Below, piece by piece: positions 1 to 64,000 of a stretch of 64,000 nt of DNA. Location of the stretch: assembly GCA_965223295.1 (NCBI GenBank), contig CBDCWC010000002.1, forward strand, positions 384,001 through 448,000, written 5' to 3'. Position 1 is the first letter of the stretch. Each line of letters starts with the position of its first letter. The stretch is from Nitrospirales bacterium. Lineage in GTDB: Bacteria; Nitrospirota; Nitrospiria; Nitrospirales; UBA8639. The position numbers and the translations under genes were made by a program. The notes beneath the pieces are model-generated. The model did not search any database and was not told where the DNA came from. It saw only the letters and a program-made list of their open reading frames with translations.

Positions 1-216
1 ACCCAGAGCCGCATGCAACCGCTGACCAATGTAAAGCGTGGTCGGGTGATCGATCACAGCTTCCGTCGCTTGAGTCCGTGTCTCCGGAGACGGTCTCAGA
101 AAGCCTTCTTCTTTCAGGCAGCGGAACACCTGTTCCAGGACCGCATGACTATACGAACGTCCCTTGATAAGTTGGTGTTTCGTTTGAATTGTTGGATGCC
201 TGAAAACAGGGGGCAT
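1..216 (-). CDS. Hypothetical protein, 5' part only (runs off window start)
   Basis: Own translation: ATG at 216, open to position 1 (MPPVFRHPTIQTKHQLIKGRSYSHAVLEQVFRCLKEEG...). Co-oriented with the upstream minus-strand run. Confidence 0.4.
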   Translation of the reverse strand, partial: MPPVFRHPTIQTKHQLIKGRSYSHAVLEQVFRCLKEEGFLRPSPETRTQATEAVIDHPTTLYIGQRLHAALG

Positions 217-330
217 CTTTCGGTCGAATAGTTGATACTGCGGCTCATACGATACGTAAAACCTACTAGGTGGTGTCAGGATGATATACACGAAACAATT
301 GGCTAGGGCCTTGTTTTGATTGCTGTATAG

Positions 331-1536
331 TCATTTGGCAATCGTGATACTGGGAGGTGCGGCCTTTAGTTCTTCTGTCACGGTCATTTGATAGAGTTGA
401 TAGAGCAGGCGAAAGGCTTCTTGATTCCAGGATTCATCCTCCTGGTCACTAAATGAATAATATTCTCCTTCATAAGTAGCCACTAAGATTGCATCTTCCG
501 GTAGTGTCTTTGTTTCAATAATCTCAAACGTTCGAACTGGGTTTTCGGTCACATCTCCAGTGATAGGATCGGGGTCCACATGGTACTCGGGTTCTTCCTC
601 CATCGTGCGACCAAGAAAATTCAGAATGGTATGAAAACTTCGAAGGCGAAAATCGCCATGGATTGGAAGCTCGCCACCAGGAAAGCCCGGTCGAATATCA
701 ACCAATAAATCGTTTGGCGGCCAGCGCTCGGCTTTTTTTTGTAGAACAAAGCGTTCATCGGGAGAGAGCAGATCAGGGTCATAATTCGTAATGACGATGC
801 GCCCCACGATGCGTTTTTGCAAGATATAGGTGTTTGTGGCTGTGTCATAGGACACCTGATATTCTTTTTCCAAGGTAGAGAAGTCTTCCCCAGACAATCC
901 CGAGAAGGGAATGGTCCATTCACGTTCTAGGACTAACGGCTCCACGTATAATTGATTTGTGTCCTGTAATTGAGATAAATGCAGAACGGCTCGACGAAAG
1001 ATGGGGTACCCCATTTTGTCGGAGGGCCTATTGTAATAGGCAATTTCCCCTTCGCCATGAAAGATGCGCAGTTCTTCAGCCATTAATCGTAACAGTAAGT
1101 CAATGTCGACGCCTTGACGAAGAAGGAGCGTCAGTTTGTATTCTTGTAATGGGGTGAGGAGGCGTTTGGTAAAATCTTCTCCGTCAATTGGTGAAATGCT
1201 GATTGTGGGGTTTTCGGCAACACTCGTTCCAAAAAGAGGAGCGAGAGAAAATCCTCCATCGACTCCGCCGAGTGGAGGAGTGGCGCCCGCGTTCGCGCGA
1301 AAATCAAATGTTGCCGCAATATTGGATACGCCCGTAAAGTGAATGGGCTGATGGTGGTGGGCTCTTGCAATGTTGATTAGTAGTTGCTCCACCATTGTGT
1401 TTGTGACGGCATAGTCATAAGCCACGACAGCTTTTTCCATAGAATAAGGAGACAGGCATCCCGAAAGGCTGAGCAGCAGACAGCCAATGAACAGAACAAG
1501 TTTCAGGAGTGCTCTTAGGGTATTATTTGTGTCGAT
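331..1536 (-). CDS. Conserved hypothetical lipoprotein; start extended beyond the ORF track's 1440
   Basis: Frame upstream of 1440 stays open and encodes a hydrophobic stretch and lipobox (KLVLFIGCLLLSLSG|C). SD TAAGGAGG at 1543-1550 lies 6 nt before an in-frame ATC at 1536. Confidence 0.7.
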   Translation of the reverse strand: MDTNNTLRALLKLVLFIGCLLLSLSGCLSPYSMEKAVVAYDYAVTNTMVEQLLINIARAHHHQPIHFTGVSNIAATFDFRANAGATPPLGGVDGGFSLAPLFGTSVAENPTISISPIDGEDFTKRLLTPLQEYKLTLLLRQGVDIDLLLRLMAEELRIFHGEGEIAYYNRPSDKMGYPIFRRAVLHLSQLQDTNQLYVEPLVLEREWTIPFSGLSGEDFSTLEKEYQVSYDTATNTYILQKRIVGRIVITNYDPDLLSPDERFVLQKKAERWPPNDLLVDIRPGFPGGELPIHGDFRLRSFHTILNFLGRTMEEEPEYHVDPDPITGDVTENPVRTFEIIETKTLPEDAILVATYEGEYYSFSDQEDESWNQEAFRLLYQLYQMTVTEELKAAPPSITIAK

Positions 1537-1607
1537 AATTTGCCTCCTTAATCCTGTTGTTGAAATGACGGAATGACGACCATCAGAAAAATCCTATGGT
1601 CACATAA

Positions 1608-4331
1608 CTATTCTTTAGTGGGATATTGTTCCATGAGTTTTGCTACCAGCGCTGTCCAGCCAGTTTGATGATTCGCGCCAAGACCTGCTCCGTTATCTCC
1701 ATGAAAATATTCATGGAATTGAATAAGCTCTTTCCAATTTGGATCGTTCTGAAACTGGTGAATGCCCCCATACACAGGCCTGCCATCATGTTCATCTCTG
1801 AGAAAAATCTCAATGAGACGGTGAGCCAATTCGCCTGCAACGTTCCAAAGTGATGCATAATGGCCGGATCCAGTGGGGCATTCAATCGTATAAGAGTTTC
1901 CGAAGAAATGATGGTATTTCTGAAGAGACTCAATCAAAAGATAATTCACGGGAAACCATATCGGACCACGCCAATTGGAGTTGCCACCAAAATCTGGCAC
2001 GGTTGATTCAGCTGGTTCATATTTGACTTGAAAGGTATTGTCATTCGCCTGCAACATAAAAGGCGCGTCGTGATGATATTTCGACAGTGAGCGAATGCCA
2101 TAAGGCGATAAGAACTCCTGTTCATTGAGAAGGGCACGAAGGACGCGTGGGAGGCGGTTCTCTCCTACGATGGATAGCATGCGCCGAACCTGTCCATCCC
2201 GATGCATGCTTGTGGCAACATGACGCTGAAATTCTGGCCGATTCTCTAAAAACCAAAACATGCGCCGCCTAAATTCAGGCAAGGCATCAACGATTTCGGA
2301 CTCAATCGTTTCGACAGCAAAGAGCGATATTAATCCGACGATGGATCGGATCTTCATTTTTTTGTGCTCGCCATTGGGAAGATGTAGGACATCGTAATAA
2401 AATCCATCCTGTTCATCCCATAAATCGAGGCACTCGTCTCCTTTCCCATTGATGGCATGGGTGATGTAGACGAAATGTTCGAAAAATTTACTCGCGGCTC
2501 CTTCATACACAGGATTCTCCTTGGCCAACTCCAACGCTATCGCAAGCATGTTGAGACAATACATTCCCATCCAGCTTGTCCCATCGGATTGATCAAAATG
2601 GCCTCCTGTCGGCAGTTCTTTTGAGCGATCGAAGACTCCAATGTTATCCAAACCGAGAAATCCACCTTGAAAAAGATTTTTTCCATCGAAATCCTTACGA
2701 TTAACCCACCAGGTAAAGTTCAGCAGCAGCTTGTGAAAGACCTGTTCCAGAAAACTTCGATCGGCTTTCCCTTTGATGCGTCTGTCGATCTTATAGACTC
2801 GCCAAGCCGCCCAGGCATGGACGGGAGGGTTGACATCATCGAAGGACCACTCATATGCCGGGAGCTGACCGTTAGGGTGCATGTACCATTCACGTAAAAA
2901 TAAGAGGAGTTGTTCCTTGGCAAAGTCTGGGTCAATGAGAGCCAGAGGAATGCAATGAAACGCTAGATCCCAGGTGGCGTACCAGGGGTATTCCCATTTG
3001 TCGGGCATGGAGATGACATCGGCGTTATACAAGTGTGTCCATCTGCCATTGCGGATCTGGTCTCGTCTGGGCGGGGGCGGGGGACTGCCTGTATCACCTT
3101 GGCTCCAAGTCCGGACATCATAGTGGTAAAACTGCTTTGACCAGAGCAGGCCTGCAAAGGCTTGCCGTTGGATACGCTCTTCGTCAAGAGACAAATCGTG
3201 TGAGCGTATGGCATAGAATTCATAGGCTTCTGCTTTTCGTTTGGCAAAGGTTGCATTGAACGTTGCCTTAAATAGCGCTGCTGTAGGAGACTGATTGGTG
3301 AGCCGAAGTTTGAGTGTAGCCTGTGAATGAGGTGAAATGTGTAGTTGATAGCAGGCAGCAGCTTTTGTGCCGATTTGATCAGGGTGAACAGCGTGAGGTT
3401 CCTTCTGGATGAGATAGCGATGAAATGCATCTTTGACGTAGGGGGTGGGATTAGGTGAGCCCCATAGGCGTTCTCGATTGGACTCGTTTTCAGTAAAGAG
3501 CAGTTCTGGGTCGCCGTCACACGCCAACCATCGTTTTCCGAAATAGCCATGTTCTGCCTCAATAGCGACGATGTCTTGCGAAGCGTCGTATGTTCGTAGA
3601 GCGGGTTTGTCCGTACCAGTCCCCCATGACCAGGTATTGCGAAACCACAGCGTTGGACAGAGGAATAAAGGGGAAAGCTCAGCTCCACGATTGAAGGCAG
3701 TGACTTTGATGAGAATATCTTCCGGGGTGGATTTAGCGTATTCGATAAACACGTCGAAATACCGATTCTCTTGAAAAATTCCCGTATCCAACAATTCGTA
3801 CTCATGGTCGTTTCGACTTCGTTTGTGATTTTCTTCAACAAGTTGTTGGTAGGGAAACGCCTGTTGTGGGTACTTATAAAGAAATTTCATGTAGGAGTGA
3901 GTCGGTGTGGAATCGAGATAGAAATAGTATTCTTTGACGTCTTCTCCATGATTGCCTTCCCGATTTGTCAGTCCGAAAAGACGTTCTTTGAGTATAGGAT
4001 CTTGGCCATTCCACAGGGTCAAGGCAAAACAGAGATATTGGTGGCGATCACAGAGGCCACCAAGGCCATCTTCCCCCCATCGATAGGCACGTGAGCGTGC
4101 ATGATCGTGAGAAAAATATTCCCAAGCTGAGCCATCCGCACTATAATCCTCGCGTACGGTTCCCCATTGTCGTTCACTCAAATAGGGGCCCCAGCGTTTC
4201 CAATGTTTCTTGTGGTTGTTTGATTCTCTCAACCGTCGTTCTTCCGAGGTCATTGGTGTCTTTCTGGATGAGTTTCTTTGTTGTTTCTTTTGTTTTGAAA
4301 CTCTTTGGGCCATACCTGAATTTCTTGCCAT
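1608..4331 (-). CDS. GH63 / MGH1-like glycoside hydrolase (glucosidase)
   Basis: 907 aa. [44 protein letters not shown] and [22 protein letters not shown] are motifs typical of this family. Confidence 0.9.
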
Positions 4332-4672
4332 TGGGGTGTATCTCTTATTCTGTCAAAGAAATCAAGCTATGGAAACTGCTGGCTCATATTCCAATTTTCT
4401 ATCATGGTTCCATGAATAAGGAGGAAGACAGTTTGAATGGTTGAGAAGCAGACAAGCAATGAACATGACGAGATTGAAAAATATTCGTATATTTTTTCCT
4501 GTGTTGATAGATCGCTTCTTTTCTAAATCTACTCAACAAGAAACAGAAGAACCAGGAGAGGCTATCCTGCTCACGGTTGGTCGCTACGCAATGTGAACAG
4601 GATAGATCCATATAATACAATCTAGGGAAAAGCGTGATTAGTTCCCTAACCATGGGCTGAAGAATTTGCCAC

Positions 4673-5626
4673 TCAAGCGAATGGTTTTTTGAGGACGACT
4701 TTTACGCCGGCAATCGTTCCGGTGACGGCGTCGCGAACCTTTTCGCCTGCCGCTGAACTGATTTCACCAGCGGCAGTTAAGGCACTGGTCGCAGCTTCTG
4801 ATGCCGCTTCTGTGGTATTCACGCCGATTTCCTTGGCTCCTTCGATAGCGCCTTCGACGGCATGCTTGGCGGTCTCACCTACATCGCCTCCTACCTGGCC
4901 AACGGCTTTCACCATTGAACTTGCAGTATGACTCACAGTATCAAGAACTTTTCCGCCAACCTCCTGAGTGCCTTGTATGGCTCCTATCATGGAGTTTTTT
5001 ACTGTAGAGGCCAGATCTCCGCCAAGTTCAACGGTGGCTTTCACCAAACCTCCTGCCGTATGCCCAATGGTGTCAACTGCTGTTTCTCCGATTTCTTTTG
5101 CGGCATGTGCCGTCCCCACGAGGGTTTCTTTCACTGAGCCGCCTAATTCTCCACCTACCTCTGTGACTCCCTTGACAATAGCCGTAGATGTTTTGGTCAC
5201 GGCATCGACGACATTCTCCCCCATGTCTTTTGCGCCCACAATTGTCCCTTGAATAGCTCCCTTAGCTGTTTGGGCGATATCTCCTCCAAGATCCGAGGTG
5301 GTTTTAATCAACGTGGTCGTGCTGGTTCCGACTGCATCTAGGGTATTGGTTGCCACATCTTTTGTGCCTCCGACAACGCCTAAAATCACGCCTTTGGCGG
5401 CTGCCCCGACTTCTCCACCAACTTCCACTATTCCCTGAACTGAGCCGATGATCGTGTTTTTAATCAAGTCACCTGCCTCACTTCCAATGTCTTTCGTGCT
5501 TTTAAGCGCTGTGACTAAGGAGCCGCTCACCGTCTCTACGGTTGCATTGGTCACGTCTCCAACACCTTTAATTGCTTCAATAAGGCCATCTTTGGCTTTT
5601 GCAATGAATGATTGTTGGTCTGACAT
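4673..5626 (-). CDS. Gly/Ala/Val/Thr-rich 22-residue tandem-repeat protein (paralog A)
   Basis: 317 aa with 13 consecutive 22-aa units. SD AGGGAGG upstream. Ungapped paralog at 19877. Confidence 0.85.
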   Translation of the reverse strand: MSDQQSFIAKAKDGLIEAIKGVGDVTNATVETVSGSLVTALKSTKDIGSEAGDLIKNTIIGSVQGIVEVGGEVGAAAKGVILGVVGGTKDVATNTLDAVGTSTTTLIKTTSDLGGDIAQTAKGAIQGTIVGAKDMGENVVDAVTKTSTAIVKGVTEVGGELGGSVKETLVGTAHAAKEIGETAVDTIGHTAGGLVKATVELGGDLASTVKNSMIGAIQGTQEVGGKVLDTVSHTASSMVKAVGQVGGDVGETAKHAVEGAIEGAKEIGVNTTEAASEAATSALTAAGEISSAAGEKVRDAVTGTIAGVKVVLKKPFA

Positions 5627-5806
5627 GGTATACCTCCCTTGTGGCTATGATGATAGGATGCTGAATGACGAAATGCTGAAAAGAATCTTTCGTGAGAATG
5701 ATATGTGGTTCATAATCTGTTTTTTTGTCTGTTTCACGTGTGTTCGATTGCTAGCATTTAAATATTAAATCATTACTTTATTTTTTAGGATTCAACGCAA
5801 TGTGTA

Positions 5807-8800
5807 CTAATTATTCGATTCCGGTGGTTGACCTTTTTCCTCCTTGGGTAGAGGAAGAGTGATAATGTTCTTTAACATGTCGATGGGGACTTGGGCTAAC
5901 CCTTTGATCCCTCCAGTGAACGAATCGATAGGTCGATAGGTCACTTCAGGTTTGGTTCTTGGACCTTTTACTTCAAACAAAGCTGTTAATAATCCCTTTC
6001 GCTCGCCTTTCATAAGAGAGCCAAACAGTGGGATATCTTTCAATAGATTAGAATAGGCTCCAAATGGACTGACCGCAATCATGCTTTCCAAATTTTCTGT
6101 GGGAATGTCATAGCTGCCGGCAGCCGTGAGTTTGATGACGGGGCTCTTTAAGGCCAAATTATCGGTCGTGAGAAGCCCTTGCTGAATGGAGAAATCTCCT
6201 GTGAGATCATCATAGGGAAGGCCTTCTTCTAAAAGGTTCACCTTGCCCATTAAGAGGCTTGGAATATTCAAGATCCCCAGAATTTTGGATAGCACCGGCC
6301 CGGTTTGAATTTTTCCTTTATGTAGTTGAACCTTACCTTTTCCCGTTAATGAACGTTGCATGTATTCCGGACTTTCCAAGTCCATCGACAGTGAAGTGGT
6401 CAATGAGGTTGTTCCAGTCAATTGTGGTGAAGAATCCGATTGAGCCATGAAAAGGCTTTCGATAGGAATTTCATTGAGGGTGATTTCTCCTTTCCCTTTC
6501 TGGTTTTTCTGGGCCCACTGGATTGAAGTTGATTGAAGGTTTATTGTTTCGTCTGACTTTATACTTTGTGCAGTACGGTTGCTTCCTTCTACTGATCCCT
6601 TCATCGTCCAAGTTTTCCAATCCCAGTTCTTTCCTTCTAGCCCCCACTTGACACCCAAACTGGTAAGGCGAAGGTTTCCATCTCCCAGGATGACTTTGGG
6701 AGGCAGGAGCGCTCCTGTTCCGCTTTCAGTTTGGAAAAACCCGCGAATAGATGGGGGGTCTGACCATACCAGTAGACCTTGGGCTTCTAGAGTATAAGGA
6801 AGGAGAGATAATGTCCCCTGAGTCATGCGGATGGACTGGTTATCTCGCACCGTGCCCTTTGCGTTGAATATTGCCGGGATCCCTGCAGGCTTATGTATGA
6901 TGCCTTTGACGGTCAGCGTCATTGGGGTGAGATCAACATTGGCCTGATACTTGGTGTGCTGTAGAGATCCTGAGAAGGACATAGTGCTGTCGATAGTTCC
7001 ATCGAGAGTCGAGAACGTTTCAGGAATAGAAGGGTAAAGAGCTTTAAGGTCAGATGAGGTAAGTTGACTTGTGATTGAGAGATCATTCGATTGAGAGTCT
7101 TTCCCAAATGACCATTGCCCTTTGATGTCTATCGGACTTTCGCCAAGTTGTCCTTTAAAATCTTGAATACGTAGGCCTTGGTTATCAAAGGATACGTGGC
7201 CATTGAGTTTTTGGAGTGCCAACCCATCTGACGCGGGAAAAAGATGAATGTCATCTAGCAATAATTTTGTCGCCAAAACTTGGAGTTGAGAGGGCTTGGC
7301 CAGAGAACCTTGTATATGTGTCGAGAACTGAAGGCTCCCCCGCGCATCATGATAAATGGTCAATGGTTCAAGGCTTGGTAGGTTACGAGGATCGCGCTGC
7401 AAGGCCTGGTAGACATCATGGGCTTTTAACGAGCCATTGCCATAGAGATCTAGCCAGATATCAGAACCGTTCCATTCAAGCGTGGCTTCTTTGACGAATA
7501 GCTGAGAAGCTGCGATGCTTCCTTTCACATCTACTAGCCGAACCAGATTAGATTCAAAGACAATTCCACCAGAAAGATTTTTCATCTGAGGGTGGTTTTG
7601 ATCGACCAAGACTTGCCCATCGGTGACTCGAAATACTCCCTCGGGCATAAGAGAGTTGGCGTCATCGTCTTTCCACGTCACTGATCCGGTGCGAAGTTCT
7701 ATTTCCCCGTCAATTTGTCGTTCGGCTAAAGTGGTACCAAGGGAAGCGGGGAGCCAGACATCGGGAAGTAAGGTCGAAAAACGTTGAATGGAGATTGGTG
7801 TGGATGATCCTGAAACAGTTAGCGTGGGCGGCATTGTCTGATTTGAGGTGAATTCTAGGATTCCGTGAAGTTTCCAGTCTTGTTCGGAAATCTGAAAATT
7901 GGGAATCTGAAGATCAAGAGCACCATGTTCTTGAAGTGTGAGTGATGCATGAGGAATAGAAATGTTGAATGGCGAGACCTTTCCCTGGACCTGTGAAAAT
8001 TGGAACGCAGAAGGAGTAAAGGTAATGGACCCTGAGATATTACGTATCAGGGGTTGCCCGACAGCAGGGAGATATTGACCGTTTTTCACCTGCAGAATTC
8101 CTTCAGCATTCGATGGGCCAATGGAAGCTAGAGGAATCTGAAAAGATCCCTGCTCAAGTTTTACAATTCCCCTGACTTGATGGTTATGAAGAATCGTCTT
8201 GACGTTTTCAGGTATCCAATCAGGTGGTAAGAGATTGGAGAGTTGTTCAAGAGCAAGAGGTGACGATGATCCTGAGATGTCTAGTTGCGGCGAATCCTGA
8301 AGCAAATCAGCCAGCAGACCCTGGCCGGATAATGTCCAATCGTTTAAGGAAATCTCAAACTCTGAGACTGTCAACAGATCAGTGTCATTTTGCAAGGCGT
8401 ATGAAACGTTTCCTAGAATGTTTGCAACGGTAGAAAGTGGTGGGTCCAATACCTGCTCATTCACAAACTCAACCAAGCGACCAAGGTTCAGTTGTGATCC
8501 TTCAATGTGTCCTTGGAATTCGAAGATGGGCGTCGTATCGTCCTCGATGAGGAGAGATTGATCTGATTCGAGAACTGTGAGCTTTCCATTAAGTGCAAGT
8601 GTGGAAGAATATTCTGGGTCTGCAATCTGTGCTGATAGGTGAATAAGAGAAGGCCCTTCGGTTGTTGTTTGCGTGATCGTGAGTTGTATCGGTTCGACAT
8701 CGAGCGCTGGTATTGTTTGGGCCTCAGACGAGGGAAGCAGGTGTAGGTGCCCGTTACGGACAGCCAATTCTTCTATGGCTGGCAAAGGTTCCGTGCTGGG

Positions 8801-9205
8801 TTCTTCGGAACTCTTGAGCAGCGAGATATCTATCGTCACATTGGGTTCATCGAGTGTGATGTGGTTGACTCTAAGAGTTTTCTGCCAGAATGATTGCCAG
8901 CCAATGCCTACGTTCAAGTGGTCGGCCTGGAAGGACACGTGCTTTGAGTCCTGTGTTTCAAATGTTACGCCTTTGGCGTCAACGGATGGAGAGGGAAAAA
9001 GGTCAAGGTTGAGAGATTGAATTTGAATGGGTCCACCGAGAGTCTGTTCAAGTTGGGACATCAGTGATGTTTTTATCCACTCCGTGTCAGACAAGACCGT
9101 AAGCGTGAAGATTATGATTCCTAGCACCAAGAAGCCACAGATGACGCTACCCCAGACGACACGGGGGAGCCAGGAAGAGAACGGGGCTGTGTGTGGTTGT
9201 TTCAA
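5807..9205 (-). CDS. AsmA-like (YhdP/TamB-type) envelope protein
   Basis: N-terminal TM anchor, long beta-rich body, AsmA_2-type C-terminus (LPYDDLTGDFSIQQGLLTTDNLALKSP...IPLFGSLM...FEVKGPRTKPEV). Confidence 0.8.
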   Translation of the reverse strand: MKQPHTAPFSSWLPRVVWGSVICGFLVLGIIIFTLTVLSDTEWIKTSLMSQLEQTLGGPIQIQSLNLDLFPSPSVDAKGVTFETQDSKHVSFQADHLNVGIGWQSFWQKTLRVNHITLDEPNVTIDISLLKSSEEPSTEPLPAIEELAVRNGHLHLLPSSEAQTIPALDVEPIQLTITQTTTEGPSLIHLSAQIADPEYSSTLALNGKLTVLESDQSLLIEDDTTPIFEFQGHIEGSQLNLGRLVEFVNEQVLDPPLSTVANILGNVSYALQNDTDLLTVSEFEISLNDWTLSGQGLLADLLQDSPQLDISGSSSPLALEQLSNLLPPDWIPENVKTILHNHQVRGIVKLEQGSFQIPLASIGPSNAEGILQVKNGQYLPAVGQPLIRNISGSITFTPSAFQFSQVQGKVSPFNISIPHASLTLQEHGALDLQIPNFQISEQDWKLHGILEFTSNQTMPPTLTVSGSSTPISIQRFSTLLPDVWLPASLGTTLAERQIDGEIELRTGSVTWKDDDANSLMPEGVFRVTDGQVLVDQNHPQMKNLSGGIVFESNLVRLVDVKGSIAASQLFVKEATLEWNGSDIWLDLYGNGSLKAHDVYQALQRDPRNLPSLEPLTIYHDARGSLQFSTHIQGSLAKPSQLQVLATKLLLDDIHLFPASDGLALQKLNGHVSFDNQGLRIQDFKGQLGESPIDIKGQWSFGKDSQSNDLSITSQLTSSDLKALYPSIPETFSTLDGTIDSTMSFSGSLQHTKYQANVDLTPMTLTVKGIIHKPAGIPAIFNAKGTVRDNQSIRMTQGTLSLLPYTLEAQGLLVWSDPPSIRGFFQTESGTGALLPPKVILGDGNLRLTSLGVKWGLEGKNWDWKTWTMKGSVEGSNRTAQSIKSDETINLQSTSIQWAQKNQKGKGEITLNEIPIESLFMAQSDSSPQLTGTTSLTTSLSMDLESPEYMQRSLTGKGKVQLHKGKIQTGPVLSKILGILNIPSLLMGKVNLLEEGLPYDDLTGDFSIQQGLLTTDNLALKSPVIKLTAAGSYDIPTENLESMIAVSPFGAYSNLLKDIPLFGSLMKGERKGLLTALFEVKGPRTKPEVTYRPIDSFTGGIKGLAQVPIDMLKNIITLPLPKEEKGQPPESNN

Positions 9206-9261
9206 AATATTGGCTGTGCCCTCTTTGTCAAAGAGCCACGGGAGGGTGGAGAACTCCAGAG

Positions 9262-9984
9262 TTACGGTACATCTTCGGTTTTTTCGTTATCTTGTAGTTT
9301 AGAAATGGGGTTCGGATCTTCAAACGGGCCAATTAAGTTGGTGCGGTGAAACTCAATGAAGAATAGGACCGTGTATTCGTTATAAAAAGTGAGAGCCTGT
9401 AGCCAGGGAGTTGAACGTAGAAATTGACCAGTGGCGGTTTCAAAGATATCCAACCGGAATCGACTGAACCCTGATTGATATTGAGCCGCATATAATGAAA
9501 TTTCTGGCAAGGAGAAGGGAATTAATACACTCTGAACGGGAGGCATGCCAAAGAATGATCGACTTTGTTCCGTGCCTAAACTTTGAACCAAGATTTGAAT
9601 GTGGTAGGAAGCCTCTTGACCATCCAGTGCAAGTCGCAATCCCTGTTCTCCTAACCAGCGGCCAACGGCGCCAATGAGAAAGCGGTGTTCGCTGGCTAGT
9701 CCAGTCGTCTCCAATTTGATCGTGGAGTCTACAGGAAGTGGAAGAGAGAACGCGTCCTTTCCCTCAAGGCTTTTTTCTATTGCCTGAGTGACGAGCAACT
9801 GCTCAATAGCCGTGGCCTGATCGGGTGTTGGCAGTTCTTTCATGACGGCGCAGCCTGTCGATGCGATGAGAAGAACGCAAAGGACTATGTGGGTTTTTAT
9901 AGCGTGGAGATTCATAGGTCGAGCGAGGAGATCCTGTGGCAGATTGTTGGACGATGCATCGGCACGTTGACACTTGTTACCCAT
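9262..9984 (-). CDS. Hypothetical lipoprotein
   Basis: SD GAGGAGG before ATG at 9984, overlapping the end of the upstream gene. Lipobox-like LLIASTG|C; TAIEQLLVTQAIE motif. Confidence 0.7.
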   Translation of the reverse strand: MGNKCQRADASSNNLPQDLLARPMNLHAIKTHIVLCVLLIASTGCAVMKELPTPDQATAIEQLLVTQAIEKSLEGKDAFSLPLPVDSTIKLETTGLASEHRFLIGAVGRWLGEQGLRLALDGQEASYHIQILVQSLGTEQSRSFFGMPPVQSVLIPFSLPEISLYAAQYQSGFSRFRLDIFETATGQFLRSTPWLQALTFYNEYTVLFFIEFHRTNLIGPFEDPNPISKLQDNEKTEDVP

Positions 9985-11068
9985 GTTCCTCCTCATGAGA
10001 GAGAGTCTCGAGATCCATTTCTTCCTGTATTTCTTCGTGGAATTCGGCGACAACCTTTTCTGCCTTGGCTGTGTTATGCACCTTGGCGATATGAAATAGG
10101 GCATCGCCTTGATTCACGACTGGCAAGCTTGTTCGCCCAATGAGGATTCCAGCCGTTCCTGCTTCAATAAGTATTTCAGTGGTGCCCATCGGATCGGTCA
10201 CTCGGCCTACTTTGTCACCTTGTTTCACTTTAGCTCCCAGAGGTAATAACGACTGAAAAATTCCTCCTGTTGGAGTTCGCACCCAATACGAGGCTCGTGA
10301 AATGACGCTCTTGTTTTTTTTTGGTGGAAGGATTTTCCCAAGCATGCCCAGGGCTTGCATGACATGAATAATTCCTTTCACTCCAAGACGGATAGCCATT
10401 TCATCAAAACGTAAAGCTTCTCCGGCTTCATACAACATGGTTGGAATGTGTTTATCTGTCGCTGCCCTCCGTAGCGACCCGTCGCGAAGGTCAGAATGTA
10501 AAACCAAGGGCGCAGAAAACGAGCGAGCTAATTGTTCCATAACCGGATCTGTCAGGTCTGCTCTAATTTGCGGGAGGTTACTCCGATGAATGGCGCCCGT
10601 GTGGAGATCAATCCCATGTGTGCATCGTAAGACGACTTCTTGCATGAAGAGACGGGCCAATTGAGCCGCCAGAGAACCTTTTTCGCTGCCTGGAAAACTT
10701 CGATTCAAATCTCGACGATCAGGCAAGTATCGTGAGTGAGCCAAAAATCCAAATACATTGACGATGGGGACAGCAACGAGGGTGCCCCGTAATTTATTGA
10801 TGCGGCGTGTTTTGAGAATGCGGCTAATAATTTCCACTCCATTTAATTCATCTCCATGAATTGCTGCACTGATAAAAAGACGCGGTCCATCGTGTTTCCC
10901 ATGAATGATGTGGATAGGGATATCCATTGGAGTATGGTTGGAGAGTAAACTTACGGGTAAGTGTATGCTCCGCCGGGTACCGGGAGGAATGGCCGTGCCG
11001 CCAATTTCAAACGATTGGCGTGATGCCTTAGCCGCGACCGCGGGTCTTTGTTTTATTGGGTTTCGCAT
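9977..11068 (-). CDS. Succinylglutamate desuccinylase/aspartoacylase family (M14-like carboxypeptidase), RimK-associated
   Basis: [22 protein letters not shown] and YEAGE motifs plus a C-terminal biotinyl-like domain. Start moved to MRNPIK (11068). Confidence 0.9.
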
Positions 11069-11933
11069 TCTTCTCGATAAATTTGATGATAGCTTTGGCG
11101 ACGTCAATTTGAGTGGCTTTTTCGATGCCTTCCAAGCCAGGAGAGGAATTAATTTCCATGACCACGGGGCCGTGTTTGGAGCGAAGCAAGTCCACTCCAC
11201 ACACATTGAGGCCCATGATACTGGCTGCCCGAGTGGCTGTGGACCGTTCTTCGGGCGTGATCTTGATCACTTGTGCGCTACCACCTCGATGAAGATTGGA
11301 TCGAAAGTCGCCCTTTGCGCCTTGACGCTTCATTGCAGCGATCACCCGATCCCCAATGACTAAACAACGGATGTCAGATCCCCCGGCTTCTTTGATAAAT
11401 TCTTGAACCATGATATTCACTTTTACGCCGCGAAATGCCTCAATCACGGATTTGGCAGAATTGTGAGTTTCGCCTAGTACCACTCCAATGCCTTGGGTGC
11501 CTTCAAGGAGTTTGATGACAACAGGAGCTCCTCCGGCAATCTCAATGACGTCATCTGCAAAATCATCAGAATGAGCAAAGGCGGTGACGGGTAGGCCGAT
11601 GCCCTTTCTGGCCAACAATTGCAAAGAACGCAGTTTATCTCGCGACCGTCCAATGGCTACCGATTCATTAAGAGGCCAGACTCCCATCATTTCAAATTGT
11701 CGTAACACGGCTAACCCGTAAAAAGTGATGGAGGCTCCAATTCTTGGAATAATGGCATCGTAACCTTCCAGTGAGGCTCCCTTATAGCGAAGTTCTGGAT
11801 GATGTGAGGTGATATTCACATACACTTTGGTCGTGTTAATAATATCAATTTCGTGTCCGGCTGCCTCTGCGGCTTCGACCAAGCGTTGATGCGAGTATAA
11901 CTTTGGATTTCGGGCCAACATTCCAATTTTCAT
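11028..11933 (-). CDS. rimK: RimK ATP-grasp L-glutamate ligase
   Basis: 301 aa. [57 protein letters not shown]. Confidence 0.97.
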
Positions 11934-11996
11934 GAGGTGCTTCTCCTTTTCATGGTAATCATAGCATTATTATTTAAAGGGATTGAGAAAAATGGA

Positions 11997-12425
11997 CTAT
12001 TGATGTGTGAGGCAATAGGACTTCCCAGGATCAACGAGAAAATGGCCTTTTATGGCTGTTCGTCCCAGTAACATTCGGAATCCCATTTCATCTCGATTCG
12101 TGAGGGTTATTTCAATGGGCCAGGATTGGTTTCCCATGGCCAATTGGGTTTCAATGACGACGCGTTGTTCTCGTGACCCACCGGAATTGGTGATGATTCG
12201 AATATCCCTGACTGGGCAGGTACATGTTTTTATGTCGGAGTCATTTTTTTGATAGGGGTGTATGGCAAATCTGGCCCACTCTTGTCCGCCTTTTTTGTAT
12301 ACTTCAATATCAAAAGCATGAATAGCCGCCGTTCGAGCTCCGGTGTCGATTTTGGCCTTAATCCGCTCCACTCCCAAGTCGGGAAGAGCAATCCATTCCC
12401 TCCAGCCAATTATTGGTTTATCCAT
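11997..12425 (-). CDS. RimK-associated retropepsin-like protease ('ATP-dependent zinc protease' family)
   Basis: IGWREW, AKIDTGART, LTNRDEMGFRMLLGR. Directly upstream of rimK. Confidence 0.9.
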   Translation of the reverse strand: MDKPIIGWREWIALPDLGVERIKAKIDTGARTAAIHAFDIEVYKKGGQEWARFAIHPYQKNDSDIKTCTCPVRDIRIITNSGGSREQRVVIETQLAMGNQSWPIEITLTNRDEMGFRMLLGRTAIKGHFLVDPGKSYCLTHQ

Positions 12426-12500
12426 ACTAACGAAAGCTCTTCTGAAAGCAGTGGATAGTTAAGTATGTCAACGAGTAGTAACATTGCAACCTTTCAAGAG

Positions 12501-13535
12501 TTAATAAAAATTCACCAGTGGATTGCGCTTAACAATGCCACGTAGGAGACGTCCTAAAATATCGGCTCCAGTGATGATGCGTTTGTGTTCTGCGGTCCAA
12601 ATGAGAACCAAGTCGTGGTCAATCACGTCATCTTCGATATGTTCCGGATTAACTTTAAAGAGTTTCAGGAGTTCCCCGAGCGGGACTTCGGTGTGGTCGA
12701 GAACGATGGGACGATGACAATGACGGAGAGGTTTGTAGTGATTCTCCACTAACAGTTCCCGCAAAAATCCGTCGGCATCTAGAACAACTTGGGGATCATC
12801 TTGTTCATCCGTAATGACAACCCATTTCTCATTTGAGGCATGAATCTGTTGGACGAATGTATCTGAGACCAATGGAGCCGTAACCGGGAATTGAATTTTT
12901 CCCTCATTGAATGGAAGCTGAACAATGCTTTGCGGATGGAGTGGTGATCCTTCCTCAAAGACGGGAATATCATCAAGATGTAAAAAATTTGAGGCGCCGT
13001 GTCCTTCAACGTTGCTGATGTCTGTTTCAGGGGCCTTGGCATGAATCTCAATAAGCGTTTCGAGCTCATGTTCTTTGAACCAGGAGATCCCTTCTTTCCC
13101 AACTAGGCGGTCGAGGAGAAATGCGGATGGTTTAGCCACTGGATAAAACAAAAATTGTAACACAGAGACGATGGGCGAAAACTTGGCTCCCATCTTCAGC
13201 GCATTCCTGGAAAAATAGGCTTGAGGAAGAATCTCCCCAAAGATGGTGATTCCAAATAAAGAGAAAAGAAAAGCAAAAAGCCCCACCATTTGTTTCTCGG
13301 AAAGCAAAGTCAACAGTACATTGACTGCTACGTTACTCCAGAGAAGCGTTGCGAGCAGGAAATTGGAATCCTGGCGGATTTGTAAGACTTTGTTAGCAAA
13401 GACATCCCCTTGTTGAGCCATGAGTTCGAGGCGAACCCTGCCAAGGCTGAAGAATCCAAGTGTGAGCCCTGAGCAAATTGCAGATCCTGCCAAGCATGCG
13501 AAAATGCCAATCCAGAGTAATAGTGATTGGGTCAT
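12501..13535 (-). CDS. CNNM/DUF21 membrane protein (CorB-like, degenerate CBS region)
   Basis: SGLTLG...LLATLLWSNVAVN...FGEILPQA CNNM motifs. Confidence 0.85.
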   Translation of the reverse strand: MTQSLLLWIGIFACLAGSAICSGLTLGFFSLGRVRLELMAQQGDVFANKVLQIRQDSNFLLATLLWSNVAVNVLLTLLSEKQMVGLFAFLFSLFGITIFGEILPQAYFSRNALKMGAKFSPIVSVLQFLFYPVAKPSAFLLDRLVGKEGISWFKEHELETLIEIHAKAPETDISNVEGHGASNFLHLDDIPVFEEGSPLHPQSIVQLPFNEGKIQFPVTAPLVSDTFVQQIHASNEKWVVITDEQDDPQVVLDADGFLRELLVENHYKPLRHCHRPIVLDHTEVPLGELLKLFKVNPEHIEDDVIDHDLVLIWTAEHKRIITGADILGRLLRGIVKRNPLVNFY

Positions 13536-13591
13536 GATGTCATGTCACGCGGTAGGAAAAATGGGGTGCATGTCATGGGTCCTCAAAAACA

Positions 13592-14896
13592 TTACTCCAA
13601 AAAACTGGAAAAGATCGTTGCCAGTCCTAAAAAACTGAAAAATCCTGCGACGTCCGTCACCGTTGTTAAAATGATCGATGATGATTGAGCAGGATCTTGT
13701 TTGAGGGATCGGAGAATAATGGGAATGATTGCCCCAGAAAGCCCTGCCATAAGCATGGAGATGATCATGGAGATTCCAATGACCATGGTCAATCCCCACG
13801 AACCGCTCCAGAAGAACACCGCAGTACAGGTGGTGGCTGCGACGGCCACGCCATTGCCGAGGGCAACATACGATTCTTTCAATGTCACTGGAAGCCATTG
13901 AGAGGGACGAATGTCCCGTAAAGCTAATCCCCTCATCACAACGGCAAGCGCTTGGGCCCCGGTATTGCCGGACTGGCCAGCCACGACGGGTAGCAATACG
14001 GCCAAGGCGGTAAATTTGGCAATCGTGTCTTCAAACATTCCCACGACAAACGCGGCTAAAAAAGCCGTGAGTAGATTGATTTGCAACCAGGGCAAGCGCT
14101 TGCGAATGGCAAACCATGGAGATGAAAGAGCGCGTTCATCTTTGCTCGCACCTACCATGGTTTGCATACTGATTGTAGCTTCTTCTTTTTCAACTTGGAT
14201 GATATCTTGGTTGCGAATAATACCAAGTAATCGGCCGTCTAAATCCGTCACGGGAATGGTAAGCACCTTCCATTCACTGGAAATTTCCACAACCTGCTCC
14301 TGATTTTCAAGAGGATGGATCGTTGGTAACTCGCGCTTCATCAATGCAGCAAGCGTTGTTTGTGGAGGTGCTAAAAAGAGGTCTGTTAGAGAGAGTACCC
14401 CAACAAGGACTTGGCGGCGATCAATAATATAGATCTCATTGGCACGGGGGGGAGTGTATATGCGAATTTGTTGGATTGCCTCCTCGACCGTCATATCCTC
14501 CAAAAGGGTAAAGAATTTCACGTCCATGATCATGCCGACTGAATCTTCTGGATACTCAAGAAATGGACGAATGTCAGCAGAAACCTGTTGAGGCAAAGCG
14601 ATCAGGATGTTTTCCCTGCTCTCGGTGGGTAATCGTTGAAGGAGGGAAGCTGTTAACGAAGGTGGCATATGTGGGGTAGAATTCAAAAGTAACGGTTCAG
14701 GTAATTTCCCAAGAAGGTCGGCAACCAATGATGGAGACATGGCCGACAGGATTTTTGCCATATCTTTGTGTGGCAAATTACACAGGGTATCGATGATTTC
14801 TTGTAGGGCATGGGCCTCAAACACATGAGCGGCTTCGTCGGGAAATTTGGCAATAAACGCCTGATGCATGAGTTCGGGGTTTGTGGTGGTTGTCAT
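13592..14896 (-). CDS. mgtE: Magnesium transporter MgtE
   Basis: MgtE_N, CBS pair and TM domain (RLPWLQINL, GNTGAQA, QDPA, TTVTDV). ATGA overlap with the upstream gene fixes the start at 14896. Confidence 0.92.
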   Translation of the reverse strand: MTTTTNPELMHQAFIAKFPDEAAHVFEAHALQEIIDTLCNLPHKDMAKILSAMSPSLVADLLGKLPEPLLLNSTPHMPPSLTASLLQRLPTESRENILIALPQQVSADIRPFLEYPEDSVGMIMDVKFFTLLEDMTVEEAIQQIRIYTPPRANEIYIIDRRQVLVGVLSLTDLFLAPPQTTLAALMKRELPTIHPLENQEQVVEISSEWKVLTIPVTDLDGRLLGIIRNQDIIQVEKEEATISMQTMVGASKDERALSSPWFAIRKRLPWLQINLLTAFLAAFVVGMFEDTIAKFTALAVLLPVVAGQSGNTGAQALAVVMRGLALRDIRPSQWLPVTLKESYVALGNGVAVAATTCTAVFFWSGSWGLTMVIGISMIISMLMAGLSGAIIPIILRSLKQDPAQSSSIILTTVTDVAGFFSFLGLATIFSSFLE

Positions 14897-15759
14897 GAAG
14901 TTTCCTGTTCTTCCGGAGCTGGTGCGGAAGGTGTCATAGTGGTTAAGACATTTCCAATCGTCGTCATGAGTACCATCCCAGATAACGAATAGGCCTCCCA
15001 CAACTGCAGAAGACCATCTGAGAGAAAAGCTGGTTGATATTCGATGGATTTGGACTGGAGATATTGTCTCAGGGTACGGTGGCGAAGTGCGCCAATAAAC
15101 GTCTTGTCTTGAGCAATGACTGGAAGGCTATCGAAGCGTGCCCAAGCCGGATGCGCCACAATGTCCCTGGCATTGGCAGAAGAGGGAATCACTTTGACTT
15201 CCTGATTCATGATAGAAGTTAGCGTGCTAGCAGGTTCGGCCGCGAGAAGCTCTTTCATCAGCACCACTCCTATAAGGATGTTCCCACGGTCAATAATGTA
15301 TAAGTAGTAAATCGCTTGATGCGGAACGTGCACGATACGCTGCAGGGCATCTCCCACAGTGATATCAGGAGGCAGTGTCAGGACTAGAGGATCGGCTAGG
15401 CTCCCGGCTGTATGTTCCGACAAGTGAATGGTTCGGCGAAGTAAGCTCGCTGCACGAGGTTCGAGGTGCCCGAGCAACGTTTCCTGTGTGGAAGGATCAA
15501 CTTGCCGGAGAATGGCTCGAGAAAACCCGGGAGATAGTCGGCCAAGAATTTCAGCGCTGACTGCTGGTGGGCATTCTTTCAGGATTGTGGCAGCCGCACT
15601 TGGTGAGAAATATTCGAGGGTTTGAGCCACATGTGCGGGCTCCATGGTTAGGAATATGTCTCTCGTTTCCTGGGCCGGTCGTCCCTCGAGATATCTAGCG
15701 GCCTCCAATGGATGTTTCTCAAGAAACTTCTTTTGGAGATGGTGTTCCAACTTCATCAT
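14893..15759 (-). CDS. Soluble MgtE N-domain + CBS-pair protein with no full transporter domain
   Basis: MgtE_N-like helical repeats, TAGSLADP, YYLYIID...LIGVV, LPVI CBS motifs. Ends before any 5-TM MgtE domain. Confidence 0.8.
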   Translation of the reverse strand: MMKLEHHLQKKFLEKHPLEAARYLEGRPAQETRDIFLTMEPAHVAQTLEYFSPSAAATILKECPPAVSAEILGRLSPGFSRAILRQVDPSTQETLLGHLEPRAASLLRRTIHLSEHTAGSLADPLVLTLPPDITVGDALQRIVHVPHQAIYYLYIIDRGNILIGVVLMKELLAAEPASTLTSIMNQEVKVIPSSANARDIVAHPAWARFDSLPVIAQDKTFIGALRHRTLRQYLQSKSIEYQPAFLSDGLLQLWEAYSLSGMVLMTTIGNVLTTMTPSAPAPEEQETS

Positions 15760-15760
15760 G

Positions 15761-16594
15761 TTATGCCTCGACCGGTTCAATCACGCTGGTGACTTCGGTG
15801 AATTGTGCGGCTGGAATCACCACTCGCCCACGCTCTGTATCCAACACGACGATCATGGGCGTCACGGCAGTGACGGTGCCGGAGTAGTTCTCAATCTGAA
15901 TCTTTTCCCCAATACGAACAACGGGTTGAATGTAATGTGCGGCAATGAGATTTTTGACTGCTGATCGAGACCCAAAACCAAATGACAAGGCGGATCCGGC
16001 AATGAGACCCGCAATGACGAGCACGATAATTTGGTTTAAGAGTGAGGTGTCAATCCCGAGTTCATTAATGGCGGTCACGATAACCAGGAGGGTGGCGGCG
16101 ATGTACACAGTTTGGGCGATAATCGTACTCTGTTGGATCCCAGAAGAATCACATGCTACAGCGATAATGTCCCGTACAAAGTTGGTGGCTAGGAGTCCTA
16201 GGATCAAAATAAGTGTCGCCATTCCAATTTTTGGAAGATAATGCACGAGCATGGTCAAGGTTTCAGACAAGAGGGCGAGACTCAGCGCTTCGGTGGCAGA
16301 AATGAGAAAAAGAAGAAAGACGAGCCAAAATCCCAGGAGCCCGACAATTTGAGAAATAGATCTATTGCTTCCAGTTTTTTGAATCAGAGAGAGAAGTCCC
16401 GTGCCGCTGAGCCATCGATCGATACCGATCATATTCAAGATCCGGCTGGATCCGGCTTCAATGATTTTCCCCAAGAGAATCCCCAGTCCCAGCAACATCA
16501 ACGCGCCAAGAGTTTTAGGGAGATAGGTCATAAATAATGTAACACTTGATTCAAGTGATTCTTGCATAGCTTTTGTCCAAATCGCTATATCCAT
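15761..16594 (-). CDS. Small-conductance mechanosensitive channel family (TM-helix-repeat, CmpX-like)
   Basis: Two YLPK TM-helix repeats, ALSFGFGSRSAVKNLIA, GEKIQI...GTV...VVIP. SD AGGAGG. Confidence 0.85.
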   Translation of the reverse strand: MDIAIWTKAMQESLESSVTLFMTYLPKTLGALMLLGLGILLGKIIEAGSSRILNMIGIDRWLSGTGLLSLIQKTGSNRSISQIVGLLGFWLVFLLFLISATEALSLALLSETLTMLVHYLPKIGMATLILILGLLATNFVRDIIAVACDSSGIQQSTIIAQTVYIAATLLVIVTAINELGIDTSLLNQIIVLVIAGLIAGSALSFGFGSRSAVKNLIAAHYIQPVVRIGEKIQIENYSGTVTAVTPMIVVLDTERGRVVIPAAQFTEVTSVIEPVEA

Positions 16595-17447
16595 GAGAAA
16601 GACCTCCTAGGATTTTTTGAGAAAAAAGTGGAATGACGGAAAGATAACAATTGGAAGATGGCGGTTAAGATATCGAAAGTTGTTCTTTGTTCCTTAGATG
16701 GCCTGGCATAATTCTCTGCGGGAGCAACTGTTGAGACAATTTTTTCAGCATTTCTAAGTGGCCTTTCATTTGTAGTCATCTGCATGTGAGGAATCGAATT
16801 CTTGTGATGCCTATCTGCTAGTTTTTTGCCGATGATTTTTTCGTCTTCCCAATGTCCTCCCTTTTTGTACTCAATCATAAGTGGCTCATGAGAGGCCGAG
16901 TATCGTTATTCCGATAAACAAACCTATCAAAATCTTCATGTGCAACCTTACTGTTTTCTACCCGAGCTATGTGCCTTTTCGTTCCGATGGATGACTTTAT
17001 GAATTCTGGCTGCCATGGTTGAGGTTGTCTTCAAAATGTTGTGATTCATTTTTGTGATGTGTCTTGAAATTACAAGGCCGATATGTTTTTGGCGTGGCCT
17101 AAGTTTTTACTCCTGAAATTTAGATAAGTCATCTTTTGGCTTACATAAATAAACTATGGAGAATATTGATAGTGTGAAAATTTTAACTGTGCTAGATGGA
17201 GTCGGAATCTGAATGTCTTAAGCCAATGACGACGTAACAGACAAAAGGCTAGCAACAACCAAAGGAGCAAATGTTCAATTACTTTGGTGAATGAAAACGG
17301 CTCCTTTATCTTGGAAAGGTCAATGTGTAAGTTTTCCCGTCAAGCGAATCGGACAAAAGTAGAATTTTTGGTGATTTCATCAAGCAATAGAGGTGTCCTG
17401 ACTTCTTTAAGCTCTTTCTTTTGCGTGTCATTCCTTGGTGTGGTTAT

Positions 17448-17477
17448 TTAGACAATGAGAAACAACAATTCGTCACA
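17448..17477 (-). promoter_or_regulatory. Putative ECF sigma promoter TGTGACG-N15-TTGTCTAA
   Basis: Minus strand reads TGTGACG aattgttgtttctca TTGTCTAA. Boxes and spacing are identical to 19783-19812. Confidence 0.65.
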
Positions 17478-17478
17478 T

Positions 17479-17692
17479 GGGTCTGTTGAAAAAATCCGCC
17501 AGCGGCGTTCTAGCCATTTTTCCGTGCTCGCGTAGGACCAATACGCTCTGTGCGCAAGAATGGTTGTGGCCTTCCCTTCGACAAGCTCAGGACAGGACTG
17601 GATGGATTTTTTTCAACTGCCCCGAAGCTATTGGTATCCGACGTGATCATGAGCAAATTTGTCTCTCGTGTTTTGTATTATTCAACACTTCC
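17479..17692 (+). mobile_element. MITE family 1, copy 1 (191-bp core + 23-bp nested module)
   Basis: Ends GGGTCTGTTGAAAAAA ... ATTATTCAACACTTCC. Colinear with the reverse complement of 62962-63152. Flanks TCACAT/TCATAT. Confidence 0.8.
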
Positions 17693-17876
17693 TCATATGG
17701 ACGTTTCAAAAGTAGGTGTCGAGAGAGATTTGAAGAAATTGGAAGAAGCCGTGTTGGGAATCACGAGGGTTGAGGATGGGGACTCGAGCCTCTACTTGGG
17801 AGTAGATAGCAAGCAGGAGAACTCAATGTGTAGAAAGGTTGAATAGTCGGTAGCTAAAGAGGGACTCTTAAAGATT

Positions 17877-18722
17877 TTACGATGGTCTTTGTTTGGAACC
17901 CTCCGTAATGATTCGTTCATTTGGAATGTGCAGTGTTTCCTCATCGGCCGTTTTGATGATAACCGAAACGGGAGTTATTTTGATGATCGTTCCCTTATAT
18001 CCGCCTAGAGACACGGAATCTCCGACATGGAAGAGTTGAGAGATGTAGTAGCGGGCAAGGACATTTGTCATAATGGACCGGCTTCCCAGGCCAAGAGATA
18101 GGGCTAAGGCTAACACGATTCCAGAAATAATGATCGTGATATTGGCACTAAAAATGGTCATATCCAATCCGAGTTCGGTTAAGGCCATGACAATACCAAA
18201 GCCCACAATCAAAATTTCCAGTACCGAACTTAAAGCCCCAGCATAGGCAATGTTGAGCGAGGTTGAGGCTGAAGCAAGTCCGTCTTTAATAACCTTGGTG
18301 AGATACAAGGCAATGATCAGAATTAAAAGGGCTCCGAAAACATGTGGAAGGTAGGCAATAAATCTATTCAATGTATCTAGGACAAGCTTGAAGCCTAAGA
18401 TTTCCGAGGCCGAAAGAAGAACAATGAAAAGCACCATGTAATAGACCAGACCTCCTAATATCTCGTCTAGCGTTTTCGTTATTCCCACCTTGGTTAACAT
18501 GGAATGGAATTTGATTTTTTTGCTTAATTCCACAATCCCACAGGCACGAAGGACTTTCACCGTCAAACTTCTAAGGATTTTGGCCCCCAGCCATCCAATT
18601 GCAAGAATGACAATTGCTCCAAGTACGTTTGGGAGATATCCACCAATTTTTTCGAAGATGCTTTGAAGAAATACCAGAACAACCTTTCCCCATTCCCAGA
18701 GTTCGTTCTGTGTGCCTACCAT
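17877..18722 (-). CDS. Second MscS-family (TM-helix-repeat) protein
   Basis: YLPNV/YLPHV repeats, ALSLGLGSRSIMTNVLA, VGDSV...GTI...IPN. Paralog of 15761-16594. Confidence 0.85.
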   Translation of the reverse strand: MVGTQNELWEWGKVVLVFLQSIFEKIGGYLPNVLGAIVILAIGWLGAKILRSLTVKVLRACGIVELSKKIKFHSMLTKVGITKTLDEILGGLVYYMVLFIVLLSASEILGFKLVLDTLNRFIAYLPHVFGALLILIIALYLTKVIKDGLASASTSLNIAYAGALSSVLEILIVGFGIVMALTELGLDMTIFSANITIIISGIVLALALSLGLGSRSIMTNVLARYYISQLFHVGDSVSLGGYKGTIIKITPVSVIIKTADEETLHIPNERIITEGSKQRPS

Positions 18723-18734
18723 TTCTCTCTCCTC

Positions 18735-18917
18735 TCACTCATCTGTTGAATCGGTAAATAATGTGACGGGGATCGAGGCGTGAAATGCTCCAACTTCCTT
18801 CGCGACTGTGAGGAAATATACGGCTTTCATGATCTGTTTTTTCGTGGTTTTGTCAGGATCAGGAATGGCCAGTGAATCGAGAACATGTTCAAACAGCTGT
18901 TGTTCATCGCTATTCAT
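18735..18917 (-). CDS. 60-aa protein translationally coupled to the ECF sigma gene (candidate anti-sigma)
   Basis: SD GGAGG, and ATGA overlap with the sigma stop codon. MNSDEQQLFEHVLDSLAIPDP... Confidence 0.65.
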   Translation of the reverse strand: MNSDEQQLFEHVLDSLAIPDPDKTTKKQIMKAVYFLTVAKEVGAFHASIPVTLFTDSTDE

Positions 18918-19438
18918 GATTTGACCTCCTCCCGGAGCTTGGTGATCAATCGTGATACTCGCATTTTTGCGGCACTCACGCCAATGTTGCAACTTGCCGC
19001 AATTTCTTCATACGAATATTTCCCAAGAAATTTCATAGCCAGAATGGTCCTGTCTTCCAGGGAGAGTTTTTGCAGAAGATGATGAATTTCAATTGACGCG
19101 GCTGGGTTATCTTGGCTGGGTGCATCCAATGGTATATCCCCCGACAACACCTCAGAATGAGCCTTTGATTTGAGGTAGTTAAGGCAATGATTGGTGGATA
19201 GTCGATACAGCCAGGATGAAAATGCAGAGTGCTTCTTGAACGCATGGAGGTGCAGGAAAACTTTGACCCAGATTTCCTGCATTAAATCTCGAGCGACTTC
19301 AATGTTTAAACAGATAAAGTAGCAGCGCTTTAGAACTTTCTTGGCATATCGGTCATATAAAATTTCGAACGCCTGAAGGTCTCCTTGGTTAATGCTGTCA
19401 ATAAGTTCGTTGTCAGTGAAATGTTCGTATAAAGGCAT
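18914..19438 (-). CDS. ECF-type RNA polymerase sigma factor
   Basis: Region 2 (AFEILYDRY...DLMQEIWVKV...FSSWLYRLSTNHCLN) and region 4 (SYEEIA...SAAKMRVSR). Confidence 0.95.
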   Translation of the reverse strand: MPLYEHFTDNELIDSINQGDLQAFEILYDRYAKKVLKRCYFICLNIEVARDLMQEIWVKVFLHLHAFKKHSAFSSWLYRLSTNHCLNYLKSKAHSEVLSGDIPLDAPSQDNPAASIEIHHLLQKLSLEDRTILAMKFLGKYSYEEIAASCNIGVSAAKMRVSRLITKLREEVKS

Positions 19439-19782
19439 AGAGAGATAGATCTGGAGGAAAGAGTATTATGGACTTAGCCGGCATTGATCTGAGCGGGTGT
19501 ATAGTCCTGAGCTGTCTTATGCATAGTCTATCCCTAACCATTTGGGCAGACCTAGGGCAGAGATTTAGAGCAGCCTGAGCTTTGGTCAATATCCCAAATT
19601 CTTCCGATTGTAAATAGATTGATTTCTTGCTTCTCTTTCCAAAGGTAGAGGAAGCGGTTTTCTACGTCTTCTATGAGAGTTCCCTTGGTTCGTCAAGTAT
19701 GGTGCCACATTTTTTGAACTGACCTGTTGTATCACATGACATAATTCTCAAGAAACAATTATGAAGAAATTATCCTACTATT

Positions 19783-19812
19783 TGTGACGTTTTTTCCTGT
19801 TACGTTGTCTAA
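19783..19812 (+). promoter_or_regulatory. Putative ECF sigma promoter TGTGACG-N15-TTGTCTAA
   Basis: TGTGACG ttttttcctgttacg TTGTCTAA, 64 nt before the ATG of repeat protein B. Confidence 0.7.
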
Positions 19813-19876
19813 GAGTACATGAAGGGCAATTGCGTCAAATTCTTTCATTTTCATTTAAAAGTGGAGGGTAAAGATT

Positions 19877-20830
19877 ATGGCTGAAGAAAAATCCGTTATC
19901 GTCAAGACAAAAGAAGGTGTTGTTGAGGCTATTCAAGGTACAGGTGACGTGACAAGCGCACTTCTAAACCTGGTAAGCGGAACCCTTGTAACGGCATTAA
20001 AGGGAACGAAAGCAGTCGGGGGGGAAGCTGCAAGTTTGGTCAAGGATACAATTGTGGGCTCAGTCAGGGGAATTGCTGATGTAGGGCAAGAAGTGAGTTC
20101 TGCAGCAAAAGGCGTCATTGTGGGTGTTGTGACAGGTACAAAAGAAGTCACGGAAAGTACTCTGGATACAATTGGGAAAAGTGTTAGTACGTTAATTCAT
20201 ACAACTTCCGAAGTGGGTGGTGATCTTGCGCAAACAGCCAAAGGGGCGATGGAAGGGGCTATTGTTGTTGCGAAGGATCTAGGAGTCAGTGCCACCGAGG
20301 CAATTACCCAAACCAGTACATCAATTATTTTTGGTGGGAAGCAGGTTGGGGGTGAGTTGGCAAATACGGCCAAAGAAACTATGATTGGCGCGGCCCAAGG
20401 TGCGAAAGAAGTTGGAGTGCAAGCGATAGAAACCGTAAGTCATACGGCGGGAGCAGTCGTGAAGGCCACATCTGAACTTGGCGGGGATGTGGGTTCAACA
20501 GTCAAAGGAAGTATGGTTGGGGCCCTTCATGGAGCCAAAGAGGTTGGTGCAACCGTACTAGATGCCGTGGCAGGGACCGCAAGTTCCATGATTAAATCCA
20601 CGGGCCAAGTTGGAGGAGATCTCGCCATTACTGCAAAAAATGCTGTTGAGGGTGCAATTGAAGGGGCTAAGGAGATAGGTGTCGACACGGCCGAAGCCGC
20701 TTCAGCAGCTGCAAGTAGCGCGCTAAAGGCGGCGGGGGATATCAGTAGTGATGCTGGAAAAGCAGTCCGTGATGCGGTTTCTGGGACAATTGGCGGGGTG
20801 AAAGTTGTGCTCAAAGAGCCGTTCAAATAG
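19877..20830 (+). CDS. 22-residue tandem-repeat protein (paralog B)
   Basis: 317 aa, SD GGAGG. Aligns without gaps to 4673-5626 (33 of the first 60 residues identical by hand count). Confidence 0.85.
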   Translation: MAEEKSVIVKTKEGVVEAIQGTGDVTSALLNLVSGTLVTALKGTKAVGGEAASLVKDTIVGSVRGIADVGQEVSSAAKGVIVGVVTGTKEVTESTLDTIGKSVSTLIHTTSEVGGDLAQTAKGAMEGAIVVAKDLGVSATEAITQTSTSIIFGGKQVGGELANTAKETMIGAAQGAKEVGVQAIETVSHTAGAVVKATSELGGDVGSTVKGSMVGALHGAKEVGATVLDAVAGTASSMIKSTGQVGGDLAITAKNAVEGAIEGAKEIGVDTAEAASAAASSALKAAGDISSDAGKAVRDAVSGTIGGVKVVLKEPFK

Positions 20831-21058
20831 AAATACAGGTTCTCGTGTTTACTAAGGAAATAGGAAATTAAAATAACCTTTTTCTATGGTGAAGGTTATT
20901 TGTTGGATAGCGGAGAAATTGTGCAGATAAATTTTGGTAAAGAAGAACGAGGGGAGGCCTATCAATAAAGTATAATACAAGTAAATATTGGAGTTTATGT
21001 GTTCCTTTTCCCTAACCAGTAGAGTCTTAGAAATCTTCTTGTTCCTCATCTGTTTGGT

Positions 21059-22720
21059 TTGATGCGTTACATATCCCTTATTGGCCAACTTGCCGGAGGA
21101 ATAGGCCTCTTTCTTCTGGCCATGAAATTCATTACCGATGGCTTGAAACTGGCTGCCGGCAATGCCTTGCGAAATCTTCTGGGGCGTTGGACCCAAACAC
21201 CAATCAAGGGGATTGGTGCAGGTTGTCTCTTAACCGCCATAGTTCAATCGTCCAGTGCCGTGACGGTCGCCACGATCGGTTTTGTCAATGCTGGACTGCT
21301 CACGTTGTTCCAAGCCGTGGGGGTTATCTATGGAGCCAACATCGGGACCACTATGACGGCATGGCTAGTGGCAATTTTGGGATTCAACATAAAAGTTGAA
21401 CTCTTTGCCTTACCCATGATCGGGATCGGCGTTCCTCTGTGGTTTCTCGCTTCACATTCTCGAAAAGGAGCTTTTGGACAAGTATTTGCAGGGTTTGGCT
21501 TATTTTTTATAGGGATAGATACGCTGAAAAATGCATTTCAGACCGCTTCATCGTCATTTAATCTGGCGATGGTTACCGAATTCGGAGTGCTAGGTGTCTT
21601 TTTTCTTGTCGGGATTGGATTTCTCCTTACGGTTCTTACCCAGTCATCAAGTGCGGCCATTGCCATGACCTTGACGGCGGCCAGTGGGGGCGTGTTGGCC
21701 ATGCCAAGTGCCGCGGCCATGGTGATCGGCTCGAATCTTGGTACCACGTCGACGGCGTTTTTTGCTGCCATCGGGGCCACGTCAAATGCCAAACGTGTAG
21801 CGGGAGCCCACATTGTGTTTAACGCGGTGACCGGCCTGGTTGCGCTGTGCATTCTTCCGCTTCTCATCTGGGTTACGACTGAAACCGGAAAAATTTTAAA
21901 ACTTGAGGACACACCCATCATGGTGCTGGCCTTATTTCATACCGTGTTCAATGTGTTGGGGGTCCTGATCCTTTGGCCGTTTACAAAGCGATTGGTGGCT
22001 TGGCTTCAGCTGCAGTATCGGACAGAAGAGGAAGACGAGAGTAGACCCAAATATCTTGATGAAACGGTTACGGCAACTCCTGCATTAGCGATGAATGCGT
22101 TATTGATGGAGATTGATCGAATCGGAGTGCTGGCCAGGCACACCGTTGTGACGGTCTTGATGCATGGAAAAGAATATGGCCGACGAATTCAAAGCCGAGA
22201 AGAAGTTATTGCTCAATTGGTTGAAACGGTAGGCCAATTCATTATCAAAACACAGAAGCTTCCTTTAGTTGAAACGGACGCGTCTACTCTTTCTAAGACC
22301 CTCCGTATCATGCACTATTTAGCAGAAGGGACAAACTTGGTCATGGGGGTTGTTGGGCTACAAACAGCAGGGGAGGGGTTGGCAGATAAATCTCTCACAC
22401 CTGCTTTTATCGGGCATACGCGAGCCGTCACGAACTGGCTGGTTAAAATTGACTTGCGATCAAGCCAAATGAGCGTTGAACAAATAGAGGCAGGTTTTGC
22501 TTCATTGGAACAGAGTTACCAAGACCTTAAAGAAGGACTTTTGCGAAGTGGTGCAACTGGAAACATTGGCCCTCGTGACCTTGACCACCTTCTTGATCTA
22601 CTCAGTCTGTTACATCGCGTGCTGGAACGACATCTGAAGGCTTTGAGAATGCTGATTCCCCTTCTCGCAGAGCGAGAGCTTTTCATTCCTCGGAAAGTGA
22701 ATGCGCCAGCTTTGCAGTAA
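21059..22720 (+). CDS. Na+/phosphate cotransporter family (PhoU-like C-terminus)
   Basis: Two QSSSA motifs, GANIGTT and GSNLGTT. Confidence 0.9.
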   Translation: MMRYISLIGQLAGGIGLFLLAMKFITDGLKLAAGNALRNLLGRWTQTPIKGIGAGCLLTAIVQSSSAVTVATIGFVNAGLLTLFQAVGVIYGANIGTTMTAWLVAILGFNIKVELFALPMIGIGVPLWFLASHSRKGAFGQVFAGFGLFFIGIDTLKNAFQTASSSFNLAMVTEFGVLGVFFLVGIGFLLTVLTQSSSAAIAMTLTAASGGVLAMPSAAAMVIGSNLGTTSTAFFAAIGATSNAKRVAGAHIVFNAVTGLVALCILPLLIWVTTETGKILKLEDTPIMVLALFHTVFNVLGVLILWPFTKRLVAWLQLQYRTEEEDESRPKYLDETVTATPALAMNALLMEIDRIGVLARHTVVTVLMHGKEYGRRIQSREEVIAQLVETVGQFIIKTQKLPLVETDASTLSKTLRIMHYLAEGTNLVMGVVGLQTAGEGLADKSLTPAFIGHTRAVTNWLVKIDLRSSQMSVEQIEAGFASLEQSYQDLKEGLLRSGATGNIGPRDLDHLLDLLSLLHRVLERHLKALRMLIPLLAERELFIPRKVNAPALQ

Positions 22721-22789
22721 CGAGGTATATTCGTACTTAGTTTTTGTTGTTGCCAACATTCAGTCTGTGTCGAGGACTAATTCCATTCA

Positions 22790-23060
22790 GGGAATGTTGA
22801 AAAAATCGCTAGTAGCGTTCCCTGCCTTCGCCGTAGTGGTTTCGCGCAGACAGGTCGTCATTGTTCCGTGCTTACGTCGTACCAGTGCGCTCCGTAAGCA
22901 AAAATGGCTGTGGCCTTCCCTTCGACAAGCTTAGGGATGGCTCCTTCGAGAAGTCTTAGGACAGGACTGGATAAACTTTTTTAACCATTCTCGTTGAATT
23001 GAAGTCGCCATGGCTCTGAAGGCCTTTTTATAATTTAAAAGTGAATCCTTTAACTGTTCC
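22790..23060 (+). mobile_element. MITE family 1, copy 2 (degenerate, with 34-bp and 48-bp nested modules)
   Basis: Left end GGGAATGTTGAAAAAA; shared core (TTCCGTGCT..CGT...GCGCTCCG...AAAATGGCTGTGGCCTT). Flanks ATTCA/ATTCT. Confidence 0.7.
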
Positions 23061-23182
23061 ATTCTACGAATATCTGAGGCGCAAGTCTTAGGTGCGAGCA
23101 GAGCGTGTTTCTTTGAGAGGCCAACGGATCTGCGAGTGATGTCGTTGAACGGTCTCCGCTCGTTTCCGTGCCCCGCTCTTTC

Positions 23183-24670
23183 TCATTGTGAACGCAGCTT
23201 TTCTATTTCTGCTGATTTTTTCTGCTTGTTTTCTTCACTTTGACGATAGGCCAAATAATATTTATATATATTGGCTACATAGCGAACCGGTTCTCTTCCG
23301 ACATAACGGAGGGCCACTTGTTCCATGTGGGAAAACCAGGCATGCGGGTTGAGTTGTAATTTTTTTGCACGGTGTTGGAGGGACTTCAATTTGGCGGGTC
23401 CCATGTTATAGGCCGCAAGAGAAAAATTGATTTGCTCCTGCGGTGTATATTGTTTGTGAGAAAAATAACGTTGACGTAAATAAGCTAAATATTTTACTCC
23501 TGCATGGACGTTATTCTCCGGTTGGTGAATATTGTGAATCTTAATCGGAGGGTTGTGTGCCGTTGAAGGTAAAATTTGCATGAGACCCACGGCGCCACGA
23601 GGGCTTTTCTTTGTGTGATCCAGTCGAGATTCTTGGTAGGCCTGTGCAGCCAACAGCTTCCAGTCGAAATGAAAAGCTTTTCCATATTTTTTGAACAGGC
23701 TCGTGTACAGGTCTAATTTTCGCTTCTCCCCTTTACTTAATGGATTGGTTATCCATTCTTCGTTTTTGTAGTACCGTTTAAACAAGATATTTCCCAGCAG
23801 CGTGCCTTTCTTATTCTTCTTTAGAAAAACATTGAGACTTTTTCGCAGCTCAGGATTGTTCGGTCGAATGGCCCAGGCAATTTTCCCGCCCTTATGGATT
23901 TCTAAATCCGGTCGCAGGGTAAGGTTCGGGAGAGAAGAAGTCCAGAGTTCAGCCAGGTGCTTGTCGGCAACCATTTGGTCAATCACGCCGCTGTTTGTGA
24001 GCTCTAAGAGATCTTCGGTCGTGAGATGTGCGCCAATTCTTGGGAATTGAATGGGTTGCAACTTCTTTCGACGAAAGCGTTGGTTGATGGCTTGCAAATG
24101 TGCCTTATAGCTAGTGCCCTTAGCTAAGTAGATTGACTTTCCTTGAAGATCTTGAAGCGAGCCTAATTTTTTGACTTGTTTGTTTGCCACGATGATTTCT
24201 TTCACGTTTGGGACGTAAGGCGTCGTAAACGTGACATGTTTTTGTCGTTCGGGCGTAATGGTCAATCCACTTGCGGCGATATCTCCTTTGCCTTGGGTTA
24301 AACCAGATAACAGTTGGTCAAAGGGAACAGGAATGTAGACAATTTGTGTGTGTAATTGTCCTTTCTTGATTCCTTTATTCAACCACTGAGCATAGGCTTG
24401 GAGAAGATCATACTCAAAGCCATGTGGCTGTCCTTTCACAATAAAAAAATTTGTTTTGCTATAGGTCACTAAGGCTCGAATCACATGGCGGCGTTTCATA
24501 GCCGGAAGGTCGCCAAGAAACACCTCTTGGATGTCGTGGTTTGGGTTGAGAGAGCTCTTGGCAAAGGCATTGGAAGAAGTGGAAAACATGACACACGTTA
24601 TCCAGATAAGTAGCGCGACCTTTAGTCGGTTGGGATATAGAAAGAACTTCGCGAAATTGCTGTGTTTCAT
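23183..24670 (-). CDS. MltF-like lytic transglycosylase (SBP + SLT domains)
   Basis: Signal peptide; GFEYDLL, GDIAASGLTITPER; SLT motifs AYQES, GLMQ, AAYN. Confidence 0.9.
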   Translation of the reverse strand: MKHSNFAKFFLYPNRLKVALLIWITCVMFSTSSNAFAKSSLNPNHDIQEVFLGDLPAMKRRHVIRALVTYSKTNFFIVKGQPHGFEYDLLQAYAQWLNKGIKKGQLHTQIVYIPVPFDQLLSGLTQGKGDIAASGLTITPERQKHVTFTTPYVPNVKEIIVANKQVKKLGSLQDLQGKSIYLAKGTSYKAHLQAINQRFRRKKLQPIQFPRIGAHLTTEDLLELTNSGVIDQMVADKHLAELWTSSLPNLTLRPDLEIHKGGKIAWAIRPNNPELRKSLNVFLKKNKKGTLLGNILFKRYYKNEEWITNPLSKGEKRKLDLYTSLFKKYGKAFHFDWKLLAAQAYQESRLDHTKKSPRGAVGLMQILPSTAHNPPIKIHNIHQPENNVHAGVKYLAYLRQRYFSHKQYTPQEQINFSLAAYNMGPAKLKSLQHRAKKLQLNPHAWFSHMEQVALRYVGREPVRYVANIYKYYLAYRQSEENKQKKSAEIEKLRSQ

Positions 24671-24833
24671 GTGGTGCTCATTTGGGGTACATGAATGTTG
24701 GTTTCATGTTGTCCGAACTTCTTCATAATAACTAGAGTAAGAACGGAGGTCCATGTTGATGGAGAAAGTGAGTTGATTTGTTTGATGTAGGAGGTAGTCA
24801 GATGAGTTTGCCTTAACACACTCGGGAGAAGCT

Positions 24834-25823
24834 TTAGGCGGATTGCGATTGCGAGGAAGAGGGTGATGAGGTCGAATAGCCAGAAGTTCGGAAAAATGCT
24901 TGGGCGACCATGTTTGAGATTTGATCGAATTGTTCCAAGACTTGTGCGAGGAAAGCAGATAAGCCAGTGGAGTAGACCTCTTCCAAGCTGCCGAATTCCA
25001 GGTCAGCGGCTAATGCCCCGGCTAACCGAATGGACTGGCGCGTTTCGGATCGGCGCGTACTGCCAGCAAGGAGTTCAATGAGTTCACTAGCTTGTGTGGT
25101 GGTAAAACGCACTGAACGGGGAAAGCGGTTATGAAAAAGGAGAAACCGCACTATTTTTTTGGGGACCAATTGTGCGGAATAAAACTTTCGATAGGCTTCA
25201 AAGGCACTGGCTGATTTTAAGGCTGCCAGACATTGATGATATTCCGAAATTCTTCTGGGTTCGGTTGTCGGGTCGCTTAGGACTGGGATATCCAGAAGAC
25301 GGGCTGTTCGGCTACCTCGTTCGATATTCTTTCCCAAACGATAAAAATTCCATCCTTCATCACGCACCATCGTTCCACCCATGACGCCATCGAAAGTGTA
25401 ACAAGTATTCCGTACATGTCGAAGGAGATCGTGGGTATCTGCCCACAGATCGACTTCTGTTTTCCCTTTTAGGCTAAAGTAAAAATCATTCATGAAATGC
25501 CACACTTCGCTAGATAACTGATCTTGAATGCCTCGCGCGTTGTTCCGTGCTGCCGCAATAAGATTGGTGAGGGAGTCCGGATTGTCTCGGCAGAGGGTGA
25601 CAAATTCAATGACTGTTTTGGTCAGAACTTCTTTGTAGAGGGTTTGGTAGGTTTCAAGTTCACCCGTATCCTCCAGATAGCGGGTCCAAATATTGGCTTG
25701 ATCTTCTCCTGTGCCGATTTCGGTCAACAGATGATAATGCACATTCACGAATCGGGCCGTATATTCCGCCCGTTCGATGTAGCGACCAATCCAAAAAAAA
25801 GATTCTGCTGTTCGGCTTAACAT
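24834..25823 (-). CDS. Alpha-E domain protein (DUF403)
   Basis: MLSRTAESFFWIGRYIERAE, ARNNARGIQDQLS, LGKNIER, FPRSV. Confidence 0.92.
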   Translation of the reverse strand: MLSRTAESFFWIGRYIERAEYTARFVNVHYHLLTEIGTGEDQANIWTRYLEDTGELETYQTLYKEVLTKTVIEFVTLCRDNPDSLTNLIAAARNNARGIQDQLSSEVWHFMNDFYFSLKGKTEVDLWADTHDLLRHVRNTCYTFDGVMGGTMVRDEGWNFYRLGKNIERGSRTARLLDIPVLSDPTTEPRRISEYHQCLAALKSASAFEAYRKFYSAQLVPKKIVRFLLFHNRFPRSVRFTTTQASELIELLAGSTRRSETRQSIRLAGALAADLEFGSLEEVYSTGLSAFLAQVLEQFDQISNMVAQAFFRTSGYSTSSPSSSQSQSA

Positions 25824-25826
25824 GCG

Positions 25827-27284
25827 TTATTCATCACGATAAAGCACCCACGTGTCTTTACTGCCGCCACCCTGGGAGGAGTTCACGACCAACGAACCTT
25901 CCTTGAGTGCGACACGGGTGAGACCGCCGAGAGAAAGAGTAATCTCTCCTCCCCACAGGACGAATGGGCGCAGGTCAATATGTCGTCCCATTAAATTGAG
26001 CGTGTCTTCTCCATCAATGACGCATGGATGGTGAGATAATGTCACGACTGGTTGGGCAATATAACTACGAGGATTGGCCAGAATTTTTTTTCGAAATTCA
26101 TCTTGTTGTGATTTGGTCGAACTAGGACCCATCAGCATCCCGTATCCACCGGATTCTGCGACGGCTTTTACGACTAACTCTCCGAGATGTTCCAGTACAT
26201 ATTGGCGGTCTTCTGGAATTTCACACAAATATGTCGGCACATTCTGGAGTATCGGTTGTTCACTCAAATAATAGGCGATCATTTTGGGGACAAAGGTATA
26301 GACAGCTTTATCGTCAGCGATGCCATTTCCGATCCCATTCGCTAAGGCGACGTTGCCTGCATGATAGGCACGGACAAGGCCGGGGACACCAAGGACAGAA
26401 TCTTTGCGAAAAATTTCTGGGTCGAGAAAGGCATCATCTACACGCCGATAAATGACATCAACTTGTTCGAGTCCCTGTGTGGTTTTCATATAGACCTTGT
26501 CGGATTCTACAACCAGGTCACGGCCTTCTACCATTTGTATGCCCATTTGTAACGATAAAAAGCTATGTTCAAAATAAGCCGAGTTGAACACGCCTGGAGT
26601 CAAGAGCACAACAGTCGGGTTTTCTTTGCTGAGTGGGGCCAAACCTTTCAGGTTTTCAAGTAGCTGGGTAGGGTAGTGATCCACAGGACGGACTTGCATG
26701 TCGGCGAAGAGATTCGGAAACAATTGTTTCATGACTAGACGGTTTTCCAAAACATAAGAAATGCCTGAGGGTGTCCGAAGGTTATCTTCGAGGACGAAAT
26801 ACTGTCCTTCATGGTTGCGTACTAAATCGATGCCCGAGACGTGGATGAATACCTCGTTAGGAGGACAGAATCCTACCAAATCTTTTTGGAACTGATCGGA
26901 GCTTTCAATGAGTTCTCGAGGGACAATCTTATCTTGAAGAATCCGTTGTTCTCCGTACAGGTCGACAAGAAACATGTTTAAGGCGCGAACCCGCTGTTGA
27001 ATACCCTTCTCAATGATTTGCCATTCAGAATTCGGAATGATTCGAGGCAGCAGATCGAATGGAAATATTTTTTCGGTTTGTTGCGGATCCCCATAGACGG
27101 TAAAGGTGATACCCTGTCGCAAGAAAGCTTGATCGGCCTGTTTCCGCTTTAATGCCAAGTCTTTCAAAGGGAAGTTCCCGAGCCGTTGGACGAGACGGCG
27201 ATAATGTGGCCGAGGTACCCCAGAGGATTCAAAGATCTCATCGAATCCGGATTTCATCTGATAGCGTTCAAACAGAGATTTCAC
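25827..27284 (-). CDS. Circularly permuted type 2 ATP-grasp protein
   Basis: GITFTVY, PFDLLPR, VLEDNLRTPSGISY, NSAYFEH, YRRVDD.FLDP, VNSSQGGGSKDTW. GTG start at 27284 with AAGGGA SD. Confidence 0.93.
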   Translation of the reverse strand: MKSLFERYQMKSGFDEIFESSGVPRPHYRRLVQRLGNFPLKDLALKRKQADQAFLRQGITFTVYGDPQQTEKIFPFDLLPRIIPNSEWQIIEKGIQQRVRALNMFLVDLYGEQRILQDKIVPRELIESSDQFQKDLVGFCPPNEVFIHVSGIDLVRNHEGQYFVLEDNLRTPSGISYVLENRLVMKQLFPNLFADMQVRPVDHYPTQLLENLKGLAPLSKENPTVVLLTPGVFNSAYFEHSFLSLQMGIQMVEGRDLVVESDKVYMKTTQGLEQVDVIYRRVDDAFLDPEIFRKDSVLGVPGLVRAYHAGNVALANGIGNGIADDKAVYTFVPKMIAYYLSEQPILQNVPTYLCEIPEDRQYVLEHLGELVVKAVAESGGYGMLMGPSSTKSQQDEFRKKILANPRSYIAQPVVTLSHHPCVIDGEDTLNLMGRHIDLRPFVLWGGEITLSLGGLTRVALKEGSLVVNSSQGGGSKDTWVLYRDE

Positions 27285-27560
27285 AAGTGTATCCCTTGAA
27301 ATCTGGCAACCATAGCCTACTATTCCGTGACGAATGTGTTCAATTAAAAAAGTTAACAATATAACATAGCTGTCCAACAAAATAACAATTTCGAGAAAGA
27401 TCAATCGATGAATCATTACTCATAGCAGTCAATTCCGTACTTTAATCACAAGCCCATTAGCAAAGCTATTGAGAGAATGCTATGATTGCCACGCGTGCTG
27501 TATGACTGCTACGCAATTCTAAATTAGTCTTTCTTCCTATATCAGCTAGAGTAAATATCT

Positions 27561-30500
27561 ATGGCGCTCCACGTCGCACTGAATCATCAGACGCATTATC
27601 GCTACGACCGCCTGGTGCAGATGTCTCCTCATGTCATTCGTTTACGACCGGCCCCCCATAGTCGAACGCCTGTTCTGAGCTATGCTCTCAACATTGAGCC
27701 CAAAGGGTACTTTCTGAATTGGCAACAAGATCCTCACGGTAATTATTTGGCGAGGGTTGTCTTTCCAGAAAAGGTTCAGGAATTTCATGTTGAGGTGGAT
27801 TTAGTGGCCGATATGGTCATCTATAATCCTTTTGATTTTTTTCTTGAGCCGGAAGCTGAAACACTCCCCTTTCAATATGAGCGAATGGTCAAGCAGGACC
27901 TTCTTCCCTATTTAGAAGTGGAGCAGGCTGGGCCTCGCCTACAAGAATGGCTGAGAAACTTTAAAGCTCCCAGCGATGATCCCACGATTCCCTTTTTGAT
28001 GAATCTGAACGGGCAATTGCAACGACAAATCGACTATGTGGTTCGAATGGAACCTGGTGTCCATACTCCCGAAGAAACGTTAGAGTTTGGCCGCGGGTCT
28101 TGCCGCGATACCGGATGGCTCCTTGTTCAGATCTTCCGGCATTTAGGGATTGCCAGCCGTTTTGTTTCAGGGTATTTGATTCAACTGGTCGCTGACGTGA
28201 AATCGCAAGATGGACCTGCGGGAACCGATCGAGACTTTACGGATTTACATGCGTGGGTTGAGGCCTATCTTCCGGGAGCTGGGTGGGTGGGTTTTGATCC
28301 CACCTCCGGATTGCTGGCGGGGGAAGGCCATATTCCTTTGGCCTGTACGCCGCATCCACTTATGGCGGCGCCAATTAACGGTGTCATCGATGAATGTGAA
28401 ACGGAGTTTTCTCATGACATGTCCGTGACGCGGATTGCAGAATCGCCAAGGGTGACGAAACCCTATACTGAAAAACAGTGGCAGGCTATCGATCAATTTG
28501 GTCATCGGCTGAGTGCCGAGTTGTCGGCCAATGATGTTCGAGTCACGATTGGCGGTGAGCCCACCTTTGTCTCGCTTGACTATCCAGACTCTCCGGAATG
28601 GAACACGGAAGCAGTAGGTCCCACCAAACAAGAATTTGCGGCCAAGCTCATCAAACGTCTGCGTGATCGCTTTGCGCCTGGAGCCCTTCTGCACTTTGGG
28701 CAAGGGAAGTGGTACCCCGGCGAGCAATTGCCTCGATGGGCCTTTGGTATCTATTGGCGGGAAAATGGAGCTGCTATATGGGAGCAAGATCACCTGATTC
28801 TTGAGGACTCTCCCACAGAAGAAGTCTCTCATCAAGATGCACAACAATTTATTGAGGGTATTGCTCGACGTGTCGACGTGGGCTGTGAAACGATTTATCC
28901 AGTCTACGAAGATCCCTGGCATCTTATCGGGCAAGAACGCAAGTTGCCCGAACAACTTGATCCGGCTACAAATAATTTGGATGATCCTATGGCGCGAGCC
29001 AGGTTAGCGAAAGCATTTGAGAAAGGGTTGGACACTCCGGCAGGCTACGTGTTGCCGTTGCAACGATGGAATGCTCGTGATGGCCAGTGCCGATGGATGA
29101 GTGAGCCTTGGTCGACCCGCACCAAGCACTTGTTTCTGGTGCCAGGTGATTCTCCGGTTGGATTTCGATTGCCCCTGCCTTCCCTTCCTGTGTTAGCACC
29201 TGGCGAATACCCGTATATTGTTCCCGCTGATCCTTTTGAAGAACGCGGTCCTCTTCCTGATCCCGATCCCAACCGGCAGCCATTTCTTCGAAGGCAGGTG
29301 GGGCAAGAACACCAAGAAGAGCAACCTCAACTGATCCATGGGCAAGTCACAGGGACTGGTACGAAACGGGCCGTCCGCGCAGCGTTGGCTGTTGAAGCTC
29401 GGAACGGGCATCTGTGGGTTTTCATGCCTCCGGTCGAATCGGTCGAAGATTATCTTGATTTAGTTGCCGCCATCCAAGATACAGCCGCCGAACTACACCA
29501 GCCTATTCATATAGAAGGGTACACGCCTCCCTATGATCCCCGCGTCAATGTGTTGAAAATTACTCCAGATCCTGGTGTCTTGGAAGTCAATATCCATCCG
29601 GCCTCCAGTTGGATGGATATGGTGGTGATCACGACAGGTATCTATGAAGAAGCCCGGCTTTGCCGACTGGGAACCGAAAAATTCATGTTAGACGGACGTC
29701 ATGCTGGAACTGGTGGTGGCAATCACATGGTTGTGGGAGGGAAAACTCCTGCTGATAGCCCGTTTTTACGAAGGCCAGATCTTTTGCGGAGCCTCGTGGC
29801 ATTTTGGCAGCGCCATCCTTCTCTTTCATATGTTTTTTCTGGGCTTTTTATTGGTCCAACCAGCCAGGCTCCGCGCATCGACGAAGCCCGGCATGATTCT
29901 CTCTATGAATTAGAACTTGGATTTACGCAAGTTCCACTTCCGAATGGCGATTATTATCCACCGCCTTGGCTCGTGGATCGGATTTTTCGAAATTTGCTCA
30001 TTGATGTGAGCGGCAACACCCATCGCACGGAGATTTGCATCGATAAACTCTATTCCCCGGATGGTCCGACGGGACGCCTTGGTCTGGTAGAATTTCGGGC
30101 GTTTGAAATGCCGCCACATGAACGGATGAGTCTGGTACAGCAAGCGCTTCTTCTCGCGTTGATTGCGCGTTTCTGGAAAACTCCCGATTCGGGTAGGCTG
30201 GTCAGGTGGGGGACGCAACTGCATGATCGATTTATGCTGCCTCATTTTTTGAAACAAGATCTTGATGATGTAATTCAGGATATGAACCAGGCAGGCTACG
30301 AGATTCAACAAGAATGGTTTGCCCCTCATCTGGAATTCCGATTTCCTCTGTATGGTGCTATTCATCATCAGGATTTAGTGATGGAAGTGCGGCAAGCACT
30401 TGAGCCTTGGCATGTGATGGGAGAGGACGGCGCTCCCGGCGGGACAGTTCGCTATGTAGATTCTTCAGTCGAGCGGTTGCAAGTGAAGCTCTCTGGCTTG

Positions 30501-30884
30501 ACCGATACCCGGTATGTGGTAGCCTGCAATGGAAAGCATGTGCCATTGATTCCAACGGGACGAGAGGGCGAAGCTGTAGGAGGAGTGCGGTACCGCGCCT
30601 GGCAGCCTCCAAATAGTTTGCATCCGAACATTGGTGTGGATGCCCCGCTCATCTTCGATATTTACGACCGATGGTCCGAACGGGCGGTCGCGGGGTGTAC
30701 CTATCATGTTGCGCACCAAGGCGGACGAAATTTTGAACAATTTCCGGTCAACTCCTATGAAGCAGAAAGCCGTCGGCTGGCCCGGTTTACCCCGTTTGGT
30801 CACACGGCTGGGTCCTATGTAGAACCTGCTGATACTTCTCGTCCAGAATTCCCTTTTACGCTTGATCTTCGATGGCCGGTCTAA
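27561..30884 (+). CDS. Transglutaminase + DUF2126 putative amidoligase fusion
   Basis: Intact triad GSCRD / DLHAW / FDPT, plus GGEPTF, TPDPGVLEVN, GTGGGNH, GNTHR and EFRAFEMPP. Confidence 0.92.
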   Translation: MALHVALNHQTHYRYDRLVQMSPHVIRLRPAPHSRTPVLSYALNIEPKGYFLNWQQDPHGNYLARVVFPEKVQEFHVEVDLVADMVIYNPFDFFLEPEAETLPFQYERMVKQDLLPYLEVEQAGPRLQEWLRNFKAPSDDPTIPFLMNLNGQLQRQIDYVVRMEPGVHTPEETLEFGRGSCRDTGWLLVQIFRHLGIASRFVSGYLIQLVADVKSQDGPAGTDRDFTDLHAWVEAYLPGAGWVGFDPTSGLLAGEGHIPLACTPHPLMAAPINGVIDECETEFSHDMSVTRIAESPRVTKPYTEKQWQAIDQFGHRLSAELSANDVRVTIGGEPTFVSLDYPDSPEWNTEAVGPTKQEFAAKLIKRLRDRFAPGALLHFGQGKWYPGEQLPRWAFGIYWRENGAAIWEQDHLILEDSPTEEVSHQDAQQFIEGIARRVDVGCETIYPVYEDPWHLIGQERKLPEQLDPATNNLDDPMARARLAKAFEKGLDTPAGYVLPLQRWNARDGQCRWMSEPWSTRTKHLFLVPGDSPVGFRLPLPSLPVLAPGEYPYIVPADPFEERGPLPDPDPNRQPFLRRQVGQEHQEEQPQLIHGQVTGTGTKRAVRAALAVEARNGHLWVFMPPVESVEDYLDLVAAIQDTAAELHQPIHIEGYTPPYDPRVNVLKITPDPGVLEVNIHPASSWMDMVVITTGIYEEARLCRLGTEKFMLDGRHAGTGGGNHMVVGGKTPADSPFLRRPDLLRSLVAFWQRHPSLSYVFSGLFIGPTSQAPRIDEARHDSLYELELGFTQVPLPNGDYYPPPWLVDRIFRNLLIDVSGNTHRTEICIDKLYSPDGPTGRLGLVEFRAFEMPPHERMSLVQQALLLALIARFWKTPDSGRLVRWGTQLHDRFMLPHFLKQDLDDVIQDMNQAGYEIQQEWFAPHLEFRFPLYGAIHHQDLVMEVRQALEPWHVMGEDGAPGGTVRYVDSSVERLQVKLSGLTDTRYVVACNGKHVPLIPTGREGEAVGGVRYRAWQPPNSLHPNIGVDAPLIFDIYDRWSERAVAGCTYHVAHQGGRNFEQFPVNSYEAESRRLARFTPFGHTAGSYVEPADTSRPEFPFTLDLRWPV

Positions 30885-30971
30885 TACCTCCACATTGTGA
30901 TGGGCGATGCTTTAATATGATGCTCAACTTAGTCTAGTTCTTTTCTTTGACACCTCACTATTGGATTCCTG

Positions 30972-33554
30972 ATGTCGCTCCCATCTTCTGACACACCTCA
31001 TTCTTTTTCAAATACTTCATTGTTCTATCCCCCCCAGGCCGACACGTTCGATGAGTTGATTGCTCAGGATGGATCAGTCCGTTCTCATTGGGAAGGTTTT
31101 CTGAAAGGGTTTTCGAGTCTGAATGCTACTGAAAAACAATTGGCCCAGGAAACGGCTCAACGACTGTTGAAATCTGGCGGTGTGACTCACAAGGTTGCTC
31201 AGGACGGTCGGGATTCAGATCGACCTTGGCAGTTGGATTTATTGCCCCTTCTTATTGATCAAGAAGAATGGCAACAGTTGGAAGCTGGACTTATCCAACG
31301 CGCCCGCTTGTTGAATCATATTCTGTGTGATTTATATGGTCCGCAACAGTTGTTGAAAAATGGCATCTTGCCTCCAGCCGTGGTCTTTGGCAATCCGCAG
31401 TTTCTTCAACCATGTCGAGAGGTTCAGGTTCACAGCGGAACATATTTGCATTTTTTAGCTTTTGATGTGGCTCGCGCACCTGACGGGAAATGGTGGGTGC
31501 TGAGGGATCGCACAGAGGCACCAACCGGAATAGGTTTTGCGTTGGAGAACCGTACGATTGTCTCGCGAGCATTGCCAGATCTTTTCGACGATATGCATGT
31601 GCAACGGCTTGCTCCATTTTTTCGATCGTTTAGCCAAAACTTTTTAGCCTATTCTCAGCGGGATGATCCTTTAGTTGTGGTCTTGTCTCCTGGTCCACAG
31701 AATGCGGCATATTTCGAACATGCCTATTTGTCCCGGTACTTAGGCTATCCAGTCGTGGAAGGGTCGGATATGACGGTTCGGGATGACCGGCTCTTTTTAA
31801 AAACCGTGGATGGGTTGAAACCTGTTGATCTCGTCCTGCGGCGTATTTATTCAGATTTGTGTGATCCGCTTGAACTTGCAACCGATTCCGCTTTAGGTAT
31901 TCCCGGTTTGCTGCAATCCATTCGGGCAGGACATGTCACGATGGGAAATGCGTTGGGGAGCGGACTCGTAGACAGCGAGGTGTTACTCAGTTTTCTGCCG
32001 TCACTCTGTCAGTTCTTTTTTAGTGAAGGGCTCAAGATTCCAAGTGTGGCCACGTGGTGGTGTGGGCAAACGAATGAACGAGCCTACGTGTTAGAGAACA
32101 TGCAGCAGCTCATGATTCGTCGAGTGCTCACGCCGAAGCGCAATCTCTCTCAACGACGTCTTTCTTCGTTTGGTCCAGATTTAACTGACCAGGATGTCCG
32201 CGACCTTTCTCAGGCGATTACGAGATGGGGCTATGAATACGTTGGACGGGAAATTGTTTCTCCCTCGACCACTCCATTCTGGGGAACAGAGGATCAGTTA
32301 CAACCCGTACCGATGACTCTCCGTCTTTACCTCACCGCAACAAAAGATGGCTATTCTGTGATGCCGGGGGGGTTGGCCCGAGTATCGGTGCAATCTGATC
32401 CTCGTGGGCATTGGCACGAGCCCGGAGATTTCAGCAAAGACACCTGGGTGAAGGGAGATCGTGTCTTTGATAGCCATCTCATGGACGCTTCTGCGCAGCA
32501 TCCTGTGCTTCTTCGACGAGGCGGGCGGGATCTTCCCAGCAGAACGGCTGATAATCTTTTTTGGCTGGGGCGGTATATCGAACGAGCAGAAGGAGCGATC
32601 CGTCTTTTGCGCAGCTTGTTTTCTCGAACAAGCGGGGAAGCAGGCTTGAGTGATGAACCAGACACACTCTCTCGTTTAGTGGCGTTGTTGGTCATGCAAA
32701 AGCATTTGTCTCCTAGCCGCGCTAAACGCGCGGTTGAAGGGGGAGCCGATATGGTAGAGGCGGAGCTCAAGACCATTTTGTTTGATCCAGATTCGCCAGA
32801 CGGTCTTGCGGTCATTCTGCAAAATGTTCGCCGTACGGCGGAGCTGGTGCGGCATCGCTTGTCGCAAGACACCTGGAATATTTTGGTTGAGCTCACAGGA
32901 GTCCCTAAAGAATGGGCTCGGACCAAAGGCCAAAGTATTGATGATGCCATTCGACTGCTTAGCCGAATGATCCAATATTTAGCGGCGGTAAATGGGATGG
33001 TGATGGAGAACATGACGCGTAGTTATGCTTGGCGTTTTTTAGAAATGGGCAGACGTTTAGAACGCGTTCGGCATCTTTCCAAGCTCATTCGACATCTCGC
33101 GATTCGAGGAAATCCCGAAGTCACGGGAAGTCTCAATTTGCTTCTAGAGTTAGCGGACAGTTCTCTAACCTACCGCACCCGTTATAAAGCCGACGCCAAA
33201 CTTGCCGCTGTGCTTGATTTACTTCTCGCGGATGAGACTAATCCGCGTTCTGTGATTTTTCAGATCCTCATATTTGATGAGCATATGGGGGCTCTGCCAT
33301 ATGAAGAGGCGTCTGCCTCACTGAATCCGGCCCAAAAAATTATTACCCGCATTTGTACAGATATTCGATTAACGGACATGATTCAAGTTTCAGAATTTAC
33401 AAAGAATACAAGGGTAAGGGCGAACCTAGTACGGGTGTTGAAACAATTGGATCAAGGAGTCCATCAACTGTCTGATCTCGTAGCCCATACCTATTTTAGT
33501 CATTCCTTGGCACAACGAATATCTGGTCCGCAATGGCTTGAAGGTATTCCGTGA
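30972..33554 (+). CDS. Circularly permuted ATP-grasp + alpha-E fusion
   Basis: RPWQLD.LP, AYFEHAYL, MPGGLAR, SKDTWV, then LPSRTADNLFWLGRYIERAEG and NPRSV. Confidence 0.92.
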   Translation: MSLPSSDTPHSFSNTSLFYPPQADTFDELIAQDGSVRSHWEGFLKGFSSLNATEKQLAQETAQRLLKSGGVTHKVAQDGRDSDRPWQLDLLPLLIDQEEWQQLEAGLIQRARLLNHILCDLYGPQQLLKNGILPPAVVFGNPQFLQPCREVQVHSGTYLHFLAFDVARAPDGKWWVLRDRTEAPTGIGFALENRTIVSRALPDLFDDMHVQRLAPFFRSFSQNFLAYSQRDDPLVVVLSPGPQNAAYFEHAYLSRYLGYPVVEGSDMTVRDDRLFLKTVDGLKPVDLVLRRIYSDLCDPLELATDSALGIPGLLQSIRAGHVTMGNALGSGLVDSEVLLSFLPSLCQFFFSEGLKIPSVATWWCGQTNERAYVLENMQQLMIRRVLTPKRNLSQRRLSSFGPDLTDQDVRDLSQAITRWGYEYVGREIVSPSTTPFWGTEDQLQPVPMTLRLYLTATKDGYSVMPGGLARVSVQSDPRGHWHEPGDFSKDTWVKGDRVFDSHLMDASAQHPVLLRRGGRDLPSRTADNLFWLGRYIERAEGAIRLLRSLFSRTSGEAGLSDEPDTLSRLVALLVMQKHLSPSRAKRAVEGGADMVEAELKTILFDPDSPDGLAVILQNVRRTAELVRHRLSQDTWNILVELTGVPKEWARTKGQSIDDAIRLLSRMIQYLAAVNGMVMENMTRSYAWRFLEMGRRLERVRHLSKLIRHLAIRGNPEVTGSLNLLLELADSSLTYRTRYKADAKLAAVLDLLLADETNPRSVIFQILIFDEHMGALPYEEASASLNPAQKIITRICTDIRLTDMIQVSEFTKNTRVRANLVRVLKQLDQGVHQLSDLVAHTYFSHSLAQRISGPQWLEGIP

Positions 33555-34441
33555 TGTATCAAGTCACGCATCGCACAACGTTCACCTATACCCAGCCGGT
33601 GGCTATTTCACATCATGTCTTGCGGTTAGCGTTACGCTCCCATCCTCGGCAACATTGTCTGCGATCAGCTATCGATATTGATCCTGCGCCATCTGTGCGT
33701 TCTAATAGAACAGATTATTTTGGTAATCCCCTCACGCACTTGACGATTCAAACACCGCATTCTGCGCTCGTTGTGGAGGCCCAAACCCTCGTTGATGTTG
33801 TAAAGCCCGACTTGATACATTTGGATCAAAGTCTTCCATGGGATCAGGTTATTCAACAGCTCCAGGGTTCGACCGATGCGGTGGAATTAGATGCACAGCA
33901 GTATTTGTATGATTCTCCTTATGTGACTCTTGATGATGCCACCTATGATTTTGTCTGTGATTGTTTTCCTCCAGGTCGCCCTGTGTTGGCTGGAGTGATG
34001 GATTTGACGAGTAGAATTTTTCGAGATTTTACGTATGAAGGGGGAGTGACTGATGTTTCCACACCCGTTCAGGATGTGTTGATCTCTCGAAAAGGTGTAT
34101 GTCAAGATTTTGCGCATCTGGAAATTGCCGCATTGCGGAGTTTTGGTTTGCCCGCACGGTATATCAGTGGCTATCTATTAACGCATCCTCCCGAGGGACA
34201 AGAGAAATTAATTGGAGCCGATGCTTCTCATGCCTGGCTCTCGGTGTGGTGTCCTGATGTCGGTTGGGTGGATTTTGATCCTACCAATAATTGTATTCCT
34301 AGTGATGAACATATCACCGTGGCTTGGGGTCGTGACTATGGAGATGTCAGCCCCATCAATGGCTTTATGGTAGGTGGCGGACAGCATACGCCTACGGTTT
34401 CCGTGGATGTCTCTCCTGTGAGCCTTCCTTCAATTGTCTAA
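33551..34441 (+). CDS. Transglutaminase-like protein
   Basis: DYFGN N-domain; GVCQDFAH, ASHAW, DFDPTN, GRDYGDVSP. Confidence 0.93.
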   Translation: MMYQVTHRTTFTYTQPVAISHHVLRLALRSHPRQHCLRSAIDIDPAPSVRSNRTDYFGNPLTHLTIQTPHSALVVEAQTLVDVVKPDLIHLDQSLPWDQVIQQLQGSTDAVELDAQQYLYDSPYVTLDDATYDFVCDCFPPGRPVLAGVMDLTSRIFRDFTYEGGVTDVSTPVQDVLISRKGVCQDFAHLEIAALRSFGLPARYISGYLLTHPPEGQEKLIGADASHAWLSVWCPDVGWVDFDPTNNCIPSDEHITVAWGRDYGDVSPINGFMVGGGQHTPTVSVDVSPVSLPSIV

Positions 34442-34586
34442 TATCTTGCTCTGCCCCTAGCGTAGAAGACTACTCGGGAGAAACGATTTCTTCTACTGAG
34501 GCCCTTTCAATTTCCACTTCATTTGTGGCATTTTGCCTTGAGTAATCATCCATACTCATTTTTAACCTTATGTAGGTGAACAACGC

Positions 34587-35835
34587 ATGGAATCAAAAAT
34601 GACATATCAGAAGATTGGTTCACACGAAGCCCAGAAGGGAAGCTTCGATAAATGTGTTTTGCTCTATTCGGGGGGGTTAGATACGTCCATTATGCTCAAA
34701 TGGATTCAAGAGGCTTACGATTGTTCTATTGTTGCACTCACTGTGGATGTAGGCCAACTCCATGAAGATCTTGAGGCGATCAAAGCCAAGGCGATGAAGC
34801 TTGGCGCGATAGAAGCTGTCGTCGTTGATGCCAGAAAAGAATTTGCAGAAACCATCCTTTCGCGTGCGATCAAAGCCAATGCAGACTATCAGGGCGGGTA
34901 TCCGCTTTCTACGCCTCTGGCGCGGGTGACCCTTTCAGAAGTGGCTGTTCGTGTGGCGAAAGAGCGGGGCATTAATGTCATTGCCCATGGGTCTACTGGA
35001 AAGGGCAATGATCAGGTTCGATTTGAAAATTATGTGACAACCCTTGATGTCAATATGAAAGTTATTGCACCGGTTCGGGAATGGAGCATGGGGAGAGATG
35101 AACAAATTGATTATGCCAAACAACATAATATTCCTATTAAACAGAACAAGGAGTATTTATATTCACATGACGACAATATGTGGGGTTCCACCAATGAAGG
35201 AGGAGATATTGAAGATCCTGCCTGTATTCCGGATCTCACAAAATTCCTTCAGGTTTGTGTGACTCCGGAACAGGCTCCAGATCAATCGGAGGTTGTGACG
35301 ATTGGTTTTCAGCAGGGGATCCCTTGCTCAATAAATGAGGAAAAACTGTCGTTGTGTCAGATTATTGAAAAAGCCAATGATGCTGGAGCCCGGCATGGAG
35401 TTGGCATTGTCCATTTGACTGAAGATCGTTTGGTCGGATTGAAAGTTCGTGGAGTCTATGAAGCGCCCGGCGCGGAAATTCTTATCAAAGCACATTTCAA
35501 CTTGGAAAAACTCGTGAATACGAGAGATCTGAATGAGCTGAAAAAAACTATTGACGAAAAATGGGCTTATCTGTGTTATGGGGCTAAGTGGTTTGATCCT
35601 TCCATGGATGCCATTCATGCGTTTCAGGATTCAGCAAATCACCGAGTCGAGGGAACAGTCAAGGTGAAGCTGTATAAAGGGAAGGCTGATGTTGTGGCGA
35701 TGGAGTCGCCGTATTCATTGTTTGATGCCAATTTGGCCACATTCAACAAGGATGCGAGCTTTCAATCAAAATGCCTCCGCAGGATTTATTGAGATCTACA
35801 ACCTTCCGCAGAAAATGTATAAGCGCTTTGATTAG
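34587..35835 (+). CDS. argG: Argininosuccinate synthase with a 1-nt frameshift near the 3' end
   Basis: LYSGGLDTS, HGSTGKGNDQVRF, EDRLVGLKVRGVYE. The ORF stops at 35792, but the conserved tail continues in another frame to TAG at 35835. Confidence 0.93.
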
Positions 35836-35881
35836 GTGTTTGGTAAACCTGAAGCTATGATGATCAATAGCCTTTAATTAT

Positions 35882-36051
35882 GGGGCACTTCTAAAAACTG
35901 TCCTTTTTCGCGATGGCGGCGTCAACCGCGTGCTCAAGCCTTCGGCGCGCACAGATCCACCGTGCACCCTCATGTATTTCTTTATACACTGTGGTTTTCC
36001 GCGCGCGACTTCCTTGCCTCACACAAAAATCCTAGTTTTTAGGGGTACCCC
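35882..36051. mobile_element. 170-bp inverted-repeat element (MITE/REP-like family 2)
   Basis: Ends GGGGCACTTCTAAAAACT and AGTTTTTAGGGGTACCCC are an 18-bp imperfect inverted repeat. Lies between convergent argG and glgE. Confidence 0.65.
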
Positions 36052-36081
36052 AAGATGTTTCCAGAGTTTTTAAAATCCTCC

Positions 36082-38034
36082 TTAAACTTGAATGTGAAAA
36101 ATTGCAGCAGGTTCTTGATTGGGGTCGAGGCGAATAATGTATTCATTTCCCACGACCTCATGGCGATAGTCTTGTATGAGTTCATGCATCTGATAGGTGG
36201 TGGTTTTCGTTAAGTTCAGATCTTCGAGAGGAATGGTGAGGTGGGCTTCTTGTGTGTGATAAGGGTCCATATTCACAGCACAGAGAAGGATATTGGTTTT
36301 GTCCGGTGTCATTTTTCCATAGAACAGAATGTGCTCATTGTTGCATTCGTAAAATTGTAAGTTCGTAAAAGCCTGTAAGGCTGGGTTGTCCCGACGGATC
36401 TGGTTGATGCGCGTGATATAGTCTCGAATGTTTCCGGGGCGGTCCCAGTCCCAATGCCGGATTTCATATTTTTCGGAATCCTGATATTCCTCGGTACCCG
36501 GAATCGCGCGGTTTTCGCAAAGTTCATAACTATTGTACATGCCATAGGCGGGTGACAAGGTGGCCGCGAGAAAAAAGCGGAACTTGAATGCCGGGCGTCC
36601 GGCCTCCTGAAGGATTGGTGGAAGGATGTCAGGCGTATTGGGGAAAAAGTTTGGCCGAAAATATTCTTTCATCTCACTTTGTGTGAGTTCGGTGAGGTAT
36701 TCAGTCATTTCCTCTTTCGTGTTGCGCCATGTGAAATAGGTATAGGATTGCGTGAAGCCGGCTTTGGCTAGAACTTGCATCATTTTGGGTTTGGTAAAGG
36801 CTTCTGCGAGAAAGATAACGTCAGGATGATCCTGTTGAATTTCTCCAATGAGCCACTCCCAAAAAATAACCGGTTTCGTGTGAGGATTGTCGACTCGAAA
36901 AATTTTCACTCCATGTTCGATCCAAAAAAGGAGCACACGTTTCATTTCTTGCCAGATCTCTTGCCAGGCCTTTGAGTAAAAATCAAAGCCATAAATGTCT
37001 TCATATTTTTTAGGAGGATTTTCAGCATATTTGATGGTGCCGTCGGGACGCTGTTTGAACCATTCTGGATGCTGCGTGACATAGGGATGATCAGGTGTCG
37101 CATTGATTGCAAAATCTAAGGCGATTTCCATTCCATGCTGATGAACGGCTTTGCTCAATCGGTCGAAATCCTCCAGAGTGCCAAGTGTGGGTTCAACGGC
37201 ATCATGGCCGCCATGACGACCGCCAATGGCCCAGGGACTTCCGGGTTCACCTGGTTGAGCGGTGAGACTGTTATTCCGACCTTTCCGATTGGTCTCGCCG
37301 ATAGGATGAATAGGGGTAAGATAGAGGACGTCGAAGCCCATGTCCCGAATAGCGGGAAGGCGTGCTTCACAATCTTTAAAGGTGCCTCCTTGGCCTTCAA
37401 CCGTTCCTTCCGATCGTGGAAAAATCTCATACCAAGCCCCGTAGCGGGCCCGTTCTCGATCGACAACGATGACTAATTCCCGTGGGTAGGTTGACCACGC
37501 TGCCCGTTGTTCATGCAGATCCATGAGCGTAAGGAGCTCGGTATCAAGTGCGATAGCAATTTGCGCCTCTTGGTTTGAGGCACCTTTCCATTTTTCTAAC
37601 CAGCCTTTGAGTGGGGCTTTATCGGTCCCTTTCGTATAACGAATGGCGTTAGTGAGTTGTGCTTGGCCTTCTAATAATTCGCTAGAGAGGTCTGCGATCA
37701 CTCCATGTTTTTTGGTGAGTTCGGCTCTCCAGGTTTCAAAACTTTTAATATAGGCTCCGACGGTATAGAGGTAGCGTGTATTTTCTGAAAGAAGGAAGGA
37801 TCCAGCCCAGCGATCATTGTCGACATGATACATGAGCGTTTCCTGCCATTGCTTGCTGCCCTGAATCTTATAGCGAAGAATGGCTGCGATCGTATCATGG
37901 CCTTCTTTGAATATATCGGCGGTGACTTCCATGGTTTCTCCAACGATGCGTTTAATGGGGTAGCGTCCGCCATCGAGTTCAGGTTCGACATGTTCAATAG
38001 TGATCGTTTGTAAGGTTTTGGGGAGTTTAGACAT
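36082..38034 (-). CDS. glgE: Alpha-1,4-glucan:maltose-1-phosphate maltosyltransferase
   Basis: WYEIFPRS, YAENPPKKYEDIY, FRVDNPHTKP, LAEAFT, NTPDIL, DSEKYE. Confidence 0.96.
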   Translation of the reverse strand: MSKLPKTLQTITIEHVEPELDGGRYPIKRIVGETMEVTADIFKEGHDTIAAILRYKIQGSKQWQETLMYHVDNDRWAGSFLLSENTRYLYTVGAYIKSFETWRAELTKKHGVIADLSSELLEGQAQLTNAIRYTKGTDKAPLKGWLEKWKGASNQEAQIAIALDTELLTLMDLHEQRAAWSTYPRELVIVVDRERARYGAWYEIFPRSEGTVEGQGGTFKDCEARLPAIRDMGFDVLYLTPIHPIGETNRKGRNNSLTAQPGEPGSPWAIGGRHGGHDAVEPTLGTLEDFDRLSKAVHQHGMEIALDFAINATPDHPYVTQHPEWFKQRPDGTIKYAENPPKKYEDIYGFDFYSKAWQEIWQEMKRVLLFWIEHGVKIFRVDNPHTKPVIFWEWLIGEIQQDHPDVIFLAEAFTKPKMMQVLAKAGFTQSYTYFTWRNTKEEMTEYLTELTQSEMKEYFRPNFFPNTPDILPPILQEAGRPAFKFRFFLAATLSPAYGMYNSYELCENRAIPGTEEYQDSEKYEIRHWDWDRPGNIRDYITRINQIRRDNPALQAFTNLQFYECNNEHILFYGKMTPDKTNILLCAVNMDPYHTQEAHLTIPLEDLNLTKTTTYQMHELIQDYRHEVVGNEYIIRLDPNQEPAAIFHIQV

Positions 38035-38110
38035 GATTGACTCCGTGGTAACTCAGTGAAAATAAATGGCCCGTGCGTGGAACACGTTCGATCTTATACC
38101 GTTGATTGGA

Positions 38111-41100
38111 TTAGGTTGCTTCTAAAATCTGAAGTATGCCCTCCAAGGGAATTGACACCCAATCCGGACGGTTATTCAATTCATAATTCAATTCATACAA
38201 GGCTTTTTGTAAGATATAGCCATCGAGTAAGAGCTGAATATCTTCTATCGAAGGTGGCAGGATAATCCTGATTTCCTGAATAGATAGATAGGCCTTGAGG
38301 AAGCTGACACTGACCCAGGTCTGCCAAAAGCGAGACCAGGGGGCAAGAAGGATCGCATCTTCCGGACGGACTCCTGCAACGAGTCCGATAGATGAGGTTT
38401 GGGCGGCATAATGAAAGGAGCGCAGCATGCCAGCCACATCCCTCAATGGCGAGTCCTTGAGTTTTCGAACATTGAGTGGTCTGGCCGGCTCTCCTTCAAA
38501 GTCGATAATGATAAAATCTTTTCCAGTATACAGCACTTGTCCCAGATGGTAGTCCCCATGGCAGCGGATTCGTGCGCCTTTCAGCTTATGATCGCGAATA
38601 GTCAACAGGCGTTTTCGGATCTGCCCTTCTCCGGTTAGGACTTGTTTGGCTAAAGCGTTAGTAGGTTCAGGTACATTTTTTAGATGGTTGCGTAAGAGCG
38701 GGAGAGTCAGATTCGCCGTTCCTAGCATACTTTGGTAGAGCCCTCGACGATAAAAATCAGTAAATGGTTCGGGAGTAAATGCATGTTCTTCTTGCGAAGC
38801 AGAAGCTAATGTAGCATGGAGTTCCCCTGTCCTTAACCCTAACAACCGTGCTTCTTCCAGATACGGCCCAATTCGGTCATGAGCTTCTGCTGGGAGGTCT
38901 TCATTCACCAGCGATAGCAACGGTTTGTAAGAGATGGATGATGTTTCGAGAGCATGCGGGTGGGTGAGCGCCTCTTCACAATATCGGCTCATTTCATCCA
39001 AGGTATATTGCCAGACATCACCTTCGTTCTGCACAAATTGCTGTAAGATTCCTAAGGTCAGCAGTTCTCCATTGTCTCGTTGGTATTCGATCGCGCCAGC
39101 CAATGGTGCTGTATGGGAGAACGGCTTCTGACTTAAAAAGCGACCAATTTCTAAATCGGGATTCACTCCGACTTCTACCCGTCGATATAGCTTTAACAAA
39201 AATTGATCGCCAAAGAGGATAGAGGTATTACTTTGCTCTCCTCGCATTAAGGTTGGAGTGAGTTGGGTGCCCTCTGTTTGGAGATGTCGACGAAAGGCTT
39301 TCTGAGTTTGCATGACGAGATCGCCGTGAGGCCCGTTTATGCGTCGACTTCGGGATAAACCCTTTAAGAGTGTCTGTAGAAATTCTTGTTTCCATGTGGC
39401 ATCGATGAGCAATCCTTTGTGTTCAACGTCTTTCTGTTTAATTCGAATTTGAGCAATGGTAGCAGGGGAATCCCATAGGTTTGCGCATTGTTCAACGGGA
39501 ATATATTGCAAGGGTATGAGATAGCTTTCCGGCTCACCCTCGGCGTAATCTACGTGAATGAGGGCTAAGATCGCCTGAGGATCTTCCGGAGGAATGGGAA
39601 TGACTTCAGTAACTTCTGCGGTGTGTATCCTTCGAGCCTTTCCACCGAACCACCGTTGGCTTTGTAGGTGGCGGGGCAAAATCTTTTCGAGTTTGGCTTT
39701 TTCTCGTTTATGAATGAGATGGTCCCAATCCTTTGAAATGGTGATGGAGGGAAGGGCAGATTCAGGTTGAACTGTGGGGAGAGCAACTTCAGCCGAGGAT
39801 GATTCTAAAGAAAACCAATAGAATGTATGGCCTCCAAGCGTGAGTAAGTATGGAAGATCCCCAATAGGAGGGAATTTACTTTGTCCAAACAATGTGAGGG
39901 GTTGCCGGCCTTTGAATTCCGAGAGATCCAGTTCAACCCATTGGGCGTGACGCGATAAATTTGCAGCAACCAAAATTATTTCGTCTTGAAATCGACGAAG
40001 AAAAACAAGAACTTTACGATTGTCGGGATGGAGAAATTCAATCGTTCCCCGGCCAAATACTTTGTACGATTTACGTAATGAGATAATACGCTTCATCCAC
40101 CAAAGCAATGACTGGGCATTGTTTTGCTGAAGGTCTACATTGACAGCTTCATAGTGGTATTCCGGGTCAATCACGATGGGAAGATAGAGTTTCTGAGGGT
40201 TGCCGTAGGAAAATCCAGCATTGCGATCCGCGCTCCATTGCATGGGAGTCCGGACACCGTTGCGATCACCTAAATAAAAATTATCTCCCATACCAATCTC
40301 CTCGCCATAATAAATGACGGGGGTGCCGGGCATAGAAAAGAGCAGACTGTAGATGAGTTCAATTTTCTTGCGGTCATTACCTAAGAGCGGGGCGAGGCGA
40401 CGACGAATTCCTAAGTTGATACGGGCTTGGTGGTCATGTGCGAAGACGCGGTACATGTAGTCACGTTCTTCATCGGTGACCATCTCTAACGTCAGTTCGT
40501 CGTGATTTCGTAGGAATAGGCCCCATTGGCAGGTATCCGGAATGTCTGGAGTCTGGTCGAGAATATCGATGATCGGGAAACGATCTTCCATTTGTATGGA
40601 CATAAACATGCGCGGCATGAGGGGGAAATGAAAATTCATGTGACATTCGTCACCGTCACCAAAATAGGCTGCCGCGTCTTCCGGCCATTGGTTGGCTTCG
40701 GCTAAAAACATGCGATGATCAAAATGCTTCTCGACATGGGTGCGAAGAGTTTTTAAGAAGGCATGGGTCTCAGGAAGATTTTCGCAGTTCGTTCCCTCAC
40801 GTTCATACAGATAGGGCACGGCATCTAACCTTAACCCATCAACACCGATCTCCAGCCAAAAGTCTAAGACGGTAAAGAGAGCTTTTTGAACATCGGGGTT
40901 GTCAAAATTCAGATCTGGCTGATGGGAGAAAAAGCGATGCCAATAATACGCTTTTGCGATTGGATCCCAGGACCAGTTAGAGGTTTCGGTATCTTTGAAA
41001 ATGATGCGAGTATCGGCATAGTCCTCGGCGGTGTCGCTCCAGACATACCAATTTCGCCATTTGCTGCCTGGCGAGGCTTTTCGTGCGCGTTGAAACCAAG

Positions 41101-41446
41101 GGTGTTGGTCAGAGGTGTGATTGACGACTAGTTCGGTAATGACGCGTAGTCCGCGGCGATGTGCTTCACGTACGAAGGCTTGAAAATCACGGCGGTTGCC
41201 ATAGTTTGGATGAATGTTGGTGTAATCTGAAATGTCATATCCATCGTCTCGTAGAGGAGAAGCACAAAACGGGAGGAGCCAAATAGCTGTGATCCCTAAG
41301 TCCTGCAAATATTCCAGTTTTTGGGTGAGACCTTTAAAATCTCCAATGCCGTCCGCATTACTATCGCAAAATGCCCGTACGTGGAGTTCATAAATAATAG
41401 CATCTTTGTACCAAAGAGGATCCTGATCGAGTTGATCATGTATCAT
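38111..41446 (-). CDS. treS: Trehalose synthase-maltokinase fusion (TreS-Mak)
   Basis: WYKDAIIYE, RLDAVPYL, LAEANQW, FLRNHDELTLE; C-terminal kinase with EQSNTS, HGDYHLGQVL, DFEGEP. Confidence 0.96.
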   Translation of the reverse strand: MIHDQLDQDPLWYKDAIIYELHVRAFCDSNADGIGDFKGLTQKLEYLQDLGITAIWLLPFCASPLRDDGYDISDYTNIHPNYGNRRDFQAFVREAHRRGLRVITELVVNHTSDQHPWFQRARKASPGSKWRNWYVWSDTAEDYADTRIIFKDTETSNWSWDPIAKAYYWHRFFSHQPDLNFDNPDVQKALFTVLDFWLEIGVDGLRLDAVPYLYEREGTNCENLPETHAFLKTLRTHVEKHFDHRMFLAEANQWPEDAAAYFGDGDECHMNFHFPLMPRMFMSIQMEDRFPIIDILDQTPDIPDTCQWGLFLRNHDELTLEMVTDEERDYMYRVFAHDHQARINLGIRRRLAPLLGNDRKKIELIYSLLFSMPGTPVIYYGEEIGMGDNFYLGDRNGVRTPMQWSADRNAGFSYGNPQKLYLPIVIDPEYHYEAVNVDLQQNNAQSLLWWMKRIISLRKSYKVFGRGTIEFLHPDNRKVLVFLRRFQDEIILVAANLSRHAQWVELDLSEFKGRQPLTLFGQSKFPPIGDLPYLLTLGGHTFYWFSLESSSAEVALPTVQPESALPSITISKDWDHLIHKREKAKLEKILPRHLQSQRWFGGKARRIHTAEVTEVIPIPPEDPQAILALIHVDYAEGEPESYLIPLQYIPVEQCANLWDSPATIAQIRIKQKDVEHKGLLIDATWKQEFLQTLLKGLSRSRRINGPHGDLVMQTQKAFRRHLQTEGTQLTPTLMRGEQSNTSILFGDQFLLKLYRRVEVGVNPDLEIGRFLSQKPFSHTAPLAGAIEYQRDNGELLTLGILQQFVQNEGDVWQYTLDEMSRYCEEALTHPHALETSSISYKPLLSLVNEDLPAEAHDRIGPYLEEARLLGLRTGELHATLASASQEEHAFTPEPFTDFYRRGLYQSMLGTANLTLPLLRNHLKNVPEPTNALAKQVLTGEGQIRKRLLTIRDHKLKGARIRCHGDYHLGQVLYTGKDFIIIDFEGEPARPLNVRKLKDSPLRDVAGMLRSFHYAAQTSSIGLVAGVRPEDAILLAPWSRFWQTWVSVSFLKAYLSIQEIRIILPPSIEDIQLLLDGYILQKALYELNYELNNRPDWVSIPLEGILQILEAT

Positions 41447-41691
41447 GGAAAGTTAACGCGTCATTGTTGGGAGAAATAATTGACTAGGGAATTTATGAAA
41501 GCCCAGGTGGGATCGCGAACAAATGTAAGACATTGGTGTGAATAAATGATATACAAACAAATCAGCAGGGGGTGCTTGTTCAACAGAAAGAATGTTTCTG
41601 GTCTCTCACTATTTGGCTGAAAAGGAAAAGTCTTGAGAGGTGAAATTTAGTCTCAGTAGGCTTTTCCCTGCTTAAGCGCTGAGATGTTGAT

Positions 41692-42645
41692 TCATGGGTC
41701 AATATTTGAGCCAAAGTGTTGCTTTGAAAAGGTAAGGCGATCTTCTACTGTCTCAAGGTTGAGTCCATATTGTTCAACTAATTGAAGTCGTGTCAAGAGA
41801 CCTGCACGATTGGCTATTTGGATATTGAGCCCTGGTCGTGCATTAAGTTCAAGAATGAGTGGTCCTTTCTCTTTATCCAAGACGAGATCGACGCCTTGAT
41901 AGCCCAAGCCAGTCAATTCATAGGAACGTGCTGCCAGATCTAAAAGTTTTTCCCATTCTGGGACTTGAACGCCTGCTATGGGGCATTCCGTGTCAGGATG
42001 TTCGGTGACAATCTCGTTTAGCCATACTCCACTTAACGTTTTGCCGGAGTTGAGATTTATACCTGCCCCAATGGCTCCTTGATGCAAATTGGCTTTTCCA
42101 TCAGATATTCGGGTTGGAAGCCTGACCATGGCCATGACGGGCACTCCTAAAAAAACAATGATTCGGATATCCGGGACACCTTGAAAACTAATGGCTGCAA
42201 AAACGGGATCAAATTGTACTCGATATTCAATTAAAACTTTGTCTGGGTGTCCTCCCAAGCTGTAGAGGCCGCTGAGGGTATTTGATACATGATGGTCAAG
42301 GTCCTCTTGGTTGATGAGTTGGCCGTTCACTTTTCTGTAGCGGTCATGATGACGCCCTGTGATAACCATAATTCCATCCCCGCCGCTTCCATGTGCTGGT
42401 TTGATGACGAAATCTTCGTATGGTGAGAGTCTGGTACGTAGCTCTCGGACTTGATGCTCAATTTCTATGACTCCGTACAGCGGGGGGACGGCCATTCCGG
42501 CCTCTTGGGCTAGGGTTTTTGTGGTGAGTTTATCATCCACAAGAGGGAAGAGATGGCGTGGATTGTGCCATAAAGTATATTCCGCATTACGACGGTTGAG
42601 GCTCAGGACACCAGCTTGGGCAAGTTTTCTCGCAGTGGCAAACAT
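41692..42645 (-). CDS. Alpha-L-glutamate ligase-like ATP-grasp protein
   Basis: LNRRN, VDDKL, FVIKPAHGSGG.GI, GVPDIRII, GKANLHQGA, LELNARPGLNIQIAN. Confidence 0.9.
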   Translation of the reverse strand: MFATARKLAQAGVLSLNRRNAEYTLWHNPRHLFPLVDDKLTTKTLAQEAGMAVPPLYGVIEIEHQVRELRTRLSPYEDFVIKPAHGSGGDGIMVITGRHHDRYRKVNGQLINQEDLDHHVSNTLSGLYSLGGHPDKVLIEYRVQFDPVFAAISFQGVPDIRIIVFLGVPVMAMVRLPTRISDGKANLHQGAIGAGINLNSGKTLSGVWLNEIVTEHPDTECPIAGVQVPEWEKLLDLAARSYELTGLGYQGVDLVLDKEKGPLILELNARPGLNIQIANRAGLLTRLQLVEQYGLNLETVEDRLTFSKQHFGSNIDP

Positions 42646-42664
42646 GACAAGAGTTACTCACACA

Positions 42665-44191
42665 TTAGGATGGCGTTAAGGCTTTAAAGCGGAGTAATTC
42701 TAAAAGGCGAAATCCCGAATAGCGTCCCAGCAGCAAGGTGCCAGCCAAGAGAACCAGCAAAAGTTCAGGGAAGACAAATAACAAATGCTCGATGTAGGGG
42801 ATGGTCATTGTCAGATAGGTCAGCACGGCGACGAGAAGACTGCCGATGCCTTGTTGCAGTGATTCACTGGCTCCTCGTTCTTCCCAGACAATGCACATTC
42901 GCTCTATGGTCATGGTAATAATGACCATAGGAAATAAGGCGACCGATAGTCCTCGATCAAATCCCAATTGATAACTAAGAATGCTTAAGAACGCCATGAG
43001 GATGACAACTACAATCAAAACGGATGCCAATCGCGGAACCAAGAGGAGTTTGAGTTGCTCCAAATAGAAACGAACGCCTAGCCCAAGGCTCACGATGAGG
43101 CTGAATAAGATGATGCCCCAAAGCAGTTGAGTTTCACGAAAGGCTAAGCCCATAAGGATAGGCATAAACGTTCCAAATGTTTTAATTCCGACAACGTTCC
43201 GTAGTACGAGTAGTAGGAGCGCCCCAAGAGGCACCATAAGTAACACTCGATAGAGGGCTTGGGTCTGAAGAGGGAGGTTAAACAAGGAAAAGTCTAACAG
43301 CTTTGGCATGGCTAATTTGGTGGAAAGTAAGGCTGCTTGGATGGCTTCTTCGTAATTTGGCGACACAGAGACAGTGTATTCAAGCTTTTTGCCGCCGCTC
43401 GCCTCCAGGAATGGATTGGTGCCATGCCACCATTCCACATAGTCTTTGGGAATTTCTGGCGTCCCAGTAATAGGGTCAAAGGAGCGCCACTTTTTTTTAT
43501 CGTATACTTGGAACCAGGATACCCACAGGACGGTGCGTGGTTCGTCAGGGATTCGAATGCCGTGGATCACGCGTGCTGGAAGCCCGGAAGCTTTGAGCAC
43601 TTCCACGACCGTGTTCAATTTGTTTTCCAGCGTGGGGTTTTGACCGATCAATGCGGATATGGTTTCATCAGGCCTTGGCTTATGAATGCGTTTAACTAAT
43701 CCTTGGACAAACGTCTCCGTGTCGGCAGATTTTGAAAGAAGTTCCTTCGCGAGGGCTTGCGCGGCTTTGAGTAGGGGATTTTCAAGTGTGGGTTTGGTCA
43801 ATGGAGAGGTTTTGGGTTCACCAGGCTCATAACCAGAAGCCATGCGACGAATCACGGCACGATAATAGAGTGACTGTTTTCCACTCGATTTGCGAATAGA
43901 CCAAATGGCTCTGCGATTTCCTTCTTCCGGAGTTGTGGTAATTAAGCCATATCCTTGAGAGATAAAATTTTCATCTAAGATGACATATTCGGGTGTATTG
44001 CGTGGAATGTAAATTCCTAATTTAATGGGTTTATCCTGCGCCGTAAAACTTGCATGCACTTCGAGATTCCACAGGAGCGACGAAGTATCGGGAACCAGTG
44101 GAAACTGTAATACGAGAGTTTTGTATGCGAAGAGTCCGAGTCCACTCAGAACTAAAATAAAGGCAAGGATGTAGAGATGGCGCCTATTCAA
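42665..44191 (-). CDS. Inactive transglutaminase fused to 7TM domain (UUP1 family)
   Basis: TGase-like region lacks Cys and His but keeps FDP. C-terminal GIKTFGTFMP, VPRLA, FPMVIITMTIER, GRYSGFRL. Confidence 0.9.
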   Translation of the reverse strand: MNRRHLYILAFILVLSGLGLFAYKTLVLQFPLVPDTSSLLWNLEVHASFTAQDKPIKLGIYIPRNTPEYVILDENFISQGYGLITTTPEEGNRRAIWSIRKSSGKQSLYYRAVIRRMASGYEPGEPKTSPLTKPTLENPLLKAAQALAKELLSKSADTETFVQGLVKRIHKPRPDETISALIGQNPTLENKLNTVVEVLKASGLPARVIHGIRIPDEPRTVLWVSWFQVYDKKKWRSFDPITGTPEIPKDYVEWWHGTNPFLEASGGKKLEYTVSVSPNYEEAIQAALLSTKLAMPKLLDFSLFNLPLQTQALYRVLLMVPLGALLLLVLRNVVGIKTFGTFMPILMGLAFRETQLLWGIILFSLIVSLGLGVRFYLEQLKLLLVPRLASVLIVVVILMAFLSILSYQLGFDRGLSVALFPMVIITMTIERMCIVWEERGASESLQQGIGSLLVAVLTYLTMTIPYIEHLLFVFPELLLVLLAGTLLLGRYSGFRLLELLRFKALTPS

Positions 44192-44197
44192 GAGAGT

Positions 44198-44773
44198 TTA
44201 CTGAAGAGGACAGGAAGGTGATTGAGTAAAAGTCATGGACGCATCGACAATGGCCGTTCCACTGAGAAAGCTGCGGCCGATGAGCATAGGGTATTTAAAT
44301 CTGCTACGGTCAGTGAGGTTGACGGGCACTTCTTGTTTATACGTCGCGCCCACACAGAGATCGAATAAGACGACGGCCCGTTTTTGTGGAGGGACACCAC
44401 CCCTTCGCTTTATGCGGGCGATGCGCAGGACGGGACGTTCAATCCTGATCGCTTCATTTTTTTTAAGTGGAATGGAGAACCGAATCCATTTTTCTTTGCC
44501 TTTTCTAAATTCTTTTTGATTGATCACGTTTAATGACGAATGATCGGCGCCAGTATCAATCTTTGCTGAAAGGGAAAGGTTTTCAGGAAGAATTTGTACT
44601 GTTTCAAGCCATCCGATGATCTGTTTTTCCGCCGGATATGCAGAGGTTGGGTTTGCAACCTGGACACTCCAGAGTAGGGCCAGTACGAAAAAAGTGGTTG
44701 AGATTGATGCTTGGTTGGATTGCTTGCCCAGTATGTTCCAAAAAAGTGCAGAGTTAAGCCATACCATAGTCAC
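44198..44773 (-). CDS. Exported retropepsin-like protease ('ATP-dependent zinc protease' family)
   Basis: Signal-like N-terminus; IIGWLE, AKIDTGA, NLTDRSRFKYPMLIGR. Confidence 0.85.
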   Translation of the reverse strand: MTMVWLNSALFWNILGKQSNQASISTTFFVLALLWSVQVANPTSAYPAEKQIIGWLETVQILPENLSLSAKIDTGADHSSLNVINQKEFRKGKEKWIRFSIPLKKNEAIRIERPVLRIARIKRRGGVPPQKRAVVLFDLCVGATYKQEVPVNLTDRSRFKYPMLIGRSFLSGTAIVDASMTFTQSPSCPLQ

Positions 44774-45209
44774 ATGTTTCTTTCTTTAGTTGATTGTGGA
44801 ACCTTGCGCATCGGTAAGATACAAAGGGTGATCTTTTCCATATCAAATAATAGCAGTTTTGTTCAACCATCCTCATAAAAATCTTTGGCTTTTAGGCAAT
44901 GGCCTTCATATTAGAGTGGCAGATAACATGTACTCACCTCAGAGATTTCTTTCTAACCCCTCATGTATTGGCATAGTGGAAAGGATTCTGGATATTCTAT
45001 ATGTGTTCGTACTTCTTTGAGTGGCAAGGTTGAACCGATGCAACTACATACAAGGTTGATAAGAGTAGAGGATCATACCAATTTTTTGACTCAAGAGGTA
45101 CAAGATTCTCATCATGAGGTCAGGTTTTCTTCTCATCTGCTAGTACTAAGGTTAGAATCTTAACAGGCTGGGCTTATTTCAGCATAAGAATAAGAAAATT
45201 CAAAAGTTT

Positions 45210-46013
45210 ATGGAAGCCAACGAAGCCTCGCACCGCTCTCTTATGGATATTCGTCATGCGTCGGTCTATCGAGGCGTTGAGTTGGTTCTTCACAATATCT
45301 CTTTAGAGATTAGCCAAGGAGGCTCGACCGTCATTCTAGGTCCGAACGGCTCTGGGAAATCAACCTTGATGAAGCTTTTTTCACGGGAGTTGTATCCGGT
45401 TCTTCCGGAAAGTGGCTCTTTTCGCCTGTTTGGTCATGAGAATTGGAATGTGTGGGATCTTCGATGTCAGCTTGGTGTCGTCTCTGCGGATTTGCACTAT
45501 GACTATTGGGGCATGACTCCTGGGCGAGATGTCGTGCTGTCTGGGTTTTTCTCCAGTGTGGATTTGTATGATCAGCAGGCGGTGAGTCATTTTCAGCGGG
45601 CACAGAGTTATGTCATGATGGAACGATTGGGGGTGGATTTGCTTGCCGATCAACCATTTGCTCAGATGTCTACTGGTGAGCAACGCCGTATGCTGCTCGC
45701 ACGTGCGTTGGTACATGACCCTTCAACGCTTCTTTTAGATGAACCAACGACAGGGTTGGATGTGTCGGCCTGTTTTCAGTATTTAGACGTTCTTCGAGGG
45801 TTTATCCGTGAGGGAAAAACGGTAATTTTGGTGACACATCATATTCATGAGATCCCCCCGGAAATTGAACGAGTGGTTCTATTACAAGATGGTCGCATCC
45901 GAGATGATGGACCCAAATGCGATGTTTTAAATGAACAGAGTCTTTCCGCCCTGTTTGGAGTGCCGCTTGAATTGCTTCATCGTCATGGCTGGTTTCAAGC
46001 CGTTCCGGCCTAG
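45210..46013 (+). CDS. Orphan ABC ATP-binding protein (ModF/YlmA-like)
   Basis: Walker A GPNGSGKS, signature MSTGEQ, Walker B LLLDEP, VTHH. Confidence 0.88.
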   Translation: MEANEASHRSLMDIRHASVYRGVELVLHNISLEISQGGSTVILGPNGSGKSTLMKLFSRELYPVLPESGSFRLFGHENWNVWDLRCQLGVVSADLHYDYWGMTPGRDVVLSGFFSSVDLYDQQAVSHFQRAQSYVMMERLGVDLLADQPFAQMSTGEQRRMLLARALVHDPSTLLLDEPTTGLDVSACFQYLDVLRGFIREGKTVILVTHHIHEIPPEIERVVLLQDGRIRDDGPKCDVLNEQSLSALFGVPLELLHRHGWFQAVPA

Positions 46014-46057
46014 CCTGTCCTAGAAGAAGACGCTACACGCTTTAAACAAATATCATC

Positions 46058-47170
46058 ATGCTTGACGGGTTCCTATTATTTTGTGTGTTCGATGTGTGGC
46101 GTGTGCTTTTACCATTAGGGTTGTCTGTTCTTTGTTTCGGAACATTCTTGTTTCAATCCATGGTGCGAGACTCGCAGAAGACTGGGCTTCATCAGTTTCT
46201 TTGTCTCTTAAACTATGGCGTGGTAGCGGTTTTAGTTGTGATATCGACGGTAGTGGGGATTCTTGTTCCCTGGCTACTGGGCTATGCCCTTCCTGAAAGA
46301 CATCTTGCTGATGGTCCATGGAGTTATGAAGAGATGTGCGGCTATCTATTAGGTCTTGGTGTCCTATGGTTACTTCGGCATCAAGTTCGTCAACGGCAGC
46401 TTCCGAGTGGTCTGCTCATGGCATGTGTTATGAGTCTCTTCATGGTGGTCAGTTTTCTGTGGATTGGCCGATGGGATGAAATGGCACATGGAGGTCAAGT
46501 ATCGGGTGAATGGTGGCTAGGAAGGTTGCCAGTGTGGGAGTGGTCTCGGCTTATTCCTAAGAGTTTTCATCTCTTTTTTTCAGCGATGGTGACTGGAGGA
46601 ATGCTTGTCACAGCAATGGGCCTACTTGGCACACTAACCTCAGGGTCCAACCAGCGAGGGAATGCATTGAATTTCATGAGCCGTTCGTCTGACCTGATTC
46701 GCTATGGGGTGGGGTGGATACTATCTGGGCTGGTCCCGCAAATGTTAATTGGGCCGTGGTTATTTCTTCTCTTACAGGATCACCCTCAAGTGGTGTTGAT
46801 TGAAGGAGTAACCTTGACGTCTCTCATCTTTTTTGTGAGTCTGACAGCAGCCTTATTGGCTTTGGTCTTCTTAAATGCCTCGTTCATGGCGCCATATATG
46901 AAGGGATTGGTTTGGGCTGGATTAGGCAATGTGGCCATCACACTCATTTTGATGGGGATCATTCGTTATGAAATATTTTCCGCCACGTTGTTTGCTCATA
47001 ACATTCCCTCTGCTACGGGCGTGTTGTTGGGATGGCATGTCCTGTCGGTGTTTGTGTTCGTCTTGTTATTAGGTGTTATCGTGTATCGTTGGTGTGTATG
47101 GCCTGCCAACTTGATTTTTGCTGTGAATTGGCCGACAGCACGACTAGACAACAACGGAAGAGGCCACTAA
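46058..47170 (+). CDS. Polytopic membrane protein of unknown function
   Basis: 370 aa with many hydrophobic segments. Stop lies 3 nt before metF. Confidence 0.7.
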   Translation: MLDGFLLFCVFDVWRVLLPLGLSVLCFGTFLFQSMVRDSQKTGLHQFLCLLNYGVVAVLVVISTVVGILVPWLLGYALPERHLADGPWSYEEMCGYLLGLGVLWLLRHQVRQRQLPSGLLMACVMSLFMVVSFLWIGRWDEMAHGGQVSGEWWLGRLPVWEWSRLIPKSFHLFFSAMVTGGMLVTAMGLLGTLTSGSNQRGNALNFMSRSSDLIRYGVGWILSGLVPQMLIGPWLFLLLQDHPQVVLIEGVTLTSLIFFVSLTAALLALVFLNASFMAPYMKGLVWAGLGNVAITLILMGIIRYEIFSATLFAHNIPSATGVLLGWHVLSVFVFVLLLGVIVYRWCVWPANLIFAVNWPTARLDNNGRGH

Positions 47171-47173
47171 GGT

Positions 47174-48079
47174 ATGGATATGCATATATCGGAAGTGTTG
47201 CGGCAGCATCACCCTGCTATCAGTTTCGAATTTTTTCCTCCGAAGACCCAACGAGCGTCGGATGAGCTTTTTACGTCTATTTCGGCGTTAATGCCGTTAA
47301 AACCGGCCTATGTCAGCGTGACCTATGGGGCAGGAGGGACCACTCGCGAACGGACTCATGACCTTGTGGTCAAGTTGCAACGAGAGACCGACTTAACCAT
47401 TGTGTCTCATTTAACCTGTGTGGGGTCGGTGCAGGAAGAAATTCATCAAATATTAGCCAAGTATCAAACCAATGGCATTCATAATATTATGGCGTTACGT
47501 GGAGATCCACCTCAAGGTTCGACCCAGGTTGAGATCCCCAAAGATGGGTTTCCATTTGCTTCTGATTTAGTGGCCTTTATTAAGCAGAAGTTTCCGACAA
47601 TGGGCGTTGGGGTCGCGGGGTTTCCGGAAGGCCATCCTGGTACCCCCAATCGTTTGATGGAAATGGATCACCTCAAGCGTAAGGTTGATGCGGGAGCTGA
47701 TTATATTTGCACGCAATTGTTTTTTGACAATCGGGATTTTTATGATTTTTGTGAGCGCTGCGAAGTTGTGGGGATCAAGGTTCCAATCATAGCGGGGATT
47801 ATGCCAATTGGCTCTCGAAAAGGCATGGCGCGTATGTCGGAATTAGCCTTGGGGGCTCGATTCCCGGCTAAACTTTTACGAGCTATGGATCGGGCAGAAA
47901 ACGATGGGGCTGCGGAACATGTTGGGATTCATTGGGCGACCGAACAGGTGAGAGATTTGATTGATAACAAGGTCCAAGGCATCCATTTTTATACGTTGAA
48001 TAAATCCAAAGCTACCCTCAAAATTTATGAGTCGCTTGGTGTCCAAAGTTCGGAAGGACTGCAGCAAGCTGGTGGTTGA
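47174..48079 (+). CDS. metF: Methylenetetrahydrofolate reductase
   Basis: SFEFFPPK, VSVTYGAGG, HLTC, ALRGDPP, TQLFFDN, HFYTLN. Confidence 0.97.
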   Translation: MDMHISEVLRQHHPAISFEFFPPKTQRASDELFTSISALMPLKPAYVSVTYGAGGTTRERTHDLVVKLQRETDLTIVSHLTCVGSVQEEIHQILAKYQTNGIHNIMALRGDPPQGSTQVEIPKDGFPFASDLVAFIKQKFPTMGVGVAGFPEGHPGTPNRLMEMDHLKRKVDAGADYICTQLFFDNRDFYDFCERCEVVGIKVPIIAGIMPIGSRKGMARMSELALGARFPAKLLRAMDRAENDGAAEHVGIHWATEQVRDLIDNKVQGIHFYTLNKSKATLKIYESLGVQSSEGLQQAGG

Positions 48080-48274
48080 TTGTCCATGATTCATCCAGTC
48101 TTTCTTCCTGTCCCATTCCCATTTAGCGTTTGAAACCATTCAATTTTTAGAGCCGAACCTATGAAATTGTGGTTCTATATCTTGTGGCATTCATAGACCT
48201 GACAAGAAGGAATGATTGTTGTTTTCTTCCACAATAGTTCTTGGGTATGATACGGATTCGTAAGGAGGATTTAG

Positions 48275-48931
48275 ATGAGTCATAATACTGGATTTCAAGG
48301 CACTTTAAATTTAGAAGGCCGTTCATGTTTAGTCATAGGTGGGGATGAAGAGGCGGTTGAGAAAGTGACACGTCTTTTAGAGGCCGGGGCGAAAGTCACG
48401 ATCGTACATCCTACTCTGCATGCAGAATTGCGAAAGCTCACGGCTTCTGGAAAGATTATCCACCGTGGACGAAGTTTTCGTTCCACCGATGCTCAAGATG
48501 TGGTGTTGATCCTCAATGTGCTGAAAGACGACGTGGCTTTGGCGAAATCACTCTATGAATTAGCCAAAACCGAAAAGTTTTTAGTCTGGTCAATGGACCA
48601 ATCAGAGTATTCCACTCTTTTGATGCCTGCTTTGGTGAAGAGAGGTCCTTTGCGTATGGCCATTAGTACCAGTGGAACGGCCCCGGCTTTAGCCCGGACG
48701 CTTAGAGAAAGCTTGGAATCGGTGTTTGATGAAGAGTTTGACCAATTTCTCGATTGGCTCGGGGCCTTGAGAGAAGAGTTACAGAAAACTGAGTCTAGCG
48801 ATAAGCGGCGAAGGGAACGTTTGTTGGAAGCTGTCAATGGCTTCGCCTTGGATGCCACCTTACAGTATCCTAAGTCATGGAAGTTGTCTGAGGAGCCAGA
48901 ATTGAAGCCGGTGGGAAAGGAAGGTGTCTGA
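48275..48931 (+). CDS. Precorrin-2 dehydrogenase/sirohydrochlorin ferrochelatase-like (SirC/CysG N-terminal)
   Basis: LNLEGRSCLVIGG, LLEAGAKVTIV, PALVKRGPLRMAISTSGTAPALAR. SD AAGGAGG. Confidence 0.85.
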   Translation: MSHNTGFQGTLNLEGRSCLVIGGDEEAVEKVTRLLEAGAKVTIVHPTLHAELRKLTASGKIIHRGRSFRSTDAQDVVLILNVLKDDVALAKSLYELAKTEKFLVWSMDQSEYSTLLMPALVKRGPLRMAISTSGTAPALARTLRESLESVFDEEFDQFLDWLGALREELQKTESSDKRRRERLLEAVNGFALDATLQYPKSWKLSEEPELKPVGKEGV

Positions 48932-49245
48932 TGGTTTTGTTGGAATTTAGCATGTCCCCGCTCGGCAAGGGTGAGAGTGTCGGGAAGTATGTTTCACGTT
49001 CACTGGACATTATTGATAACAGTGGAGTTGATTATCGTTTAAATCCTATGGGCACGGTGTTAGAAGGGGAATGGGAAGACGTGATTGGTGTGGTGACGCA
49101 ATGCTACGAACGAATGAAGAAAGATTGCCCTCGCATTTCTTGTGTTATGAAGGTTGATTATCGAGAGGGGCACAAAGGGCGTTTGACTGGAAAAATAGCG
49201 ACTGTAGAAAAACACTTACAACGAAAATTGAAAACCTCCTCATAA
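48931..49245 (+). CDS. MTH1187 family thiamine-binding protein
   Basis: EFSMSPLGKGESVGKYV, YRLNPMGTVLEGEW, KVDYREG. Confidence 0.9.
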   Translation: MVLLEFSMSPLGKGESVGKYVSRSLDIIDNSGVDYRLNPMGTVLEGEWEDVIGVVTQCYERMKKDCPRISCVMKVDYREGHKGRLTGKIATVEKHLQRKLKTSS

Positions 49246-49280
49246 CTGGTTCAAGCTCTGTAGAGAATATTTCCCCAAAG

Positions 49281-50453
49281 CTAGTCCGCTTGCATATAGG
49301 TTCGATTGGCTTTCCCTCCGATCCCACAGAGGATTTCATACGGAATTGTATTGAGCCAACCGGCATAGTCTTGTGCGGTAATTTCTTGTTCTCCTTGTTT
49401 CCCTAAGAGCACCACTTCTTCCCCCATCGTGGGGTTGGGAATATCTGTCACATCCACCATCATCATATCCATGCAAATTTTGCCAATGATTGGTGCCGCA
49501 ACTCCCTGAATCAGAACATGGCCAATCCCGGTGAGATGACGGGGAAAACCATGTGTATATCCGACGGGCAACACGGCGATATGTGACAATCTTCTTGTGC
49601 GAAAGAGAGCGTTATAGCCGACGACTTCGCCTGGTTCCAAAGAACGAAGGTGGGCAATATATGTGGTAGCTCGCATTACTGGCTGAAGTTCAATAGGCGG
49701 AGGCGCATTCGTGGGGCCAGGGGCGTAGCCGTACAGCATAATTCCAGGTCTAACCATTCCAAAGTGGGACGCTGGATGAAAAAGAATGCCCGCGCTATTG
49801 GCCATATGATGAATGGGAATGCGGCTTCTCTTTTTGGAGGCTTCTTCAAGAAAGGCCTGAAATTGATAGATTTGTTGATTCGTCAGGTTTGGGTCAGGGT
49901 TGTCGGCATCAGCAAAATGCGTTAACAGGCCTTGGATGCTCACTGGAGAAGAGGCTGTTGCTTCTAGAACGCGTATTAATGAGAGTGCTTCTTTGCTATC
50001 GAGTCCTAATCGATGTAAGCCCGTATCAATTTTGAGGTGTATGGGAAATGCTGATGTGTTGGAGGGAAGCTGTGAAAGTAGTTGCTCATAAATATCTGGA
50101 TGGGAGATGACCGGAGTTAAGTCGTAGGTAATCACATCTTTAAGATGATCTTGTAAGAGTGGGCCCATGATAAGAATAGGGGAATGTATGTCATGATTTC
50201 GTAGGAGAATACCTTCAGCGACTGAGGCGACGCCGAATCCAAAAATATCTAAAGGCGCTAAGGTCTGAGCGACGTGGACTGCCCCGTGACCATAGGCGTC
50301 AGCTTTGATGATGGGAAGAATCTTTGTTGTAGGGTGGATAAATTGCCGTATACGTTGGAAATTCGCTTTGAGGTTTCCAAGACAAATACGAACTGTGAGG
50401 GGCATACGAGGCACTGTATTAGGTGGGGATGGGAAAGAAGTTGTGTCAGTCAC
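49281..50453 (-). CDS. alr: Alanine racemase
   Basis: IKADAYGHG (PLP Lys), KIDTGLHRLG, ANSAG, VRPGIMLYG, GKICMD, TIPYE. Confidence 0.96.
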   Translation of the reverse strand: MTDTTSFPSPPNTVPRMPLTVRICLGNLKANFQRIRQFIHPTTKILPIIKADAYGHGAVHVAQTLAPLDIFGFGVASVAEGILLRNHDIHSPILIMGPLLQDHLKDVITYDLTPVISHPDIYEQLLSQLPSNTSAFPIHLKIDTGLHRLGLDSKEALSLIRVLEATASSPVSIQGLLTHFADADNPDPNLTNQQIYQFQAFLEEASKKRSRIPIHHMANSAGILFHPASHFGMVRPGIMLYGYAPGPTNAPPPIELQPVMRATTYIAHLRSLEPGEVVGYNALFRTRRLSHIAVLPVGYTHGFPRHLTGIGHVLIQGVAAPIIGKICMDMMMVDVTDIPNPTMGEEVVLLGKQGEQEITAQDYAGWLNTIPYEILCGIGGKANRTYMQAD

Positions 50454-50462
50454 AAGGACGCC

Positions 50463-51020
50463 TCAGACCGTAAGTATTTCCTCCTCTTTTTTCTTAATCA
50501 GGTCATCGATGATGTGAATAAACTTATCCGTTAATTTTTGGTTTTCGTTTTCCAAATGCCGGAGCTCATCTTCGGTGATATCACTTTCCTTTTGCCGTCG
50601 CTTCAATTCATCATTGCCGTCTCGACGAAAGCCTCGAATTTGGATCTTGGTTTCTTCGCCGTACTTTTTGCTGAGTTTCACTAGATCTTTTCGCCGTTCT
50701 TCGCTAAGTGGTGGAATGGGAAGCCGAATAAGTTTTCCGTCATTTGAAGGGGTGAGACCCAGGTCTGAGCTGACGATAGCGCGCTCAATTTCTTTAATGT
50801 GCGAAGCATCCCAGGGTTGAATGGTAATGAGCCGACTTTCAGGAATGCCTAAGTTCGCCACTTGTTTGAGGGGAGTCGGTGTTCCGTAATAATCAATTTT
50901 GATATGGTCCAGGAGACCTAATGAAGCCCGACCAGTTCGAAGAGCGGTGAATTCACGCTTAATATGTTCAATAGCCCCTTCCATGAGTTGCTTGACTTTT
51001 GAGATGGTTGGATCGCTCAT
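50463..51020 (-). CDS. frr: Ribosome recycling factor
   Basis: LRTGRA, DYYGTPTPL, IQPWD, PPLSEERRK. Confidence 0.98.
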   Translation of the reverse strand: MSDPTISKVKQLMEGAIEHIKREFTALRTGRASLGLLDHIKIDYYGTPTPLKQVANLGIPESRLITIQPWDASHIKEIERAIVSSDLGLTPSNDGKLIRLPIPPLSEERRKDLVKLSKKYGEETKIQIRGFRRDGNDELKRRQKESDITEDELRHLENENQKLTDKFIHIIDDLIKKKEEEILTV

Positions 51021-51031
51021 GATCGTTCTTT

Positions 51032-51763
51032 CTATTCGTTAGTGCTCGTATTTCTTGAAACGATAGTACCTATAGGCTCGCCTTCAAGAATTTTCCTGAT
51101 ATTCCCAGATGAAGTAAGATCAAACACGATAATAGGGAGATCGTTATCCATGCAAAGGGTGATCGCAGTAGCATCCATGACTTTTAAACTTTTATTCAGT
51201 ACGGATAAGAACGGCAATTCCGTAAATCGTTTAGCGGATGGGGTCGTCATTGGATCGGCATCGTAGATTCCATCAACCTTCGTGCCTTTCAGAATGACAT
51301 TCGCACCAATTTCCATGGCCCGGAGAGCCGCAGCGGTATCGGTTGTAAAATACGGATTCCCAGTCCCAGCGGCAAAAATCACAACTCGTTTTTTTTCAAG
51401 ATGGCGTATGGCACGTCGACGAATATAGCCCTCTGCTAACTGGCGCATTTCTATTGCAGAGAGCACACGTGTGGGGATGTCTCGCTTTTCGAGCGCATTT
51501 TGAAGGGCCAGGGCGTTTAACATTGTCGCCAGCATACCCATATAGTCTGCCGAAGCACGTTCCATGCCTGAGGCACTGGCCGCGAGTCCCCGGAAGATGT
51601 TTCCTCCCCCAATAACAATGGCTATTTCACTGTCCATTGTTAGGACATCGGCAATTTCATTGGCTAGATCTTGTAGAACGGAAGGTTGGATGCCGTACCC
51701 TTGCTCGCCGGCTAACATTTCTCCACTTATTTTTAAGAGAACACGGCGGTATTTGGGGGGCAT
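51032..51763 (-). CDS. pyrH: UMP kinase
   Basis: [33 protein letters not shown]. Confidence 0.98.
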
Positions 51764-52359
51764 TAGTCTTGGCCAAGTTGATAACGCGTGAATCGAGCAA
51801 TCGAGATATTTTCGCCTAATTTTGCAATTTTTTGCGCGACTAAGTCTGAAATCTTCACTTTCGGGTCCTTAATGAACGCTTGTTCTAAAAGGCATTGCTC
51901 TTGATAGTATTTTTCCAACTTCCCGTTCACAATCTTCTCCCAGGCAGCTTCAGGTTTTCCGGATTCCTTGACTTGAGCCAGGTATATATTCTTTTCCCGC
52001 TCAATCATGGCTTCTGGGATATCTTCCCGTTTCACAAACAAAGGTTGTGCAGCTGCGATTTGCATGGACAATTCCTTGACAAAGGCTTGAAATTCTTCAT
52101 TCCGCGCCACGAAGTCTGTTTCACAGTTCACTTCTATCAGAACGCCGATTTTGGACCCGGCATGGATATACGATGAGATGAGGCCTTCCTTCGTTTCACG
52201 TCCAGCCTTCTTTTGCGCAGCGGCTAATCCTTTTTGACGTAATAAATCAATCGCTTTTTCAATGTCGCTTCCAGTGTCTTGTAAAGCTTTTTGGCAATCA
52301 AGAATTCCTGCCCCGGTTTTACCTCGCAACTCTTTCACCAAGGCGCTCAAGCTAGACAT
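51763..52359 (-). CDS. tsf: Elongation factor Ts (short form)
   Basis: [37 protein letters not shown] fits the ATG at 52359. Confidence 0.98.
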
Positions 52360-52424
52360 ACGCATTCTCTCCTACTTAAGAAATGTAAATGAATGTATAA
52401 CTTAATGATATGAATGGACAGCCT

Positions 52425-53207
52425 TTAGGCGGGCTGTGCATTCTCTGAAGCCATCACTTCTGAAGGCCCAGACTCTGATGGTTCGGGAAGAAACCCGTCT
52501 CCATTAGCGGCTGACTCTTGTCGTTTTCTCCGCAATTCAACCCCCTCCAGGCATGCATCCGCAATTTGCGCGGTAAATAGCTTGAGAGATCGAATGGCGT
52601 CATCGTTGCCCGGAATTGGATAGTCGACTCCTTCTGGGTCGCAATTAGTATCAACCAGCGCGATTACGGGAATGCCTAAGCGATTGGCCTCCTTGACTGT
52701 GATATGCTGAATCCGGGTGTCCAAAATGTAAATGCAGCCTGGAATGTCTTTCATGCCCTTAATTCCGCTCAAGTATTTTTCTAACTTCGCCTGCTCTTTT
52801 TTCATTTTGACGATTTCTTTTTTCTTTAGCCGGTCATACGTCCCGTCTGTTTCGGCGGCTTCTAATTTTTTAAGTTGCGTAATACTCTTGCGAAGCGTTT
52901 GAAAATTGGTCAGCATCCCACCGAGCCATCGTTGATTGACAAAAAACATTCCTGAGCGATTGGCTTCTTCTTCCACAATGCTCATGGCTTGCCGTTTGGT
53001 GCCGACGAATAGGACTGATTCACCGGCTGCGACCGTATCACGTGTAAATTCGTAGGCTTTTTGGAAGCATTGCAATGTGATTTGTAGGTCAATGATATAG
53101 ATTCCGTTTTTCTCGCCAAAAATATAGCGTTTCATTTTAGGGTTCCAGCGATTCGTTTGATGCCCAAAGTGGACCCCAGCTTCCAATAACGATTTAATCG
53201 TGACCAT
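52425..53207 (-). CDS. rpsB: 30S ribosomal protein S2
   Basis: [37 protein letters not shown]. Confidence 0.98.
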
Positions 53208-53546
53208 AGCGGACCTTCCCACCCCCTTTCAGAGAAAAATGGATTAGCAGCAAGTTGTTCTATCTATTGAAACTGTCAAAGAATTCTGGTGATTCAAATG
53301 GGACCGGCAGGAGACAACGAAGAAAGACTGTCGAGTCAGGCAGGTTATTCCAAGTGAAGAGAGATCCATGAAAAATACGCAAATTTAACAAGATGCTCCT
53401 AAACCAATCAACTGTAGCATAGGTGAAAAAACCAATTCAAGCAATGCTCTTCGGTTTCCGGCGGTTCGTATGGGTTCTCGCAGTCCTTGGTCATTCCACG
53501 AGATACCTTTCACGGGCGTATGCGTTCTAACGTTTTAGATAACATT

Positions 53547-53575
53547 TTGACTCTATGAGACCTCATGGCTATAGT
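53547..53575 (+). promoter_or_regulatory. Sigma70-type promoter for the proA-like gene
   Basis: TTGACT-N17-TATAGT, upstream of SD AAGGAG and ATG at 53620. Confidence 0.55.
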
Positions 53576-53619
53576 CAATGCGCCGTTTTCCATTTTTTTT
53601 GATGCAAGGAGTGAATGTA

Positions 53620-54975
53620 ATGGTTGAGATTCCCGTAAAGCTATATGTCAAAGGTCTATTAACAAAAGCTAAGGCGGCAGCTCGTCCGATGGCCTGTTTA
53701 TCCAGTCAAAAGAAAAACCAAGCATTGCAAGCCATGGCGGAGTCATTGCTCGCTCACGAATCAGACATTCTAGAAGCAAATGAGCAGGACTTAGATGGTA
53801 TTCCCAAAGATGGAGAGCAGCAGGCTCATCGGCAAGCGCTTGAACGAATTCGTATAAGCGAAGATGACGTTCGCAGCATGGTGAAACTGCTTTTAGATTT
53901 TCTTGCTTATCCTGATCCGGTTGGAGAGATGAGTCAGGCCTGGATGACTCCTGATGGCATGCAGGTCCATACGGTCCGCTCTCCCATTGGGGTCTTGGGC
54001 CTTATTTCCGATATGGGACCTTTCATGACGGTCGAGTCTTTAGGCATGTGTGTGAAAACGAATAATGTGTGTATTTATAGAGGCGGGCCAGAATGGACTC
54101 ATACCAACCAGGCCTTAGTCAGTTGTCTGACTGCGGCTGCGGTGGAACAAGGTGTGCCAGATGGTGCACTTATTTTTATTGACCGTGGAGCGCCTGAGGC
54201 CGCCTTGGAAGTGGCGCGTCAGCCGCAGTATGTTCAGGCTGTGGTCCCACGCGGAAGGGCCAGTTTGCGAAATGGCATTGTCGAACAGGCTCGGGTGCCT
54301 GTGATCGGGTTTGATGGTGGGTTATGTCATGTGTATGTGGATCAGGATGCAGATATTCCTTTGGCACAGACGATCGTGGTCAATTCGAAAGTACAGGCGC
54401 CAATGGCCGCAAATGCCATGGATACAGTCCTTGTGCATCGAGATGTAGCTAGGTATCTGTTACCAGGGCTAACCCGTCGGTTGCTTCATGAATATCGGGT
54501 CGTACTGAATGGATGTCCCAAAACCGTTTCTATGTTGGGAGTGTTGGAGATGACTGGCCATTTAGGTATTAATAAGGCTGAAGAAGCCGACTGGAACAAG
54601 AAATTTCAGTCGTTAGTGATGAATATTAAAGTCGTGGCAGATCGCCAGGAAGCCTTGGAGCATATTGCGAAATATTCTCCAGGCCATACGGATTCCATTG
54701 TGACTCGTGATTATGACTTTGCCATGCAGTTTGCTCGTGAAGTTGATTCAAGTGCCGTACTCATTAACGCCTCCACTCGTCTTCATGGAGGAGAGCAGTT
54801 TGGGTTGGGGTCCGAGCTGGGCACGAACAGCCAACGTTTGCATGCCCGTGGCCCTTTAACACTCTCAAGGCTCACGACTGAAAAATATATGGTGTTGGGA
54901 ACGGGGCAATTGCAACAACCTCATCCGGTTCCACAGCCTTACGAAGACGCTATGATGTTATCTTCAAAGTTTTAG
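53620..54975 (+). CDS. Gamma-glutamyl phosphate reductase (ProA) homolog, catalytic Cys absent
   Basis: PDPVGE, VVPRG, GLCHVYVD, HTDSIVT, VDSSAVLINASTRL, LHARGP. The catalytic motif reads PMAANAMDTVLVH. Confidence 0.85.
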   Translation: MVEIPVKLYVKGLLTKAKAAARPMACLSSQKKNQALQAMAESLLAHESDILEANEQDLDGIPKDGEQQAHRQALERIRISEDDVRSMVKLLLDFLAYPDPVGEMSQAWMTPDGMQVHTVRSPIGVLGLISDMGPFMTVESLGMCVKTNNVCIYRGGPEWTHTNQALVSCLTAAAVEQGVPDGALIFIDRGAPEAALEVARQPQYVQAVVPRGRASLRNGIVEQARVPVIGFDGGLCHVYVDQDADIPLAQTIVVNSKVQAPMAANAMDTVLVHRDVARYLLPGLTRRLLHEYRVVLNGCPKTVSMLGVLEMTGHLGINKAEEADWNKKFQSLVMNIKVVADRQEALEHIAKYSPGHTDSIVTRDYDFAMQFAREVDSSAVLINASTRLHGGEQFGLGSELGTNSQRLHARGPLTLSRLTTEKYMVLGTGQLQQPHPVPQPYEDAMMLSSKF

Positions 54976-55086
54976 TCATCAATTAAAATAGAGTCTGCAA
55001 GGTTTTACTGTTTTGAGGGAATTGGAATGCTTGGTAAAACTGCTTGGATCGTTAATCCTCTTTCACTTACCTGTTTTGACGAATGA

Positions 55087-56577
55087 GTGATGGAAGAAAG
55101 GGGGATAACCGGCCAACTGTCAGATAGAGATCTTATTGATTATTTACATTCTTGGGGTCTACGAGAATTTGATGATGAACAAGCCTATTTTCAATGGCAA
55201 CGTCAGTCGTTGTCTCAACAAGATTTGCTGGAATTGCAGTCATTGGTTGAACAACGGCAGGGGGGGGCGAATGAACGAGCCGATATTCAATTCTATGATC
55301 TGTTAGCCAAGCCTACCGTTCTTCCTATTCTCTATTCTCAGCGTTTTAATTACTTTCAAAAAACTTGTTCTCTTATTTCTTCGAGGCTTCCCTCCAAAGG
55401 CCGTGTGTTGGACTTTGGCTGTGGGGTGGGAATTCTTACGTCATATTATGCCCGTCGGCACCCAGAACTTCAGTTTGTCGGTATTGATCGATCAGTTCGA
55501 TCAATTGAAATGGCACAATGCGAAGCTAAAAGACGGCAATTGAGAAATGTCTGCTATCGGGTGTTTCAGGATATCGGCTCGCATGATAAAGAAGTATTCG
55601 ACTGCATTCTGTCCACTCAAGCCTTATTCCAGTCTGAGCAAGAACCAGGCTTGCCTAGTAAGAATTGGGGAACGTTTGAGCGAGATATTGATCCTGCGCG
55701 GCAAGAAGCCCTTGAAATACAGACTGGCCTGAAAAAACGTTTAGAAGCCTTACTTGCTCTGCTGGCTCCTGCAGGGAAATTGATCTGTCTGGAGAAGACA
55801 TGGAACCTTGGACGTCGAATTTTTTTTCAGCGCGCTCTAAGGGGAAAAGACCTTGGTCCTTTGAGTGAGCCTGTTCCGTGTTCTTATCATGAGTTGGGTG
55901 AGATGAATATTGATGGCCCTTTGTTTGAAGTGTCTCGGGCCTCTGCGAATGAACCTATGATCTGGCATGAAAATCCGTTTCACCGAGATGGAGAAACATT
56001 GTATCAATGTGTTGGTGGGCGTGCTGAACAAATGGCCATGTCTTTGGGTACGACGGAAAATCAGGAGATGTTTGAAGGGCAACATCCTCATTGGGGCGCA
56101 TGGACTTTTCAATTTGGTGTGTGGGAGCAGGTATTAGCTTGGAGTTTCTGTAAGACCGCATCGGGTTTTCGAGGGCTCATGCTTGGCAGTTGGCAGGAGA
56201 AGGATCTCTTGTTTCAATTGACTCAACAAGTGAAGAATCTTAATGATGGGGAATTTAATGATTTACTTCAAGATTGTTGGGGGTCTCCTCGTAATATGAC
56301 TCGGCAGGAGGCCTCTCCAGGTTACGAAAATCATTTTGCTTCTGCGCAGAATATTTATGAACGGCTGCCTCAAAAAGTAATTCTCCAAGAACAAACCTTT
56401 GCTGACGGGCAGGGAAAAGAAATGCATTTGGAAGTTGGAACAACCCAATCTTTGATCTATTTCTATTGGGCCAATACCTTTGATCAGCGCCAATTGGTTC
56501 TTATGGATGAAGCAGGGAGGCACATGCTCAATGAATATTATCAAGAATCTCTTCAAGATGCGCAACGTGCATCTTAA
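55087..56577 (+). CDS. Class I SAM-dependent methyltransferase domain protein
   Basis: VLDFGCGVG motif I, GIDRS, FDCIL; long uncharacterised C-terminal region. Confidence 0.8.
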   Translation: MMEERGITGQLSDRDLIDYLHSWGLREFDDEQAYFQWQRQSLSQQDLLELQSLVEQRQGGANERADIQFYDLLAKPTVLPILYSQRFNYFQKTCSLISSRLPSKGRVLDFGCGVGILTSYYARRHPELQFVGIDRSVRSIEMAQCEAKRRQLRNVCYRVFQDIGSHDKEVFDCILSTQALFQSEQEPGLPSKNWGTFERDIDPARQEALEIQTGLKKRLEALLALLAPAGKLICLEKTWNLGRRIFFQRALRGKDLGPLSEPVPCSYHELGEMNIDGPLFEVSRASANEPMIWHENPFHRDGETLYQCVGGRAEQMAMSLGTTENQEMFEGQHPHWGAWTFQFGVWEQVLAWSFCKTASGFRGLMLGSWQEKDLLFQLTQQVKNLNDGEFNDLLQDCWGSPRNMTRQEASPGYENHFASAQNIYERLPQKVILQEQTFADGQGKEMHLEVGTTQSLIYFYWANTFDQRQLVLMDEAGRHMLNEYYQESLQDAQRAS

Positions 56578-56616
56578 GAAATCCTTCCAGTTGTATGAGC
56601 GATGAAAATTCTTTGG

Positions 56617-56937
56617 TTATTGGGAGAAGAAAAACTGAAACGGCCGATGTAGAGAGGCAGCATAACAGGCTATTGTGTTGTACGTTTGTTGTTGTCTTTC
56701 AATGGAAAAATTTCTCCATTTCGTTGGTAGGCCGATAGTCAAGATTCTTCCATTATCGTGAATCCCGCTTACGGTCCCCCTCTCTAAGTACCTTAATAAT
56801 TGTTCCCCTTCAGATTTGTCTGATGTACAAGTGTGGCCAGATGACGCTGTGACAGTCGAAGGCTGCTGGGGGTATTTGATTGAGATAGTCCCCGACCAGA
56901 GAAATAGGCCTATGGCAAAAATAATGATGTATCGCAT
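56617..56937 (-). CDS. Small exported hypothetical protein
   Basis: SD AGGAG, N-terminal hydrophobic segment, two Cys. Confidence 0.65.
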   Translation of the reverse strand: MRYIIIFAIGLFLWSGTISIKYPQQPSTVTASSGHTCTSDKSEGEQLLRYLERGTVSGIHDNGRILTIGLPTKWRNFSIERQQQTYNTIACYAASLHRPFQFFFSQ

Positions 56938-57327
56938 AAAGTCTCCTGGAATATGGACAAAGTGTGGCGGAGACGGTGAAGATGGGTAAATACCCCGAAT
57001 GGAGTGTAGAAAAAATCAATGAATACAGAGGGTTAGACTTGTTATTGCGTATCAAGGAGAATGGAGAGAGAGCTTTGTCGAATGTAGGTGAAATGCTTCA
57101 AGAGCATTCGCGTATCACGACTTAAGAAATATTAAGAAAGCAACAGAAATTTCCGACAAATGAAACACTACTATCAGTGGTTTTCAGGACGAATTTTTGT
57201 TGTTTTTCAATCTGATGAGGTGTTCTTGTCATAACAGACAGGCTGCAATGTTAAAGCCCTGTCAGAAGCCTGAGTGAAATGGGAAATTTCAAGCGGGATA
57301 TTAGGAACAAGAGTCGAAAGAGTAGAA

Positions 57328-58293
57328 ATGGTAAATGAACCAACCGCATTCTGGGTATTGATTGGTACCTGTTGTTTGCATTGGGCAACAGTCCTCGTGT
57401 TAATTCGTCGAGTGCGAGAAACGGAAAAGCCCTTTGCCTGGAATCTTCTAGGTTTGGCCGTGAGCGTGCTAGCGATGCAACAGACCTATGGGCTCTATCT
57501 GCAAATTACTGAAGTTAATCCGCCTCTGTTAAGCATATTGGGGGAGATGTTGGGGTTGTTGGTGGCAGGTTTGATGTTAGGAGGTATTGTCATGTTAGCC
57601 CCTATCTTGAAAATCCTTCAACGAAATAAGGAATTGTTAGAAGTCATTGATGAGCGCAATCTTGCGATTTGCCAATTTCATGAACGGATTGCCGGAACGC
57701 TACGACAGGTTCAAATGGCTATGGAAGTTGGAAAGCCTACGAGTCACACCATTGAGCAAGTATCAGAGATGTCGACAATGGTGCATGTGTTTCTAGAGGA
57801 TCTTAAAGCTGGTGTGTTACTGGGCAACAAATTTGAAATTGCGCTGAAAACGCTTGTTGACGATCTGAGTAAACAAGGACCGTTCCCAATCTCCGTGTAC
57901 GTTGATCCTCTAGTGGAAGATTTGCTGTCCTATGATCAGGGTGCAGAGTTGCTGCATATGTTGCGGGAAGCGATTCACAACAGTGTGCAACATTCCGGGG
58001 CGAAAAAAGGGAAAGTGTCTGTTAAAGTTTCAGACTCATTGATCGTGTTGGAGGTTTCTGACAATGGAAAAGGGTTTGAATTTGATCTTGTCGAGGCCCA
58101 AGAGCATGGCCTTGGGAATATGGCCCTACGTGCAAAAGAAATTGGAGCCCGTCTCAAGGTTCAAAGCCAACCCAATAAAGGGACCACAATTCTAATTGAG
58201 TTGCCACGAAACAAGCAGTCAGCGAATAGCAACTTTATAGCTTCCTCAGGTGATTCTTCCAGAGAAGTTGCGGAAAAAGTCTCTGTCACGTAA
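57328..58293 (+). CDS. Membrane sensor histidine kinase (NarX/UhpB-type HATPase)
   Basis: Three TM segments; REAIHNSVQHS (N box), DNGKGF, GLGNM, GTTI. Degenerate H-box CQFHE. Confidence 0.8.
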   Translation: MVNEPTAFWVLIGTCCLHWATVLVLIRRVRETEKPFAWNLLGLAVSVLAMQQTYGLYLQITEVNPPLLSILGEMLGLLVAGLMLGGIVMLAPILKILQRNKELLEVIDERNLAICQFHERIAGTLRQVQMAMEVGKPTSHTIEQVSEMSTMVHVFLEDLKAGVLLGNKFEIALKTLVDDLSKQGPFPISVYVDPLVEDLLSYDQGAELLHMLREAIHNSVQHSGAKKGKVSVKVSDSLIVLEVSDNGKGFEFDLVEAQEHGLGNMALRAKEIGARLKVQSQPNKGTTILIELPRNKQSANSNFIASSGDSSREVAEKVSVT

Positions 58294-58425
58294 GGAGCTT
58301 TTTTTGGAAACGGAAATTATTCCTTTCGATACCTCTTTTTGCTATGGGCCGTTTCTGGCATGAAGCAAAGTCTAAAAGACTCAGGATTAATTAATCAATG
58401 AGAATGATAGAGGTTAGGGGAAAAG

Positions 58426-58501
58426 TGGTGGCGGTGGAGGGTCTCGAACCCCCGGCCCGCGGCTTATGAGTCCGCTGCTCTACCACCTGAGCTACACCGC
58501 C
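58426..58501 (-). tRNA. tRNA with CAT anticodon (probably elongator tRNA-Met)
   Basis: GGCGGTGTAGCTCAGGTGGTAGAGCAGCGGACTCATAAGCCGCGGGCCGGGGGTTCGAGACCCTCCACCGCCACCA. 76 nt, G1-C72 paired, encoded CCA. Confidence 0.95.
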
Positions 58502-58645
58502 ATTTACTGAGACAAACGAAGATGTTGACCTTATTGTCACGAATAGAAGAAGAAACCTATACCATAGGTCGTGAAGCTCCCACAATTCCTTTTCTTGAAA
58601 CTGTGAGTTTTCTTTCATTATTTTTTAACCTTAAGTACTGATTAA

Positions 58646-59896
58646 TTGATTATGACTGATACTGCTGAGGCACTTCCGAAACAATCGGTGTTGGTTGGCC
58701 GGCAGGCCATATTTGATCGTCATGGAGAGGTTTTTGGATACGAGCTGCTCTATCGGGATGGGACTGGGAATAGTGCCAATATCATGGATGGAGATGAGGC
58801 CACAGCCCGAGTGATGGTGAACACCTTTTTAGAATTAGGTCTTGATCAGATTGCGGGAGATGCGCTGGCCTTTATCAATCTGACGGCAAATTCTTTCATG
58901 GGCAAGCATTATGAAATTCTTCCTTCAAAAAATGTGGTGTTGGAAGTCTTAGAAACGATTGACCCAACGCCGTCTGTATTAGAGGCACTTCAAGAAGCCA
59001 AGCAAAGTGGCTATTACATTGCCTTAGATGATTTTGTCTTGAGGGAATCTCATCGTCCTCTTTTACAGCATGCGGATTTTGTCAAAGTTGATGTGTTGGC
59101 GTTGACTGAAGCCGAACTTCATGAACAGGTGCAAATGTTTCAGGAATATTCGATTCAGTTGTTGGCTGAAAAAGTCGAGGATTTGGCGATGCATACTCAA
59201 TGCTTGGCTTTGGGGTTCGAGTACTTTCAGGGATATTATTTTTGTAAACCGCAAATCATGGAAGGCGTGAGTCTTTTGGGCAATCGGATGGCGATTGTCT
59301 TGCTTCTTGCGAAGCTTCAAGATCCTTCCCTGGAAATTGAAGAACTTGAAAGTTTAGTCAAAAATGATGTAGCGCTGAGTGTCAAGCTCCTGCGATATGT
59401 CAACTCTGCGTCAGTTGGTTTGCCCCGATCGGTCGATTCAATTTCTCAAGCTATTGGTTTAGTTGGGACAGATCGCATGCGGCAATGGGCTTCCCTGCTC
59501 GTGTTATCCCAGATGGGAGACAAGCCTACAGAGCTTATGCGAGTGGCCCTGATAAGAGCGCATATGTGTGAAGCCTTGTGCCCTCTTTTTGGAGTGTCTT
59601 CAGGCCAGGGATTTACGGTAGGAATGTTTTCGATCTTAGATGCCTATTTGGATTGTGAAATGAAACAGCTTTTGGCAGATCTTCCGCTTGCAGAGGAGAT
59701 TCTCGATGCGTTGTTGAAGGAAGAGGGTCAGTTAGGGGAAATATTAAGAGGTGTTCTGGCCTATGAACGTGGAGAATGGGACCAACAAACTATTGGGGTT
59801 GTTGAGCTAAGCATATTGAAATCTCTCTACTGGCAAAGTATTGAATGGGCTAATGGCATCATGGCGACGATTAAACCAGAGAAGAAAGGTTCCTAG
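58646..59896 (+). CDS. EAL + HDOD domain protein (YuxH/PdeH-like)
   Basis: GRQAIFD, GYELLYR, IALDDF, LLAEKVE, FQGYYF; HDOD KLLRYVNSA...RAHMCE...GMFSILDA. Confidence 0.92.
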   Translation: MIMTDTAEALPKQSVLVGRQAIFDRHGEVFGYELLYRDGTGNSANIMDGDEATARVMVNTFLELGLDQIAGDALAFINLTANSFMGKHYEILPSKNVVLEVLETIDPTPSVLEALQEAKQSGYYIALDDFVLRESHRPLLQHADFVKVDVLALTEAELHEQVQMFQEYSIQLLAEKVEDLAMHTQCLALGFEYFQGYYFCKPQIMEGVSLLGNRMAIVLLLAKLQDPSLEIEELESLVKNDVALSVKLLRYVNSASVGLPRSVDSISQAIGLVGTDRMRQWASLLVLSQMGDKPTELMRVALIRAHMCEALCPLFGVSSGQGFTVGMFSILDAYLDCEMKQLLADLPLAEEILDALLKEEGQLGEILRGVLAYERGEWDQQTIGVVELSILKSLYWQSIEWANGIMATIKPEKKGS

Positions 59897-59908
59897 TGTC
59901 GCTTGGAC

Positions 59909-61075
59909 TTAGGTTCTCCGTTTATCGTCCTGCTCTCCGATAAAGGAATGAAGAACACCTAAGCCCTGTTCGCCAAGTTCCACAGGTTTTTCTTCCTCTT
60001 CTGTTGCAATTTGATCATCAGGTAGTTTGGGGGTGATCTTGGCCTTAATTTCGTCTTCCAGGGCCTCGTCAGAAAGGTCCATATCATTTAAGAGCGCATG
60101 TAAACGCTGGAAAGCCAGGATGGAGCGTGCGTGAGAAGCCCACGAACCTGAAAACTCCGTATCATTGACTTTGGTAATGCTAGTCCAGAACTTAGATTCT
60201 TCAGGTTCAGACATGGTGCCATCCACAAAGGCTTGCAATTTGTTCAATAAGGTTTCTTCGGTCTTTTCGAATCCATCATACTCGACAAGGGATCGTTCGA
60301 TAGGCCGTTGAGCCAGAACGGTAAATGTTTCTCGCCAAATATCTAAGGGTTGAGTCGTGCCATTTTCAGAAGAAGAGGGATCTTGTTGTTTCTGCAGAAT
60401 TGTCAGGAATTGTTCTAGGGCCTTCACTTTCCTGGCCGCTAAACTGCCTAGCGGGATTCCCCAGACATGGGCAATTTCATGATCTTTCATCGGTGCTGTG
60501 CCCGCCGTCACAAATTCTTGTTGTGACATTTTAAGGCGGCGACGAAAGATTGCCCGTCTTCGTAACAAGGCTTGAAATTCTAGCAAGAGTCGCTGAGTTT
60601 GATAATCTTTTTGAGTAAGCTCCTCTCGTTCCCAGGCTCGATCTAATTTGCGCAGTTCCTGCCGAAGTAGAACAGAGGGTGCTTGGTTTTTTGTCGTTTT
60701 TAGCATTTCTTGGTCAGTGTGAAAGTCTTCGCGAAGCAAGCGTTCAGCCATTGCAATCTTTCGATCGATGAGTGCAAGTGCTTGTTTGAGAAATTCTACA
60801 TGCATGCCTGGCCGTTCGCGCTTTTGGCGATAATAGCTTTTATATTGATTTGAACGGGAAGCCACGTTCTGTACAGCTTCCAAAGAAATCGTTTTCCCTG
60901 TTGGCTGTGTCCCAGATAAAAAGCGGGAATCAGGTTGGTCTGTGGCCATATAATCAATTTGGTCTTGGGTCATGTCCATATATTGTAATAAGAGCAGCTG
61001 TATCATGGTCTGATTCTGAAGAGGAAGGGCCTTCAGAGCCGATTCGATGTGTTCATACTGCAGGGTTGATGTCAT
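59909..61075 (-). CDS. Hypothetical helical protein with a sigma70 region-4-like HTH
   Basis: MKDHEIAHVWGIPLGSLAARKVKALEQF HTH-like segment; SD AGGA. Confidence 0.7.
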   Translation of the reverse strand: MTSTLQYEHIESALKALPLQNQTMIQLLLLQYMDMTQDQIDYMATDQPDSRFLSGTQPTGKTISLEAVQNVASRSNQYKSYYRQKRERPGMHVEFLKQALALIDRKIAMAERLLREDFHTDQEMLKTTKNQAPSVLLRQELRKLDRAWEREELTQKDYQTQRLLLEFQALLRRRAIFRRRLKMSQQEFVTAGTAPMKDHEIAHVWGIPLGSLAARKVKALEQFLTILQKQQDPSSSENGTTQPLDIWRETFTVLAQRPIERSLVEYDGFEKTEETLLNKLQAFVDGTMSEPEESKFWTSITKVNDTEFSGSWASHARSILAFQRLHALLNDMDLSDEALEDEIKAKITPKLPDDQIATEEEEKPVELGEQGLGVLHSFIGEQDDKRRT

Positions 61076-61104
61076 AACTGTTCCTGTTTTGATTAGACTG
61101 TGAG

Positions 61105-61326
61105 TTATCCTGAGCTGGCCTCATTCATAGATTCGAGATAGGTGGCGGCGTATTCACGGAGTTGTTGGACCGTTCCGCTGGCATAGAGCTCTCGAGGTAT
61201 AGGAACTTTTACGAGCTTGGAGACATCGGCTCCTCGTTCAGCCGCCCAATCTTCATCAACATACAAAGTAACTGCCCCGTCTTGTTCTCGGCGAACAAAT
61301 AAAATATTCTGTTCTTCTTCTTCCAT
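61105..61326 (-). CDS. Small acidic hypothetical protein
   Basis: SD GAGGA before ATG at 61326; 73 aa; co-oriented with neighbours. Confidence 0.7.
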   Translation of the reverse strand: MEEEEQNILFVRREQDGAVTLYVDEDWAAERGADVSKLVKVPIPRELYASGTVQQLREYAATYLESMNEASSG

Positions 61327-61502
61327 CGTAATCCTCAAAAACTAGTAATAAATCATAGAGTTGTGATAGCACAGCCGTCAAATCGCTGTCAAAAGATGAG
61401 GTGCAAATGACTAGGCTGGCGCATTTTTGACAATACTCTAAAATGGGAACTATCTGGAATGATTGAACCTTTCCATACCGTTAGTAAGAGAAAAATACTG
61501 GC

Positions 61503-61540
61503 AAAAAAATGCACTGGCTAAGAATACCCTTGCCAGTGCA
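61503..61540 (-). terminator. Intrinsic terminator after chdC
   Basis: Minus strand: TGCACTGGC...GCCAGTGCA stem followed by a T7 tract. Confidence 0.7.
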
Positions 61541-61592
61541 CAACCTTTAAGGAATACTTGATGTTGTTAAGCCGTTGGGGCCAACCAAAGGT

Positions 61593-62300
61593 TTACCCTC
61601 CTAAGGTCTCCACGACTTCCTTCATGCTCTTCATGATACAGGTAAAAATTGGGATGTCTCGTTTCACGTACCGGCTGCCTTCGGAGCCTCGTAATTCCAT
61701 AACGAGGTCTAGGAAATCTTGGGGAGAGTCGGTTTCAAAAGCCACCACAAATTCCTGATCATCCAACCCAAAAGAGTAGGTGGTGTTGAGTTTGACGGAT
61801 GGGTATTTATGCCCGATTTCAATATGTTCATCCATCATGCCTTGCCGGGCGGCTTTGGTGAGTAGGTACCATTCGCGGGTTTTTTCAAATGGATAGACAA
61901 ATATATACTTCGCTCGGCCTGGAGAAATTTTTAAACGGCGGCTTTCTTGCCCTTCATGTACGTGATTGTCGACATAAATAGACCGCTTTGTCATGGACAA
62001 ATAAGAATAAGGGGTGGACAAATATTGTCCCAAGCCAGTAGCTAAGAGCTTTGAGCTCATTTCTTGGAACATTTCTAAATCATAGGTGATTCGCCACAAC
62101 ATGAAGTCGCAATCGCCACGAATCCCTGTGGTGGTATAAGGGACCACAATGACTTTGCCTGTGTATTCCTCTGCAGCTCGGATAAACTCTTGTTTTCCTC
62201 TGTCCCGTTCTTCTTTAGGAAGGCGGCGCCATAAGGGGTCGACTTTATAGAAACTAAAATTGACAAATTGTTGTTTGCCAGCCTGTTCGGCACCAGCCAT
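61593..62300 (-). CDS. chdC: Coproheme decarboxylase (ChdC/HemQ, chlorite dismutase-like family)
   Basis: YPFEK (radical Tyr/Lys), WYLL, MMDEH proximal His, SFGLDDQEF. No distal Arg as in true Cld. Confidence 0.8.
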   Translation of the reverse strand: MAGAEQAGKQQFVNFSFYKVDPLWRRLPKEERDRGKQEFIRAAEEYTGKVIVVPYTTTGIRGDCDFMLWRITYDLEMFQEMSSKLLATGLGQYLSTPYSYLSMTKRSIYVDNHVHEGQESRRLKISPGRAKYIFVYPFEKTREWYLLTKAARQGMMDEHIEIGHKYPSVKLNTTYSFGLDDQEFVVAFETDSPQDFLDLVMELRGSEGSRYVKRDIPIFTCIMKSMKEVVETLGG

Positions 62301-62533
62301 AATACGACCTCCCCTGGAAAGAAAAACCTATGTATTTCTAATGATTTAAAACTAAAACTGGAAGTACTACCATCGAGACTCTAATCTTGTCAATCGGCAC
62401 GGACTTCAAAGTCCAAGTTGCGTCGTGTGTTGCCAATAACTTACGGAAAAAAGGTTTATAGAATTTGAAAAAATAAGTAATATACGTAAATAAATACACG
62501 AATAAAAATATTAAAAATGTAGAAATTTTCTGA

Positions 62534-63353
62534 TTGAAAATTAAAGTGATGCTTGCATTGCAGGAAAGGCTCATAGGCCTGAGTCTAAGTCTAAGTGTTC
62601 CCCTCATTCTTTGTGGAGCCCTGGATGCGGAGGCCCTCCTCAAAAATCTCACATCCAAACAAGTGCAGGAAGCCTTAAAAAGAGGAGCAGATTTTGCTGA
62701 ACAACGCCGACCTCCCAATGAGCTGTACTGGCATTTTGGATCGACTGAAAAATTTGCGCCCTACGGTTTTATGGTCACGAAAGTCAGCGGGCTTGCCGTG
62801 ATGTCCTGTCACTATGCCTTACGTGGGGAACGACCCACCGATCAAGATATTCAACGAATCTTAGAAGAAGACATGTTGCAGGTGGTGGTCATCATCTTTG
62901 GAGATTCCTTCAGCTTTGCGCGAGAGAGTTACCTGCTCTTTCAGCAGAATGGTCAGATGGTGGGAGTGTTGAATAATGAAGATAGCAAAGGCCATATTTC
63001 GTTAGGAAGCCGTTGACGATCAACAGCGTCAGGTCTGTTCAAAACAGTCCGACCAGCAAGGCCGCAGCCATTTTTTCGCGCGGAGCGTACTGGCACTACG
63101 TGAGCACGGAAAAAGGGCGAGAACGTCGCTGGCGGCTTTTTTCAACAGACCCATGGTCAAACCGACTTGCATTCGATTTAATGTGCGAGCGCAAGCCATG
63201 GGACAACACCATGGGGTAATGGTTTACCGCGCAAAAATTGTGGGTTTATTTTCGTATGATACATTTGATTCTGAGGCGCAGAGTACGCTTTTGGTTTTTC
63301 CAGGAACGGGCGGGGAGATACGTTTTGATCTAGACTTGTTAGCGATTCCCTAA
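62534..63353 (+). pseudogene. Exported hypothetical protein (~207 aa) interrupted by a MITE
   Basis: Removing 62962-63152 and one ATGGT copy joins ORF 62534 (...QQNGQ) in frame with ORF 63153 (MVKPTCIRF...). Confidence 0.85.
62962..63152 (-). mobile_element. MITE family 1, copy 3 (191 bp, minimal form) with 5-bp TSD ATGGT
   Basis: TIRs GGGAGTGTTGAATAA and reverse complement GGGTCTGTTGAAAAA. ATGGT at 62957-62961 and 63153-63157. Confidence 0.9.
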
Positions 63354-63397
63354 ATTTATTTAGTTCCAAACTTTATTTAAGATGGAGTGGTCCTGCG

Positions 63398-64000
63398 ATG
63401 AAATTGTTGCGTGCTGATATTTTGGCAATCGGATCAGAGTTGCTTCATGGAGGTCGTGTAGACAGTAATTCTCTCTTTATTGCCCAGATGTTGGCTCAAT
63501 GTGGCATTCGAATGCGGCATAAGATCGTCATGGGAGATGATGGGTTGGATATTCAAAAGGTGCTGAAAGCTTCGTCTCGGCAAGCCGATGTAGTGGTGTT
63601 GACGGGTGGTCTTGGTTCTACCGTCGATGACTGTACGCGTGAGGCTGTGGCTAAGGCATGTCATCGTCCTCTGACTGTGCATCGAAAAGCTTTAAAGATT
63701 TTGAACCGTCAACTTCAAAGGCGGAATCGAGAGGTGACACCCCTGTTAGCTCAACAAGCGCGTATTCCTTCTGGCGCAACGGTTTTGGATAACCCTATTG
63801 GAACTGCTCCTGGATTTTACGTTCATGAAGGAAGCTGTCTTGTGTTTGTCCTTCCCGGTGTTCCCCGAGAAGCCAGAGAAATGATGGGTTCCCAAGTTCT
63901 TCCTATTCTAAGGAAGAGGCTTCGAGCTACGGCCTTTCTTTGGACACATTCTTTTAACACCATAGGGTTGCCAGAAACTGATATTCAACAGCATGTCACG
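63398..64000 (+). CDS. cinA: CinA family competence/damage-inducible protein (3' truncated by window end)
   Basis: Own translation: MKLLRADILAIGSELLHGGRVDSNS...VMGDD...TGGLGSTVDDCTRE...NPIGTAPG...LPGVPRE. Confidence 0.92.
   Translation, partial: MKLLRADILAIGSELLHGGRVDSNSLFIAQMLAQCGIRMRHKIVMGDDGLDIQKVLKASSRQADVVVLTGGLGSTVDDCTREAVAKACHRPLTVHRKALKILNRQLQRRNREVTPLLAQQARIPSGATVLDNPIGTAPGFYVHEGSCLVFVLPGVPREAREMMGSQVLPILRKRLRATAFLWTHSFNTIGLPETDIQQHVT

Follow-up and report, generated by a model that had tools for sequence, protein, structure and literature searches.

The 64,000-nt stretch of Nitrospirales DNA analysed here (the window) carries an ECF sigma gene amid genes for MscS-like proteins, Mg2+ transporters, RimK and repeat proteins, which raises the question of whether these genes form a single regulon, as a first-pass annotation had proposed. 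Searches of Pfam and NCBIfam backed the gene content of that annotation, and we think it likely that in this bacterium the locus combines the regulatory core of a SigX-like ECF sigma factor with the main island of its targets. The core consists of three genes:

18917-19438, minus strand: SigX-like ECF sigma factor, 174 aa (Pfam Sigma70_r2 and r4)
18738-18917, minus strand: o60, a soluble protein of 60 aa and candidate anti-sigma factor; its ATG overlaps the sigma stop codon
17877-18722, minus strand: MscS1, CmpX-type MscS-like membrane protein, 281 aa (PF05552 twice, partial PF00924)

The best NCBIfam match of the sigma factor was SigX (87.6 bits, below the cut-off of 194), and orthologs were present in 11 of 49 genomes of the genus and in two other genera. 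The three genes were adjacent in all 11 loci examined (7/7 in the genus and 4/4 in two other genera). Orthologs of o60 measured 59-60 aa in 13 of 13 aligned loci, with a mean column identity of 79%, and the protein matched no Pfam or NCBIfam family, anti-sigma families included. Structure prediction of the sigma-o60 pair gave an ipSAE of 0.73, compared with 0.00 for the best control, with runs agreeing in at least 96% of contacts and a partner pLDDT of at least 70. Solved complexes attained this ipSAE mark in 116 of 157 cases and mismatched pairs in 2 of 215, a calibration that holds only roughly here because our own alignments were used for this prediction. In the model, residues 5-37 of o60 contact residues 19-62 and 111-172 of the sigma factor, and o60 is predicted to clamp sigma2 and sigma4; residues 38-60, conserved and free of contacts, may therefore bind a different partner. 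The alignment of MscS1 to E. coli MscS was confined to residues 24-172, and the C-terminal alpha-beta domain of MscS was undetected in both MscS1 and its paralog MscS2 (see below), so that their channel activity is uncertain. We propose that sigma, o60 and MscS1 would be co-transcribed, that o60 most likely keeps the sigma factor inactive by binding to sigma2 and sigma4, and that the input, membrane tension or membrane state, is most likely sensed by MscS1. Once released, the sigma factor would read one type of promoter, with two sites in this genome:

17448-17477, minus strand: P1, predicted ECF-type promoter, TGTGAC-N18-GTCTAA, about 850 nt 5' of the MscS2-AsmA operon
19783-19812, plus strand: P2, predicted ECF-type promoter, 65 nt upstream of repB

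The motif is made of a -35 block TGTGAC and a -10 block GTCTAA with a spacing of 18 nt. The genome (3.78 Mb) has exactly two copies of TGTGACG-N17-GTCTAA (about 0.1 expected by chance), both in this locus, and they lie at the two places, before the MscS2 operon and before repB in the divergent arm, where a common promoter had been noticed at first pass. A position weight matrix that left out the genome under study (14 sites from seven other genomes) scored P1 at 33.6 and P2 at 24.3; the next site in the genome reached 19.4 and all others 10.8 or less, the maximum on reversed sequence being 10.5. Among 50 genomes of the genus, which are kin and thus not independent, the 30-nt pattern was present in 12 of 12 with the sigma gene and in 2 of 38 without it, which bears out the postulated link between this ECF factor and the motif. 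In the sigma-positive genomes 22 of 24 matches lay on the sigma contig, while the reversed pattern matched nine times in the 50 genomes. The motif stood just 3' of MscS1 in each of seven loci of the genus, and a P2-type site was kept before the repeat-protein gene in four relatives. In the sister genus g11 it also precedes the sigma gene itself (scores of 29.9 in G395 and 28.6 in G330), which suggests autoregulation there; the region upstream of the sigma gene in the present genome lacks it.

Could the locus instead be a mosaic of separately regulated neighbours, in which the motif is the operator of another protein and the sigma factor controls genes elsewhere? Species differ greatly in the genes that the island contains, a natural variant (L069/G063) without the genes from sigma to RimK retains those for the lipoprotein, AsmA and the repeat protein, and some genes (repA, GH63 and the terminal lipoprotein, see below) are clearly under other control. 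Nevertheless, the motif has two blocks at a fixed distance, as ECF promoters do, with 18 nt at each of the 16 sites; its presence follows that of the sigma gene across genomes, it adjoins this gene in every locus and stands upstream of it in G395 and G330; and the one other regulator considered in the loci of relatives, a receiver-domain protein, has no DNA-binding domain. We thus hold a mosaic to be very improbable.

Under recognition by the sigma factor, P2 would drive repB, and P1 would drive a long leader followed by the genes from MscS2 to AsmA:

17478-17660, no strand assigned: copy of an abundant repeat element (228 blastn matches in the genome) abutting P1
16595-17447, minus strand: leader of about 850 nt with decayed remnants of small genes (72% identity to the leader of a relative over 268 nt)
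15761-16594, minus strand: MscS2, second CmpX-type MscS-like protein, 277 aa (PF05552 twice, partial PF00924)
14893-15780, minus strand: soluble MgtE_N plus CBS protein (Pfam)
13592-15001, minus strand: MgtE Mg2+ channel (TIGR00400, 258.3 bits, cut-off 232.75); the true start is probably near 14896
12501-13535, minus strand: CNNM/CorC-family membrane protein (PF01595, 117 bits)
11997-12425, minus strand: RimB-like retropepsin-type peptidase (PF05618, 139.8 bits)
11028-11933, minus strand: RimK alpha-L-glutamate ligase (NF007764, 431.9 bits, cut-off 331)
9977-11206, minus strand: AstE/AspA-family zinc deacylase-like protein (PF24827, 135 bits); the true start is probably later than that of the ORF
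9262-9915, minus strand: lipoprotein with lipobox LIASTGC, syntenic in related loci
5807-9205, minus strand: AsmA/YhdP-like protein (PF13116, 120.6 bits), last gene of the tightly packed operon

From MscS2 to AsmA the genes overlap or are at most 75 nt apart, and no intergenic terminator was found between them. The genes previously described as one co-oriented minus-strand run do lie on the same strand, but the run is not continuous: a non-coding gap of 1.28 kb (16595-17876), containing the repeat element and decayed ORF remnants, parts sigma, o60 and MscS1 from MscS2. The repeat element holds a terminator-like hairpin (17514-17498, minus strand), and the leader has stops in all frames, an interrupted small membrane ORF and no match to any Rfam family. 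An ORF at 16585-16878 is probably not a gene. MscS2 orthologs (82-91%) were found in six loci of the genus, RimK was 94% identical across genera, and the lipoprotein at 9262-9915 matched no Pfam or NCBIfam family. A second word, TTCCGTCATTC, precedes MscS2, repA and the gene of the terminal lipoprotein; it is a feature separate from the ECF motif and was not enriched at two mismatches (29 matches, 25 expected). The separately conserved block with this word, 47 nt before MscS2, may be another promoter. Since it is nearer to MscS2 than P1, which is about 850 nt off across a decayed region, read-through from P1 is an assumption of our scheme.

In relatives, the same promoters would also serve further genes, and those found there encode Asp23 (three times), BON, LapA_dom, Usp, Response_reg, the phosphate transporter family PHO4, further MscS-like products and a protein with four PF05552 repeats. 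On the basis of these stress-type targets, we infer that the most likely role of the regulon lies in osmotic, ionic and envelope stress. A different signal, be it the fluidity of the membrane, temperature or a general stress on the cell wall, as reported for Pseudomonas SigX, would agree with the presence of an AsmA/YhdP-like gene of lipid-transport type and a LapA-domain gene among the targets, and with the activation of SigX by valinomycin and its up-regulation of cfrX-cmpX upon cold shock, as described in excerpts of PMC7641640. We judge it unlikely as the signal in place of an osmotic or ionic one, as the targets are for the most part transporters of ions or solutes and stress proteins of osmotic type (MscS-like, MgtE, CNNM, BON, Asp23, Usp and phosphate transporters) and an Omnitrophota repeat-protein gene sits with those for CdaA and a K+ channel. 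The two kinds of signal are not mutually exclusive.

The core idea of the first-pass annotation was a functional tie between the RimB-RimK-AstE module and the Mg2+ transporters, with a putative coupling of reversible glutamylation or polyglutamate turnover to Mg2+ and osmotic homeostasis. Two of its gene names needed revision: the "protease" is a real gene, but PF05618 ("Zn_protease") is retropepsin-like and closest to RimB (131.9 bits against NCBIfam RimB, below the cut-off of 200), and the "carboxypeptidase", equally real, is an AstE/AspA-family deacylase. In the polyglutamate version of this idea, RimK and RimB would make poly-alpha-glutamate, and RimB with the AstE-like hydrolase would degrade it, so that the main cytoplasmic anion would switch between a monomer with osmotic activity and a polymer that binds cations, with MgtE and CNNM matching Mg2+ and the MscS-like channels venting solutes. 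The module lies between CNNM and a lipoprotein or repeat-protein gene in nine loci (G000, G059, G015, G395, G330, L060, L062, L065, L071). It adjoins CNNM (50-53% identical) in 3/3 genomes of another family of the class, one of which carries genes for MscS-like, MgtE_N and MgtE proteins as well, within 4 kb. In an Omnitrophota MAG, AstE, RimK, RimB, MgtE and CdaA are followed by a gene for a repeat protein and then by a TrkA-type K+ channel and CNNM. RimK is described as requiring a C-terminal Glu on ribosomal protein S6, and the S6 sequence encoded here, ending in ...GDGGIQ, has none. The discussion of the paper quoted for this scheme points, as excerpted, to a depleted glutamate pool and an altered osmolality. 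Against this, the module is missing in three of the five genus loci that extend past CNNM; in G045, G057 and G002, the lipoprotein gene comes straight after CNNM. Moreover, RimK has neither CNNM nor MgtE as a neighbour within 10 kb in four of seven further Nitrospirota loci, and the matches listed for literature on RimK with magnesium transporters contain no mention of RimK. We regard the functional tie, with its polyglutamate scheme, as possible but rather doubtful.

As for the remaining genes, the proposal of one ECF regulon was too wide:

19877-20830, plus strand: repB, 317 aa, 44-residue repeats, P2 upstream
21059-22720, plus strand: Na/Pi cotransporter-related protein (TIGR00704, 214.9 bits, cut-off 210.1)
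4673-5626, minus strand: repA, 317 aa, paralog of repB, with its own upstream inverted repeat ACGAAA-N14-TTTCGT
1608-4331, minus strand: GH63/MGH1-like glycoside hydrolase (Pfam)
331-1541, minus strand: terminal lipoprotein, conserved, of no known family, with lipobox LSGC 5' of the first ATG

While repB and the genes from MscS2 to AsmA stay in the regulon, repA, GH63 and the terminal lipoprotein gene have no ECF motif upstream (a look-alike site before the last scores about 0) and are neighbours under their own control. The same probably applies to the Na/Pi gene, separated from repB by 228 nt without a clear terminator. GH63 had been listed as a cluster member, yet it had no match in 18 related loci or in 80 repeat-protein loci, which indicates a strain-specific insertion. 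Upstream of it there is a duplicated 5' fragment of a lipoprotein gene, and an ORF at 4402-4653 is probably not a gene. The second lipoprotein assignment held, like the first, by its lipobox, and orthologs of the terminal lipoprotein end the cluster in five related loci. Strict co-occurrence of sigma and repeat protein did not hold: of 49 genomes, five had both, six only sigma and five only the repeat protein. The composition as a whole does recur on one strand in another genus (G395), with sigma, two MscS-like proteins, MgtE, CNNM, RimB-RimK-AstE, AsmA, repeat protein and lipoprotein, and similarly in the NPIRA01/02 loci L062 and L065. RepA and repB, 63% identical without gaps, represent an uncharacterised family for which a helical solenoid is predicted, with 14 stacked helices that each span about 18 residues; the role of structural effectors put forward for them at first pass is hypothetical. 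The model resembles designed helical repeat (DHR) proteins (Foldseek TM 0.74-0.76 to 8cwy and 8cws; VIA-align Z of 19.8, rmsd 4.3 A over 261 residues, and 17.2, rmsd 3.0 A over 201 residues), whereas the best natural chain had a Z of only 7.8. Since identity to the designs is 12-16%, the likeness is one of fold only; unlike them, repA and repB occur in nature and have a high content of Gly, Ala, Thr and Val.

Three known systems invite comparison. The RimK module resembles RimABK of Pseudomonas (S6 polyglutamylation, poly-alpha-glutamate synthesis) in that RimK passes the equivalog cut-off and adjoins a RimB-like retropepsin-type peptidase, on which no N-terminal signal sequence was apparent on reading. 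It differs in its third conserved partner, the AstE/AspA-family hydrolase (beside RimK in six of seven further loci), in lying within a predicted ECF-driven ion-transport operon and in the S6 without a C-terminal Glu; no EAL-domain (RimA-type) protein was annotated by Pfam in the region. In the EcfG general stress response of alphaproteobacteria, NepR-type proteins act as small soluble anti-sigma factors. Like them, o60 is soluble, of about 60 aa and predicted to lie between sigma2 and sigma4, with a regulon rich in general stress genes, but it matches no sequence family, and a PhyR-like anti-anti-sigma is absent.

The closest known system is SigX-CfrX-CmpX-CmaX of Pseudomonas (ECF102). It had been stated at first pass that no characterised system with the whole composition was known, which overlooks cmaX-cfrX-cmpX-sigX and its common theme of sigma factor, MscS-like channel and Mg2+ channel (excerpts of PMC7826278 and PMC7641640). 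As in P. aeruginosa cmaX-cfrX-cmpX-sigX-oprF, the sigma gene adjoins that of a CmpX-type MscS-like membrane protein, a small putative anti-sigma is encoded alongside and the locus has Mg2+ channel genes. In two of two gammaproteobacterial genomes, the best match of MscS1 was the gene beside true sigX (29.6% identical over 274 aa, E 8e-32), and in G683 it was the only match, which identifies MscS1 as a specific CmpX homolog at the sequence level. The sigma factor is, by the same kind of comparison, only SigX-like: it is 31% identical to SigX, below the family cut-off, and its best match was sigX in G683, another ECF being slightly ahead in G640 (67.0 against 62.4 bits). In Pseudomonas the genes for the small protein and the channel are themselves sigma targets (PMC7641640, excerpts), and the CmpX-type paralog MscS2 is a predicted target here. 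The genes are arranged differently (here sigma, small protein, channel; in Pseudomonas cmaX, cfrX, cmpX, sigX), o60 has neither a transmembrane segment nor similarity to CfrX (hhalign probability 0.1%), the Mg2+ genes are MgtE and CNNM, not CorA-like, and Pfam found no OmpA-family (OprF-like) domain in the ORFs of 331-27416. The Nitrospirales motif was not present in two true SigX loci (best scores of -2.9 and 1.2), and the SigX consensus is, in the excerpted text of PMC7641640, "not precisely defined", while the present target island is large and contiguous and its promoter sharply defined. The locus thus appears to be a distant, richer cousin of the Pseudomonas SigX system.

Profile matches in Pfam and NCBIfam bore out the gene list of the first-pass annotation. 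The features of the locus, in window positions, are as follows.

18917-19438, minus strand: ECF sigma factor (Pfam, NCBIfam)
18738-18917, minus strand: o60, a 60-aa ORF; its ATG and the stop codon of sigma overlap
17877-18722, minus strand: MscS-like gene 1 (MscS1; Pfam)
15761-16594, minus strand: MscS-like gene 2 (MscS2; Pfam)
3' of MscS2, minus strand, in this order: soluble MgtE_N-CBS protein, MgtE, CNNM, PF05618 peptidase nearest to RimB, RimK
After RimK, minus strand, in this order: AstE/AspA-family hydrolase, lipoprotein, AsmA/YhdP-like protein, repeat protein A (repA), GH63/MGH1-like hydrolase, second (terminal) lipoprotein
4673-5626, minus strand: repA
19877-20830, divergent from sigma: repeat protein B (repB), with a Na/Pi cotransporter in the same divergent arm

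The gene order proposed for the minus-strand run was confirmed, but the run is not unbroken, as a 1.28-kb non-coding gap separates MscS1 from MscS2. The sigma factor, of 174 aa, carries only the sigma2 and sigma4 domains (PF04542, 46.5 bits; PF08281, 40.4 bits; TIGR02937, 72 bits against a cut-off of 42.9), which, within about 170-200 aa, is what defines an ECF (group 4) factor. MgtE contains PF03448, PF00571 and PF01769 and scored 258.3 bits with TIGR00400 (cut-off 232.75; Pfam, NCBIfam). In CNNM/CorC proteins the CNNM (DUF21) membrane domain precedes a CBS pair and CorC_HlyC; in the CNNM gene of this locus Pfam reported PF01595 (117 bits) and, at E up to 0.01, no CBS or CorC_HlyC. The AsmA/YhdP-like protein matched PF13116 in Pfam with 120.6 bits (cut-off 46) and fell far under the NCBIfam YhdP equivalog TIGR02099 (72 vs 519 bits). 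Two further ORFs (16585-16878 and 4402-4653) were discarded as genes, having neither family match nor ribosome-binding site and overlapping a leader remnant and a duplicated fragment, respectively. In the terminal lipoprotein, the lipobox LSGC (1441-1541) is upstream of the first ATG at 1440, and the start is likely a non-canonical ATT or ATC right after AGGAGG. Adjoining the locus, at 24834-27416, Alpha-E and circularly permuted ATP-grasp type 2 genes make up a second ATP-grasp peptide-ligase-type system, orthologs of which (about 90% identity) lie near the repeat-protein gene in G009 and G014.

Comparison with relatives brought out a shared element, TGTGAC-N18-GTCTAA, with the extended consensus TGTGAC(G/C)ATTT...GTTGTCTAAATAA. 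As TGTGACG-N17-GTCTAA it occurs only twice in the whole 3.78-Mb genome, at 17448-17477(-) before the MscS2 operon and at 19783-19812(+) before repB, and the claim of a motif shared by the divergent arm and the genes from the second MscS on therefore held. With a weight matrix made from 14 sites of seven other genomes, these two sites scored 33.6 and 24.3, one more site 19.4 and the rest at most 10.8, the maximum of the reversed-sequence control being 10.5. The site scoring 19.4 lies outside the window (contig C3 of this genome, 1045629, plus strand), and a convincing gene was not found downstream of it. A fourth ECF-motif site is present in a relative, G059 (locus L031, 6345-8899), some 330 nt before an ORF of 740 aa which by eye is glycogen-branching-enzyme-like; glucan-metabolism genes also adjoin distant repeat-protein homologs. 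Two other candidates for the shared ECF promoter were rejected. The word TTCCGTCATTC, which stands upstream of MscS2, repA and the terminal lipoprotein, gave 29 matches at two mismatches against 25 expected, that is, no enrichment, with 17 loose matches genome-wide and no consistent -35 element upstream of it, and the TGTGAC-N18-GTCG of the terminal lipoprotein scored about 0 with the matrix. The word TT(T/C)CGTCATT(C/T) is present in three copies, one overlapping the inverted repeat of repA, one before MscS2 (16631-16641) and one before the terminal lipoprotein (1563-1573).

From the promoter to MscS2 there is a leader of 850 nt. A riboswitch in this leader was considered and dismissed: at gathering thresholds Rfam yielded no riboswitch or known RNA there (its sole match was a tRNA at 58429-58501), and tblastx disclosed decayed coding remnants instead, namely stop-interrupted pieces of a small membrane ORF, which relatives have in intact form. 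The leader segment 16752-17015 is 72% identical to the G059 leader. Right against the -35 of the ECF promoter is a short repeat element (17478-17660), which has 228 blastn matches across the genome and contains a terminator-like hairpin (17514-17498, minus strand).

Sigma orthologs, counted at E up to 1e-20, were found in 12 of 50 genus genomes (this one included), and the 30-nt form of the motif in 14 of the 50, i.e. in all 12 with sigma and in 2 of the 38 without it, counts that overstate the statistical weight because the genomes are related and not independent. Among the sigma-positive genomes, 22 of 24 motif matches were on the sigma contig, and the reversed pattern matched nine times in the 50 genomes. 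The co-occurrence of sigma and motif is clear despite the kinship of the genomes, and the sigma factor would be the one that reads the motif. The motif was also present upstream of the sigma gene itself in two sister-genus genomes (scores of 29.9 and 28.6), an arrangement typical of ECF autoregulation; in the genome studied here it is absent from that position. Among 401 genomes sampled across the phylum, sigma orthologs were found in five, all of them in this family.

The arrangement of the locus is conserved at its sigma end: all seven genus loci have sigma, o60 and MscS1 side by side, with a motif after them. After this motif comes a variable stretch of 4-10 kb, which in relatives holds receiver-domain and LapA-domain genes, three Asp23 paralogs and the membrane partners of these, Usp, a lipoprotein with a BON domain, transporters of the PHO4 and Na/Pi types and a protein in which PF05552 occurs four times. 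Beyond it, MscS2, MgtE_N and MgtE were found in six of the seven loci, CNNM in five and the lipoprotein plus AsmA in four, and then the terminal lipoprotein. From this genome the variable stretch has been lost, and no Asp23 gene occurs anywhere in it. In G395, from another genus, the entire composition is on one strand, in the order sigma, o60, MscS1, promoter, EipA-like, receiver, protein with four PF05552 repeats, lipoprotein, AsmA, MscS2, MgtE_N, MgtE, CNNM, RimB, RimK, AstE, repeat protein and lipoprotein. Co-occurrence of the genes in other genomes was thus found for the whole composition in G395, but within the genus sigma and the repeat protein are together in only five genomes, six having sigma only, five the repeat protein only and 33 neither.

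The proposal that the genes form one regulon stood for the MscS2 operon and repB, which carry the motif, but not for repA, GH63 and the terminal lipoprotein, which lie outside it. A transcript from 17441 would read through to AsmA. No ECF motif precedes repA, which has its own upstream inverted repeat (ACGAAA-N14-TTTCGT, 5640-5700), conserved in the repA-type gene of the closest relative (L069), that may be an operator. No counterpart of GH63 was found in any related locus compared, and the region upstream of it (4395-4530) duplicates, in diverged form, the start of the terminal lipoprotein gene (5' end, 1425-1560; signal peptide and lipobox region) and looks like the scar of a GH63 insertion. 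Na/Pi may share a transcript with repB; as a terminator, the fold 3' of repB was not decisive, having a z of -2.18, with 8 of 200 shuffles folding as well. In locus L069 of the close relative G063 (about 4400-10950), Na/Pi is directly beside an AstE fragment, followed by lipoprotein, AsmA and repeat protein, and a sigma ortholog was not found in that genome; this appears to be a natural variant from which the whole segment between and including sigma and RimK has been deleted. Another relative, G006, carries a pseudogenised repeat-protein gene (C3:190092-190653; L007 and L010) of 37-38% identity with several in-frame stops.

RepA and RepB are both 317 aa long and 63% identical without gaps, and all 11 aligned orthologs have this same length and no indels (mean column identity 79%). 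The repeats have a period of 44 residues and a sub-period of 22, and the composition is Gly 15% (14.5-15.5%), Ala 14-15%, Val 13% and Thr 10-12%, without Cys, Trp or Tyr. AlphaFold2 predicted a compact stack of 14 helices (pLDDT 86.2, pTM 0.86), values to be read with care for a regular repeat with 11 sequences only. This predicted solenoid resembled de novo designed helical-repeat proteins (TM 0.74-0.76; Z 19.8 and 17.2) more than any natural chain, the best of which had a Z of 7.8. LEA proteins and hydrophilins are strongly hydrophilic and Gly-rich, and an assignment of the repeat proteins to them was rejected on the positive GRAVY values (+0.21 and +0.29) and the compact predicted fold. RepA scored 30.9 bits with Phasin_2 (cut-off 24.9), yet no single stretch of it passes, and RepB did not match. 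With HMMER, 777 clusters were retrieved at E up to 0.001 from 1.84 billion representatives, most of about 190 aa, and the family, present in many phyla, is without a name. The ESM Atlas gave only "hypothetical protein" clusters, DUF6781 being the nearest named cluster (0.76), a relation that we take as a lead and nothing further. BON-domain genes are beside repeat-protein homologs in 7 of 64 non-Nitrospirales loci, and Pfam on 125 of 224 neighbour ORFs showed MscS (two loci), BrkB (four), NfeD/FloA (two), AsmA (one) and glucan-metabolism enzymes (four). Our best guess is that the repeat protein is a cytoplasmic, stress-induced scaffold or a membrane-associated protein.

RimK scored 431.9 bits with NF007764 (cut-off 331) and contains PF18030 and PF08443, the pre-ATP-grasp and ATP-grasp domains, features which identify it as a RimK equivalog. 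The RimB-like peptidase scored 139.8 bits with PF05618 (cut-off 27) and 131.9 with the NCBIfam RimB model, vs a cut-off of 200. Of the 401 genomes sampled from the phylum, only 10 have RimK; in further Nitrospirota loci RimB adjoins it in seven of seven and an AstE-like gene in six of seven, and the three genes form a unit. In another family, CNNM adjoins this unit in three of three genomes, one of which also has MscS-like, MgtE_N and MgtE genes; in the other four Nitrospirota loci neither CNNM nor MgtE was adjacent, and the RimK module is missing from three of the five genus loci that reach past CNNM. The same themes meet independently in an Omnitrophota MAG (L106, 4373-17400), where AstE, RimK, RimB, MgtE and CdaA, a c-di-AMP synthase, share one strand and precede a repeat-protein homolog, a TrkA-type K+ channel, EF-P and CNNM. 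As a RimK substrate, ribosomal protein S6 must end in Glu. The S6 of this genome (L150, 1492-1872, contig C3) ends in ...EGEDSGDGGIQ, without a C-terminal Glu, which, if the requirement holds, argues for another substrate or a free polymer. Passages of one paper report that RimB stimulates poly-alpha-glutamate synthesis and discuss effects on the glutamate pool and osmolality (PMC11957791), and passages of another link related secreted Rlo peptidases to hypo-osmotic tolerance (PMC12239564). Among the papers listed by our literature searches, none deals with RimK and Mg2+ transporters. The coupling of RimK to Mg2+ and osmotic homeostasis put forward in the first-pass annotation is, with this support from gene neighbourhoods, a reasonable hypothesis.

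The ORF between sigma and MscS1, o60, has 59-60 aa in all 13 loci, with 23 invariant positions and an unvarying C-terminal Glu, and matched no family in Pfam or NCBIfam, anti-sigma profiles included. When its complex with sigma was predicted with alignments for both chains, the score was 0.73 against 0.00 for the best control, a level that 116 of 157 solved complexes attained, as did 2 of 215 mismatched pairs. We used our own alignments for this prediction, and the calibration is therefore only rough. The runs agreed in at least 96% of contacts, with a partner pLDDT of at least 70. Residues 5-37 of o60 were predicted to contact both sigma2 (residues 19-62) and sigma4 (residues 111-172), a geometry that in the model is that of an anti-sigma clamp, and the prediction supports binding of o60 to sigma. 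Residues 38-60, equally conserved, are outside the predicted interface and would bind another partner, for which MscS1 is the obvious candidate.

Residues 121-273 of MscS1 align to residues 24-172 of E. coli MscS (E 4.5e-8), which comprise TM1-TM3 and the beta domain; pore helix TM3 and beta domain place the proteins in the MscS family, PF00924 scoring 33.5 bits in MscS1 (cut-off 20.2) and 18.8, under the cut-off, in MscS2. Both have an extra N-terminal pair of PF05552 helices and stop about 8 residues past the beta domain, and Pfam at E up to 0.01 did not report the C-terminal alpha-beta domain of the cytoplasmic cage (PF21082). Their function as channels is therefore uncertain, and a role as sensors is plausible.

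MscS1 would sense the state of the membrane and relieve o60, and the regulon would serve osmotic, ionic and envelope homeostasis. In a joint reading, which we advance tentatively and consider rather unlikely, the CmpX-type MscS homolog would be the membrane-tension receptor of an ECF pathway and would capture or release o60 by the conserved tail of the latter (residues 38-60). Sigma would thereupon induce a self-contained set of genes for turgor and ions, with additional valves gated by tension, transport of Mg2+ in both directions, a RimB-RimK-AstE cycle that by polymerising and depolymerising glutamate would buffer osmolarity and Mg2+, a lipid transporter of the AsmA type and a natural solenoid protein, similar to designed helical repeats, from a widespread family with no characterised member. 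If true, this would give a clean promoter and a clean regulon to the long-unclear SigX-type mechanosensing pathway. Altogether, the observation of the first-pass annotation stands in sharper form, and its interpretation is partly supported. The locus offers a sharply defined promoter, a compact contiguous regulon and a different anti-sigma candidate, soluble and predicted to clamp sigma2 and sigma4, and genomes with and without the system make up a natural comparison set. It is also a testable context for RimB-RimK and the AstE-like partner that recur beside CNNM or MgtE, for the role of CmpX-type truncated MscS proteins and for what a helical-repeat family, widespread but unnamed, does in the cell. 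Nitrospirales matter in nitrogen cycling, and the locus points to a dispensable, horizontally variable module of osmotic and ionic stress.

The known system closest to this arrangement is that of SigX. Passages of Casas-Pastor et al. (PMC7826278) describe this ECF102 member as sharing its operon with CmpX, a homolog of mechanosensitive channels, and with a putative anti-sigma, CfrX, the channel being conserved in subgroups s1, s2 and s5. According to passages of PMC7641640, the same Pseudomonas operon includes a CorA-like Mg2+ channel, CmaX, cfrX-cmpX transcription depends on SigX, and the consensus for SigX promoters is "not precisely defined"; in both sources, as far as these passages go, SigX is among the major regulators of envelope stress in Pseudomonas aeruginosa, and the mechanism of its activation is still unclear (PMC7641640, PMC7826278). 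None of the papers listed by our literature searches treats an ECF factor together with an MscS-like gene in Nitrospira. Through the curated family we located two true SigX loci in Gammaproteobacteria (366 and 214 bits). The Nitrospirales sigma is 31% identical to SigX and scored 87.6 bits with the SigX family NF007222, under its cut-off of 194 and the 214-366 of true members, and this family was still the best of 77. Its best match in one of the two genomes (G683) was sigX (67.2 bits vs 53.3 for the next), whereas in the other (G640) sigX came only second (62.4 vs 67.0 bits). MscS1 is homologous to the gene adjoining true sigX (29.6% identity over 274 aa, E 8e-32), which was its best match in both genomes and the sole one in one of them. 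As a CfrX-like protein, o60 was rejected: hhalign against the ORF in the CfrX position of G683 gave a probability of 0.1%, so that the two are unrelated, and o60 lacks the hydrophobic C-terminal segment. Because sigma is under the SigX cut-off, o60 is unlike CfrX and the Nitrospirales motif is absent from the two true SigX loci, we do not file the locus as a demonstrated ECF102 member, but as one that is SigX-like in working principle, with a CmpX partner. It is, in our judgement, a SigX/CmpX-type ECF module that differs from the known one by its anti-sigma candidate, its defined promoter and an unusually rich, contiguous island of targets.
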